A stretch of 63,912 nt of DNA, counting the filler, from Calcarisporiella thermophila CBS 279.70 (taxonomy: Eukaryota; Fungi; Calcarisporiellomycota), in NCBI RefSeq assembly GCF_041956535.1. It is 8 parts of 5 records of this genome, joined end to end, with 100 filler letters (N's around TTAATTAATTAA, not from the genome) between each part and the next. Parts side by side here need not be neighbours in the genome. Positions count along the whole stretch, not along the records: positions 23,401 to 46,989 come from NW_027192200.1; positions 47,090 to 51,038 come from NW_027192192.1; positions 51,139 to 57,879 come from NW_027192198.1; 5 more parts are not named here. One strand, given 5' to 3'. The position numbers were made by a program, and so were the translations under genes. Every line of letters begins with the position of its first letter. Positions within the stretch are counted from its first letter, which is position 1. Under the pieces are notes generated by a model, which had not been told where the DNA came from, searched no databases, and worked only from the letters and a program-made list of their open reading frames with translations. This document shows positions 1 to 63,912 of this stretch, piece by piece.

Positions 1-1394
1 GGCGGCACTGTAACAAGTACAATAACTAATATATGTTTAATTTATCGACAATCGATCTCGGATATTTTTACTTTACGTATAAAATTACTTGTAGAACTTA
101 ATTAGGTCTTTACCGAATCTTTAATCGAATCTTTAACCGAATTTTTTACGAATCAACTTTACGTCTTTTTACGAACTTATTTTAGTGTAATAAACATTAG
201 TATATGTCGAACCCTACTTGTGCTTATTACAGTATTGTATTTCACTATCTACTCCATGTGGGTGATTGCATTCTAGACTATGGCCCACCTTGGGCTTACT
301 GGCAATTTCCTATGGAGAGATATTGTGGAATGCTTATTCCGTTTATCAGGTAAATTTTGTTGGTGTCAATTCGGATATATGGTTTATTTGATTAATAATA
401 ATTTAAACACTGCACTTTTGCTTTTACTGATCACTAACTAGATCAAAAACATACCCGTATACTTCACTTATACGCCAGTTGAAATTGCGCGAGCAATTAA
501 ATCATGTTCGATTTATCCCTTCTTTTACCTTGGCCAATGCTACAAATCAAGAATCCTGCGCTTCTTGGACGATTGACAATATTCTAGGATTAAAAGACTA
601 TGAGGAAGAGTTATATTGGCCGAAAAAAAAATATCTGCTTAATTACCAAGAATATCGTCGCCTCAAGGTGCATTATGCTACATTCCATGAAAGAAGACTT
701 TCTGAAGTGCAGGCAGTATTTTATTACTAAGTTCCAGGTCTGAGGTAATGAATTTATATATGATATATTTGCAAATAGGGGGTGTCAAGAATAGGCACCC
801 AATATGGCAGGCTTCGAACAAAGGATGGACACTTCCTTGGCTCCATGAAATGTCGGGGATATTCAAATGAATTTAGGCGAATTAATTATACAGTTGCTGT
901 AAGTTTATCATATATTTGTTTCCTTGAAAAGTTTTTATATGAAATTAATAGCGATATAAAAAAATTGTGTATTAATTTACAGTATACACTACTCCTATAT
1001 TGTTACATAGGCAAACATGCTTGTCGATCGTAATGCCTGGTATCATGAAAGACCTGAAGATCTAGAGGAAAAGGAATTTTACGCGGAAGTTGAGGTAAGC
1101 ATACGCTGCCATTTTTATCAAAAATAATATTATGAGACTTAACAAATTGCCAATTTGAATGGCCAGTTTTATTTTCATCATATATATCGGGGAAGAAGCC
1201 ATAAGTAAGCATATGTGCACTGGGCAGATAATTGTAGTAACGATGTGTATGATTTAAGAAGTTTTTCCACTCAAGGAGGAAAGGAATTTGTTGGTGTAGG
1301 AGTACTCGATAGATGTGTTGGGTGGATTCAAAAAGGGCGGCAGATTTACGTCATTGACAAGGAACATTTTGCTAATCATACTTTCGGCAATTAA
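1..1394 (+). mobile_element. CACTA/En-Spm (CMC, Tnp2-like) transposase, 3' part, multi-exon; 5' end outside the window
   Basis: Translation near 279-345 gives YGPPWAYWQFPMERYCGML, the conserved En/Spm transposase motif. Later exons (EELYWPK, QYGRLRTKDGH, DRCVGWI..DKEHF) are colinear with the copy at 58.0-59.9 kb. Confidence 0.75.
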
Positions 1395-2154
1395 TCTTTA
1401 ATACTAATGGTCTTTGTAAATATTGTTTACAGACATGCTGTGGTGACCGTAGCTATAAAATATACCAAAGCATATCTTATATATGATTATAATACATACC
1501 CTCTTCATAGTATTTTATCCCTTTAGAGATCTAATTTAATTTGTGATATTTTGCTGTTAATTCCGCCGAATAAAACGGACAAGTAAATTTCCACAAAATT
1601 TTTTTAGGCTGAGTTCTGGGCCAAAACAATGTAGTCACGTGACAATCCTATATACCCACCTATTAGGTTTCTTACACCTACACCTCAAATTTGTTCGCAT
1701 TTTTAAATGGATTCTAATTGGAGCCTTAGAGTTTCGCAAAGATTTTTATGCGAATTCCTTAAGAAGATTTTTTGTAGGGTAGGTCATCTTTCAAACTACA
1801 TTTAACTTTGCCTGAGATCGACGGGCGGATCGAACCTCATTTAGTATGTTGAACCCATGAAATTTTGGTGTAAGGCCAAAGGCAATCCCTACAAGAAATA
1901 CATATATGGAACCCATACGAGAATAGTGATGAAATCGCGGGGAACGTTTCAGTTTCCCTAAAAGATTTGGATGATTTTCATACATTTTCTATATCGATTC
2001 ATCATCTCAAACCCCGTTCTACCAATAAAATGGTGATATATATATAGAAATTTTAGGATATTTATTGGGAAAATGCAATATTCTCTAGAATTCCGTCATC
2101 TTTTTCCAAAAATTTCTATATGCACACATCTTTTAAGGTCCCCTCCCTACCTCT

Positions 2155-3663
2155 ATGTCCATATTTACATTTCGTCGCTCCATACCCACCGATGATAAAA
2201 ACAAGGCCTTGCGTATCAAGCTGTTCTCTATAGCTCGGCCATACATGCGCGCCTTCCATTTCTCATGGCTTGCCTTCATGGTTGCCTCCTTCAGCTGGTT
2301 CTCCATCTCACCGCTCATGCCCACGATCAAGAAGGAGCTGCAGATAACGCCTGAGCAGGCCGCCAGCGCCAACATGACCTCGGTCGCCGCCACCATTGCC
2401 GCACGGATACTTATCGGGCCGCTGTGTGATCTCTTCGGGCCTCGGCAAGTGATGTCGACCCTGCTGATTATGGGCGCAATTCCGATGGCATTTGCCGGGC
2501 TGGTGTCGGACGGAAACGGGCTGATTACAGTCCGTTTCTTCATCGGCATCCTGGGGGCGACCTTTGTTCCATGTCAGTTTTGGACCACACAAATGTTTTC
2601 TCCCCCCATTGTTGGCTCCGCAAACGCTTTAGTGGGGGGCTGGGGAGATATGGGCGCCGGGATAACCTATCTCATGATGCCGCTAGTCTTCCAATTTTTC
2701 AAACTGATGGGCCTGGCCGACAATTTAACCTGGCGAGTCACTCTGATTCTTCCAGCGGTCCTTTGTGTGGCCGTCGGTATGCTTATTCTATTCTGTTCGG
2801 ATGACTGGCCAGGGGGCCACTGGCGGTTAAAGCGGCAGGGATCGACCCCCGAGACGGAGGTGCATGTGGCCGAGGTCAAAACGGAATGCAGCGAGCTCAC
2901 TACTGATGGAGATAAAACCACTGTCTCCCCGGGTACCGAACCCATCACCAACCCCGCACTCGAGGACAATCCCCCTCCCATCGAGAAGAAGAGCTTCCTC
3001 TCCATCACAGGCGGAGTCCTTCTCTCCATCGTGACCCACCTCCTCAACCCAAATGTAGTCCTCCTCATTTGTGTGTATGCATGCAACTTAGGCCTTGAGC
3101 TGGCCGTGAACAATGTGATCGGGGGGTTCTTCCACGAGCACTACAAGCTGGATCAGACCCTCTCCGGAATTAAAGGCTCCATCTTTGGTCTGATGAACCT
3201 GTTCTCGCGGGCCAGCGGGGGACTGCTCTCCGATTACTTCGACCGGCGCATACGGTCTCCGCATGGGCAAGTCAATGGCCGACTGCTGACGCAACTCACG
3301 TTGACCACCCTGGAAGGCGTGGCCCTCATAGCGTTTGGGCTGGGAGCTGGGCAGTCCCTAGGGGCAGCCATCGTGCTCATGGTCCTGTTCTCCTATTTTG
3401 TCCAGGCCGGTTGTGGTGCTACCTTTGCCATTGTGCCGTTTATCGATCCCGGCCGCATCGGCGCTGTTGCAGGTCTGATCGGGGCGGGTGGAAACTTAGG
3501 AGGCGTAGTCTTTAGCGCCATCTTCGGAGTCTATGGTAGAGACTCTTTGGGTGCCTTTAGGTGCGTCGGATATATTGTCCTCGGAGTGATGATCATGAGC
3601 CTGGGCTTGCGTGTGCAAGGGGGCTGGATACCCGGCATGATTTGGAAGAAGCTGCATCATTAA
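2155..3663 (+). CDS. NRT2: High-affinity nitrate/nitrite porter (NRT2/NNP family, MFS), intronless, 502 aa
   Basis: Motifs RAFHFSWLAF, FVPCQFWTTQMF, ANALVGGWGDMG, FGLMNLFSRASGG and GAGGNLGG. Two hydrophobic halves separated by a large central loop. Confidence 0.92.
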   Translation: MSIFTFRRSIPTDDKNKALRIKLFSIARPYMRAFHFSWLAFMVASFSWFSISPLMPTIKKELQITPEQAASANMTSVAATIAARILIGPLCDLFGPRQVMSTLLIMGAIPMAFAGLVSDGNGLITVRFFIGILGATFVPCQFWTTQMFSPPIVGSANALVGGWGDMGAGITYLMMPLVFQFFKLMGLADNLTWRVTLILPAVLCVAVGMLILFCSDDWPGGHWRLKRQGSTPETEVHVAEVKTECSELTTDGDKTTVSPGTEPITNPALEDNPPPIEKKSFLSITGGVLLSIVTHLLNPNVVLLICVYACNLGLELAVNNVIGGFFHEHYKLDQTLSGIKGSIFGLMNLFSRASGGLLSDYFDRRIRSPHGQVNGRLLTQLTLTTLEGVALIAFGLGAGQSLGAAIVLMVLFSYFVQAGCGATFAIVPFIDPGRIGAVAGLIGAGGNLGGVVFSAIFGVYGRDSLGAFRCVGYIVLGVMIMSLGLRVQGGWIPGMIWKKLHH

Positions 3664-4093
3664 TTGAAAATGATCAGAAAGAATCAGAAAATAGAATTAG
3701 AGAGATTTCCAAATTTGATTGGTCCAAACATTTGCATATTAAGGTTTTTAACACCATAACCTTCTTTTGAGAGCTAATGTTTCCACCAATATGCATCCGA
3801 ACGTCACCGTTTTTAGTGCGATAAATACTACTACGATGGCCGTATCTTATTGGAAGGCACGGGCGAAATTTTCTCTTCCTCTCGAGGTGATGCTATCCGG
3901 TATGGGAAACTCATTCCTGATATTCAAATTATGCGAAACATGAACCGGTGTAGGACTGCGGTAGCTTATTAAAGAGAGGAAGGAGTTTTTTTCTAAGTGT
4001 TCCTTACAAAGATGATGTAACAATTGGGGTTGTTAGGGGGACAGAGGGTGACCTTAATTGTAGAAAGAAAGCGGTGAGGAACAAAAGAGAAAA

Positions 4094-6247
4094 TTGCATA
4101 GAAAAATAAAGAAAATTAAAGAAACTAAAAGAAAATTAAAAATTCAAATCAAGACTACAGTAGGTGCAGGAATAATTCTTCAGGCAAAATATTTGTCTCT
4201 AATTGTCGAGGAGATGCGGAGAAGAACGCAGGAATGTGAGGAATGTTATTGCCTCCGCGACTTCTTTTTCCATATATACGGCAAAAATTTGAAGTTGTCC
4301 ACAAAGTCTACCCTTATGGATCCAACTAGCTTCATTCGAGACTTGTGCGATTACTTTGATTTTGACCGAATAACCCCCGATGCTATGATCGTCGATCTCG
4401 GTGTTGAGTGGCACCCGCACGAAAATGCCGATGATGGATTGGGCGAAGATGTGGATTGTGCTCCTCGAACCTTACTCTGGCGTGCAGCATTTCTAGACAG
4501 ATTATTTCAACAAATCAAGGCTACCGCCCAATCCCTACGCTTCCCCTGGAATCATTGCAGTTCAATAGGCAGTAAAAGTGCCGAATGGCCGCCTGGAGTA
4601 CGTAAAATACTTCACTGTGCTTTTATGCAAGCCTATCATCTCGAAAAGGCACTTCTCTTTAATTTCGGCAGAGGTGAAAGCGTTGGGGCATTCAGATTCG
4701 ATGTGGATGATGCTTGGGAATATAACTCTCGATATATACATTCGATCGAAACTATGAAATATGCATGGTTAAATTCTGCTGATGTTTCGTTTGGTGCAAG
4801 ACTGGAAACCCGTATATCTTTCGCAGCTTTTCCTCATGTTATTGATATTGTGCACCAACGTGCTCGCTCGTTTGTTGTCAATGGTGCGTTTGCTGCTGTT
4901 CCAACTCACCTGATCAGCCACCTGAAGTTGATCAAACTTTCTGTTTATAATGAGGTGTTACATCGTATATTTCTCTGTCCTCTTGAACAACGATCAGATG
5001 TTAAATGGTATTTATGGATTAGAATGCGTTTATGAGCTTGTTTTGATCACGCAGTTTATATCTAAACGACTCTTTTCTATGTTTTTTTTTTCTTCATTGC
5101 ACTTATAATATTTAAGCCTAGCTCTAGTACAGCTTCTTTTTTGGCTCATATCAACGATATCTTCACGTCAGCAAGAAATTGGTCAAACATTGAGCCAACC
5201 TCAGGTCAAGGAAGTGTTGACGGCAATTGATCAATTCAATATGGCTTCTATTGCATCATTCAACTCAGAGAGCCTCATTGTCGATCGTGATGATGAATAT
5301 GGCTTAATAGATAGGATAAGAGGGTTTCGGCGCGCGAAAAAGCTCAGAAAAAAGTTACTGTGTACAAAACCTAAAAGATCGAGAGTTCGAGCTAAGAGAC
5401 AAGTTAAAAAGGGTAAGGAGATTAGTCAGAATCACGGTAAGTCTTAAGAATAATTTGAAATTTCCCACGATATAGCAGTTATATTTAATTTACGTAATTA
5501 ACAACTTTCTCAACTACTGAAAACACCATACCTTCTCATTAATCTTGTATTTTATTTCTTGTTCGTTATTTTTTTTTTTTAGAATCTAATGAAATATCAC
5601 CTCAAACAAATAATGGGACAATTGCTAAGGAACATCCCGATGAGACGCCAGCAGAGGATAGAGAGAATCACAATCCAATACAACCGCAGGACCTTATCAG
5701 ACTCGATCACTCCACATTAAATCGTGTGGCAGAACGACTCTTCCAAAATTTTAAACTAGAGCTTTGGGCGGCACTCCCAAATCCTGGTCGACACCTGAAA
5801 GACTTGGCATACCAGCACGTCGAGTATGTGGATTTTACACAACAAGAAATGAGTTATTATTTGCGAAATCCACATTTCTCGTACACAACTCGGGTAAAGG
5901 TCGAAGGAAAAATAATGGGGAGTAATAGCGGAAGGAATTGGAGACAAAGATTTGATCTCTATTTCAATACCACGCGAGAACTGCGGGGTGCCTACAAGCA
6001 AGGGTGGGACCATCTTCTATATCTTAAAGAATATCGACAGTGCTGTGGAGCGATGACCCCAGCCGAGATTCATGTGTTCAATAAGATACTTCTTGAGAAA
6101 TTTATGCAGTTGGAGACTCTTCCGTGTTCAACGAATGGAAAAGTGTGGTCTACGGGAGCCAAGCCAAAAGAAACCCGCACGCCCGAGGATCAGGAGAATA
6201 CTCGTTTTGTTTTCATTATATTGAATGAGAATTTGATAAAGGATTAA
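4094..6247 (+). CDS. Uncharacterised, probably multi-exon protein (ORFs 4094-5035, 5190-5447, 5726-6247); possibly transposon-associated
   Basis: Three co-oriented ORFs with protein-like composition, separated by AT-rich intron-like segments (e.g. gtaagt at ~5437, ttttag at ~5583). No family recognised. Start position and integrity uncertain. Confidence 0.45.
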
Positions 6248-7162
6248 CAGCATGAACGATTACTACAAAAGGATAAAAAATAGTTTTTTTTTCCTGTTTC
6301 GACCAATTTACAAAATGATACATTAATATTTTCAAACTCTCTTGTTATAAGTGTTATCCACCTAGGAAAAAAAAGGTTACCGACAAAAAAAATACATATA
6401 TACGTAATAGAAATATTAATAGCATAAATTAATAATACCGTGCAGTATATGCTAGTACGATTGTATTATTGTAAATATTGCAATTGGGCCCATCGAAGGG
6501 ATATATAGCATGTTGAAAAAAAATAAAATAAAATAAAATGCAATGTTCAACACGTTAGGAGTAAATGTCTAATTTCTTTCTTTTACTATTTAGTTCTCCA
6601 CGATCGTAGATTGTAGCAGGACGACACACTGTATATAATTAATTGATAAATGCAGTACCAGCGGATGATCTTCAATTGCAGAGTCACGGACAATCCATAC
6701 GATATTTCGAGTTAAATAGGTAAATCAGTATATGAGAACGTTATTTATCTTTGCAAAAAATATTTTTTATTATTATTTAAAATTTGTAAAATATATTAAG
6801 TTACAAATTAGTGATGATATTAATTATATCCCAATAATAATAAATCATTTATTTAGTATATTAATTTAGTATAACTGGGTTCAAATGGTAGATACTGTAG
6901 AAAATCTTAAAAAAATAGGGATCGGTGAGGAACAGAGGGCAACAGTAGGTGGATTTGGGAGNNNNNNNNNNNNNNNNNNNNNNNNNNNNNNNNNNNNNNN
7001 NNNNNTTAATTAATTAANNNNNNNNNNNNNNNNNNNNNNNNNNNNNNNNNNNNNNNNNNNNTTTTCCCTGATGTTTCGTGTACCCCGAATCCCAGAGTGA
7101 CTTCTTACGTGACTTCTCTGTACCAAAAACCAATATCCTCGTAACATTTTTGTGGATGAATT

Positions 7163-7244
7163 GTCGCTTTGGCGGAGTGGTTAACGCGGTGCCCTGCTAA
7201 GGCATTGTCCTTTGGACGCGCAGGTTCGAATCCTGCAGGCGACG
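7163..7244 (+). tRNA. tRNA-Ser(GCT)
   Basis: Cloverleaf GTCGCTT/AGGCGAC, anticodon arm GTGCC-CTGCTAA-GGCAT, long variable arm, GGTTCGAATCC, downstream T-run. Confidence 0.95.
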
Positions 7245-7775
7245 GTATTTTTTTAATTTTTATCAACTTAGCCACTCTTATTACTCTATTTTATCACTCC
7301 CCCCGTGTAGGAAATAAAAGGTATCAGTTTTTTGTTCTCAGTGTTGGAAATAATAGCACTGCGTTAAACATTGGGCCTGAATCTCGTAATCCTATTTTAC
7401 CCCATTAATGTGCTGAGGAAAATGGATACACTTTCATAGAAGATTTAGAAAACTTGCATTTTTCAAGAGGCTGTAGGTTTCATCCTTGAATGAAGCACGA
7501 TATGCATACTCACTGCCTCCATCTTCTAGTGTTGGAGATGGGAGAGAGGCTTTGATAAATAAGGCGCCGCTTTGGAGAGATATGATTCATTAGCCAATTA
7601 ATAATAACAAACTAAAGCACATACGGAGTCGAAGAATTAAGGAGAAGGGGAGAGAGTAAAATGTAGGTGTAATAATATTATAATGTATATATGTGGGTGT
7701 CGTTTATCATTATCAATTGGGTTTTAATAAACAGAAAAAAAAAAGAGAGTCATAATAAGAAAAAACGAATGGAGT

Positions 7776-9885
7776 TTAATGAGATAATTCCAGTTTGTGT
7801 TCTAGGGTGGTCTCCCGCTTCTCCTCCTCGTCTATTTCTTTGTCCTCCATCTTGACTGTGTCTGAATAGGATGCTTTGAAGGCATTCCACTCGGCCTCTT
7901 CCTCGGAACGCGACACCAGCTCTACCCGGAAAGGCTTCCTGATGCGCACCAATCGGCCGAAGAAGCGCAAGCGAGTCAGCTCGTCGGGCTGCTTGGGAAG
8001 GAGCCGATCGCTGGTTTTGGTGCGGACATTGATCAGGAAGAAGAACCCGATCAGGGCCACTCCAAACAGCCACCAAAAGTTAACACTGTACACATGGGGC
8101 GATTTGGTGGTGTACATCCCTGTGGCAAGCAAGCCGTTGAACACTGCGGTAAAGATGAGGCCACCGCCCACTCCTGCAATTGCCCATGCGGTGAGAATGA
8201 TGCCGTGCAAGGCCCCAATGTTGTTGGGGCCGAATTGGTCAGTGAGGAAGGCAGGAATGATGCCAAAGCCCGCCCCGTAGCACGCAGTTAGAACCCAAAT
8301 CACCAAGAGGAAGGCCCAGTAGGTGCGTGTCTCCAGGATTGCGGTGAGAGAGCCAAGAATGATCACCTGTGCGCTTAACATGAATACGAAGCAGGATTTA
8401 CGGCCGATATAGTCGGAGAGGGTGCTGAAGAAAAGTCGCCCACCCAGATTGAATCCACCATTGATGGAGACAATAGTGGAGGCGGCATCAGCACTCTGGC
8501 CAAAAATGTCAGAGGCAATGTTGGCTAGACGAGCTAAAACCACCAAACCCGCAATGGCTAGAAGTGAAAGGGAGAAGAGAAGGGGGTTAATTAGAGAAAG
8601 AGGATATCAACCCAAAACCATCCCTAGCTTACAATTTCCTATGAACATGATATACATAAGGGTGTAGTCGCGGTTGAAAATGGATTCGATTAGGGTGAGG
8701 TTCACCGTGGGCTCGTTGATGACGGTCTTGTCGGTCGAAAGAACCTCTTCGTCCGACCGGTCTGAACGGATGGGACCAGTCATAGGGTCAACACGTCTTC
8801 CGCGTACGTCGAGGCCGTTCACGGTAAAGTTGGGCGGAGGCACTCTGAAAACCAGAGCACAGAGAACCATGACCGCGTAAAATCCACACCCCAGCACAAC
8901 GAAAGTCAGAGGAAGACCCACCGCTTCGGCTAAGGGGAGGGGCACTTTGGCAAAAGCAATAGAACCGGCCCCAAAACCGCATACAGCAAGACCACTGGCT
9001 AATCCGCGTTTATCCGGGAACCCTAAGAGATATAGGAGGAAGGGATTACTAGATTTAGAATTTTTGATAAACCTTCAATCGAAAAAGAAGAAAGATATAC
9101 ATTTTTGCAACGGTGATACGGGGGAGATGTAAGATAAACCTAGGCCACTCCCTCCAATCACACCGTAGCCAAGGAACACTAATCCAATCAACTAGAATTT
9201 GGCGCGTGAGGGGAGAGTGAATGGAAAGGAGAGATCAAATCATTCAGTGATGTTTCCCCCCAAAGCAGTCAACAAAGCAAAGTTCATATACCTTGAATTG
9301 GATGCCTGCCGCAGTGATCAAATTTCCAATAAAGAAGAGGGTGGCACCGATGAGGGCACCATTACGAGGACCATTTCTCTCGAGCCAAGGGCCAGTCAAG
9401 GCAGCGGATAATCCTAGCAGGGAACCGCCATTGGTAAGGGTTTGGATAAGAAAGAGAAAGTAGCAAAGGGTAGATTACCAAAGCATCCCACTGCGATGTA
9501 AAAGGTGACAGGGGCCAAGTTGTTCTGAGGAGAGAGATGATAGATGAGGATCAATGAAACATTAGGGAGAAAACTGTTGTATGAAATCCATCCAGCCATG
9601 GATGCTTACCGTGTTGCAAGCTGCATCAATCCCCTTATTGTAGACAGACCATGCGTACAGGGACCCTGAAAAGAATATGAGTCAACACTAGCGCATTCTA
9701 CCCAAACACCAAGAGACGTTACCGCAAATAGCCTGGAAAATAACCGCGGCGGGCATAAGATACCAGCGGTTGAAAGGGACAGAGCCGACCAAAAATTTGT
9801 CGCGCTCTATCTGCTTCTCAGTGCGAGGGTAGTTGACATCGCCCCAGTGCCACTGGACAAATCGGAGAAGAGGGTTGGAAGGCAT
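7776..9885 (-). CDS. MFS transporter, oxalate:formate antiporter (OFA)-like, multi-exon
   Basis: Exons give [54 protein letters not shown] and FNLGGRLFFSTLSDYIGRK, with GT-AG introns between them. Confidence 0.88.
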
Positions 9886-12800
9886 TTAATGAAGGCTATA
9901 GTCTCCCCAAACAAAATCAGGCAGCAGAATAAAGAGGAATAAAGGAAGGGGACAAGGAAGTCTATCTCCAGCCCTTTTTAGAACGCACTATAAATCCATA
10001 TATGTAATGGGAATGTGGGTATGAAAACATTAGAAACCTTTTTTAAAATTGGATTTGAAAATCCGGTTTCTATATCTAGAAGGCTCCTGCTGTATTGGCA
10101 TGCATCCTAATCTCAAGTGATAAGTGGCTCTAGACGAAATTCTGGAATGGCCCCCGCCAATGGGGAGGGGCGCCGCCTCTTCCTCATTAATCCCAAAGCA
10201 ACAGGACTAGTCACTATCCTTAATTAGATGGGCCTCTTCGCGACTTCCCCCTCTTTGAGCGCCCCAGCGCAGCACCGTGGATGAAAATGGGCGCGGGCCA
10301 ATGGAACGAAACTCGCCTCAGGTCGATTGGGGCTAGTACGAATCCAGCCATGCCAATCTGCAATCGCAATGTACTATCGAACTTCTCCCTTTCGCAATCA
10401 ATCCTCTGGTGGGATCTTCCCAGGCTAGGTTGGTGTGCGAGATTAGCAGCCGAGAATGGGCAGTTGGGCAGGGAAGCCCAACCCTCCCTTCCGCATGAAT
10501 CAACTCGTTTGCAAGAGAGGCCCCTAAGAGGATCCGGCTTTCGCCAACAACTCCATTGGCAGCTGTGCGAATAAGAGTGTTTCGTTTAGAGTTTGCGCCG
10601 AGATTCAGCCCTCTGCCATCGCGCCTTTCCACCATGGGTGAAGGTCGAGGCTCGGCCGAGGTTGTCTTTGGCTTAAGGGTCCCCTAGAGGCTGCCCAGCA
10701 GCCGTTCACTCTGGCTCGCAAATATGAATGTTTGCGCGACTTAATAAGCGTGCATAAATTAACAGATGCCAAGCGGTGGTACAATAGGAGATCATCTCTA
10801 GTATTTCCTCTTCTACTCTACGATGCTCTATTCCAAACTAGCAGCGAGGAACTCGAGCGCTCCTTCCTCCATTTGGCATACATCCCATCGACGCATGGCT
10901 GCCTTATCCCCTTTCTGGGGGATACCCTCAAAGAGGCTATACTAGCCATCTGCGCCCGGCTGTGACTCATTCCTCATTTCAGCCTTAAACCCTTGCTGGG
11001 TTACAAGCCACGGGTGGGAGCACTTCAGCATGCAGCTTGGGGATCTCCCTTAAAAATAACCCGCAATAAGTATGAGTGGGCGTGTAAGCGCCGTCTTCCC
11101 AAACTGCAGTCACGCCCAAGGGGGGCACCATGAGAGGCTGAGAAGTCGTGATATTTTTGGCGTGGAACCAAGCGAGTTTTACCAAGGGAAGGTTTTTTAT
11201 TTTCCTGGTGCGTAGCAATCAGTTGGATCTGTAACTCCCTGACATTGCTTGATGGGTGGCGACGTTTTTTTTATTGACGCCGATCCTAATTTCATTCCCA
11301 TTTGTCCATTCTTGAATTCTTGGATTTTGGTGTTAATGGCTTGAATGCAGCTTCATCGGCGGTAGGACAAATTTGTTTTCCAACTTGTCGGGCCTGCATG
11401 GGTGTGTCTTGGTCAACTCTCCGTGGCGTATCAGCCTCAACACCCAACAACCGGGGCATCCTCTCAGCCGAAAACTCGGCTGCGTTAGCCTGTCCTAGAG
11501 GCTGACAATGATTGTGTTTGGCCTACCAGTTCCACCAATCTTGAATGACATTCATACAAAGACTCTTGCACCTGGCTAGTGATCAGGAATTTATCTTCTT
11601 CGATAAGCTAATAAAACACAATAAGTTATGCTATCCAATGATTCATATCACGGTAGAGAGCAATGGGACATTATATTTCATCTTTCTCCGAGTGCCTAAA
11701 GCTCTCATAAGGATGGAATGATATATTGCGGCTCTACATAAAAAAGGAGTCGAAACAAACTACATGCCACCCCAATTACCAATATCCCTTTCGAGTTGCC
11801 GTGGGTATTAAAGTGGAAGCTCTGGAAGAGTTACTCTCAAAGTTATACTGTGGATCAACTTGTTAATTTTCGCTAAAAATGTATCCGTATTCCGTGTACT
11901 CTCCTTATGATCAATAGACGACTCAGGATCAGCTTGGCGTATTCATGTAGAGATTACGCTGTATGCTCCAAAGTATCTTTGATCCGGCCACTTGGATTTT
12001 CTCTATTCCGTGCGGAATTCATAGCTGCATTTCATAATCGCCTCTTCTTGTGCCCCTCTTTGGCAACGTCTCGCAAGTCATCTGGATTCGAACCTTCTGC
12101 ACTCGACGTATTCTTAGCGATATAGCTCTCCTCCGGCTTGTCTAGACTACGTGGACATCCAGATTTTGGCAAGGAGGATGTTTCGACGTGCTCCACACCT
12201 TCCTTTTAGCTTCACACTGTATTCTCAAATGGGAGTTAACCTTAGGCGTGCACTCTCCCCTTTTTGAAAGTTCAACCGCTAGTTTTCGAATCATATTGAA
12301 ATTTGACTTTAAACCTACAAGTCTTTGTTATAAAACAATAATAATACGGTTGCTAATAAAGAAATTTTATGGACATACAAGAGCAAATAAAAAGTGGTGA
12401 AACAATGTTTATCACCGCTTTCCTTTCTTGTAACATGAATGGAAATTGTCGATGCAGAGTCTATTGTTATGCAACTTTTCTACTTTAAGGTCTTTCCCAG
12501 TGAGGCTCGAGGTGTCCCATTAGTGCTAGTTGAAAATTAAATGAGTTTTGGTTAACACCATCAGATGAGGGAGTGTCTGATAGTAGGGCGAGCACTCGGG
12601 AACAAAGGGAGTAGGGGAGATAGAATGGAATTTTGGCTTAATATTATTATTGGTAAGAAAACAACGGATTCACAAAAATAAAAAACCAGAAATTAAAACC
12701 ACGGAAAATAAAGGCAAAGAAAGGGGCTACAAAGTAAAGGGAGAGTATCACAAAAACAGATTTTGTTGCCATTATGAATAAAAAAACTTCAACCTGTATC

Positions 12801-13088
12801 AAGAACAAAGCAAAGGACAAATTCCATAAATTTACAGAGTCAGACAGGAAAGAATAAAACTAAATAGGATCCATAAAATAAAAAAAATAAAAAATAAAAA
12901 AAGATCGATGCTAAATAGAAAGGGGAGAGAGAGAAGAAATAAAAGTACCCTTGCGATAAGACAATGAATAGACAGAAGTAGAGCAACGTGGAAAAAAAAA
13001 ATCTAAGGAAATCCGCTGGTCAAAAAAAAGAAAACATAAATTAACCGAAGCATTTTCTTTTCTCTTCTTTTTCCCTTTTATGTTTCGT

Positions 13089-16000
13089 TTACTTTATCAG
13101 TTGATCCTTTTGCATCACAATGATCTTATTTATACACGTGATCAGCTCGTTAAACCGAAGCGGCTTCGTCACATACTCATCCATCCCGGCCGACAAGCAC
13201 TTTTCGCGATCGCCGATCATGGCATGCGCAGTGAGTGCAATAATGGGTATATGGCCGCCCCATTCGCTTTCGAGCTCGCGGATGCGCTGGGTGGCCTCGA
13301 AGCCGCCCATCAGCGGCATCTGCACATCCATCAGAATGAGGTCAAACCGCCGTGCCTGGAAGGCCTCGACGGCCAGCTTTCCGTTGCTCACAATGGAGAC
13401 CCGGTGGCCCACCTTTTCGAGGATGCGCTTGGCAAGCTTCTGGTTCACCTCGTTGTCCTCCGCTAGCAGGATATTCAGCGGCGGTGCCACGCCATCCTTG
13501 CCCATCTGGCCAGCAGTCAGGGTGACGTGGTTCTCCAGCGCGGGTAACAGGGCGTTGCTCAAGTCGGTTCTGCTAACCGGTGTATTCAGGTAGGAGGATA
13601 TCGCAAGGTCGATGCATCGCTTCATGTTCAGCTGGGTCGCGGCGGGCGCCAGCACCACTATCGGCATGAACCGCAGCGCGCTCACCTCACGCACTTGGTC
13701 AACCACGCCCAGATCGTCGATCACCACCGCGTCGAACATGGGGGTCTCGGGGGTGCGTTTGGCGGTGAGGGTGCACGACTCCTCTACCGTCGACACCCGA
13801 GTCGCATAGAGGCCGAGCTCCTCGATGCGCTCCTTCACCCCCGTCGTGTCGCCAACCGTGTCCACAAAGAGGACGTGCCGGCCCACAAACGGCCGCATCT
13901 TCAGCTCCACTTGCCCGGGACTCACCTCGCACTCTGTGACCTTCACGGTGAAGAAGAAGTTGCTTCCCCGGCCGTACACACTGTTCACCCACAGCTGCCC
14001 TCCCATCAGCGACACTAGCCGCTTCGAGATGGACAGGCCCAGCCCCGTGCCTCCATATTTGCGGGTGGTGCTACCGTCTGCCTGCGCAAATGTGTCGAAT
14101 ATCATGGAGATCTTGTCGTGGGGAATGCCAATGCCTGTATCCGAAACACAGAAGTTGAGGATATAGTTGCAGTTTTCCTTTTCGTGGATCCGCACGCGGA
14201 GCACCACCTGGCCCTCGGGCGTGAACTTGATCGCATTGCCGATCAAGTTTGTGATCACCTGGCGGAGACGCAGCGGGTCACCCAGCAGGAAATCGGGGAT
14301 GCTCTTGTCAATATCGTAGATCAGGTCAAGCTTCTTTTGGTCGGCCTTGACCGCCAGGGTTTTGAGGACACTAAACACAGCCGAGCGGACGGAGAAGGGA
14401 ATGGATTCGATGGTCATACGTCCGGCTTCAACTGAAAACGGAAAGAAAAAGTCAAAGAGGGAGAAATTTAGCAACCTTTCTATTTTTAACAAAAAGGGAG
14501 GGGGAGGGGGGGTCGAAGAAAAGAGAAAACTTACTCTTGGAGATATCAAGGATGTCATCTATAATAGTGAGGAGGGAGTTGGCGAGGGATGCGACGGTGG
14601 TGAGGTTCTCGCGCTGCTGCCGGGTGAGCTCCGTCTCGAGCGTGAGCATGGTCATTCCAATGATTCCGTTCATTGGAGTGCGAATCTCGTGGGACATGTT
14701 CGCAAGGAACTCACTCTTGCTGCGGTTGGCAAGTTCGGCAGCCTCACGAGCTGCGGTGTTCTTTTGGATGCTCTCGCGCAGGTTGTACACCATCTGGTTG
14801 ATCTTGGTCTTCAGGCTGTCCATTTCACCACTTGCCTCGACGGTGATAAAGCGAGTGAAATCGCCATCAGTAGCCGCCGCAGAGATCTGGGCAAACGCAC
14901 GCACTTGGTTGGTCAGGTTGGCCGCCATGGTATTTACATTCTGTGTAAGCTCTTTCCATGTGCCCCGCACATCCTTGACCTCGGCCTGCACGCCAAGTTT
15001 GCCCTCCGTGCCCACTTCTCTCGCGACACGGGTCACCTCGGATGCAAAGGTCGACAGTTGGTCCACCATGGTGTTGATCGTGTTCTTGAGGTCAAGAATC
15101 TCACCCTTCGAGGGCACGACGATCTTCTTGCTCAAATCGCCGCGAGCCACCGCCTTACTAACCATTGCAATGTCACGCACTTGGTTCGTCAAATTAGCGG
15201 CCATCATGTTGACATTGTCAGTGAGTTCCTTCCAAATTCCTGCAACGTCCTCTACGACCGCCTGGCCGCCAAGCTTGCCTTCAGTGCCGACTTCACGTGC
15301 AACTCGAGTGACCTCGGCAGCAAACGTTCGAAGCTTCTCCACCATGGAGTTGACGGTGTTCTTGAGTTCAAGAATCTCGCCCCGCACCTCGACGGTGATT
15401 TGTTTGCTCAAGTCACCACGCGCAACCGCGGTGGTCACGGCGGCAATCGATCGCACCTGAGTCGTGAGATTGCCAGCCATAGTGTTGACGTTATCGGTGA
15501 GATCCTTCCATATTCCGGCGACGTCTTTGACCACGGCCTGGCCGCCAAGCTTACCCTCTGTGCCGACCTCCAGGGACACACGCGATACTTCCATACCAAA
15601 TGTCCGCAGTTGCTCAACCATGGTATTGATAGTTTCCTTCAAATCAAGAATTTCTCCCCGTGACACAACGGTAATCTTTTTGCTAAGGTCTCCTTGGGCT
15701 ACTGCTTTGGCTACGTTGGCAATATCACGCACCTGATTCGTCAAATTGGCAGCCATCATATTGACATTGTCAGTGAGATCTTTCCATGTCCCGGCAACAT
15801 CCTTTACAATGGCTTGTCCCCCAAGCTTGCCCTCGGTGCCGACTTCTCTAGCGACTCGTGTGACTTCACCGGCGAATATCCGGAGCTGCTCCACCATGGT
15901 ATTGATCGTCTCTTTGAGCTCGGCGATCTCACCACTGACCTCCACGTTGATCTTCTTGCTCAGGTCGCCCATGGCGACGGCCTTGGTGACCTCTGCAATC

Positions 16001-16112
16001 GACCGCACTTGGTTCGTCAAGTTGTCGGCCATGATGTTGACATTGTCGGTGAGATCCTTCCATGTGCCTGCGACATCTTCAACCACAGCTTGACCACCAA
16101 GTTTCCCATCGG
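13089..16112 (-). CDS. NIK1: Group III hybrid histidine kinase (NIK1/OS-1 type): HAMP repeats, HisKA, HATPase and receiver domains; 5' end lost in gap
   Basis: About five ~92-aa repeats ([10 protein letters not shown]...WKDLTDNVN), H-box [40 protein letters not shown] and receiver ILMDVQMP. Intron at 14432-14534. Confidence 0.95.
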
Positions 16113-16212
16113 NNNNNNNNNNNNNNNNNNNNNNNNNNNNNNNNNNNNNNNNNNNNTTAATTAATTAANNNNNNNNNNNNNNNNNNNNNNNNNNNNNNNN
16201 NNNNNNNNNNNN

Positions 16213-16919
16213 GGAGCCACTCCCATACGAAAACGAGCGTTTTGATTTTGTATTCATAAGATGTATGGGACTTGGTGTGTATCAGAGCGAGTGGCCGAGG
16301 GTAATTGAAGAGATGGTGAGAGTACTTCGACCGGGTGGATATCTCGAGGCAGTGGATGTTGGTGAGTATTTTGTGTGTATAGATTAGAATGGGAACAAAG
16401 AGAAGTTGGGTTAAATATATACAACTAACTGTTAAACGAATATATAAAGATTATAATCTCCAAGACTCAAGTCGAGCATTAAAAGTATTTGCAGATGGAT
16501 GTTAGTATAGATCATGGCTCTTTTATTTAATGAAGATAACTCATTCCCTCACTATAGTAAATAATGCTCTGCGAGCCCGTGATATTGATCCAGTGTGGGC
16601 CGATAAATTCCGTGTTCACTTCGATGCAGTAGATCTCGAAGATTCCGGTTGTGAAATGCTGTCTTTTTCGATTTCACATAGTGTTGGAAAAGTTACATGG
16701 CTGGGCCCGGAGTGGTTATTACGACTACTGAGTTCATTGAGGCCATTTTTAGTTCAAGTTATGTTTATCAGCATTGAGGAATACAATGAACTTGTGAAAA
16801 AAATTGAACAAGATCTCACATTAGGTGATATTCGCATCAATGTACTATGCACTTATGGCAGGAAGCCATTTAATGATGAAAATTTGCCGAAAGATAGTTT
16901 GAACTCAACAACTGTATAG
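16213..16919 (+). CDS. SAM-dependent class I (LaeA-like) methyltransferase, 3' exons only
   Basis: EPLPYENERFDFVFIRCMGLGVYQSEWPRVIEEMVRVLRPGGYLE. Close paralogue of 42.9-43.7 kb with the same exon layout. The 5' part lies beyond the contig edge. Confidence 0.8.
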
Positions 16920-17893
16920 GTAGTTGAGCCCCTCAATAAAAGTTTTCGTCGGATATCAGTAAATCCGAGCCGAAATATTAATGGCAGGATAAAGGATTCA
17001 GTAGAATCTAATATCAAAACAACGTGGTAGATATCCAATTATCCAATATTTACTGTATATAATTTTTTAGCAAATATATTTTGTACAGGAACTTATCCAT
17101 CAAGTGTACCGTAAGATATCTATATTTTATAAATACTATATAATTCATTGTGTATTATGATTTTGTTTTGAGTATATCGCTTCGCCTAAGTATTAATGTT
17201 TAGTATGAATGTGAGAAAACTTGATAATTAAGGCTCTTAGTTTCTCCAAAGGACTAAATTTGATTGGATTTGATGAATGATTCGTGAGAGTTTTTTGAAA
17301 TAGTGTCATGGTCAATCATTTTATCGGAATATGCTATAATATATCCGAAACATAGGAACCTGCTTAATACAATTAATTCTTAACGTTCATGGGCTGTTTT
17401 TTAAGGGCTAATACAAAGAAATTGCTTGACTTTACTTCGCCTAATAGTTTATATCAGCCGATTGTTTGATAGTGATACAGTTTTCTTACATTATCATACC
17501 GTTTTGTTACATGATAAAGGACAAAAAAGGGAAATAAACAAGCATCTAGCTGATTAGCTAAAGTATAGCAACCTATATGCTTATTCAACGCTTCCCGCGA
17601 TTTAAGATGCTTTTCGCACGATCAGGACACATTTGTTATACCTTCATTCATAAGAGGCGACGTGAGGAAATTTTTGGAACACTACGAATAGGCTCGCAGT
17701 CTATTTTTATTTATATTAGGAACTTTCGAATTTGCGCCTTGAGTCGCATTCAAATAAATCTAATTTGCCCCGAATTTGCCAGATTCTTTAAATAGATCTA
17801 CCAAATAATATAAAACGAGTCAAAATCTTCGTCGCTTTTAAACAAGAGGACATTTAAAGTACTTAAAATTAATCATTTTTATTTTAATATAAA

Positions 17894-19067
17894 ATGAAAT
17901 TAAATTTCATCCTTCCCACGCTTCTGTTTGTCGCGACTGCGATTACTGCCGAAAAAAAAGGGGCTATCGATAAAAGGGGCATTAGTATTGGGGGAAACAA
18001 TCTAGTCAATAATCATCAGCAAATTGCGGAGGTGAATTAAAGCTGACATATAATCCTAACTTAGAAGCAACAAAATTAATATGATTTTTTTCTTCCCTCG
18101 ACAGAACAATATTAATAATTCTAAAAACACTGGAAATAGAAGCGGCAGCCTAAACCAAAATATCAATGATAGAGTAAAGAAAAATCCCAACAGCTACAGG
18201 CACAGCTTTTACGACGATAATAATAAAGGTTACTATCCAGTTACTCCAGTCCCTACCGTTATTAGGGATTGCGCAGCATTTAGAGGAACTACGAATTTGG
18301 GTTTGACCTCGTGCCCCGAGACCTCTGGAATCAACTTCACACCCATGCCTACTCTACCTTCTTCGTCAGATTGCTACACCATCCCTCTTGGCGACAAGAG
18401 CGTCATTGACTGCACTTCGACAACTTATTACGTTTCCTCGTCAATTACACCTACACCTACACCTACCGTAATCAAAGATTGCGCAGCCTTCAGAGGCACG
18501 ACGAACTTGGGTTTGACCTCTTGTCCCGAGACCTCAGGCATTAATTTTACTCCCATGCCTACTCTACCTTCTTCGTCAGATTGCTACACCATCCCTCTGG
18601 GCGATAAGAGCGTCATTGACTGCACTTCGACAACTTATTATGTCACATCTTCAACTACACCTACACCTACGGTAACCAAAGATTGCGCAGCCTTCAGAGG
18701 CACGACGAACTTGGGTTTGACCTCTTGTCCCGAGACCTCAGGCATTAATTTCACACCAATGCCAACTCTACCTCCATCAGAGAATTGCTACACTATCCCC
18801 CTTGGCGATAAAAGTGTCATTGACTGTACTTCGACAACCTACTATGTTGGGCCGTCGAGCGCACCTCCAACAACCCCAACCGAAACTTGCACTCCGGTTC
18901 CCGGCAAATCCACTCTCGGACTAAATGTGTTAGACTGCAGTGGAGTAACCTTCTCGATCTGGTACAATGATATTCTCACCAATACTCCTCAGACTTTCTG
19001 TGCCACGGCTACGAAAAACTATACTCCCACCACCAAGTGTATGACTCTTCCCGGCTCCGGTGCATAA
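17894..19067 (+). CDS. Secreted Cys/Thr/Pro-rich protein with three ~70-aa tandem repeats
   Basis: Exon 1 (17894-18031) encodes signal peptide MKLNFILPTLLFVATAITA and a DKR dibasic site. Intron 18032-18104 is in frame. Three repeats DCAAFRGTTNLGLTSC...CYTIPLGDKSVIDC follow. Confidence 0.85.
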
Positions 19068-20874
19068 TTTAAAATTCCAGAATGAAAAAGCGATTTTTAG
19101 GAGTAATTTTCAATATGTTCGGCGTTGCCAAGTTGTGATATATTGAAATTTAACTTGACATCAGGTTATTTCTAATTGTATTTAGAGCTAGCCTTATAAT
19201 CAATAATAAATCTTGTGTACATTTATGTTATGGAATAAGATAGAATAGAGATGCTATTTCATAGTAGAATAATGATTCTGATTGACAAATTATAATGAAT
19301 ATATTACTGAATATCGGTATATTTCGACCGCGTTTGGTCTAAAAAATGCTAAACAATCTTGGGTAAGTACTATGTAATCAGGAAAGTTTTCTCTTGAAGG
19401 AACTCAAGATCCTTTAATTTAGTGAATACTAATTCATATTGGGCCGTTTTCTCAGTTTTCGACCCACCACTCAATTTAATCTTTTTTGAAGCGCTCTATT
19501 TTTGAATCGAAGTTATAGACCTTAACTAAAATTCCATTAGAAAAAAAAAAATAATGCGAGTTTTAAAAAGGTTGAGGGTTTACTTTGAACTCTTTTTTAC
19601 AACCTCCATTTTTCGAGATGAGTTTAGGTCATTTGCTGATTTTTTATAAGATTAGCTGTACTTAATCAACCGATCGTTCTACCTCCTGAGATTGATTAAA
19701 AGTTATTAATTCCAAAAATAATAATCCCTTTGTTCAATACGACTTTATTATCCTACTTGCAGTGTAGGCAGGGTGGATGATGTAGGGCTGGTCAGTAGCG
19801 TTTTTACCGATAGGGCAGAGAACAGATCGAGAAAAAAGTAAAGAATAATCGCATAAAATAGAGAATGATATTGCATACTATACATGTACCAACCTTATAT
19901 CTATTCTATAGCTCTCCTTCGAAGTCTAATCTGCTTGACTAGATGAGATGTTAACAAACGGTGCGTATTGTGTGGATATTTAGCAGTGATCATGCTCTTT
20001 ACTGCGGTAAGAAGGGCTTGCCATGAAAACTGGTAAGTTTGGAGGATGATTAAAAATCACTCAATTAGTGAACAATTTTGGAGCCGTGCTGAGAGCACAT
20101 ATAGCGAATAGGTTCTCTTTGTTTTTTGCGGACTTACTCCCTCGACCCTGCCATTAACTGTAGGCGATCCCTTTTTCTACGATTTTGCATCAGAGGACTC
20201 CTGTTCGCTTTATTTGGAAGTGAGGGCAAGCGAATATTTTTCTGAGGGCAAAACTGCGGAGAAGGGTCTGTGGGGTCCGTTTGTTGTACTAAGCTGGCTT
20301 GGGGAAGCATATGATTGGTAAAAAGGGGTAAGCCTTGAAACTTGGAAATTGACTTTGAGGCAATCGGAATCCCAGTCAGACCAAACCTCGATGCGCCTCG
20401 GTAAAGGGAAAATCTAATAGCGCCTATCCTAGAGATGGAGTTTCCTGTATCGGATACAAGCAGCTGTTTTCTGTTTTTCGTCCTGTCTCTGATGTGTGGC
20501 AATTGTATATGTGCTTGCTTTCAACCTAGTGGATCACTCCATCACAGGCAAGCTTTATAATGACCGTCTGCACATCGCGGATCTAATATCTGAAGGCTCA
20601 AATAGAAGAAATGTGGTAGAGGTGGAGAAACTGAAGTGTAATTCTTCGTCATTGCAAGTATGCATAGAAGCGGTAAAGCTCTCACTTCTTTCAAGTTTTG
20701 CAGAACTTTGGTTGCGGGTCGATAGACTACGGCTCACGAAAGCACGGCGAATCACTCAGAGACATACCCCGTGTATCCTACATATCCTATATACCTGAGC
20801 CTAGCGACTGGTGCCCTCAAGCTATTGAAACAGACAAGCAATGAGCGAGCGCTTTTTCCATCTTTATAAATGCT

Positions 20875-21120
20875 CTACACCGAGAATTCGACAAACGAGG
20901 AAAGAGTAGTTGGCAGTTTATTAAAATTCATTTCAAGGTTACTCCAAGTTACTTTCGTATTTGCCACGCTATCCGTTAGTACAGCCATTAACTTTTCAGG
21001 ACCAATTCTCTTAATAATTTTTGATATTTTTCTTGCCATGTATTCACCTATATGCTGATTAGCGCCTATAAAATATTGCGTCCTAGAAGAATGGCAGTGC
21101 AAGTAATTCGGCAATCTCAA
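20875..21120 (-). mobile_element. Degenerate hAT transposase remnant (DUF659-like region)
   Basis: HIGEYMARKISKIIKRIGPEKLMAVLTDSVAN resembles the hAT/DUF659 motif HTGEYIA...IGP.KV.AVVTDNAAN. Confidence 0.65.
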
Positions 21121-24100
21121 CTATAACATCCTTAGTAACCTCAGAATGTGGTTATGTTTTCCTAGAATTATGACTATTGAGCTTGAACTAGGCGGCATTG
21201 CGTCTGAGATGGCTAACTCGGAAATGTCGTCATTTGTTTCGAGGCGCTGGTACCATAATATATGTGTTTTGATTTGACCCACATCCTTCGCCCAAAATAA
21301 TGCATCGCAGTTATTACAAGAGAATATTTATCTCTGTTTTATTATTTGTAAGAAAGCAAAATGATGGTTCTCAATAGTAGAGCTGAATATTTTTATAAAA
21401 CAAAGCGAGAAAGGCTTTAATTAATATAGTTAGCTTTATTTCGCGCAAGAGTGAAACTAAGAATTAATTTGGGAAAAATTAAAGTACAATTATGAAATTT
21501 TATAAATATCCTACTTTTCCTACGGCAACCTCAGCAAAAATAAAATACAACTCATAACGCTAATCCTCACGCATAGTCGGGATATGGCAGAACAAATCAA
21601 ATGCCCAATAAATGCAATGGCTTTGATTTCACGTTTATTCATGTGTTATACATGATATATATGTATTACAATAGAATTGGGCTCAAAAATTGTTTTGCCC
21701 GCTCGTGTCTCTATTGAAAGCATTGGTGGTCCAAATGAACCGTCGACGTAGAATCCCGAGCAAAATGCATTCTACAAATTTTAAATGCTCTTAGAACAAC
21801 ACTTTTTTCACCCTGCCAGTTCCGTATATAAAAAGCTTTATCTCATCTATAACACTCTAGGTACAATTGCAACTGAAGTATTTCTATTTCAGCTTTGTGA
21901 AGATGATCGAATTGCGACATATTGTCCACGAATCCGAGCAGGATTTATAGCATCCCGGGCTGTATAAATGCAATAATCCTCGATCTTCAAGTTTTCTGTG
22001 ACATCTTTTACATTCCAAGGAGAACTGTAAAAACTATTGAAGCAATATCTGTAAGTAGTAACATTATTGGAAACAAGCCAATTATGACTGCTATCTATCT
22101 GATAGAACCCTGCACTCAATCAAGCTTGACTTAATTAACCCTTCGTAGAACCTTTTAGAGTGGACAAAACATATGATTTCAAAATTAATGCCATTTGATC
22201 ACTGACAATATACTGTTTACCATTACATGATACTATGCGATTCATATCTCAAAATCAGAATCACAAGCTCCTTCGACCGATGAAAGATCTAATTGTATTA
22301 GGAATCAAAATACTTGGTATCCTTGGTGTTATGCGCAATCAACAAAGACTAGAAATGAATTTGATGCCACACGGTTTTAAAAGATTGACTCCTTAAGAAA
22401 ATGCACTTCGTAAAAGTGGAAAGCACTGAACAATGTCTTGAATATAACATAGTTGTTCCAAATAGAGAAATTTTTGACGTCTCAAAGTAGTTAATACTTC
22501 TGATGAATTTTTTATGAATATAAATAGATGCTGCATATTTCTTACCTTACAAATTATTTTAAAAGTCTAATATAAAAGATTTATTTTTTAACAAGAACAA
22601 ATTTTGTATATTATTTTCATAATATATCACTATTCACAATGTGCTATTTTGTAAAAAATAAGAATTATGAATATCTCCTCAATAAGTTACTTTGAAGTTT
22701 TTACAAAATTTTGTGATATAGTTTGTAAACGATGCTCTGAGTATGGAATAACCTACTAAACGTATTTACGAATATTTTAATTTTATATCAGTTTTAAATT
22801 ATTCTAGCAACTTTAGATGGCACTTTTCAAAACCCTTGATTCAATAAAACTTATATACGAGTTAATGGAGAATTTGGAATAGCTCTATCTTCAAGCTTTG
22901 AAAATAAGATAGCTAAGATGACATGTGCTAGTTATATGGCAGCATATTTTTCTAGACAAAATACATGGGCCATCATCATTGTGAAGTAATGAGTAACATT
23001 CTAATTTTTTTTATTTGAATAAGGTTTTATCGGATTGTATTTGTTTAAACAGTATGAATTTTGATTTTACAAGGTTTTGTCCTAGTGAAAAAACCGTAAA
23101 TATAATAATGAATTCCCAATAAAAAATCTTATATTATTTAGTGACTCCCCGCTAAAATAAAAGATATAAATCCTGAGTTGTAATAGCCCACAGTGGAATG
23201 GAATTGCGGCATTGTAGAGAACATGCAATTCGCAATCTCCGGAGGAGAGCTTGCGATAAATATTGCATCCATAATATGTGCAGTTATTGGGGTTGTTCAC
23301 NNNNNNNNNNNNNNNNNNNNNNNNNNNNNNNNNNNNNNNNNNNNTTAATTAATTAANNNNNNNNNNNNNNNNNNNNNNNNNNNNNNNNNNNNNNNNNNNN
23401 ATTTGGTATATTCCGAAGAGAATTCTGTAAGATGCAACGAAAAATTGTACGGAGATTTGCGCTATAGTCTGGTTTGCAGTGGTAAGAGATGCTCAAGTCT
23501 CTTCATGCGTGCGCCACTAAAACCTATCCGTTCTTAGTGCAATGAATGTTCATCATTTATTTGGCGTTCCAGCTATCTCAATTGAAGCAGTAGCAGAGCG
23601 CGTGCTATCCTACCGAGAGAAAGGAAAACCTGAGACAGGGAAATATCGCCCATATGTGCTTTGCCGTCAAGCTCTTCTTCCTGCGTTTCAGTCAAAAATC
23701 CCGAGGCTTTACCTGCGGCTGGCAGCGATACCCCTTTACCTTTTCATGCTCGAGTATTACATGCATGAATACATCACAAGACAGATTGTCCAAAAATAGT
23801 ACAGAAAGCCGACAAGAGCACGGAGTATTGTTGTTAAGTCTTTGGATTATATTAATATATTAGTGAACCAAAAAAAAAGTAATTAAGGTCGTATGGAGGA
23901 GAAGGAAAAGCAGAGAAATGGGAGGGTGAAAGCTCTCGTAAGCAGCTCGGTCATACAGCTCGCACAGAGCCGGAGGGGCGGGGATCCAACAAGCTTCAAA
24001 TGGCTTGTGGGGATTTGACGAGCGAGCTGCGAGTAATTAATTGGGGGGCCATTCCAAGGGCATTTGGGGATGCCTGTCAACGCACGCCCAAGCGCCCTTG

Positions 24101-25142
24101 AAAAAGGAAACTGGAAAAAGCTGCCTGGATCCGGTGTGATGATGGGAGCGCGTTCATATTCCCTAATTCTCTCGCCGCACATGAAGAGGAGCGCAAGGAT
24201 CGCGGGCGAATGCGGCCGGGATGCAAAAAGAAAGCGGATGGCTCATGAGGCGGCTTTCATCTTCACCAATGCCCAAATTGCGTCTGTCCAAACGGGTGCT
24301 AGCCTCGATCACGACTTCAATCCGCAAAGAATTAGTCACAGGGCTCCGGACGAAGAAGGGCGTCTGCCCGGCCCGCAATCGAAATCTCACAACTCGCGTA
24401 TGACACTACCAATATAGCCCCAGAGTCGAGCTGTGTCTGAGTTTGCAAATCGGTCGAGTGTGGGGGCCGGCTGGGAGCTCAGCTTGAAGCCTGAGACCCG
24501 CCCCTGCTCTCACGCGCCCTCCACCCAGGCCCTAGGCAAGCCGGCCTAAGAATAACATCCGCCGCAAATAGAACAGAATTTGAAACCATTGGATCCACTG
24601 GTAGCAGGCAGAAGCCGGCCGACGGGCTTCTGAAATCTCCTTGGACTGCACCCTATTTCTTTTATTGGTTTCCCTGTTAAAGTTGTAACGGACCAAGCGC
24701 TGAGAGTCTGGAAGCGCCTTTTTCTTTTGCAACCATTGCACGAGGCTCATCAGGTTAATCCATCGGCCCACTCGTAATTAACCAGGTAATTACTATCCCA
24801 TGCCTTCATCCGAGTTGGTTGAGCTGATTTTGGCGCGAGGCGGGCTAATCAAGCATGCTAACTCATATCTTTCTCCACTTTTTCTTGTTCTTGACTCTTT
24901 TTTCTGGAAACATTCGCAGTTGAGCATCAGATGACGCTGGAAAATTGTTGATGTTACATCCTTAGGCTTTCCACTCTTAAGCATCATCAATTGATTGTTC
25001 GCAGCCTGCATCCCCTCTTCTTTCTCAATCTAATTCTCCAAATTTCCCAAAGAATTCGCCATCTCATCCCCTCTCACTCCACCTGCATCCCACGTTTCTA
25101 CACCCCCATTTGCCACATCGCGCTCTCCTCGCTAGATAGTTT

Positions 25143-26852
25143 ATGTCGAATCCGCATCATCATCTCTCAAGTAACCTAGGAACGCCCCCCGGGCCCTCTG
25201 GCCGCGTTGTGGGCGTGCACTATCGCGTTAACAAAAAGATCGGCGAAGGATCATTTGGAGTGATATATGAGGGAACCAACTTGTTAAACAACATGTCCGT
25301 GGCCATCAAGTTCGAACCACGGAAATCAGACGCTCCACAGTTGCGCGATGAATATCGTGCCTACAAGATATTAGCTGGAAGCAGTAAGTTCTTCTAATGC
25401 TGGCTGTTTTTTTTTGTCGCTGAACGCATCTTGACTTTGCTCTCCTTCCCCTCTTTCTCTCCCACTCCTCTCTAGCTGGAATCCCGGGTGTGTATTATTT
25501 TGGCCAGGAAGGCATGTATAATATCTTGGTGGAGGACCTGCTCGGCCCTAGCCTCGAGGACCTGTTTGACTCCTGCGGCCGCAAGTTTTCGGTGAAGACG
25601 GTCACTATGCTCGCACGTCAGATGATCACACGTGTACAGACAGTACATGAGAAGAACCTCATCTATCGCGATATCAAGCCCGATAATTTTCTGATTGGCC
25701 GCCCAGGGACGAAGCTGGCCGGCACCGTGTTCATGGTGGATTTTGGGATGGCTAAACAGTATAGAGACCCAAAAACAAAACAGCATATTCCGTATAGAGA
25801 GCGAAAGAGCCTGAGTGGAACGGCTCGGTATATGAGTATCAACACCCATCTTGGTCGAGGTATGCACGATTAGGGATCTTTCTGTCTTTTATGATTTTTA
25901 TTTAATTTTATCAATGCATTCTCCTCATCCTTGGTTTCAGAACAATCGAGGAGAGATGACTTGGAGTCCATGGGGCACGTGTTCATGTACTTTCTCAGAG
26001 GCTCCTTACCGTGGCAAGGCCTCAAGGCCGCAACCAACAAGCAAAAATACGAAAAAATCGGGGAAAAGAAGCAATTGACTCCAATTCGAGAGCTATGTGC
26101 TGGATTTCCAGGTTAGTCTTAAGGTTATTGATGGGGGAGATTTTTCATTGCCCGCCATACTTATTTGACATGTGGGGGTGGCTCTTAGAGGAATTCGCGA
26201 TTTATCTCAACTATGTGCGTAAGCTGGGGTTTGAGGAGACACCCGATTATGATTTTTTGCGGGATCTAATGTTGCGGGCACTTCGCTCCACCGGCGAGGT
26301 GGAAGACGGTGTCTTTGACTGGATGGCGTTAAATAACGGAAGATTGGTAAACTCCCCAACGCAAACTCTATTTAGGGGGAAGCCCCTGATGACGCTAACT
26401 TTGGGTTATTAGAATCAGCGCCTAAGCGCGGCGTCCTATCCCCACCGCGGCGTGGATGAACTTGGCAATACACGAGTCTCAATGCGTGGCTCGTCCGGCC
26501 TACAGCGTAGTGGGAACATCCCCTCGATGACCGCGCTGCAGCGCTCAAGCCTACAACGTGTCCATTCCACGGCCAGGCCTCCGGGCCAATCGACCAGTCA
26601 AGCGAACCTGAGCCACCCAATAAAACAGGGCCGCCCAGCCTCTCCACACACTCAGGACAAGCCCGTCCCGCCTCTGGCCCAGCAGTATTCAGAAGCGCCA
26701 TTGCCTCCACCGCCCCCGGAAGCACGAAGTCGGAGCGGACCGAGACGGGGATTCTGGCGGAAATTCATCGGAATTATCACATGTAGTAAGTGTAGTCTTC
26801 CAAGTGGCCCCCACCTAATTTAATGTTCATACATTTCTTCTGACTAGGTTAA
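25143..26852 (+). CDS. CK1: Casein kinase I (Yck/Cki, CK1-gamma-like), about 6 exons
   Basis: [58 protein letters not shown] and [10 protein letters not shown]. Predicted C-terminus [15 protein letters not shown]. Confidence 0.95.
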
Positions 26853-27488
26853 AATGAGGCATTTCAAAAATGGATGCTTTGTTTTTCTTTTCCTCCAGAA
26901 ACAAAATAATATTGTAATCCAATTAATAGGGGAAATGACTACTCTAATCACATATTATTTCATATTTTTAAGGTGATTTTAATTTTATATTTTTTTTTTT
27001 CCTCTTTCACGCTGACTTCTTCCCTTCTCCATCGCTATCTATTCTATATATCTTAACCTCTTCTGATTCCACCCACTCCTTTTTTTTTTACTTTTCTCCT
27101 TTGGTTTATACTGTGTATTGTTTCTTTTCATGGTAGCTCTATGGTTTTGAATGCTTCGAAGCGTCGTCATAGACTTTTCTCCTTTGCTCTTGTATTTTGG
27201 CCTGATCCCCTCTTTTCCTGCACACGAAAATAATAATAGAGAATTCTGAAATTTATTCAATTTGGGACTGGAATTTGACGCGCTTTCGCTTTTGGATTCA
27301 ATTTTTTATTTTTACGCGTCTTTTTCCTGGAAGGAGCATCATTGCATTTCTTTTTATTTTATCTTTCACTGGGGCATTTGATATTTTTTCCCCCTTCCCC
27401 CATTCTTCTGTACAAGAGCTGGCTTGATAATTTTTATTAATTACTCCACATCTCCCAAATAGTTTGATTTCACACTTCGACCATAAGT

Positions 27489-29851
27489 ATGGTGCTCACG
27501 CGCTCCAAATACGTGCGCCAATCATCGCTCTCGCACACTGAGGATCTCTCTCATGACATCTCCGGCACATTCATTGAGCAGGCGACGGCATCTCGCACGC
27601 CTAGACAGTCCCTAAGAAAGCATTCTGATTTCCGTCCCAATCTGGTGGAGGAGAATGAGTATATTGGTAAATTTTAATATGCAAACCTGTGCTAATCCCC
27701 ATGGCCAATTTCCATTGATTAATACGGCTGTGATTCCTACTTAGATCTGTGCGAGGATAGCCCCGCTGCAAATAAAGAATATCGAGATACAGAACATAGT
27801 CCCGAGCTTGGCGACTACACGCCTGCACCCTCTTCGGTCACCCTTGCTGAGGAGAGTGGTCCCAAAGAATCAACCACACCTATCCACGACGACGAGACAT
27901 CCCATGACGCTTCGAACCGTTCCGCCATCCCTATTAATCTTGTTGCCACGTTTGATAACGATCCCGTTTCGGAAGCCCCCATGAATTTGGTAGCTGCCTT
28001 TAGCGAGGCCGAGCCAAAAGCAAAGGTGTCAATGGCTTCAACCGGGAGTCGAGGCCAGGACATACCACTTACCATTCCAAAAGAATTCAATTTTGCTACC
28101 CATTCACGAGCACGCAGAAGCGGGGAAAACATATTAGAAAAGCGCTCCACCGGACGAGTGAAGAAGAGAAAGAAGAAGAAGACGGGGGCTCCCAAACGAG
28201 ACACCGGCGTCCCTACTGCCTCGGTCAACGAACTCACCGTACCGAAACCTTTTGCCTTTCATGTGGATAGCCGCGCTGCCCTTAGGGATAAATCAGCCGA
28301 GCTCGAGGCCTCTGCAAAGGAAAACAGCCCATTCGTGCCGATGGCAGTGCGTATTCAACAATTTGAAGAAGGAGAACAAAATCCATCCCGCGCCAATCCC
28401 CCTAAAAAGGTAAGTTTTTAGGGTAATAGACCTTACTTGCATGAAAAGAATGGAAAGCCTTCCATCGGCCTTCAGCCTTTTTTCCTACCTGGCTATCAAT
28501 TTATCTTCTACTTTTATTGAATCTTTCCTTAGTTTTTTTTTTTCTATTATTTTATGTCCATGGGTTGATTGACCTTTTCTCTTTATTGCAACTAGTCGTC
28601 CGAGAAGCAGGAGCTCAAATTGACCCACCCTCAATCACCACGCTTAACCACGAAGTTGCAGGCTAAAACTAGGTATATTTTTTTGGCTAAGTTGGGGGAA
28701 GTGAACTTCTGCTCATGACTTTTTTGATAAAACCATGAAGCGACACGATGATAAAGGACGCGCAGAGGCCAATACTGAGAGTGTTAAAAGAGGTCAAAAC
28801 CAACCAAATCACCCATCCGAAGTCTCCCCAGCTCTTAACCAAGCTAAGAAAAAAGCCACAAAGGTAAAGTCCATCTTGCGAAGGCTCCCTTTGTTTTGTA
28901 TACTCGAAAGCTTATCTGTCGGCATTTCTTGATGATAGCATGTTGAAAGACACCAGTGCAAGGTCAAAACGTTTCACAAACAAGACGCTCAACAAAAGGC
29001 TATTTGGAACTGCCGCTGTAGGCACCCGCCCGCAGATGACCTTTCAAACCATTCCCCGCTCTCCTGCCATTACTAAGTCTAAACCACGTCAGATTCCCTC
29101 TCCCCCGCCACGCCCCGTTTTCCATGCAAACCCCATGCCCAAATTTCACCCACCTGCCCCCGTCCGCAATGAGCCAAAAGCGACCGTGGTAGAACCCTTC
29201 CGGTTTGTAGGCGAGGCAATTAGTGCGCGCCAACGCCAGGAGATACAGGAGAAAATTCGGAGAGAAGCCGAGGAGGCGGAGGCAAGGAGAAGGTTCAAGG
29301 CGAACCCGATGCCTAATTTTGTAGCGCCTCAGGTAGGAAAGAGAAGCTTATATTCCTGGTGCTCGCTTGTACTAACTTGCTTTTCTCCACAGAAAGCACC
29401 TCCACCCGTTCAGTTCCCTATCACCGAACCCACCCCATTTAACCTTCTCACCGATCTGCGGGGAGAGCGCTACCAAAAGAGATTCCAGGAGCGATTGGCC
29501 CTCTGGAAGCACCGCGAGCGCGAACAGATGCGCTTCCACGCAAGGCCCATACCAGTGTCCCATGATTGCCCCTTTATTCCAAAGGTGTCGGACGCCCCCC
29601 TAACTGAGGCCAACCCGATCCACTTGCATCTGGAGGACCGAATGCAGAACCGGAGAGCTTTCGACGCCGAAATAAGGCGGCGAGAGGAGGAGGCGGAGCG
29701 AGAACGGGAGAGAAAGAGAAAGGAGGATGAAGAACGGGAAAAGGAGGAAATCAAGCGGCTTCGACGGAAGCTGGTGCACAAGGCCCAGCCCATTCGGTAC
29801 TGGCGACGGGATGAGCATCACAACGAAGCGCGGGCCGACGTGGGCGTGTGA
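27489..29851 (+). CDS. TPX2: TPX2-family microtubule-associated spindle protein, multi-exon
   Basis: Repeated T.P.PF.F/L and FHANPMP/FKANPMP/FHARP motifs. C-terminal TPX2 signature EREKEEIKRLRRKLVHKAQPI. Confidence 0.85.
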
Positions 29852-31960
29852 AAATGCAAGTATATACACATATCTATATTTTTCTTTTTAGGCGTTCAAG
29901 TTACGAACGAGAACCCTTCCGGGTTGTTCCATTGCTCCTGCTTTTTATTTTTTTATAATATGCTGTTACTATATCTTTGCGTCTCTTTTTTATTTCGTGA
30001 CTGTATTCACTCTTCTATATATCTCTTTTTATTGTGTGTTTGTTTTCTATTAAATAATTAGGATGATGCTATTTTTTTATGTGTTGATATGAATGATGAT
30101 CCTATAGCTGGTGTGAGTTGAACACCCCAACCCGATGTACGGAATAATTCAGGTTACACCCCCTATAACCCTTAGTTAGACTTGTTTGTCATTCCTATCC
30201 ACCTGAATATATATTAAAAACAAGCGCTCTCATCTCGCATTCTGCAAACCATCCAAAAACTCCGTTAAAAAGGCCCTCATGTGCCTGCATCCGGCCAAGG
30301 TAGGACCGGAAATCCTTCCAAATGGATCGATGCAAACCACCGCCCGATACATGCAGACAAGCTGCAGGTATGAAGCGGGGTGGAGGGTATTAAGCCGAGG
30401 TGACAAAAGCACCCGTCAAGCTCTTTCCTTCCCCCATTCGGTTGAAGATATTCTCCTCGTAGTAGGAGATATATGATTCGGGAATTTGTGGTAGAGTGGC
30501 TAGAGGAAACGGTTGTGCTTGATGTTATTTCTTTATTTGGAAGCTATTCTCAAGGAAAATTTCCCTGGAATATCTGATTGCGCCTCTGAAACCTCGGAAA
30601 ATTCGGGTGTTGGCTATGAAAAGGATTTGGATTCAAATGTCTGCACGTGACTCTGAGCTTGGAAGCTTCGCAGTTACAGCTAAGGACTCCTTGCTGTATA
30701 CGATATTAAAAGGGTCCTCAACGTAGAGGTCAAAGTGAGTCATTATTTTTCTCCTATACTTCATAGCTCATCAGCTGTTGTCCTACTAGGAGAGCTCTGT
30801 GTTGATCACGCTTAACGCTTGGCAGAGACTTCAAACCTCGATTGTATTTTTAAACGCGCAATGAAAGGGGGAGGGGGGGGAGAACGCGGCGGATCCTGTG
30901 AGACCACGGTCCCAACCTATCTTGTTCCATATTGCTCTCTCCCTTCATCCACTATTATTTGTGCCGGAGACGACAGCGAGATGAAGATTAAGAGGGTTGT
31001 AGGGCGGTAAGGATTTGGTTTTGGTGCCAAAAAACTAAGTTTAATGGAACCATGTATCCTCTACTTTAACCAAATCCCTCTATGCTTTCTTGCTTTCTTC
31101 TGGATTTGTTGCTGGAGTAACAGGAGCCAAATAGCCTGTTGCATAGCATTGCCACGATAAACTCTCCAATTTACCAATAGACTTACGGCGCGATCAATTG
31201 TCATACCCTTGCGCTGTATTAAAGCCGTATATCGGTGACGAGGGAAGGGTCTTCAGTGGATGGTATCATGGAACCGATATTGATTAGAGATAGAATTCGA
31301 TGATAGATTAGCTAGTGCTCGATCACCGGAACCAGCCCCTTTCCATAGAGTTCCCCCTGACACAGTGGATACGTGCAGAGTCTCGCCAGAGGTTCCGCGG
31401 CTCGCCACAGCCTCTCTTGTCCTCCAAGCAAGTAAAACCTAGGCTCGCTACCAAGCACTAATCGCGGCCGCCGAGGATCTCAAGAATTGCCGCGCACGGC
31501 CGTATGGGCCGGACGCGCACCTTTTATATGGAGGGCGGCTGGCGGATGCGCACGGTGGTTGGCGGCCTCTCGCGAGTGGGGGTGGGACAGGATTGTTTTC
31601 AAGACATTTCTAGAATATTAATTTGGAGAAGCTCATCAAGGCTCATTAACGGCTTGTCAAATAAAAATCCAGTATGTCGGAGACTTAATTGCAATGGGCG
31701 CGATTGGCCCCTCGACATTTTCAAAGTCAACTGAGCGAAACAGGATATATTTTGCTTTCGCTTCTTGCACAAAACCCGCACCGCTCTATAAAAACCACCG
31801 AGTTTCTGTTTTGGTCGCTAGCCCGTTTCTTTTTCTGTTTCTCGCTTTGCTTGCCCTCTCCGCTCTCTTCGCCCCATACTGCGCGTCTTCGTTGTAGCTT
31901 GACAATCCCGCTGAATTCGGCATCCACCCATCCAAACCACACCCTCGGAATCACAGAACA

Positions 31961-32485
31961 ATGCGCGCGTCTCTAGTCGTTCTTCTCGTTACCTTGCTGG
32001 TCGCAAGTCTGGTCCACGCCCAGACCTCGGCCGCGACCAGCAGCGGTGCCCCTGCGGCCAGCTCATCCGCAAGTGCCACATCCGCCGCCGCCTCTCCCAC
32101 CCCCTCCGATACTCCCGCCGCCGCCTGCGCTAAGCAGAACAACTGTGGCCAGGATGTAGCGTGCCTTGCCCGCTGCAACAATGTCCCGAACCCAACCGTG
32201 GAAGACATCAACCGCACCACCGAGTGCGTGCGCGGATGCATGAACATGACGGGCGAGGCCGCAGTCCGATGCCAAAACGACTGCGTGAGCAGGAACTACA
32301 TGACCTATGGAACCTTGTATGCAACCCAATCCGTCATCACCACTGGCGTCAATGGAACAATGACGGTGCCCTCGAGGTCCGGCACGGCCGCGGCCGGCAC
32401 CGGAAAAGCTAGCGCTGCCAGCGTTTTGGAGAGAAGCGGATGGGCGCTCAGCATCGTGATAGTATATGCCTTTATGGCCCTATAG
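31961..32485 (+). CDS. Predicted GPI-anchored Ser/Thr/Ala-rich cell-surface protein with an 8-Cys domain
   Basis: Signal peptide, S/T/A linker, CAKQNNC..CLARC..VPNP..ECVRGC..RCQNDC domain, and a hydrophobic C-terminal tail after small residues. Confidence 0.82.
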   Translation: MRASLVVLLVTLLVASLVHAQTSAATSSGAPAASSSASATSAAASPTPSDTPAAACAKQNNCGQDVACLARCNNVPNPTVEDINRTTECVRGCMNMTGEAAVRCQNDCVSRNYMTYGTLYATQSVITTGVNGTMTVPSRSGTAAAGTGKASAASVLERSGWALSIVIVYAFMAL

Positions 32486-34105
32486 TGGATTTCTCGCCCG
32501 ATCCCCTCTCTTTTGTTTGAGGGGGGAGAAGGGAGAGAGAGAATATAATTTTACCTCGGTACAAAATATTTGATTGTATGTTCTCAATTTTTTTTAGTAT
32601 ACATTCATTCTTTTTATTCGTGCATTTTTTTTTACCATTAGTCTCGTCTTAGTATAGAAAACAAATATATATCATTGCATTTTACTCTTCATACTGGAAG
32701 TTTCTCGTGATAAACATCACCTCCCTGAGCAGCTCTAGAGTTTTTATTTTGAGTTATACATTCCGGGTTATTCGATGATTTGCTTTTTAATTTTACAAAC
32801 AAAACACAAATCCATAGCAAAACCGGAAAGCCAGAAAACTCAACCATTACCTTTCCAGAAGAGTACAAACCTGGATTCCACTGTGCCCCACGTCTTTATA
32901 GAAGTATGCTAGTTCCATTCGATTCGAAGTCTCTAAATTTGTACCGCCTATTGGCTATTGGGCCGGCCAGCTGAATCACCGGTAATTTACTCTGCCAAAT
33001 TGGAATACGCCTCCGATCATGGTAACTACAATTAATTAGTTTGTTCAAACTTCAATAAATGCATCAAGCTCATCACCACTGCCGTTGAATGCATTCCTAA
33101 ATGAATCGAAGTCCTCAATGTTGTGGCACGCTTCTCCGCCAAGCTGCCAGGAAGCTTGCAGGTGATTTATAGGACAAAGTGTTTACCAGGATCCGCTCCT
33201 GATCCCCCCCCGCGAGAAATCACAAACACAACATGATATCTGCGCGACTTTGAGCGTCCAAATGAAAGCATCAACCTGATTTGGAAGCATATCAGGACAG
33301 GCGCCTCTATTATTCAGATGATGCTCACAACCTCGACTAGCACAGAGAAAGCCTGACTCTGTGGTCGCTGTTGAGCGCTGTAGCTTTCACTTTTTAAGGT
33401 TTAGAGAGACTGTTTTCAATCTCTGTCTAAATGAGAATGAAAAGCTGCGAATGCTTCCTCGCCTTCAACACCTAGCTATCTGGCCAAGGCTACTTGTTTT
33501 CCGCAAAATGATGAAGAGACTACAAAAGCCAGGCAGAAGTTGTGTTCCATGGGAGATGATGACCGGTGTATGTTTGACGTTTCGTTTCATATGCTTGAAG
33601 TAACCGCTTACTTTCAATTTGTCCCTTCTTTCTATCTATAGCCGATTAATTGTGGAATTGACAGGAAGACACCCCAACATGAACACCACTGAATTGTTTT
33701 CGACTATTCTTAGGAAACAGATGAGCATATATTGTAGTGGTATTCTGATTATGAATTGTTGCGGGTTGAGCGAGAAGAAAAACTTAATGTAATTCGTTTT
33801 TGATGGACAAGTGTCATGGCCTCAATTACAACAACACACTCTGGCTCTTTGCTAAAGTTAACTTAGTCTAAGGTATATTTTTACCTTTCATTGAGTGATG
33901 GCTAACTGTGGTCCACTTGTGAATGGGATCTTAGAAAAAAATCCAGAGAGTATCCTTTGCCTACCAGTACTTTATACATCCTCTTTGTAGTTGACATATA
34001 TATTGCACGTCTTCGCACTTTAAATCATGCAGAAATGAGTAGTATACTGCTAGCTATCGTGGTCATGTTGATTAATTTTAATGATTAGGTCTCGTAGCCA
34101 GGTCG

Positions 34106-34680
34106 TTTTTTTTTTTTTNNNNNNNNNNNNNNNNNNNNNNNNNNNNNNNNNNNNNNNNNNNNNNNNNNNNNNNNNNNNNNNNNNNNNNNNNNNNNNNNNN
34201 NNNNNNNNNNNNNNNNNNNNNNNNNNNNNNNNNNNNNNNNNNNNNNNNNNNNNNNNNNNNNNNNNNNNNNNNNNNNNNNNNNNNNNNNNNNNNNNNNNNN
34301 NNNNNNNNNNNNNNNNNNNNNNNNNNNNNNNNNNNNNNNNNNNNNNNNNNNNNNNNNNNNNNNNNNNNNNNNNNNNNNNNNNNNNNNNNNNNNNNNNNNN
34401 NNNNNNNNNNNNNNNNNNNNNNNNNNNNNNNNNNNNNNNNNNNNNNNNNNNNNNNNNNNNNNNNNNNNNNNNNNNNNNNNNNNNNNNNNNNNNNNNNNNN
34501 NNNNNNNNNNNNNNNNNNNNNNNNNNNNNNNNNNNNNNNNNNNNNNNNNNNNNNNNNNNNNNNNNNNNNNNNNNNNNNNNNNNNNNNNNNNNNNNNNNNN
34601 NNNNNNNNNNNNNNNNNNNNNNNNNNNNNNNNNNNTTTCGATTATGGCACCTGAAGTGGACCACTGCACCACCTCTCCCC
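34106..34680 (-). mobile_element. tRNA-derived SINE (related subfamily); interior in N gap; 13-bp TSD
   Basis: TCTCGTAGCCAGG occurs at 34090-34102 and 34681-34693. Poly(T) at 34106-34118. Minus-strand head GGGGAGAGGTGGTGCAGTGGTCC..GGTGCC resembles the 48895 SINE head. Confidence 0.75.
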
Positions 34681-34766
34681 TCTCGTAGCCAGGCGTCAGC
34701 GCTAAAAATTCCACTTATGTGGCTATACAATTTTCCTTTTTTGAAAAACAAAATCAGTAAGGTTTG

Positions 34767-34838
34767 GCCGTTGTAGTATAATGGTTAGTACATCACGTTG
34801 TGGCCGTGATGATCCCGGTTCGATTCCGGGCAACGGCA
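34767..34838 (+). tRNA. tRNA-His(GTG)
   Basis: GCCGTTG/CAACGGC acceptor stem, anticodon arm TCACG-TTGTGGC-CGTGA, GGTTCGATTCC. Confidence 0.95.
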
Positions 34839-35189
34839 TCGGTTGAATTTTTAGTTTTTTAGACGGATTCTATTGAATTCCATGTTTTCTCGTGTTTTGT
34901 ATGGGAAATCTTTGGCAGCATTAATTTTGTTTTCCTTCTCTTTAATGCACCGAGAGTGTTTTGGGTGGAGGAATTATTTGTGTTTAACAGGAGAGTACCA
35001 AAAACCATTCAAATTACACCTGCTTAGATTCTATGGGAGTTGGTTCGTAGTAATCGTAGTAGCCGTAGTAATAGTAGTCATAAAAGAATACATGTAATAT
35101 TTTGCCCAACAAGGAAATAAAGAAGTCTATAAAATCAATTAGAATTAGGGGGGAGGGGAGGGGATGAGTGGAAAACCTTGGCGTTTCAA

Positions 35190-37584
35190 TTATTCATCGT
35201 GAATGTTAAACCACTTGACAAGGTCATTAATGTGCTCGATCGAGTATTGGCCTTTGAGGACCTTGCGAGCCTCAGGGACCTTGTTAAAGACGTTCCACAT
35301 CAACACGCCCACTACAATTCAGGAGGTAGAGGTTAATGGAATGCTCACGGAACCGTCACTGCATCACTTAAAAGAGCAACTTACCAATCTTGTTGTCCCG
35401 GAGATAGAAGACCACGCCCTTTCCATAGCTCTCATTGTTCACTGGCGCAGTGGATCCCTCCGATTGGAGGTTTTTGGCCGTTTCCTGCTTCTGTGTGGCG
35501 GTCTCATCCGCCTCGGACTCTTTCATGGATTTGGGGTCCATCGTGCGGATATTGTCGGGCTGCTGGGTCGCTTCCTTGGGAGTATCGTGTGAGCCAGCTT
35601 TGGCCCATACGCTTACCGTCTTCAGGCTTGAATCGACCACTCCCACCGCTTCGTATCCAATGTGGGGGCCAAGGTCGGACCAGAACATCGACTGGTGCTT
35701 ATAGGCCCTGCTAGGTCCAACCATATTCTCGCCGGCTGCGCGTCCTGAGAGGACAGCATGGTCGTGATGCTCCACGCGACGGCGGCCGAGAGCAATGTCG
35801 TGGTACGAAGTCATATCCCCTGCGCAGTACACATTGGTGCGTGCCTCAAGCTCCGCATTCACAATCACGCCACCGCGAGTTTCGTCGATTTCAAGACCTG
35901 CTTTACGCGCCAACTCGGTAGCCGGATCGATACCGACCGCGACGATCACGTGGTCCGCAACGATCTCTTCTCCACTCGAGAGCGAAAGCTGAACCTTACC
36001 ATCGTTGGTCAGCTGAGCGGACGAAATGGTGTTCTGTCGCTTGATCTGCACTCCCTCTAACGCAAACAAGTATATCAGTATGTATTCACGCTACTTGAGC
36101 GAGTTAATTGATATACATACCGTTCTCTACCTTCGAGGTCGTCCATTTGATCAGGTAGCGCGGGAACACCATGGCCATATTGCCATCTTCGGGGAAAATC
36201 TGAGTCACTGAACCGTTCTCCTTTTTCATACGATGAGCAAGGGCAACGGCTAGCTCGGAGCCCAAGAATCCTCCACCAATCACCACGACGTGCTTGCCGT
36301 CTTTAGCAATCTTGTCCACTCTACGGAAGTCATCCACGCTGCGGTAGGTAGTGACGAGTGAGGTGGCGCCTTCGGCCACATTTTCCAGGACGGGAAGGCT
36401 GAGCAGGCAAAAAGGAACATTTCAATGTGTATGAACGGTCAGTTAATCACAGCAGCCTCTGATTTACCTCTTGGGTGTTCCACCCGTGGCTAGTAGTACT
36501 TTTCCATATCGAATTGTCTTTCCATTGGCAAGTCGAAGGATTTGTCCCTCCACGTCCAAATCGGTCACTGCAACCCCCCTAAGCAATCTCACCTTCTTAC
36601 TCTCTGCTGATACCTCCAGGGTCTCGGGATTGACATGATCATATTCATCGTCCGTTTGGTAAAGGGCGTTTCGCTCCGTTCCATTCCAGTCCTTAAATTT
36701 CAGGGTCTGGGCCACGTCTGGGTCTTCTGAGAACCAGAATTCCTTGGAAAGAGGAGGTCGCATATATGGCGAAATCGACTCAGAACCGATAATTAGGATG
36801 TCGGCGTGGGGGTCCTTCTCACGGATGGCCTGCATGGCGCTGAAAGATGCCGTTCCACCTCCGACCAGAACATATTGGTAACGATCCTTGATAGCTAATT
36901 TCGCAGGAGGTTTAGAGTCGACCACAAGGGGCGTTGTATCGTTTGCCTCAGGAGCAGTTTCCACTTCACTCTCTTGTGCACTCGAATTCTCAGAATTCGT
37001 TACCTCTTTGGCCTCCTCTTCGGAGGGTTCGGGGATGGATGCGTTTTCGGTTATTTCCTCGTGCTTCTCTTCTTCCTTGGTCTCCTCCTTCTCCTCTGCA
37101 ATATCATCCGTTTGGGCTTGCTCATTATTGCTGTCAACAGAGGGGGAAACGGCAGACTCCCTGTTTTTAACGGATTCATCTGTCTTGACTATATTTGGCT
37201 CAGCGTGGGTGTGTTCGTCCACATGAGTCTTGGAAGCTTTGTAGGAGTCGGGCGGGGCGGTAAGTTTGTAAAACAATGGGATGGAAACGACCAGTGAACC
37301 GATCTTAGTAATGACATGATCCATGGTAAATCAAGAGTCATTATTAACACACTAGAATTATATGATAAATAAGACAGTTGCCAAATTACCAGCCAAATTT
37401 TGTCGCTACTAGGCTTTCCCTGTCCACTCGCTGATGCATATTGACGAACTGTGGAGGGGGTTTGAAGGGCGGAGGACCGGAAAAAGGGAGTGGGAGATGC
37501 AAGCCTGTGCGATCTGTACAGAGAATTTTGAAGGAAAGACGGTTTGCGAATACTTTTGTTAAGATGACCGATAGGCGCGCTCAT
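35190..37584 (-). CDS. AIF: Mitochondrial apoptosis-inducing factor (AIFM1-type FAD/NADH oxidoreductase), multi-exon
   Basis: Basic N-terminal presequence, VGGGTAS, PYMRPPLSKE, IGGGFLGSELA, RRRVEHHDHAVLSGR, HQSMFWSDLGP and YGKGVVFYLR. Confidence 0.92.
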
Positions 37585-37825
37585 GGTATATAATAAAAAG
37601 ATAAAGCAACAATGGAATTGAGCAATGGGCTATACAGTTCTCGGGGAAGTTTATGTAAGCAAAAAAAAAATCTGATTCCGAGTTCAGCGATTGCTGTGCC
37701 ACAATCGTTTGGCTCGCTTACACGTAGACGGAAACCTTTTCTTCGCATCTTCATCATCCTCCTTGTCCTAGGATTAGGAATCTTCATCGCTTCGGTTTCA
37801 AGCTATAAAAAATCACTCATCAACA
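37585..37825. promoter_or_regulatory. Compact (241-bp) divergent intergenic region, probably a bidirectional promoter for AIF and delta-COP
   Basis: The ATGs at 37584 (-) and 37826 (+) face away from each other. TATAAAA at ~37804. Confidence 0.5.
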
Positions 37826-40053
37826 ATGGTATGTATTACATGTATATGGATTATGAAGCTTCTCATGAAATTTTCGGCAATTCTTTGAAATCCGCCATCA
37901 TTAACTCTCTGCTGATTTCGATCAGGTGGTCCTCGCAGCGTCCATCGTCAATAAGCAAGGGAAAGGTTAATAAACCAAAATTTTTGTCCCATCTGCAACC
38001 AATTTGCCTACGATTACGCGTTCCTATGATGGCTAATGCTTGACCTGCTGTCTATTGTTTCTTAGTTGTGCTCTCGCGTCAATTCCGAGAGATGCCGCGG
38101 GCCCGAATCGAAGGTCTCCTTTCCTCTTTTCCAAAACTGACAAGCACTGGACAACAGCACACCACGGTGGAAACCGAGCATATTCGTTATGTGTATCAAC
38201 CCTTGGAAGAATTATTCCTCGTTTTAATCACTAATCGCCAGGTATTAAGGTCATTTCATGCCTGAGATTAGCATTATATATAATTTAAGTATTTTTTGCA
38301 TCTAGTCCAATATCTTGCAAGACATTGATTCACTCCACTTATTTGGCCGCGTCATCACAGACATGTGCAGGACTACTGACGAGCTAGAAATCTTACGCAA
38401 TGCATTCGAAATCATTTCCTCATTCGATGAGATCGTATCCCTCGGCTATCGGGAGAATGTGAACATAGCACAGGTGAAGACCATCACTGAAATGGAGAGC
38501 CACGAGGAGAAGATACAAGAGATAATTGCCAGAGTAAGCCAGTTGGTTGCGCTGAAAAAACCAGTTTTATTGAATCCATTCTATCCGATTCCCCGTCTAT
38601 AGAATAAGGAGCAGGAAGCCAAGGAGGAGCTCAAGCGTCGTATGAGGCAACTGGAGATGCAAAGGCGAGAGGCACAGAAGCGTGGCGCGCCATACATGGG
38701 CGGGGGATCCTCATTTGGTGGTGCCGGGTTCGGTCAACCCTCGCGCTCCATATCCCCTTTTGTCGAACAGTCGTACCAGCAGAACTACGAGTCTGAGCGC
38801 TCTACCTTCAACTCGTAAGATGCTTTCTCATATTTCACTTAACTTTTTGGTTTAACCCTTCAAAACATTAGTTCACCTGCCCCCGCCACCGCCTCCAAGG
38901 CCAAAGGCATGCAACTCGGCCGTAAAAATAAGACAAGCGATTTGCTTGAGGCCATGAAATCTGAAGTTGGGGCAATCGAAGAGGCGACAGCCAATTTATC
39001 ATTGAGCCCCTCTGCGGCTGCAGCCGGCACGGCTGGATCTCCTTCCCCGGCTATACCTACTGAAAAGTTAGTATCTTTCGTGGAGAGATAGTGAAATCAT
39101 TTCTTAACATTTACAATTCCCTCTTGTAGCATTCATGTCTCTCTCGAGGAAAAGATTTCGATGATTGCCAACCGCGATGGCGGCTTGGAAAGCATGGAGG
39201 TGAAGGGCGATTTGGTGCTCAAGATAGTGGACCCTGAGAGCGCGCGCATCAAGCTGGTCATTAGTACTTCGGATGATTCGGACGTGCAATTCAAAACACA
39301 CCCCAACGTGGACAGAAGAGCATTCACGGACGAACGCGTCATCAGACTAAGAGATGTCAATCGGTCTTTCCCTGTTAATCAGTCACTTCCCGTTCTAAGA
39401 TGGCGATTCATTACCAAGGACGAAACCATGGTTCCTCTTTCCAGTGAGTATATTTCAACTTGATTTGTTTCCCTAGATGGCTGGTGGGTAACCCCTCGCC
39501 CCCTCTCTTTACTCTATAGTCAACTGCTGGCCCTCTTCCTCAGGGGACGGCACCTGCAATGTCAATATTGAGTATGAGTTAGAGGCAGACCATATGGAGC
39601 TTACAGACGTTATCATTTCCATTCCAATACCGTATGTAGAAACTGTTTGATCCTTTAAAAGACTCTCTGTTTTAATATTATGTATTTTCTAGGCCCGGCG
39701 TTTCTCCCACAGTAAGCAATGTAGATGGCAACTACGAAGTGAACCGACAACAGCGCACTCTTGAGTGGCAGCTCCCGATCATTGACGCGTCCAACAAGTC
39801 GGGGAGTCTCGAATTCACCGTACCTGGTGATGATATTGGCGTGTTTTTCCCGGTGACCGTGAACTTTGTGAGCGAGAAGACATTCTGCAACATTGATGTA
39901 AGTTGGTGTTTTTGGGTGTTTTTTTTGTACAGTGGAGGCTTACTTGGCCGATCCCCTGAATAGGTGCTTGATGTCGAGAGCGTGGACTCGAACTCTTCGG
40001 CTCAATATTCAAAGGAGGTTGTGCTGAGGGCCGATGAGTATTGCGTGGTTTAA
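37826..40053 (+). CDS. RET2: Coatomer delta subunit (delta-COP), multi-exon
   Basis: ATG-only first exon, then [65 protein letters not shown] and INCWPS-like (VNCWPS). Confidence 0.95.
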
Positions 40054-41233
40054 CCGCTATAGAGGAACATACAAAAAAGAATTTTTTTCCCGGAGTCTGT
40101 ATCAAATTATGTCATTTTTTCTTTTAGCTTTGTCTCTTTCTTGGGTTGAATATATGCTATGCATCGTCTCCTCTTAAACTCTTTCTTTTTTTTTTGTTTC
40201 TCTCTCAAAACACGTCTCTCGTGGCCTACATGGCTGGCGTTTAACCGATGCACTTTTACGTTTAAATACGCAGCCATTGAACATCGAGCAAGAATGAATT
40301 TTGGAGCATAGGGAGGGATGGTGAAAGGAAGCAAACAGAAGTGATACCAGCAAGTCAGGAATAAATACACAACGTGTGCGAATTCAAGCTAAACACAATA
40401 AAAATTACGAAGCCGCTTGCTATGTAGAGTAATATCGGCATCTCTTATATTTACCTTATTACAATGAATCTTCTATGGGACTGCTCTCTCAAAGAAGTGA
40501 ACGAAATATCTCAGCTGTAAATATTTTTCGAATTACAGGTATGCTAATAACTGCCTTATCGAATATTACTTTGTGCGAAGTGCGAAGACGACTTTCTGCC
40601 CTGAACACACATTTAACTTTATCCAACGCAGTATATATTAACGGGTAGATCAACCCAGTCTGGAATGGCCGACCCACGAGTACACAAGTTCATTTTCAAA
40701 AGCTACTAAAAGAGTGAGAATGTATATCGACGTGCTGTACACTACGGCCTCGCCGAAGTAAGCAAGTCGCAATACAGTTTACGTGTTTGCGAGGAAAGTT
40801 AAAGTCTCCGGGGGAATCAATGAAAACTCCGAATCGCAAACGTGGAAAGCTAAATTCAATCTAAGTTTAAAAGAATCGATAAACTTAGTTTGAAGCATTC
40901 TGGATTCTAGATACAGGCTTACTAAGGAAATCTAATTTTGCTCAAGAGAGAGACATGAATAAAGGTAATAGTTTCTGTAAACTTCGTCATACGGAGGAGA
41001 ATTAAATTTAAATTAAACGCGAGAAGAGAGGAGAAACTTAGTTCTTGAGAGGGAATAATGGTATGAAATCTACTGGAAAACAACTATGGCCATCTTGTAT
41101 TTCCCCCGTATACATTATACCAAATCCATTTACCGTCCTTATCAATATATGCGAAAAAAAGTACAAGCGAGAACAGCGCGTTTATTTTACATCAAAGTCG
41201 TTCTGGGTTATTATTCTCAATCGGAATTCGAAG

Positions 41234-43728
41234 ATGATATTCGCTATGTCAGATGCAGAAGTAGTGCTCAATTGTGCTTCGATATTTTTCGCCCTAGTTA
41301 TGATGGTCATAGTTGTGTGGCAACGCATCCAAAATCCAAGAGCTACCAAAAACACCTCATTCGTGCTCAGTTTCTGGATCGGCCTAGCTGAAGTACTCTA
41401 CCGAGCGACCTATCTAATGTATATGGCATACGATTTCAACGATGCTATTCTTCCTTCCAATAATTGGCTCTGCCGACTTCTCTTATGGACTATTTATTTT
41501 TTCCCCATCTGGTTCTCGTTGCTCACTGTGAGCGTCTCTCTTGACCTCCAACTCTCTTTCATACACCGACTGAAAAAAATTGAACGCTATCAAGTGTGCT
41601 ACATTCCAGTCTCTACTGCGATAGCCTTTATTGTGACAACACCACAATTATTCCATGGAAAAGTTTGGTGGAGTACGGAATATGTAAGAGATTGATTTGG
41701 TTCCATAGCGTTTAAAGTGGATTCCCATCATTTTGCATAATTTTATAGAAATATATCAGCACAGACTGGTCATATCAAAGCGATCTAATCGTTGAAATCC
41801 TCAGAAGCATTATTTTCCTTGGCAGCATCTTATACTCTCTCGTTGTCATATTGATTGTTATTATTCGAGTTCTACACCAACTCCATGATTCGAATATGAA
41901 AAAGCATACTATCAGCAAGGAGTACCGCAATAAAGAACGAAGAATTATTACCTCAGTGCTACGAAATTTGGGTTACCCACTAGTTCCGTTATACGAATGC
42001 TTGGACACCCACTAGTTCTCATTATCTGCATGCCTGCTGATACAATACTTGCCATCCTATTTATTACACATAATCGTTTCACTCCTTTTGGTGATACTAC
42101 ACAAATGGCAAAAAATATTACTACTGGGATGCAGGGCATCCTCAGCTTTATTGTCTTTCTTTTTAACCCAACTTTCACAAATTCTTTCGTCAAGAGCACT
42201 CTCTTCAGAAAATGGGCTTCCTTTCAGTCGATGTCTCAAAGCATTTCACACGCATCCACCGTTCAAGATCAGAGAGCCACTCAGTCTCGCGCAGATCTGT
42301 GGATGTCTGCAGACAAGCTTATTCAACCACCAGAAGAAGTCTCAATTTATCCTCGTCGAAAGGTCCGATTTGCATTCAATACCAACGAAGTAATCCTTGA
42401 GAACAGTGGATCATCGAAAGAACAACCAGAAGCGATACCACTTGAGCAGATGGAGTCGCTGGCGTGTATACCTAAGCAATATGCTTGCGTGTTTGAAGAA
42501 GAGGATATGGCTGAACCACGGGTAGGGAGCAATGGAGATGTGTGGATGTTCGGAAGGAGGTTCTGTGGAGCTAAAGGTGGCTATTCATCCAGATTGGAGT
42601 ATCTTATAGCTATAAGCTAAGCCCTTATTGATGTAGGTGTACACTATATACTCCCAAATGACGAAGGGGAGGTGGATCGGTTGATTCTGCAGCACTATAT
42701 GTTTCGGTAAGCTGATGATTCTATTTTGACTGGGTTAAACTTAACATTGATCAGCTGTATAACCACCCACATGTTAGGTCGTTATTCAACAATTGCAATT
42801 TCCTCTCACCTGTCCGAAGTTAATTGCAAATTGGTGCAAAGGTGCTAGATGTTGGGTAGATAGTTCAGAACACTTATATTTTAGCTCATGGTGCTTAATG
42901 ATTACTTACTCGTGTTATAGATGTGGACCGGGCACTTGGACGATGGAGATGGCGACAGAGTTTCCGGGCAGCCATTTCTATGGAATCGATATCAATAAAG
43001 GGTTTCCTGAACATATCAAGCCTGAGAACTGCCATTTTCAGGTTGGCAACATCCTCGAACCTCTCCCGTTCGAAGACGAGGGCTTTGACTTTGTCTTCGT
43101 CAGGTGCGTTGGGCTTGGTGTGTATCAGAGCGAGTGGCCGAGAGTCATTGAGGAGATAGTGAGAGTACTTCGTCCGGGAGGATATTTCGAGGTAGTGGAA
43201 GCCGGTAAGCAAGTAGCTTGAAAACAGACTTAGTTTTGAAAGGAAAGATAGTAGATATAGCTGCTAATTGAATACGCAAAGATTATAACCTTTATGGAAG
43301 CGGGAGAGCATTTAGGAAGCTTGTCGAAAGATGTCAGTATAAGCGTGCTTTAAGCATTTCTTTTGGTCATATTGTGTGGCACTCACCTCTTTACACTAAC
43401 AATAGTACACAATACGCTTCGAGCACGTGATATTGACCCATCCTGGGCCTACGAGGTTCGCTCGTATTTTGATGAAATAGGGCTAGAAGACATCAAGAGA
43501 GTTACTCTGTCCTTACCAATTGGTCACACTATTGGGCAAATTGCAGGACCAGGCCGAGAATGGTTTATGCGGCTACTGGATTCACTGAGGCCACATCTGG
43601 TTCAAGTGATGTACATTAGTGTGAACGAATACTACGAACTTGCTCGAGAGATCGAGCAGGAACTGAAAGCAAAGGCCACTCAATTTAATTTTGTAAGTAC
43701 GTATGGATTAAAACAGATGCGAATCTAG
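41234..43728 (+). pseudogene. 7TM GPCR-like (Git3/cAMP-receptor-like) domain fused to a LaeA-like SAM methyltransferase; contains a frameshifting duplication and an in-frame TAA
   Basis: 7TM exons 41234-41683 and 41749-42576 run without a stop from TM6/7 into WMFGRRF. They splice (42577-42636) to YILPNDEGEVDRLILQHYMFR and then KVLDVGCGPGTW. Lesions: 32-nt duplication at ~41953-41984 and TAA at 42821. Confidence 0.75.
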
Positions 43729-44743
43729 TGAATGATTGAGGATTGTCGATTTTTGATAAACACCAATTTGGGATGTATACCAAGAGTAAAATTATTACAG
43801 TCGGGATAAAGAATGAATTCTACAGACCATAGACGTGTCGGCGGTTAGGAAATAGAATTGATCCAACTATAAGAGTCGCTTATTTTCGGGATAATCAGTG
43901 AAATCTTTTTTTGCACATTCCATTCACTCAAGTGAAGCATGGTATTCGGCAGAGTATATGATACTTGCTCCTTGTTCACAATTAATCTATCATCGACGGT
44001 AGCCAAGATTGATATTGGAAGAAAATCAGTAGAGCTTGTCACTGCTATTGATGTATGTGAAAATTTATTATGTGAATTGAAACTTAAATTATGAGAATGC
44101 AGTAAGTAAATAGCAAAGTATACACATTAGAAGAAAAAAAAGGGAGACCTTTCTGAACTAGTAAGATAAATGTGATGTCACTAAACACGAAAAGATTGGG
44201 CACTGACAGCAACGAACAGTTCTTTGAAATCGATCTCTGAATTCAAGTGTTCTACAGATGTGGCGGAACTTATTTACAAAGTAAAATTTAACATGTTCGA
44301 AATAATTTTTTATAAATATTGTTCGAAAGTCCGCTACGAGCAGAGTTCAGAAAATTATATATAATATTAAGTCTCTTGGTTAATGCAAACATTATAGCCT
44401 ATCCAAATACCGAATAGATTAGAAAACATGGTAACACAGTAACTTAGTATAATAGCACGAAAACTATATGAGGAAGTGATAAGTGGTAAAACTGAGGAAT
44501 TATAGTTTATTTAGTCATACACCTGGACAAAAATAATACCACTATGTGAAGAGTGACACCAGAACTTTGTACCTGGGTATAAAACTGAGGGTATAAATTT
44601 GAATGCCTTAGAAAAACGTACCTGATTTTTAAAGCTATTCACTAAGAACTGCTACTAAATTAAAGAAAGTCGCAAATATTATATCAGATTGACTATTTAT
44701 TGATTGGTGCTTACCTGCTAAAATTTTCACAATTTTAATCAAA

Positions 44744-45835
44744 ATGATATTCGAAATGTCAGTAGCAGAAATTCTGCTAAATTTTGCTTCCATTTTCTTT
44801 GCACTGCTTATGATGATTATTGTCATTCGATTACGTTTTGTTCGTCCAAGCGTCGCGGGCAATATATCCTTCACTTTGAGTTTTTGGATCGGATTAGCTG
44901 ATGCACTATTTCGGATAACATATCTGTTATTTATGGCTTATGACTTCAATGATACCATCCCTCCTTCCAGCGGGTATTTCCGATTTCTCCTTTGGACGAT
45001 ATACTTCTTTCCGATTTGGTTTTCGCTATTAACTGTGAGTATCGCGTTCGATCTTCAACTCTCATTTATTCAAGGGAAAATGATCATTAGACAATATCAA
45101 AAATGGTACCTCCCTGTTTCCACAATCGTGTCATTTGCTGCGACAACTCCACAACTCTTTTACGGAAATGTGTGGTGGAACTCGGAATATGTATGCAAAT
45201 ATTCTATTTCTTTATTTTTCTGTGTTGGCTGACATATTCATCTTATTTATTAACCTTAGGATTATATTAGCTCAGATTGGCCTTACGAGATTGATCTACT
45301 TAGCGAAGTTCTCCGCAGTGTAATCACTTTTGGCAGTATAATGTATTCCATTATCATCATTTGTATATCACTACACAAGGTTTTCGAGACAATTCGAAAG
45401 ATGGAAAAAGATCGAGTGAAAAAGTTTAATAATCGCAAATTAGAGCTCCAGGTGATTGTGTCAGTTATGAGAGTTCTCGGTTATCCCCTGGTCCTCATTA
45501 TATGCATGCCAGCTGAAACTATTCTTGGGATTCTTTTTGTCACACACAATCGATACACACCTTTTGGTGATGCCACACAAACTGCAAAAAATATTACCTC
45601 AGGAATGCAGGGCATCCTCAATTTTATCGTTTTTCTATTTAATCCTTCATTCACTCAATCTTTATCAGGCGTGCCTTTCTTCAAGGATATATGGCTCTTC
45701 CAAGAGCGTACTTGTCCTTACACTGGCATTGGAGCACTAGAACCACATGAAGAAAGCCGACAAATTGACACTCAGAATATTTCAGCAGTTCGCGAGGTCA
45801 ACACTTCAAGCAATCCTGAACAACGATCTAATTAG
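44744..45835 (+). CDS. 7TM GPCR-like protein (Git3/cAMP-receptor-like), about 340 aa, one intron (45191-45259)
   Basis: Seven hydrophobic segments, TM6 RVLGYPLVLIIC and TM7 QGILNFIVFLFNPSF. Paralogue of the 41.2-kb gene with the same intron position but no methyltransferase tail. Confidence 0.82.
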
Positions 45836-46790
45836 ATTTGAAATTTTTTGACTATCTTGCAAATCAAGTTAGTTGTGGAGATGAGCCTATTATTGTCGAA
45901 TATCATCTCTTTTATAAAGCTTCCACATTGATTTTTATGTAATATATTCCTATGGATCGAGATCTCACTTTTTATTTAGTTTGTTTAATATTAATCGTTT
46001 ATATTTTGAAGCTTTACGCTCCAAATTTTACACGCAAAACTTCTATTGCTCGTTCCAGTCGTCGATTCAATTGCTGAGAACCAGCGAGAGAGCAAAACTA
46101 AATGACCACCTACCCAACTCTTTTCGTGGTATTCAGCAAAGAAGATCCATTGTACTTTTTTGCTCTACTTTAACGGAAATTCGTGAAATAGATAATGTGC
46201 ATATTCCTGACACTCGAAATGGGATCCACAATCGGTCCAAACTTCAGGAATGTCGAATCCGTCAAGTGAATTTCCTTGATATTATATTTTCGAAAATAAA
46301 ATATCAAGGAAACTTTTGACATAAAGAGCATCGTAACTCAAAATTTCGAAAAAAAAGTCAAAATATCCCTTTTTTCCATCAAGTGAAAGTAACACCATGT
46401 CCAAACAAGGAACTATTGCTTCGAGTTAGGTTTTTCCAGTTTCAACCGGCTCGCCCCCCAATCGCAAATTCTCCTTGAAGTCCATGTTATAAATTCTGTT
46501 GTTATCCTTGAGTTCTCCAGAATTCCTATCGAACATTGACTTCTTCTCCACAAAGCGCTGGCGAGAAGATGATGTCTCTTTTAAAGTCGCTTTGCCATTT
46601 TCCCGTGTATCACTTGGCAAGACGCTAGTCCCAAACTGAGAAATACAGCGGGAAATGGGAGTAGAAAGTGTTACCATATTGAAGATAAAATCACAATATA
46701 ATATGTTTATAAGCTGATATATATTCGGTATAAAAATTTTGCAGATGAGAAGCTGAAAAATGCATAACAGAAGTATTCGAGAATTGTTAC

Positions 46791-46883
46791 TCTAGTTTCT
46801 ACTCGAATTTTATAATATAAAATTCGAGTAGAAACTAGAATAAAAATAAAAACTAAAATAATTTTAACATATTATGTTAAAAT
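46791..46883. repeat. Two adjacent perfect inverted repeats (24-bp and 11-bp arms, 1-nt spacers)
   Basis: TCTAGTTTCTACTCGAATTTTATA-A-TATAAAATTCGAGTAGAAACTAGA (46791-46839) and ATTTTAACATA-T-TATGTTAAAAT (46861-46883). Confidence 0.9.
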
Positions 46884-47573
46884 ACTAGGTGCAGATGCTT
46901 CTGAAACTCTGATTCTCTAATTTCAAAATCCAGTATATCTGCTCAGGATTGGAATTTCCCATTTAAATCCAAGGATGCACATCGACATANNNNNNNNNNN
47001 NNNNNNNNNNNNNNNNNNNNNNNNNNNNNNNNNTTAATTAATTAANNNNNNNNNNNNNNNNNNNNNNNNNNNNNNNNNNNNNNNNNNNNTGAAACAAGTT
47101 CCATACATTAAAAAATTCAAATTCATAATTTAGATTGAAATAATGGTTGGACTATTTCCGGAGGATTGATGCTAAAACTTAAGTTGTTGCCTTTTACCTA
47201 AATACTCAGCTATCTATCTGTAAGTGTAGAACTTATCATAAATTTATACGGTATGACGGCCGAAAATGGCCACCCTTCTAAGCAAAATTTCATGTTATTG
47301 GTTTTTTTTTTGGTCAACCTGATCAAATTACGGGTTCCATATGCCAATTTTGCTTGCTTATTTAATTCTTCTATTTTTTTCTTCTTTCCTTGATTTTTAT
47401 ATTTGTACTGTAAATGAAAAACTGAAGAATTTATAGCAAATTTTTCAGTGAATTTTCACTGATCTTTTTGCTAACTTCGATCGTTCGTTTAGTATTAGTA
47501 CTATACGAATGCATATTTATGTTTATTACAGACAATTTATTAAGTCTGCCTAAAAGAGCCGTTAGAGAATGGA

Positions 47574-47879
47574 TCAAATCTGCTCTCCGATTTTCAAAGC
47601 TCTTATATGAGGCTCTGGTATGCCGTACCTCTTCCAGAACTCCAGCATAGCCTTCTTAGATATATTGCGGCCAAACCCATTTGTCTTGTACGTATTCAGG
47701 TCAAAGTACGAACCGGACCCGCTCATATCGACAGCGTTACAAATTTCATCTACCTCGTTCGACATATCGGGTTTCCACATCAGCCTCTTATCGACGACAG
47801 AGAGGAAATACCCCCCCAACGGCTCATCGTAGCCATAACTGATCTCAATCTGATTTTGGTTAATAGTATGTCTCCCCAT
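47574..47879 (-). CDS. Small intronless uncharacterised protein (101 aa)
   Basis: MGRHTINQNQIEISYGYDEPLGGYFLSVVD...FWKRYGIPEPHI. Globular-looking composition in an AT-rich background. Confidence 0.6.
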   Translation of the reverse strand: MGRHTINQNQIEISYGYDEPLGGYFLSVVDKRLMWKPDMSNEVDEICNAVDMSGSGSYFDLNTYKTNGFGRNISKKAMLEFWKRYGIPEPHIRALKIGEQI

Positions 47880-48894
47880 TTGTGATCTCTTGAAGGAATT
47901 TTTAGGGGAATGCTGTATTGTAATTATTTTATATTTCATTTGCATTGCTAATAAAAATGTTTTCCCATACATTCACTTAAACTGTAACAAGACCAAGCCA
48001 CCATCTCTCTATCCTGATTCAATATTTCCTTTTATATGCTCATTGGTTCCCACGCTGATTAAGGTTTATCTTGTTTACTATTTAAGCCTCGATCTCTGTT
48101 TATTATTCCTTGCCCATTATTTGCCCATTATTTGCCCATTCTTTGGCCCACCTTTGTCCATTTGTCCATTTTGCCCATTATTCTAATTGAATTAAGACCA
48201 CTTTTCATATATTCAATAAGAATCCGAATCATTAACAGTCTCAGAACTGTTACATAAACATAGGTATTATAATACATGTGATGTCCCCTGTAATGCTTCA
48301 TGTGACACTCCGTTACAATGTGTACGTAGCACTGTAGAGAGGAAAATGTGAACTTGGGTTACGAAAATAATGACAAGGTTTGTTCTAAGACAAAAGAATA
48401 TTTGAATAGAATAAAGTGAGGGAAAAAATATTGGTAGATTTAAACCTATTTTGGTAAAATTAGTCTCGTGTTTGTCTGCAGGCGTTTTGGGAACTGATGT
48501 TGTGCATATATTGAGAACTTTTTCCTCGTACTATCTATATAGTGTTCAGTCGATTTAGTCAAGTCCTTGCCAAGCCCTTGTGAGAAAGCATCACATTCGA
48601 CCAGTTTGATGTGAAAAATAAGATGAATCTTACACTTTCCGACATTTAAGTTCCGAGCATCGTTAACCTACTTTAAAATAGACAACACTCTATCCAAGCG
48701 ACATCCAACAAACAATAACAGGTCTAGTTTTTATTAGAAACCAACCTAAGATATAACCTTTCGAAATAATCTCCTTCACTTTCCCACTCTATCGCTTTTT
48801 ACAATCGATCCATCATGGCATATTTTAAAGTAATCTGTTAGGATATATTTTGTTTCTTATCTCGCTCTAGAAATTAATATAAATTACAGGAGAT

Positions 48895-49231
48895 GGGGGA
48901 GGGTTAGTGTGGTGGACTATCCCTGGTGTGCCGATGAGAACGGCGTGGGTTCGAATCCCACTTCCCCCACCAGCACTTACTCTTAGTTTGTGGCTGCTGT
49001 CCACTTGATCAGAAATTGAGTCTTCATTATTGAAAAGATCGCTCCTACGATAAGTACAAAGATTACATGGGTTTCACGTACATGCTATTCACGACAACTA
49101 CGATACACGCATATCGATTGCACGCCTATCGATCAAGGACCTATATCTCGTTATGTTAAGTCCATTGACATAAACTTCATGTAATATATGGAAATTAAAT
49201 AAACAGTTTTAATTGATTGATAAAAAAAAAA
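48895..49231 (+). mobile_element. tRNA-derived SINE, full length (family A, copy 1)
   Basis: Head with A-box-like TAGTGTGGTGG and B box GGTTCGAATCC ending in CCACCA, ~250-bp body, poly(A), and a perfect 15-bp TSD TAAATTACAGGAGAT (48880-48894 and 49232-49246). Confidence 0.92.
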
Positions 49232-50273
49232 TAAATTACAGGAGATAGTGAAAGAATTCCTCTGATCGAAGCATAATCATTGCGCGCCGCTTCATGAATA
49301 ATTTTTCACCATGTACGTAAAGTAATTACAGTATTATCGAGATCTTTTTGGAGAAAGACAGTATCCTGTATTTTATACATTGATGGTAGAGAATCTTGGC
49401 TCAAAAAATCCAATCTAACAATCTACTGTACATTTTATATACTGTTGTGCGCAGCACTAGAGCGGAGCACCAGGATAGAGAGTTTGTGCTGTAAGCAGAT
49501 GAATGCAGTGGTTGACGATGCATGATGAGCAGACTTAAGCCAAACATGAAGGTATTTGCCCAAGCTAAAATCAGGTTTCTGTCAGGCTCGGAAAGAATCG
49601 AGTCAAAGGCTGAACGCGCCGCGCAATTAGAGCCTTCTCCCCTGCAGATCCTGGCGAGATGTAGAAAGACCCCAAATCATTTGCTGATGTTCGCTTTCCT
49701 TGTAACTCCGCTCATCTTCATGAAAACTCGTGTCGAGAGGCCAATCAAAATGCCTGAGCAGCACAGGTTTTTTGAACTGAGTTGCATCCTCAAGGGTTCT
49801 CCAACCCTAAAAACCAAGATAGGGTCCACCGTTTTCCCATTTTGGCGCCGTAGCTCGAAGTCACGCCTGCGAGATCATTGCTCCGGCAAGACCCGACTCC
49901 AGCCCCTTCAACAAGACTTGGTCTGCGCTCCTTCACTGGCACTTTAGCTCCGCCATCAACTATGCGAAATCTTTTTTTCCTTCCGTGGAATTCCATGCTT
50001 GCTTCTTTGACTCCCAGATGCCCCCATATTCTCAGCTCGCGGCTCGAGGATGAGAACGGTGGCTAAGTTGCTTCTACGTTTCAATCTGTGTTAAAGCGAT
50101 CTTCAGGCCAATTGCAATATTATCAAATAATACTATGTGTCAGAATTTTAACTTGAACTTAATTTTTACAAGCATCCAATTATTACTTGTTTGTTTGTAA
50201 ATGATAAATCCTGTTTATTGTTTTTCTTATTGCTCTTTAAATAGTTCAGCTATTTGTCTTCTGATCCTTACTC

Positions 50274-50567
50274 CTATTTTACTATAGGAGTTAGGTAGTA
50301 GCAAATATTATCCGTCACAACAGGCTTCTTGATAAAATTGAAGCGAGCAGCAAGCTTTTCTATCAAGTCTTTGTTCTGATTACTGGATCCTTGCACAGCC
50401 ATTTTCATTAATGAAAAGTGTTGATTGACTAGCGGGAGGCGGGGAGTGTTTCTTTCAAGATCAATAATTACTTCCGTAATTGGTTTTATAACGTTTCTCA
50501 ATTCTTCCGCCTTTTCCCACCAAGTATCTTGAGGCAAGCAGCACAATTCCGAAGATGCTAGCTCCAA
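50274..50567 (-). mobile_element. Degenerate hAT transposase remnant
   Basis: WWEKAEELRNVIKPITEVIIDLE resembles the hAT W..v..l..lL.Pi...i..LE helix. Confidence 0.55.
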
Positions 50568-51138
50568 GTTGAAATGTCTTGGAAGAATTAGGAAGGATCG
50601 AAATTTCCAGAAGGATCCTGATCAACTCTCTTTTCGTTATTCAATAATGTCCAATTAACTGCCCATTTCCCTTTCTCTCTTAATATTTACTGTAATTATT
50701 TATGCTGGCCAACCTTCATTTTAGTGTATCTCCTCCTGCTAGAACCTATTGCTAATATTTTCGAAAATTTTCGGCTTTCTTGATAAAATACAGCCATTAT
50801 AATAAACTGGTCAGCTTGTTGTGTATCAAACATCGTAATTCATTCTGTTTCTTCAGTATACATCCATTCTTGGAGATAAATTGTAGTTTTAGGAATCGGA
50901 AATATTGGGGATCATGCTTTCATATTTGGTTTGCTGGTCAAGTGTCTTCATTGCAATTTGACCTTTTAACATCAACAAAGAATAGGGCAACAATACCCTG
51001 AGTTTAATGGATAATGCAGTAAATCTTGCTTTATATCCNNNNNNNNNNNNNNNNNNNNNNNNNNNNNNNNNNNNNNNNNNNNTTAATTAATTAANNNNNN
51101 NNNNNNNNNNNNNNNNNNNNNNNNNNNNNNNNNNNNNN

Positions 51139-51154
51139 ACACTAACCCTCCCCC
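51139..51154 (-). mobile_element. 5' tip of a family A SINE (remainder in gap)
   Basis: ACACTAACCCTCCCCC is the exact reverse complement of the first 16 nt of the SINE head, and lies at a contig edge. Confidence 0.75.
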
Positions 51155-51238
51155 TCAGCAAAAGCTAAGCCTCCATCCTCAACTACTGCGCAATTGATCC
51201 TTTTAGTTAAATTTCCTCACAACATCAACCAATTAGAA

Positions 51239-51310
51239 GGCTCAATGGTTTAGTGGTATAATTCTCCCTTAGGGTGGGAGAGGTCCTGGGTTCAATTCCC
51301 AGTTGAGCCC
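51239..51310 (+). tRNA. tRNA-Pro(AGG)
   Basis: GGCTCAA/TTGAGCC acceptor stem, CTCCC-TTAGGGT-GGGAG anticodon arm, TTTTT terminator. Confidence 0.95.
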
Positions 51311-52119
51311 TTTTTATTTGAATGTGAAAGTATTATAGTTTATGCTCAAATAAACAATTCATTTCAATCAACCGACTATTTTTTTAATATTAGCTAGTAA
51401 TCATTTCTTCCTTTGCAGAACTCTATCAATAAGAAGTAACGAGAAAAGAAATATCACCTGAGCTAAGCGCTCCCGAATAGTGTTTAGAAAGATGCACACA
51501 AGCTACCTCAAATATTGCATTGCTGATGGTTGAGGCTATTGATTATGTTTGCGACCCGGAGTATTCCTCATTTTTTTCATTTTTTTTCCTCAATAAATAG
51601 GCAGATGAGAACTGAGAATTTATGTTTTTTTTTATGATTAAATATATCTATTCTTTATCCTATCGCCTAATATTTTGTGAATCATTTGGTATAATATACC
51701 GTAATATCTAGGATACTCCCTCAATAGATTAGCTTGAGGCGTAATGTCCAGGTAAAAATTTGGCCACTTAATACAAGCATTATTCGAAGCCCCCACTATT
51801 TTATATGTTTGTTATCTTAGAGAGGATATAGTTTACAGGATGGCAGATATTTTACATCATAGTTATTCCAGTGTTACCAACGTTTGTCCAATTATATATT
51901 TGGTCAACCCAATCGACATTGAAAAGGAATATAAACATGATTCCTATATTCCAATTTGTCAATTTCGCCTCGATATGTACCATTCCATCACAACACATTA
52001 TAGTATTTATCTAGTTTTTGTTGCTATAGACGTTATGAAAATTTGTTAAAAATTAACTACAAGTATCGTTTGAGGGGATTAAATAATCAAATCTAATACT
52101 AATAGATTTAAGTAAAAAA

Positions 52120-52191
52120 GGGCTCAACTGGGAATTGAACCCAGGACCTCTCCCACCCTAAGGGAGAATTATACCACTAAACCATTGAGCC
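52120..52191 (-). tRNA. tRNA-Pro(AGG)
   Basis: Reverse complement is identical to 51239-51310. Confidence 0.95.
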
Positions 52192-52277
52192 CTCTGATTG
52201 GTTGAACTGTTATATGGAAGATTGGGAAGTGTTGAGATAATGTACGTATCCCGCTTATCCGATTACTATCTTAAGCC

Positions 52278-52407
52278 TTTTTTTCATCATTGGGGATGGT
52301 CACTATGAGAATTTTTCAGACAGGAATGTCTCCAGGGCCGAGAGAAAGACGACCCCAGAAACACCCCCTACGGCCGAGAAGTTCACTAAAAACCCCCGGA
52401 TTAAGCC
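52278..52407 (-). mobile_element. 130-bp poly(A)-tailed retro-insert with TTAAGCC duplication
   Basis: TTAAGCC at 52271-52277 and 52401-52407. T7 run at 52278. GC-richer interior than the flanks. Confidence 0.6.
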
Positions 52408-52728
52408 GGGGGAGGGTTAGTGTAGTGGACTATCCCTGGGATGCCGATGAGAACGGCGTGGGTTCGAATCCCACTTCCCCCACCAGCACTTACTCTTAGT
52501 TTGTGACTGCTGTCCACTTGATCAGAAATTGAGTCCATTATTGAAAGGATCCCTCCTACGATAAGTACAAAGAATACATTGGTTTCACGTACATGCTATT
52601 CACGACAACTACGATACACGCATATCGATTGAACGCCTATCGACCAAGGACCTATATCTCGTTATGTTAAGTCCATTGACATTAACTTCATGTAATATAT
52701 GGAAATTAAATAAAAGTTTCCATTGATT
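52408..52728 (+). mobile_element. tRNA-derived SINE (family A, copy 2); 3' end in gap
   Basis: Near-identical to 48895-49231 along its whole length. Confidence 0.92.
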
Positions 52729-53456
52729 NNNNNNNNNNNNNNNNNNNNNNNNNNNNNNNNNNNNNNNNNNNNNNNNNNNNNNNNNNNNNNNNNNNNNNNN
52801 NNNNNNNNNNNNNNNNNNNNNNNNNNNNNNNNNNNNNNNNNNNNNNNNNNNNNNNNNNNNNNNNNNNNNNNNNNNNNNNNNNNNNNNNNNNNNNNNNNNN
52901 NNNNNNNNNNNNNNNNNNNNNNNNNNNNNNNNNNNNNNNNNNNNNNNNNNNNNNNNNNNNNNNNNNNNNNNNNNNNNNNNNNNNNNNNNNNNNNNNNNNN
53001 NNNNNNNNNNNNNNNNNNNNNNNNNNNNNNNNNNNNNNNNNNNNNNNNNNNNNNNNNNNNNNNNNNNNNNNNNNNNNNNNNNNNNNNNNNNNNNNNNNNN
53101 AAAAAAAAGAGGCAGGATGGTGTAGTTGTTACGTAGAATATAAGATAGTATAAAGAATAAGGATAAGCTATTCGCAATCTCAGAAGTTTATCAATATTTC
53201 TCTGTAATGTAATTCAACTCTTAATTTAGTTAGTTTCAGCTATAGTTAGAAACACTATATAAGTCATAATGTTCCTTTTGTAATAAGAAAAAAAAGACAG
53301 GATTCAAGTTATTTATTTTTCTATATTTTTGGTCTACTTTCTACTATCTTAAGTGCGTGTTCTGCATCAGGGACTGCAGAAGACTTAAGATAGTAATCGG
53401 ATTAGCGGGATACGTACATTATCTCAACACCTCTCAATCTCCCACTCAACATAGTC

Positions 53457-53719
53457 GCCGTTCTTGGAGCACAATGGTTAAGAGCCCCGGAGCTTAACAA
53501 TTGTGTGCTGGGTTCGATTCCCGGTGACGGCACCAGTACTAGAGATGTGTCCAGGACATACTCTAGGAATCGAGCAATAACCTACTTCGTTAATAATTTG
53601 ATATTAGTAGTCATCAGTAAACAAGCAATACATGTAAGCAATGGTAGAGGGAGTGTACAACCCTTTTGTTTAACTTTTATAGGAGACTTTTCAATAAAAG
53701 TTCCTTTAATGAAAAAAAA
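53457..53719 (+). mobile_element. Second putative tRNA-derived SINE (family B) or retroposed tRNA pseudogene
   Basis: GCCGTTC...TGGTTAA...CTGGGTTCGATTCCCGG-TGACGGCACCA head (encoded CCA, broken anticodon arm), ~180-bp body, AATAAA, then A8. No clear TSD. Confidence 0.55.
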
Positions 53720-53735
53720 GCGGGATGGTGTAGTC

Positions 53736-53817
53736 GGGGGTGGTGTAGTTTAGTGGTAAGCGCTCCTTGGTGCCCTCGAAATGGCGTGGGTTAGAATCCC
53801 GTAACCTCCACCAGCAC
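53736..53817 (+). mobile_element. Diverged SINE head related to family A
   Basis: GGGGGTGGTGTAGTTTAGTGG...TGCC..GGCGTGGGTTAGAATCCC...CCACCAGCAC. Same layout and same CCACCAGCAC junction as family A, followed by a different body. Confidence 0.65.
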
Positions 53818-54244
53818 AAAAATAAAGTGACTGGATTCTCCATTAAATCTGTGCATTGCTTGTAGTGTCTATGTTCTCTATCAGTATATCTGTCTTTTCC
53901 AGTCTGGTTTTCTACAATTACTCGCTTTCACTCTCCGTCCTGTCGTGTCTGGCTCTTCCTCTAGTATTGCTTGTGTCTTGTCGTACCTGATCTTTCTATA
54001 GTTACTGACTCTCATTACTGCCCTTCGCTTGCCGTACCTGTCATGTGTGGTTATCTCTACTTACAAAAGGTATTGCTACACAATCAAGCAGAGCCACTGA
54101 CGAAACGGAGGGTCAAAACTCAAATTTTGAGCACAGTACTGTAGAAAGTGATATCCAGGAAGAAGACTCCATCGTGTCTGATGAAGGTAGCATACCAACT
54201 TCAATTAATATCAATGGCATATGAATTTTAGTCTTTTCGCTTAT

Positions 54245-54480
54245 CTATTTTTGCCGAAGCTGATTTATGGCCGGACATTCCAGGTAAGCATGAATAATGG
54301 TTTCCACTGCGTTGGTCGTGCACTGCTTGCAAATATTAGGTTCTCCTGCCCATTTACTAGTGGTGATGTCTGTCACCAATCTGTGTTTCAAGAGTCTCCA
54401 TCTTAGCGCCCTATGCTTGGGTTCACTCGGCTGCTTTTTCCAGTTCATCCAAGCTATCTCCCAACTGATGAGAACCTCCA
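54245..54480 (-). mobile_element. Non-LTR retrotransposon (L1/Tx1-like) ORF2 fragment, zf-RVT region
   Basis: PKHRALRWRLLKHRL...CKQC....ETIIHAYLECP (CxxC...H...C knuckle). Paralogue of 57.6-57.8 kb. Confidence 0.8.
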
Positions 54481-54825
54481 CAAAGCTAATTTGTTTGAGA
54501 CTACTCTTGATAAATATATGAACTAATATTTCCATTCTAATAACAAATCTGATATGTATCGTGGTGGATATAATCAATGAGGGATCAAAAAACGGAATTG
54601 AAGCTATCTAATCGATCGTCAAGTACCGATTGCTATCTTCATTATGCATCTGCTTATCTTTATCATGCATCAGCTGCCTTTTCGTTATTTTTATGCGACG
54701 ATCCTCTTTATGCAACCAGCATATATCCATTCAAATATCTTTTATGGAAACCTCTTTTTTTTTGCTATATAAGAACAAAGTACAGAAGAATAAAGAAAAA
54801 AACGAAGTTTTTGGTAATCTCTAGC

Positions 54826-55400
54826 TTTTTTTTTTATCAAAGGTGAGTCTTTATTGTTTAAGAAGACTCTAAAGTACAATCGTTACATTATTAAAAGTAA
54901 TAAAATGAGAGAAGAGCTAGATATTAACGCGGTATTGCAATTCGGGGTAATTTGGTCGTAATGAATTTTCTCCTCAGATGGGTAGATGAGAAATAAAACT
55001 CAGCTAACTGTGGGTATTAGGGAACGGCTTGATAGGTGATATGGAGAGAGAGATATGGAGAAAGAGAAGGGCTAGTAGTAGGGGCTACTGCGTCAATCCA
55101 GTTCTAGAGCCGCTCTGTTAGCTCCTACTTTCACCGCGCCCATTTTACGCCACCTGCTTCGGAACTATTCAATTTGTCGCTTTATTCAGGCTCTTGTTAG
55201 TTCGGCTTCTATAGCCTCCTCAATATCCAGCTTGGCCCGATTGATGATGGTTTCGGATGAGGCTCGAGTACTTTCAAAATGAAAGGCGATTCGGTCCCGA
55301 TGGATTTGCCATAACACCTAATCGAAGACGATTTGAGCCGCGTGTCTTACTGTCCTCGGGGCTTCTGGTAGGTCGCCAAGTACGAGATTCCTGGGGATAA
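54826..55400 (-). mobile_element. 5'-truncated LINE 3' end (ORF2 C-terminus, 3' UTR and poly(A))
   Basis: Minus-strand frame with stops reads VLWQIHRDRIAFHFE...FRSRW, similar to the L1 LW.IW..RN...F motif. Ends in TTGATA10. Confidence 0.65.
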
Positions 55401-55407
55401 AGTTATG

Positions 55408-55910
55408 TTTTTTTTTTGGGATTTATGGATCTTTATTGAAAAGTATCCTTTTAAGTTAATATAGTGACTTGTCAGAAGAAATACATGTAAGTAGTGATTG
55501 AGCGTATGAATACCATCCTACTTTTCAAGGATGGTATTATACAAGAGAGAAAGGAATATAAACAAACAAAAAAAAAGGAAAAATTGGAATGCGGGTGGTA
55601 GGGTATTTGGCAAGGTCGTATTGGAGCTAAGTGTTTTGGTTGAAGGATATTTCGTCTCTCTGGACTTGTATCTAACTTCCCTTACACCAAAGCTCTTGGA
55701 AATCATCTTTCTTATCCTTTATGGACGCTGACCACCATTTGGATCTCACGATATTTTGCATTTCGTGACCTAGTTGTTCAGCGAGCGCTATTTCGCTTGG
55801 TTGGGATAAAAATAAATCTCTTATTTTTATCAAGATCCGGACACCCCTCCACACAAACTTCCTTTCGCCTGTAACACCTGTTACGAGGATTTTGGGGTTT
55901 ACCGTGAAGA
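55408..55910 (-). mobile_element. Another probable 5'-truncated LINE 3' end
   Basis: Poly(T) at 55408 with AATAAA just upstream on the minus strand. ORF piece ...LIKIRDLFL...KDDFQELW resembles an ORF2 C-terminus. Confidence 0.4.
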
Positions 55911-56220
55911 TTTGTACGTAAAGAAACAAATGAAAGATTTTCTTATAAAAAAAGAAAAATAAGATAATAAATTTCAAGACTAATACTCCATGAAAATAAA
56001 CTAATCCGCTCCTCGTTCACTCACGCTTGAATCTCTTCTTATATAATAAAATTAGACTAAATAGAACGAACTGATTAAACAAACTGGTTAATCGAACTGA
56101 ATAAGCAAACTGGTTAAACAACTAATTTAACAAAACAGAACAAACTTGAATAAAATTATCAAAGCGCTAGTAATTTGCCGAAAGGTTACTAAAGTAACAT
56201 AAAATTAATTGTGCATAAAG

Positions 56221-56557
56221 TTTTTTTTTTGATCAATTAATGGAAACTTTTATTTAATTTCCATATATTACATGAAGTTAATGTCAATGGACTTAACATA
56301 ACGAGATATAGGTCCCTGATCTATAGACGTTCAATCGATATGCGTGTATCGTAGTTGTCGTGAATAGCATGTACGTGAAACCAATGTATTCTTTGTACTT
56401 ATCGTAAGGGCGATCTTTTCAATAATCAAGACTCAGCTTCTGATCAAGTGGACAGTAGTCACAAACTAAGAGTAAGTGCTGGTGGGGGAAGTGGGATTCG
56501 AACCCACGCCGTTCTCACCGGCATCCCAGGGATAGTCCACTACACTAACCCTCCCCC
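56221..56557 (-). mobile_element. tRNA-derived SINE, full length (family A, copy 3)
   Basis: Reverse complement of the family A sequence with poly(T) at 56221-56230. TSD GCATAAAG(T)n at 56213 and 56558. Confidence 0.92.
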
Positions 56558-56644
56558 GCATAAAGTTTTTTTTTTGACTTGTGGCGCAGTTATGACTGTC
56601 TATACCAAATACCAACATTCCAGTAACACACAAACCAATGAGGG

Positions 56645-56716
56645 GGCTCAATGGTTTAGTGGTATAATTCTCCCTTAGGGTGGGAGAGGTCCTGGGTTCA
56701 ATTCCCAGTTGAGCCC
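56645..56716 (+). tRNA. tRNA-Pro(AGG)
   Basis: Identical to the other two tRNA-Pro copies. Confidence 0.95.
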
Positions 56717-57034
56717 ATATTTTAATTTTGGTACCCAAGGATATTGAACATTGTGTTTTGATATATATTTTTTTGCTTTGTTAGTATTAAAGCGTTCAAA
56801 GTTGTTTTCAATTGTTGGTGAAGAAATATTGTAAATTTTCAAGTCGAATATTGCAAAAATTACAACATGGTATTGATAATGAATATCATAGAATCGGCAA
56901 TAAGGTCATTAGTTTAAAATAAGCATAAGCTAGCATACTATTGAATTAATATTAATAGTAATAACTAATTAGAGAAAAGAATTTAGATAACAAGAACAAT
57001 CAAAAAAAAATCTACATTTGCAAAAATAAGAATG

Positions 57035-57107
57035 CGCCCAACGTGGGGGTCGAACCCACAACCTTGAGATTAAGAGTCTCACGCTCTACCGATTGAGCTA
57101 GCCGGGC
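57035..57107 (-). tRNA. tRNA-Lys(CTT)
   Basis: GCCCGGC-TA-GCTCAATCGGTAGAGC-G-TGAGA-CTCTTAA-TCTCA...GTGGGTTCGACCCCCAC-GTTGGGCG. Confidence 0.95.
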
Positions 57108-57142
57108 TCCATTTGTTTATTACGAGATAATTGATTTTTGTA

Positions 57143-57879
57143 CGGGGAAGTCTCAGAGGCAGTCACATGGACATTCAGAAAGCGCGATACCAGTGAAAGG
57201 GAAGGTAGAAAAATTCGGGATAGTGAAATTGGAAGATTTCTTCAAACCGCACAGAGACAATATCTACCAACCGATGATCGAACCCGAGGTACACGCCCTA
57301 GTCGCAAGGAACCCTGACAGATACTCGAGGGAATTCAGAGAACATTATCTCGATCTTCACCTACTATGGAGGAGAAAGCTGCTCCACCTAGATGAACGAC
57401 TCGCCGAGACTCTCACATAGCGAATCCCCCTTGTTGGTAACAAACACAACTTTCCTTTAACAAAATGTTCTATTGCAGGGATTGAGACCACCGCTTACAC
57501 CACCAAAGCTGGGAGACTATACAAGCAGGATGCGCCAACCATAACCACCGAGGAATGGAAGGACGTTTCCAATGACGTTGACAGATGGACGAAGGCATGG
57601 GCCAGGTGGAAAAGTCGTCCGTCAAAACCCAAGCACAGAACCCTTCGCTGGAGACTTATGAAGCATAAAATAGTTACCGGAATCATCACTAGCAAATGGA
57701 CTGGAGATCCTAACACTTGCAAAAGATGTTCCCTAGGGATACCTGAAACAATTGCCAATGCCTTTCTAGACTGCCCAGCTATCGCGCAACTCTGGCAAAG
57801 AGTTGATGAGACAAACTGCCGAATAATTGGAATACCGCCACACGAATCCACGAGAGAAGACAGACTGTTTGGACAAGAC
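57143..57879 (+). mobile_element. 5'-truncated L1/Tx1-like LINE ORF2 fragment (zf-RVT); runs into gap
   Basis: One frame with a single stop (57418): GIVKLEDF...KPKHRTLRWRLMKHKI...CKRCSLGIPETIANAFLDCP. Confidence 0.82.
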
Positions 57880-57979
57880 NNNNNNNNNNNNNNNNNNNNN
57901 NNNNNNNNNNNNNNNNNNNNNNNTTAATTAATTAANNNNNNNNNNNNNNNNNNNNNNNNNNNNNNNNNNNNNNNNNNNN

Positions 57980-59872
57980 ACCGCCGAAAATGTAAAGGGG
58001 TATCAACAACACTTATGTTTGTTATGATATAGGAATTAACAGACGTACAATACTTTTGGAGCTTCGCACTACTTCTATTCCTTGGTCATTTCCAATAGAC
58101 ATCATGCACTTGTTTTTTGAAAATATTGGTCAGTTATTTTTATAATTTTAACTTATTGAATTTTTGTGTCATCTTTATTGATTGTATTCTCTACTTTAGC
58201 TCCCCTCATGTATGCACACTGGGCTGGCGATTTCCCATCCACTTGGTCGGTTGATATTAATACCGTTCACGTCCTTCCTACTTCTACATGGGAGCAAATT
58301 GGAGCTGCAACGACGGAATGTCAAAGAAATATTCCCTCTGATTTTGGAAGGCCACCCCGCGATATCTACAAAATTAACAATAGGTTTAAAGCAGAGGAGT
58401 GGAAGAATTGGATTACCTTGTATTCGCTTATTTTTCTTAAAGAGCATATGCCTCCGAGGTAACGATCGCCTGTCTAAAGATTTCAACCCAGCATTTAACA
58501 TTCAATGTCATGTTTTCTAAATGAAGAATGTTAAAAGATTGGCTTAAGTTCGTTTCGGCTGTTCGCCTCTGTCTTGCTTGGTCATTGACTAGTACGAACA
58601 TCCAAACGGTATGGGAGAATCTATACTCGTTCTATCTACATTATGCAGAGTAATAGTTGGCCATATATTGAAGATAACATACTGATTAACAAAGCTAACG
58701 CATTTTTGTTGGTGTATTTAGAGAATATTCTGGGCAGAGTTTCGAATACTTGTCGGCACATCGAATTTCCTTACACTATATACTCCATGTCGCCGACTCG
58801 ATTCTACAACATGGCCCTCCATGGGCCTATTGGCAATTTCCAATGGAGAGGTATTGCGGTATGATTGGGCAGTATGTCAGGTACTAGTATCATCAGCTAC
58901 TATCTCACTTCTCTTTGAATATGTACTATATTTTGTGATAAATTTTACTTACTTCTATTCCTCATCATTTTAAACTAGATCAAGAGTTCATCCTTACACT
59001 TCTCTCGCAAATCAATTAAAGATTCGAGGGCAATTAAATCATATCCGGTATTTACCCTCATTCGCATCTCGCAGCTTTACCGCTAAAAAACCTTGCGCAA
59101 CTTGGGTGAAGAAAAATATATTAGCATTAAAGGACCGTCCAGAAGAGCTGTATTGGCCGAGGAAGCAGTATGAATTAAATAAACTTGAATATCGTCGTCT
59201 CAAGCAGCACTATGCATATATTTTGGATGGCATCGCCAACATCTCTGAACTACAGGTAATCCAATATTTAACTGGACAATAAAAAGTAATACAGTATAGT
59301 GTAATATCATATTATGTGGGTACAGGATGTCTCTAGAACTGGTTTTCGATACGGCTGTCTCCGAACTCTGGATGGCCATATACTTAGTTCGATCAAATGT
59401 AGAAGATATTGCAATGATTTCAGGCGCATTGGCTATACAGTTGCGGTAGGTTTATCGCCCTTTGAAAAAAAAAAAATAGAATAATAGTAGATCCTTTTTG
59501 TAAATATATATTATAGGCAATAATGGCAATAATCATAATATGCCAGAAGTTTTCGAGAAGAAAGAGATATATGCTGAAGTGGAGGTAATTGAATCATTCT
59601 GCCCATAATTAATCAGTATTTTGATTTATATAAATTTCGGAAACCTTTAGTTCTACTTTCATCATTCGTTTCGAGGCAATGATTATATGTTGGCATACGT
59701 TCACTGGGCGGGTGAGATTGAAAAAGATGAATATGATTTAAGGAGCTTCAGCACGCGTAGATTAAAACAGTTTATTGACGTATCCGTACTGGATCGCTGC
59801 GTCGGTTGGATTAAAAGGGGACGGAACATATATGTGGTGGATAAGGAGCACTTCACTAGCCTTCCTTCCTAG
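57980..59872 (+). mobile_element. CACTA/En-Spm transposase (Tnp2-like), multi-exon, 5'-truncated by gap
   Basis: FPIDIMHLFFENI, IPSDFGRPPRDI...FKAEEWKNW, HGPPWAYWQFPMERYCGM and DRCVGWI. Paralogous to 1-1394. Confidence 0.82.
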
Positions 59873-60376
59873 GGAAATTCAGGTCAGCATGAGACAAGTA
59901 AACCCTACTTTGAACGACAATAATTACATATAATATATAGTTATCTTTCTTTTTTGTGAAGCTTATCGATCTTTCTATTAGTCCTTTCATTTATAAGACG
60001 ATATTATAGTGTTGTCTTCTCCTAACAATTAGTAAAAAAATTACAAAGGTAATAATAATTTTAGAACGTAATATTGATTTCAGCCGTGGAGCTGGGCCAA
60101 GTCAAACTGAACGATAATTTTTTAGGGCCAGATTTACTTAGCCTAATTCTCTACTTCGAAATTGAATTATCTCAAACACCAATATCATGGCGTTAATTAC
60201 TCGCAACTAGAGGTTTACAGCCAGTTATTTAATATCACGTGAAAAACCACTATCCAATTTTACAAATTTATCAGTCTTACATCCCTGATTTGATCAAATT
60301 TCACTATGATTTATCGAGGTAAATCATTGTTTTATTTATGCTTTCTAACAAATTTCGTTATGATATTTTTTTGTAG

Positions 60377-60997
60377 GGCGAGTTAGGACGTTCCAAGAAC
60401 TGGTTACCAATATGCGCGACTACGAACTAAAGATCGCCATTATATTAGCTCTAGGCGATTTCGTAATAAATCCGAGGACTACTGAAGGAACATTTACATA
60501 GTGGCGGTTTGTATATTCAGCAACAAAAGTGTGGGGCATAGATGGACCTTTCAATTAACTTGGTACTGTAACATGTAGGCTGTTGTTAAAGTGGACAGTT
60601 ATGCAAGATTCCACAATCGGCCAGAAGTAGTGGTAAAGGATTGCTATGCTGAAGTGGAGGTAAGTTCAAATCTGTTCATCTTGTTCAATTGCTCAAATGT
60701 ACAAGATGAATAGCTTCGTCTTATTACAATATTTTAAATTATGACTCACATAAAATCATTGGCCTTATAGTTTTATTTCCATAATAAATTTCGGGACCAA
60801 GATTTTATGTTGGCGTTCGTGCGCCGGGCGAGACTGGGACAAAGATGAATATGGTCTGAGGGGTTTCGATACACTTAGCTCGATTGGATTTATCGGCGTA
60901 GAAGCACTGTATAGGTGTGTAGGGTGGATAAAAAAAGAGCAACGAGTATTCATCGTGGATAAAGAGAAATTTAACATATTACCCTCAACAGACTGAA
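60377..60997 (+). mobile_element. Degenerate tandem copy of the 3' exons of the CACTA transposase
   Basis: Matches 59.1-59.9 kb (YAEVE|gtaag, DFMLAFV...DEYGLRGF, RCVGWIKK..VDKE) with frameshifts and stops. Confidence 0.6.
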
Positions 60998-61797
60998 CTT
61001 AGGAATATATAACTCGCGTCTAGTGAAAACGTATTACTCTAACTTTAGCTCTGTAAATTACGGGATTTGAAAAGAAATTATTGAAATAATTGAATGTATC
61101 ATCTCTCTAGCTAATCTTTTGAATTGTATATTTATGTGTTAAGTCGTAGTTTTTTTTTCTGAGACTCGTAAATTATTTTTTTATTAGGAAACTGCTTGGA
61201 ATTAAGGCCAAAAATGCTCTGTTGTCTAAGTCAAATCTTTGAGTCTTGGTTATTTTTTGGGTCATTCGACCAAAGTCCATGTTGCATATACCAGTTTCGG
61301 TCCCGATCATATAGAATTTAATGATTTCCAAAAAGCTCCCAAACAGCTTTATCCAATTTTCCTAATGAGGGCTTATTGTAGGGGAAAGCAATGGAGAGGA
61401 AAGGGGCGCCTTGGACTTGAAGGAAACTTATGGGTTGCATTCCTCACCGCTGGGGCTGAAAAGTGCCGTATTATACCCTTCCATTGAAGCCCGATCATGC
61501 TGGTCTATAGCTGGCCATTACCTAACTATTGCTAACATCTGGTTTTTGGGCGTGGATGGCTTTTATTTCAACAACGTTTTTGCCAAGGAATTTTGACGCC
61601 ACCGACTCGGAGGAAGCACATACCGCTAGTGTAGCCGATGAAAACTTGAGAATGGGCTTCGGTTGCTTTCAAATAAAACAACTGGAAGAGATAAAANNNN
61701 NNNNNNNNNNNNNNNNNNNNNNNNNNNNNNNNNNNNNNNNTTAATTAATTAANNNNNNNNNNNNNNNNNNNNNNNNNNNNNNNNNNNNNNNNNNNNT

Positions 61798-63912
61798 GAA
61801 CTTCAATTTGTGGACGATTGTATTAAAGGCTACAGAGGTAACCAATGTGACCATAATTACGCGCTGATTTTCGCTCATCTTCCGTCTTATTTCAGGATTG
61901 ATCCAACAGCTCGAAAACCCCCCGAATGAAGCATTGGCGAGGCCTCGAATAGATGAGTTGAAGTCTCAACTGGAGGAAATGGAAAACCAGAAGCAACAGT
62001 TAGAAGGTTTGAAAGTATTATATTTTGCCTTGTGAACTACCCTGATTTCATTTGCTGCTGTAGCACTTTTAGGATCAACTAGCAGGCGCTCAGAGACAAC
62101 AGATTATGAGTGTGTATTTGCAACTGATGAAGCGTTCAAGGTGCAATATCAGGATCCCCATGATATATTGACACATATGAAGAATTATCTGTATTGGTGC
62201 CACCGTGAGAGGAACCAACAAAAAACAATAGAAATTGTTCCTTTTGTACCAATAATACAGAGCTCGGGGTACGGCAAAACGCGTATGATTGCTGAGCTTG
62301 CTGGCGAGATCCACACCCTCTATATTTGCAACCGAACGTCAGCCTCGACTGGCTATCCACCTGCATCACCTAATGTAGAATACTTTTTTTCTCAACTGCG
62401 TCGCGAAAAAGTTCGAAATATAGGCACGGCTTCAGAAGTGCAGCCTTTCGCGTTGGTTATGTTGGCTGCGGCTCAGGAAGTCAAAGACTCTGGGCTGAGT
62501 CCAAGTGAGTTTTGGCAGATGCAGATATACGACCGCACAGCATGCAACAAGTTCTGGGAAAATGTTATGAACAGACATCAAAGGTCAGTGTAGTTCCCTA
62601 TCCGCTTGGACTGTTAGCGACAAACTTCTTTATTTACACCATTTGCTAATTATTAAACAGGTACAGGTCAATGAGGGATGAGGAGTTGAAAGCGAAACTG
62701 GGCGATGAGGATTTTATACTCAAACTCTTTGGAAATGTCAGCGATAGAGACAGGATCGTATTGCTCTGTTGCATTGATGAGGCCCATATGCTTTTTGATG
62801 AAGCGAAGGCTCGTGGATCGGGGGATCGCAGTGTTAAGTTCCGGATGTGGCGCCGCGCAATTCGATCGATTAAATGGAGGGGATTCTTTTCAGTATGCCT
62901 CAGCACTGGTGGCAAGATCGGAGACTTTTTCCCGACATTCGACGTTGATACCTCTGCGCGAGAAAGAGGTTTCACACATTTCCAGCCTTTTGTGGATGTG
63001 GCCACAAAGGATGCCCTTGTGCCCGATGCTCGTCCTGAATGTCCGACACCGCTGCAGCTTGTGCAATATGGTCGCCCACTCTTTGGAGCGTTGGCGAGAG
63101 ATGAAAGTTTTATTCCGGAGGTGTTGACGTTGGCGGCAACAAAGCTTCACGGAACTAGAGTAACAGGAAGCTCAATGGAAGGGGCGCTTGCTCGACTTGC
63201 TTGCCTAACCGCGATCAAATTATCACTTAGAGCAGACCTAACAAGGCAGATGGTGGCCGACCATATGGCAACAGCGCTTGGGATTTCACCTAATCGATGT
63301 GATGCTTATATTACATATCCATCTGAGCCAGTTCTTGCTGCAGGAGCTCTTGCTTATTATGGAGACGAAGAGACATGGTCGAGAGATATTCACTGGTTGG
63401 CTGAAGCATTGTCAGAGGGCTTTGCTGACTCAGGCGAATGCGGAGAAGCAGCTGCTCGTATAGCATTGTTAAGAGCGATGCAGAAAGCTTGCCAAGCTAA
63501 CTACACCTCATCCGTGGATATATCGTTCTGTAAGCCCGTCTCTGTGAAGGAGTTTCTCTCCTCGTTGGTGTTGGAGGACAAGAGGCTTGCTTGCAATGTA
63601 AGAAGTACCGATCCAGGATTAAACAGGTAGGAACAAAACTTTTGGAGCAGCCTACCGTACTCACTCTACATTTAATTCATAGAAAAAGGATCGACTTTAT
63701 AAAGAAGATATCTGAAAGGCTCCTTGCAATAGTCGAAGATGATAACAAAAAACACTTGTATGTGGATTCCAAGGATGAAACAGAGCTTTATAAAGGGCAG
63801 GTTGCATTCAATCACTTTCTCTCACCATATTGCAATTCTGCCAGAGGCCCTTCGCTTTCTGACCAGGATCCTGACGAGGATTTTTTAAAAACATGCTGGC
63901 AACGCCGGGCAG
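61798..63912 (+). CDS. P-loop NTPase of the Crinkler-associated (CR-NTPase/REase-like) type, multi-exon, both ends missing
   Basis: Walker A IIQSSGYGKT, Walker B LCCIDEAH, then YGRPLF, YPSEPVLA and GECGEAAAR motifs typical of these expanded fungal families. Confidence 0.7.

Follow-up and report, generated by a model that had tools for sequence, protein, structure and literature searches.

tRNA genes and retroposons in the window

The window, meaning the whole stretch of Calcarisporiella thermophila DNA analyzed here, is gene-dense. Six tRNA genes were called in it (ARAGORN and Rfam), along with SINE copies, candidate SINEs, and LINE pieces (Table 1). The DNA upstream of two tRNA genes soon runs into a contig gap, at 101 nt for tRNA-Ser and 100 nt for tRNA-Pro 51239; a gap so close is found at 1.6% of positions.

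Table 1. Positions of the tRNA genes, retroposons, and associated repeats
Feature	Position	Strand	Description	Called by
tRNA-Ser(GCT)	7163..7244	+	101 nt of upstream DNA, then contig gap	
SINE B copy	34106..34680	-	tRNA-like head with A box, poly(A); 86 nt upstream of tRNA-His (spacer 34681-34766); 13-nt TSD, 34090-34102 / 34681-34693 (16 nt allowing one indel)	
tRNA-His(GTG)	34767..34838	+	insertion target	ARAGORN, Rfam
SINE A complete copy	48895..49231	+	A and B boxes; 16-nt TSD, 48879-48894 / 49231-49246; no tRNA at the expected place	
SINE A start, 16 nt	51139..51154	-	at a contig end; 84-nt spacer to tRNA-Pro (51155-51238)	
tRNA-Pro(AGG)	51239..51310	+	insertion target	ARAGORN, Rfam
tRNA-Pro(AGG)	52120..52191	-	target of + strand stack	ARAGORN, Rfam
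65-bp spacer part	52215..52279	.	92% identical, inverted, to 53380-53444, 1.1 kb away	
130-bp insert	52278..52407	-	at -86 of tRNA-Pro 52191; TTAAGCC on both flanks (second at 52401-52407)	
SINE A copy	52408..52728	+	216 nt upstream of tRNA-Pro (spacer 52192-52407), 86 nt without the insert; tail in gap	
Uncertain retroposon	53109..53295	+	A+T-rich, poly(A)-ended, begins with A-box-like word	
Candidate SINE	53457..53719	+	tRNA-His-like head, A and B boxes, CCA, poly(A); single copy in window	
Candidate SINE head C	53736..53813	+	akin to family A head; single in window	
LINE family 2 fragment (zf-RVT)	54248..54469	-	L1-like	
LINE family 3, 5'-truncated	54826..55395	-	L1-like; ORF2 C terminus, 3' UTR, poly(A)	
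LINE family 2, 5'-truncated	55408..55806	-	L1-like; last 59 ORF2 codons, 3' UTR, poly(A)	
SINE A copy	56222..56557	-	87 nt upstream of tRNA-Pro (spacer 56558-56644); A tail overlaps TSD, a 20-nt repeat at 56213-56232 / 56558-56577	
tRNA-Pro(AGG)	56645..56716	+	target of - strand stack	ARAGORN, Rfam
tRNA-Lys(CTT)	57035..57107	-	insertion target	ARAGORN, Rfam
LINE family 1 ORF2 fragment, 5'-truncated	57190..57879	+	~82 nt upstream of tRNA-Lys, head-to-head	

The initial annotation had placed four SINEs of one family next to tRNA genes. Their positions and distances hold, but the single family does not: three belong to family A and the element at 34680 to a different family, B, and the copy at 51154 shows 16 nt only, which match the beginning of family A without a difference (E = 9e-4). 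Family A, with four copies in the window, has the features of a SINE2, namely, a tRNA-like head, A and B boxes, a short noncoding sequence, poly(A), TSDs, and dispersed near-identical copies (93.6 to 96.0% identity among the three compared). The copy at 48895 consists of 327 nt and an A tail; its head ends in CCA, and AATAAA precedes the tail. Family A may have a Leu-like 3' half. A T4 run is absent from the interior of two of the three copies and lies near the end in the third, and no protein match to the family was found. The exact 33-nt head pattern had no matches in metagenome or viral contigs. When the family A tail was compared with two LINE tails of the window (families 1 and 4 left out), AATAAA was the sole match.

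The other SINE-like elements are less complete. Family B occurs once in the window, with 45 nt of its head visible and its body lost in a 517-N gap. The tail of the candidate SINE at 53457 matches that of LINE family 2 in 33 of 41 columns, which none of 5,000 shuffles equaled (1 of 21 pairs tested); a TSD for this candidate was not found. For head C, a 3' end and a TSD were looked for and not found, and neither its body nor the sequence at 55806-56212 matched any of 105 fetched proteins.

When all six frames were searched with profiles, four LINE pieces were detected in 62.4 kb. All four lie head-to-head with a tRNA gene within 2.2 kb of its start, in zones that make up 11% of strand positions, the zone size having been picked after the fact. 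The piece next to tRNA-Lys has one in-frame stop, and its 3' part is missing in a contig gap; the family 2 piece at 55408 directly abuts the family 3 piece. The window pieces match zf-RVT, and P0099, a family 1 member 93% identical to the window piece, carries RVT_1 and zf-RVT, in the L1-type order of an RT domain followed by a C-terminal zf-RVT. The best PDB matches are human L1 ORF2p (E = 2e-12) and R2 (5e-10). By sequence, these pieces are L1-like. A partner of L1 or Tx1 type had been proposed: the L1-like ORF2 pieces are indeed present at tRNA genes, but the Tx1-like reading is unsupported because the cut sites have no sequence in common. Searches for full-length ORF2, endonuclease, and ORF1 of these families found none, the ORF2 search returning three weak distant matches; relatives at ~30% identity carry Exo_endo_phos. 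Eighty metagenome loci with distant L1-like RTs (22 to 34% identity, 346 kb in total; the best 80 of 498 confirmed) contained no tRNA genes by default ARAGORN and five long-intron calls at a lowered threshold. These loci are remote relatives, mostly on short contigs, and weigh little for or against targeting.

Distance and orientation of the insertions

Spacers were measured from the SINE 5' end to the start of the mature tRNA. Re-measurement confirmed the near-constant distances first reported, and the arrangement is head-to-head at all four SINE sites (His and three Pro). At three of the six tRNA genes, the SINE 5' end lies at 84 to 87 nt. At a fourth, Pro 52191, an insertion junction lies at 86 with the SINE immediately behind it. 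At a fifth, Lys, the LINE 5' end lies at ~82; a clean codon match puts this junction at 81 to 82 within a range of 70 to 92, the lower value applying when the alignment tolerates a 3-nt insertion (1.3% of window positions give a match of this kind) and the upper, ~92, being the limit with microhomology (p ~0.01 to 0.06). The sixth gene is tRNA-Ser, where a recognizable insertion was looked for in all 101 nt visible before the gap and none was seen. A hidden insertion near -85 of this gene was also considered; nothing recognizable was present, and the faint resemblance to the DNA upstream of tRNA-Lys was not significant. Insertions occur at more than one isotype, as first proposed for His and Pro, and the LINE adds Lys as a third.

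If insertion were uniform, three of seven SINE-like heads would fall in one 4-nt band up to 300 nt upstream of tRNA genes with a probability of ~4e-8. Under a more generous null, with insertions already confined to those 300 nt, the 84/86/87 grouping has p = 4e-4, or 5e-5 with orientation included. These tests cover one window, and three of its five insertion sites belong to tRNA-Pro genes clustered in 5.5 kb. The rule that the element's 5' end faces the 5' end of the tRNA is obeyed by 11 of 13 retroposon-like pieces. Taken together, position- and orientation-specific targeting upstream of tRNA genes is very probable.

The insertions also appear to be independent, as had been claimed. Spacer identity is 24 to 41%, whereas the SINE copies are 94 to 96% alike, which argues for separate insertions; on the same comparisons, the duplication of whole blocks made up of SINE, spacer, and tRNA was rejected. 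Aligned from the tRNA, the four spacers (six pairs) are 27 to 41% identical, or 20 to 31% without the proximal 25 nt. With the tRNA-Pro genes numbered along the window, only the Pro1/Pro2 spacers beat shuffles (p = 0.005, and 0.037 after trimming), His/Pro3 being borderline (0.049). The TSDs differ between insertions, and no consensus is present among the junction and TSD sequences of the His, three Pro, Lys, and orphan sites. No TSD is visible at 51154 and 52408, since the 3' ends of these copies fall within gaps. As a correction to the initial annotation, the Pro 52191 spacer is not a unique sequence: a 65-bp part of it recurs as an inverted copy (Table 1). A MITE reading of this repeat was rejected; it has no flanking duplication.

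Between the divergent tRNA-Pro genes, the strand of the elements changes once, from + (52408-53813) to - (54248-56557), and within each same-strand stack, older elements sit behind the newest insertion. Some elements depart from the pattern. First, the LINE piece at 54248-54469 is closer to Pro 52191 and points toward that gene. Second, removing the 130-bp insert restores an 86-nt spacer, as the initial annotation had it, but the orientation of the insert runs against the rule: its A7 end is on the - strand, in the tRNA's own direction, and the T run on the tRNA side means the opposite orientation if this is a poly(A) element. The insert had no match among the 105 fetched proteins. Finally, the SINE A copy at 48895 is an orphan, as previously noted, with a clean TSD and no tRNA gene at the expected place. 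A search for some concealed Pol III target of this copy turned up neither a tRNA nor a member of another Rfam family, only a poor B-box-like word (48761-48766).

Possible mechanisms

We moderately favor a TRE5-like LINE system, specific for position and orientation, ridden by SINEs and held at the Pol III initiation complex. Most of the confidence placed in targeting itself goes to a LINE protein that would be tethered to Pol III factors. This protein would dock on the Pol III initiation complex, by analogy with TRE5-A through TFIIIB or TFIIIC, and the DNA would be cut at a set distance. Insertion would proceed by target-primed reverse transcription, with a first nick probably ~67 to 73 nt upstream, at the near end of the 13- to 20-nt duplications, and a second cut at 84 to 87 nt. 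Each new insertion would move its predecessors farther from the tRNA gene, and SINE RNAs, by using LINE proteins in trans, would inherit the tRNA address. One point fits poorly. The TRE5-A targeting protein, ORF1p, is described as preferring its own RNA, and the mobility of elements lacking ORF1 is 0.5% of that of the control (PMC3159450), which is hard to match with efficient SINE targeting by that route.

Targeting might instead be passive, which we consider unlikely: the endonuclease would cut accessible DNA at the first upstream nucleosome edge with no Pol III factor bound. Yeast tRNA genes are reported to have ordered upstream nucleosomes into which Ty1 inserts (PMC5911963), and 84 to 87 nt is farther from the gene than the distance used by TRE5-A. 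Because such a route needs no ORF1 contact, it would account for both the SINE targeting and the reverse-oriented insert. However, accessibility alone would hardly yield a 4-nt band and a single orientation in 11 of 13 pieces, and no second band is seen one nucleosome farther out, in a tiny sample.

It is quite unlikely that the matching distances come from one local, retroelement-rich tRNA cluster through duplication, a loose tRNA preference, and chance. The three tRNA-Pro genes within 5.5 kb are identical and have 15 to 25 nt of upstream sequence in common, the 65-bp spacer piece is duplicated nearby, the assembly is gapped, and the cases besides the three clean ones depend on interpretation. 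Yet tRNA-His is 16 kb off and has another isotype, another SINE family, and an equal distance; the spacers and TSDs differ; and p is 4e-4 within the 300-nt zone even with orientation ignored.

More doubtful is a conserved sequence near -44 that is read by a LINE protein or host DNA-binding factor, with the cut made 43 to 45 nt beyond. A 37- to 49-nt motif is common to the Ser, Lys, and Pro 56645 upstream regions (15 pairs compared; p = 0.001 for both Ser/Lys and Ser/Pro3). The word YRTACMA lies at -44, -43, -44, and -37 for Ser, His, Pro 56645, and Lys, and lies 43, 43, and 45 nt from the junction at His, Pro, and Lys. The word is missing, however, at two genes hit at an equal distance, Pro 51239 and Pro 52191, as well as in front of the orphan copy, and its core occurs 15 times in the window. 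The word may also be a promoter element that seats TFIIIB, in which case this explanation would merge with tethering.

Random insertion followed by selection for this distance and orientation is very improbable: many insertions would be lost in gene-dense DNA and the orphan shows other sites to be usable, but selection is not expected to produce a 4-nt band, and intergenic DNA elsewhere in the 62 kb holds no LINE pieces and one SINE.

Comparison with known targeting systems

In the literature searched, position-specific tRNA targeting by non-LTR elements was found in social amoebae only, and no SINE case was found. A fungal case with another ruler (85 versus 47 bp) would be a natural comparison for how LINEs measure distance at Pol III genes. 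The SINE passengers would make it testable whether, as in TRE5-A, the address lies in an ORF1p that binds the RNA encoding it or in an RNA-indifferent factor. A LINE able to bring short foreign RNAs to one set place between genes would also interest developers of gene insertion tools.

The closest likeness is to the TRE5-A/B/C elements of Dictyostelium discoideum; for TRE5-A, the same geometry, tandems, and trans-mobilized nonautonomous copies are described (PMC5391098, PMC3159450). TRE5 ORF1p binds TFIIIB, and TRE5 targeting depends on the B box. Features shared with TRE5 are a 5' end turned toward the 5' end of the tRNA, tandem arrangement, and the use of several isotypes. The differences are as follows. 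First, TRE5-A inserts at 47 ± 3 bp (about 47 to 50), compared with 82 to 87 in Calcarisporiella. Second, the TRE5 host is an amoeba, whereas the host here is a fungus. Third, the SINEs that ride along here are of Pol III type, have tRNA heads, and lack ORF1, whereas TRE5-A.2 is a LINE with a deletion that leaves it ORF1. Finally, unlike TRE5, the stacks contain at least three LINE families (25 to 54% identity).

Polysphondylium NLTR-B (39 to 64 bp upstream) and D. purpureum NLTR-A (2 to 6 bp) are reported to have acquired their targeting upstream of tRNA genes separately from TRE5; in them, RNase H replaces the zinc finger, and the paper mentions no SINE partner (PMC5006619). Among fungi, yeast Ty1/Ty3, Candida Tca8/beta, and Yarrowia Tyl3/Tyl6/Ylt1 are described as inserting upstream of tRNA genes via Pol III factors (PMC5911963, PMC7175516). 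These are LTR elements with integrases, unlike the LINEs here; Ty3 types insert within ~30 bp of the tRNA, and Ty1 inserts in nucleosomes up to ~1 kb away. Zorro3, the studied fungal L1, targets poly(A) tracts. In crocodilians, SINEU-3 is described as inheriting its target preference from a Tx1-clade LINE, with 313 of 347 copies adjoining Mariner-N4_AMi (PMC4494074). For SINEU-3, the endonuclease recognizes the target by its sequence, whereas in Calcarisporiella the junction sequences differ and the constant is the distance to the gene.

SINE ends and their distances from tRNA genes

Six tRNA genes were found in the window with ARAGORN and Rfam. The initial annotation had placed four SINE 5′ ends head-to-head with the tRNA-His and three tRNA-Pro genes, and both the orientation (4 out of 4) and the spacers proved exact, including the shortening of the tRNA-Pro 52191 spacer to 86 nt without its 130-bp insert, at whose end TTAAGCC occurs for a second time. 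The four SINEs fall into two families: that at 34680 differs in its head, has a body estimated to be longer, and represents a second family. SINE A, the tRNA-headed family at the Pro sites, is 327 nt long, with A and B boxes, a CCA-ended head, and AATAAA ahead of an A tail; three copies of it are 93.6 to 96.0% identical. The CCA-ended heads suggest an origin from mature tRNA.

Coordinates of SINE-tRNA pairs and of other features in the window
Feature	Position	Spacer (nt)	Remarks
Second-family SINE, tRNA-His	34680, 34767	86	Visible parts: 45 nt, tail, 13-nt TSD
SINE A, tRNA-Pro	51154, 51239	84	Visible part: 16 nt
SINE A, tRNA-Pro	52408, 52191	216	
SINE A, tRNA-Pro	56557, 56645	87	
SINE heads	48895-48972, 52408-52485, 56480-56557, 53736-53813		Acceptor-stem-like, tRNA-like ends with encoded CCA; weak Rfam tmRNA matches, far under gathering score
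12-mer GGATGGTGTAGT	53115, 53723		Behind two different poly(A) tails; looks like SINE head start
Inverted repeat, 65 bp, 92%	52215-52279, 53380-53444		In tRNA-Pro 52191 spacer; upstream of His-like head 53457
12 nt of inverted repeat	52264		Direct copy at 53342; small hairpin with right arm; insertion point would be -84 if the 12-mers are a TSD
Common upstream motif, 37-49 nt	7097-7146 (tRNA-Ser), 56594-56630 (tRNA-Pro 56645), 57119-57166 (tRNA-Lys)		Probably a Pol III promoter element
Partial copy of this motif	55887 (minus strand)		No tRNA behind
Hybrid histidine kinase	13089-16164		276-nt HAMP repeats, HisKA, HATPase, receiver domains
Duplicated membrane-protein gene pair	41042-45835		DNA identity 66-77%
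Duplicated methyltransferase gene pieces	16214-16919, 42778-43728		
ORF with 3 repeats	18060-19067		Rich in Cys/Thr/Pro, ~70 residues each; no Pfam family
Degenerate repeats	240-1369, 58160-60934		Identity 64-68%
ORF	58160		Words we take to be reminiscent of a CACTA-type transposase; no hit in Pfam search
Two adjoining ORFs	62036-63630		P-loop-like motif, presumably reminiscent of Crinkler-type NTPases; no hit in Pfam search
Three long ORFs	4064-6247		Two checked against Pfam, neither matched; possibly a decayed mobile element

Chance, independence, and exceptions

The fixed-distance feature at tRNA genes is statistically solid within the window. Chance was estimated analytically from a handful of sites: were insertion uniform, a 4-nt band no more than 300 nt away would catch 3 of the 7 SINE-like heads with p ~4e-8. 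With insertions limited in advance to 300 nt of DNA ahead of a tRNA gene, the three clean distances give p=4e-4 (5e-5 with orientation), and p=1e-4 results when the tRNA-Lys site is added and tRNA-Pro 52191 scored as a miss among five. The insertions are independent, as previously held, with diverged spacers and visible TSDs (13 nt, or 16 with one indel; 20 nt; 16 nt) that are unrelated to each other. Identity among the four spacers, anchored at the tRNA, was 27 to 41%, or 20 to 31% without the proximal 25 nt; a weak residual likeness was seen between two tRNA-Pro spacers, Pro1 and Pro2 (p=0.005; 0.037 trimmed), and that between the His and Pro3 spacers was borderline. Copying of SINE-spacer-tRNA blocks was ruled out because young SINE copies adjoin old, diverged spacers.

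Some observations run against the rule. First, at 48895 a full-length SINE A copy stands with neither a tRNA nor a convincing B box where one would be expected. Second, the 130-bp insert lies at exactly -86 but is oriented the wrong way, since its T run faces the tRNA side. Third, the LINE piece at 54248-54469 has tRNA-Pro 52191 as its closer gene and points towards it. Fourth, a stretch of the tRNA-Pro 52191 spacer recurs, inverted, ahead of the 53457 head. Fifth, nothing recognizable was found in the 101 nt of visible DNA upstream of tRNA-Ser. Finally, three of the five sites belong to one isotype and one cluster.

LINE pieces near tRNA genes

A six-frame profile search of the 62.4 kb found four LINE pieces from three families (25 to 54% identical). 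All four are head-to-head with a tRNA gene and ≤2.2 kb from its start. Zones of this kind make up 11% of strand positions, the zone size being picked post hoc and pieces within stacks not being independent. For instance, a plus-strand ORF2 fragment with zf-RVT lies upstream of tRNA-Lys (57107, minus strand). Its part from 57274 to 57879 has 97% identity with a Calcarisporiella thermophila database protein, which suggests a fungal source for the window, either this species or one very close to it. Alignments to P0099 and P0105, which are longer proteins of this family, begin at Pro codon 57190 with nothing earlier, giving a spacer of 81 to 82 nt. This junction is soft: a 3-nt insertion moves the start to 57178 and the spacer to 70 nt (a match of this kind occurs at 837 of 62392 window positions), the profile alignment starts at 57181, and the Lys upstream DNA weakly resembles that of Ser, making junction microhomology possible to ~92. 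P0099 has RT and zf-RVT domains, and its nearest solved structure is human L1 ORF2p.

Between the divergent Pro genes, elements lie on the plus strand from 52408 to 53813 and on the minus strand from 54248 to 56557, as expected if each gene had its own stack, lengthening in the direction away from it. Overall, 11 of 13 retroposon-like pieces accord with the rule. Three C. thermophila gene models (P0009, P0012, and P0018) fuse parts of differing LINE families or LINE regions on one strand, which hints at LINE stacks elsewhere in the genome.

SINE-LINE pairs are usually marked by common 3′ tails, according to the accessible text of PMC3747384. The candidate SINE at 53457-53719, with a tRNA-His-like head, CCA, and poly(A), and no TSD found on searching, has a tail like that of LINE family 2 in 33 of 41 columns, a score equalled by 0 of 5000 shuffles, as one among 21 pairs tested. 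Beyond AATAAA, no match was seen between the SINE A tail and the two LINE tails in the window.

Mechanism and comparison with known systems

Distance, orientation, TSDs, tails, and stacks are visible in the window sequence, as is the lack of a consensus at the junctions. Elements would be inserted by target-primed reverse transcription, with a first nick ~67 to 73 nt upstream, as read from two TSDs at tRNA sites, and a second cut 84 to 87 nt upstream. The SINEs would use LINE proteins in trans, and a LINE protein docking on TFIIIB or TFIIIC, with TRE5-A as the model, probably sets the distance. As a less likely rival, a nucleosome edge upstream of tRNA genes might position insertions, with Ty1 as precedent. 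A local cluster effect and selection are further rivals; the DNA evidence for targeting comes from a single window throughout, which has nine assembly gaps and host genes for MFS transporters, a HAMP-repeat histidine kinase, a kinase, and AIF and TPX2 domains. Guidance by a conserved word near -44 is another rival, this word being present at four of six tRNA genes but missing at two that are targeted. The SINE pattern had 0 matches in metagenome or viral contigs.

The Tx1-like LINE suggested in the initial annotation is disfavored because the insertion junctions have no sequence in common; a SINE inheriting a sequence target has a precedent in SINEU-3 (PMC4494074, in part). In the portions of PMC5911963 and PMC7175516 available, the fungal elements that target tRNA genes are of the LTR class and poly(A) is the target of Zorro3, and the non-LTR cases in the available text of PMC5006619 are from dictyostelids only. 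Among the matches listed in searches of mostly open-access full texts there was no fungal LINE, and no SINE of any host, with a constant spacing ahead of tRNA genes. TRE5-A forms tandems, its 5′ end faces the tRNA, with 80% of insertions within 47 ± 3 bp, and its ORF1p binds TFIIIB subunits (PMC5391098 and PMC5911963, in part). There is an informative tension here: when TRE5-A lacks ORF1, its mobility is 0.5% of that of the control (PMC3159450, in part), yet the SINEs carry no ORF1. We keep the system apart from TRE5 because its distance differs and the likeness seen is one of behavior. It is a candidate for tRNA-gene-targeted non-LTR retrotransposition, seen in one window, and new in its distance, host lineage, and SINE passengers.
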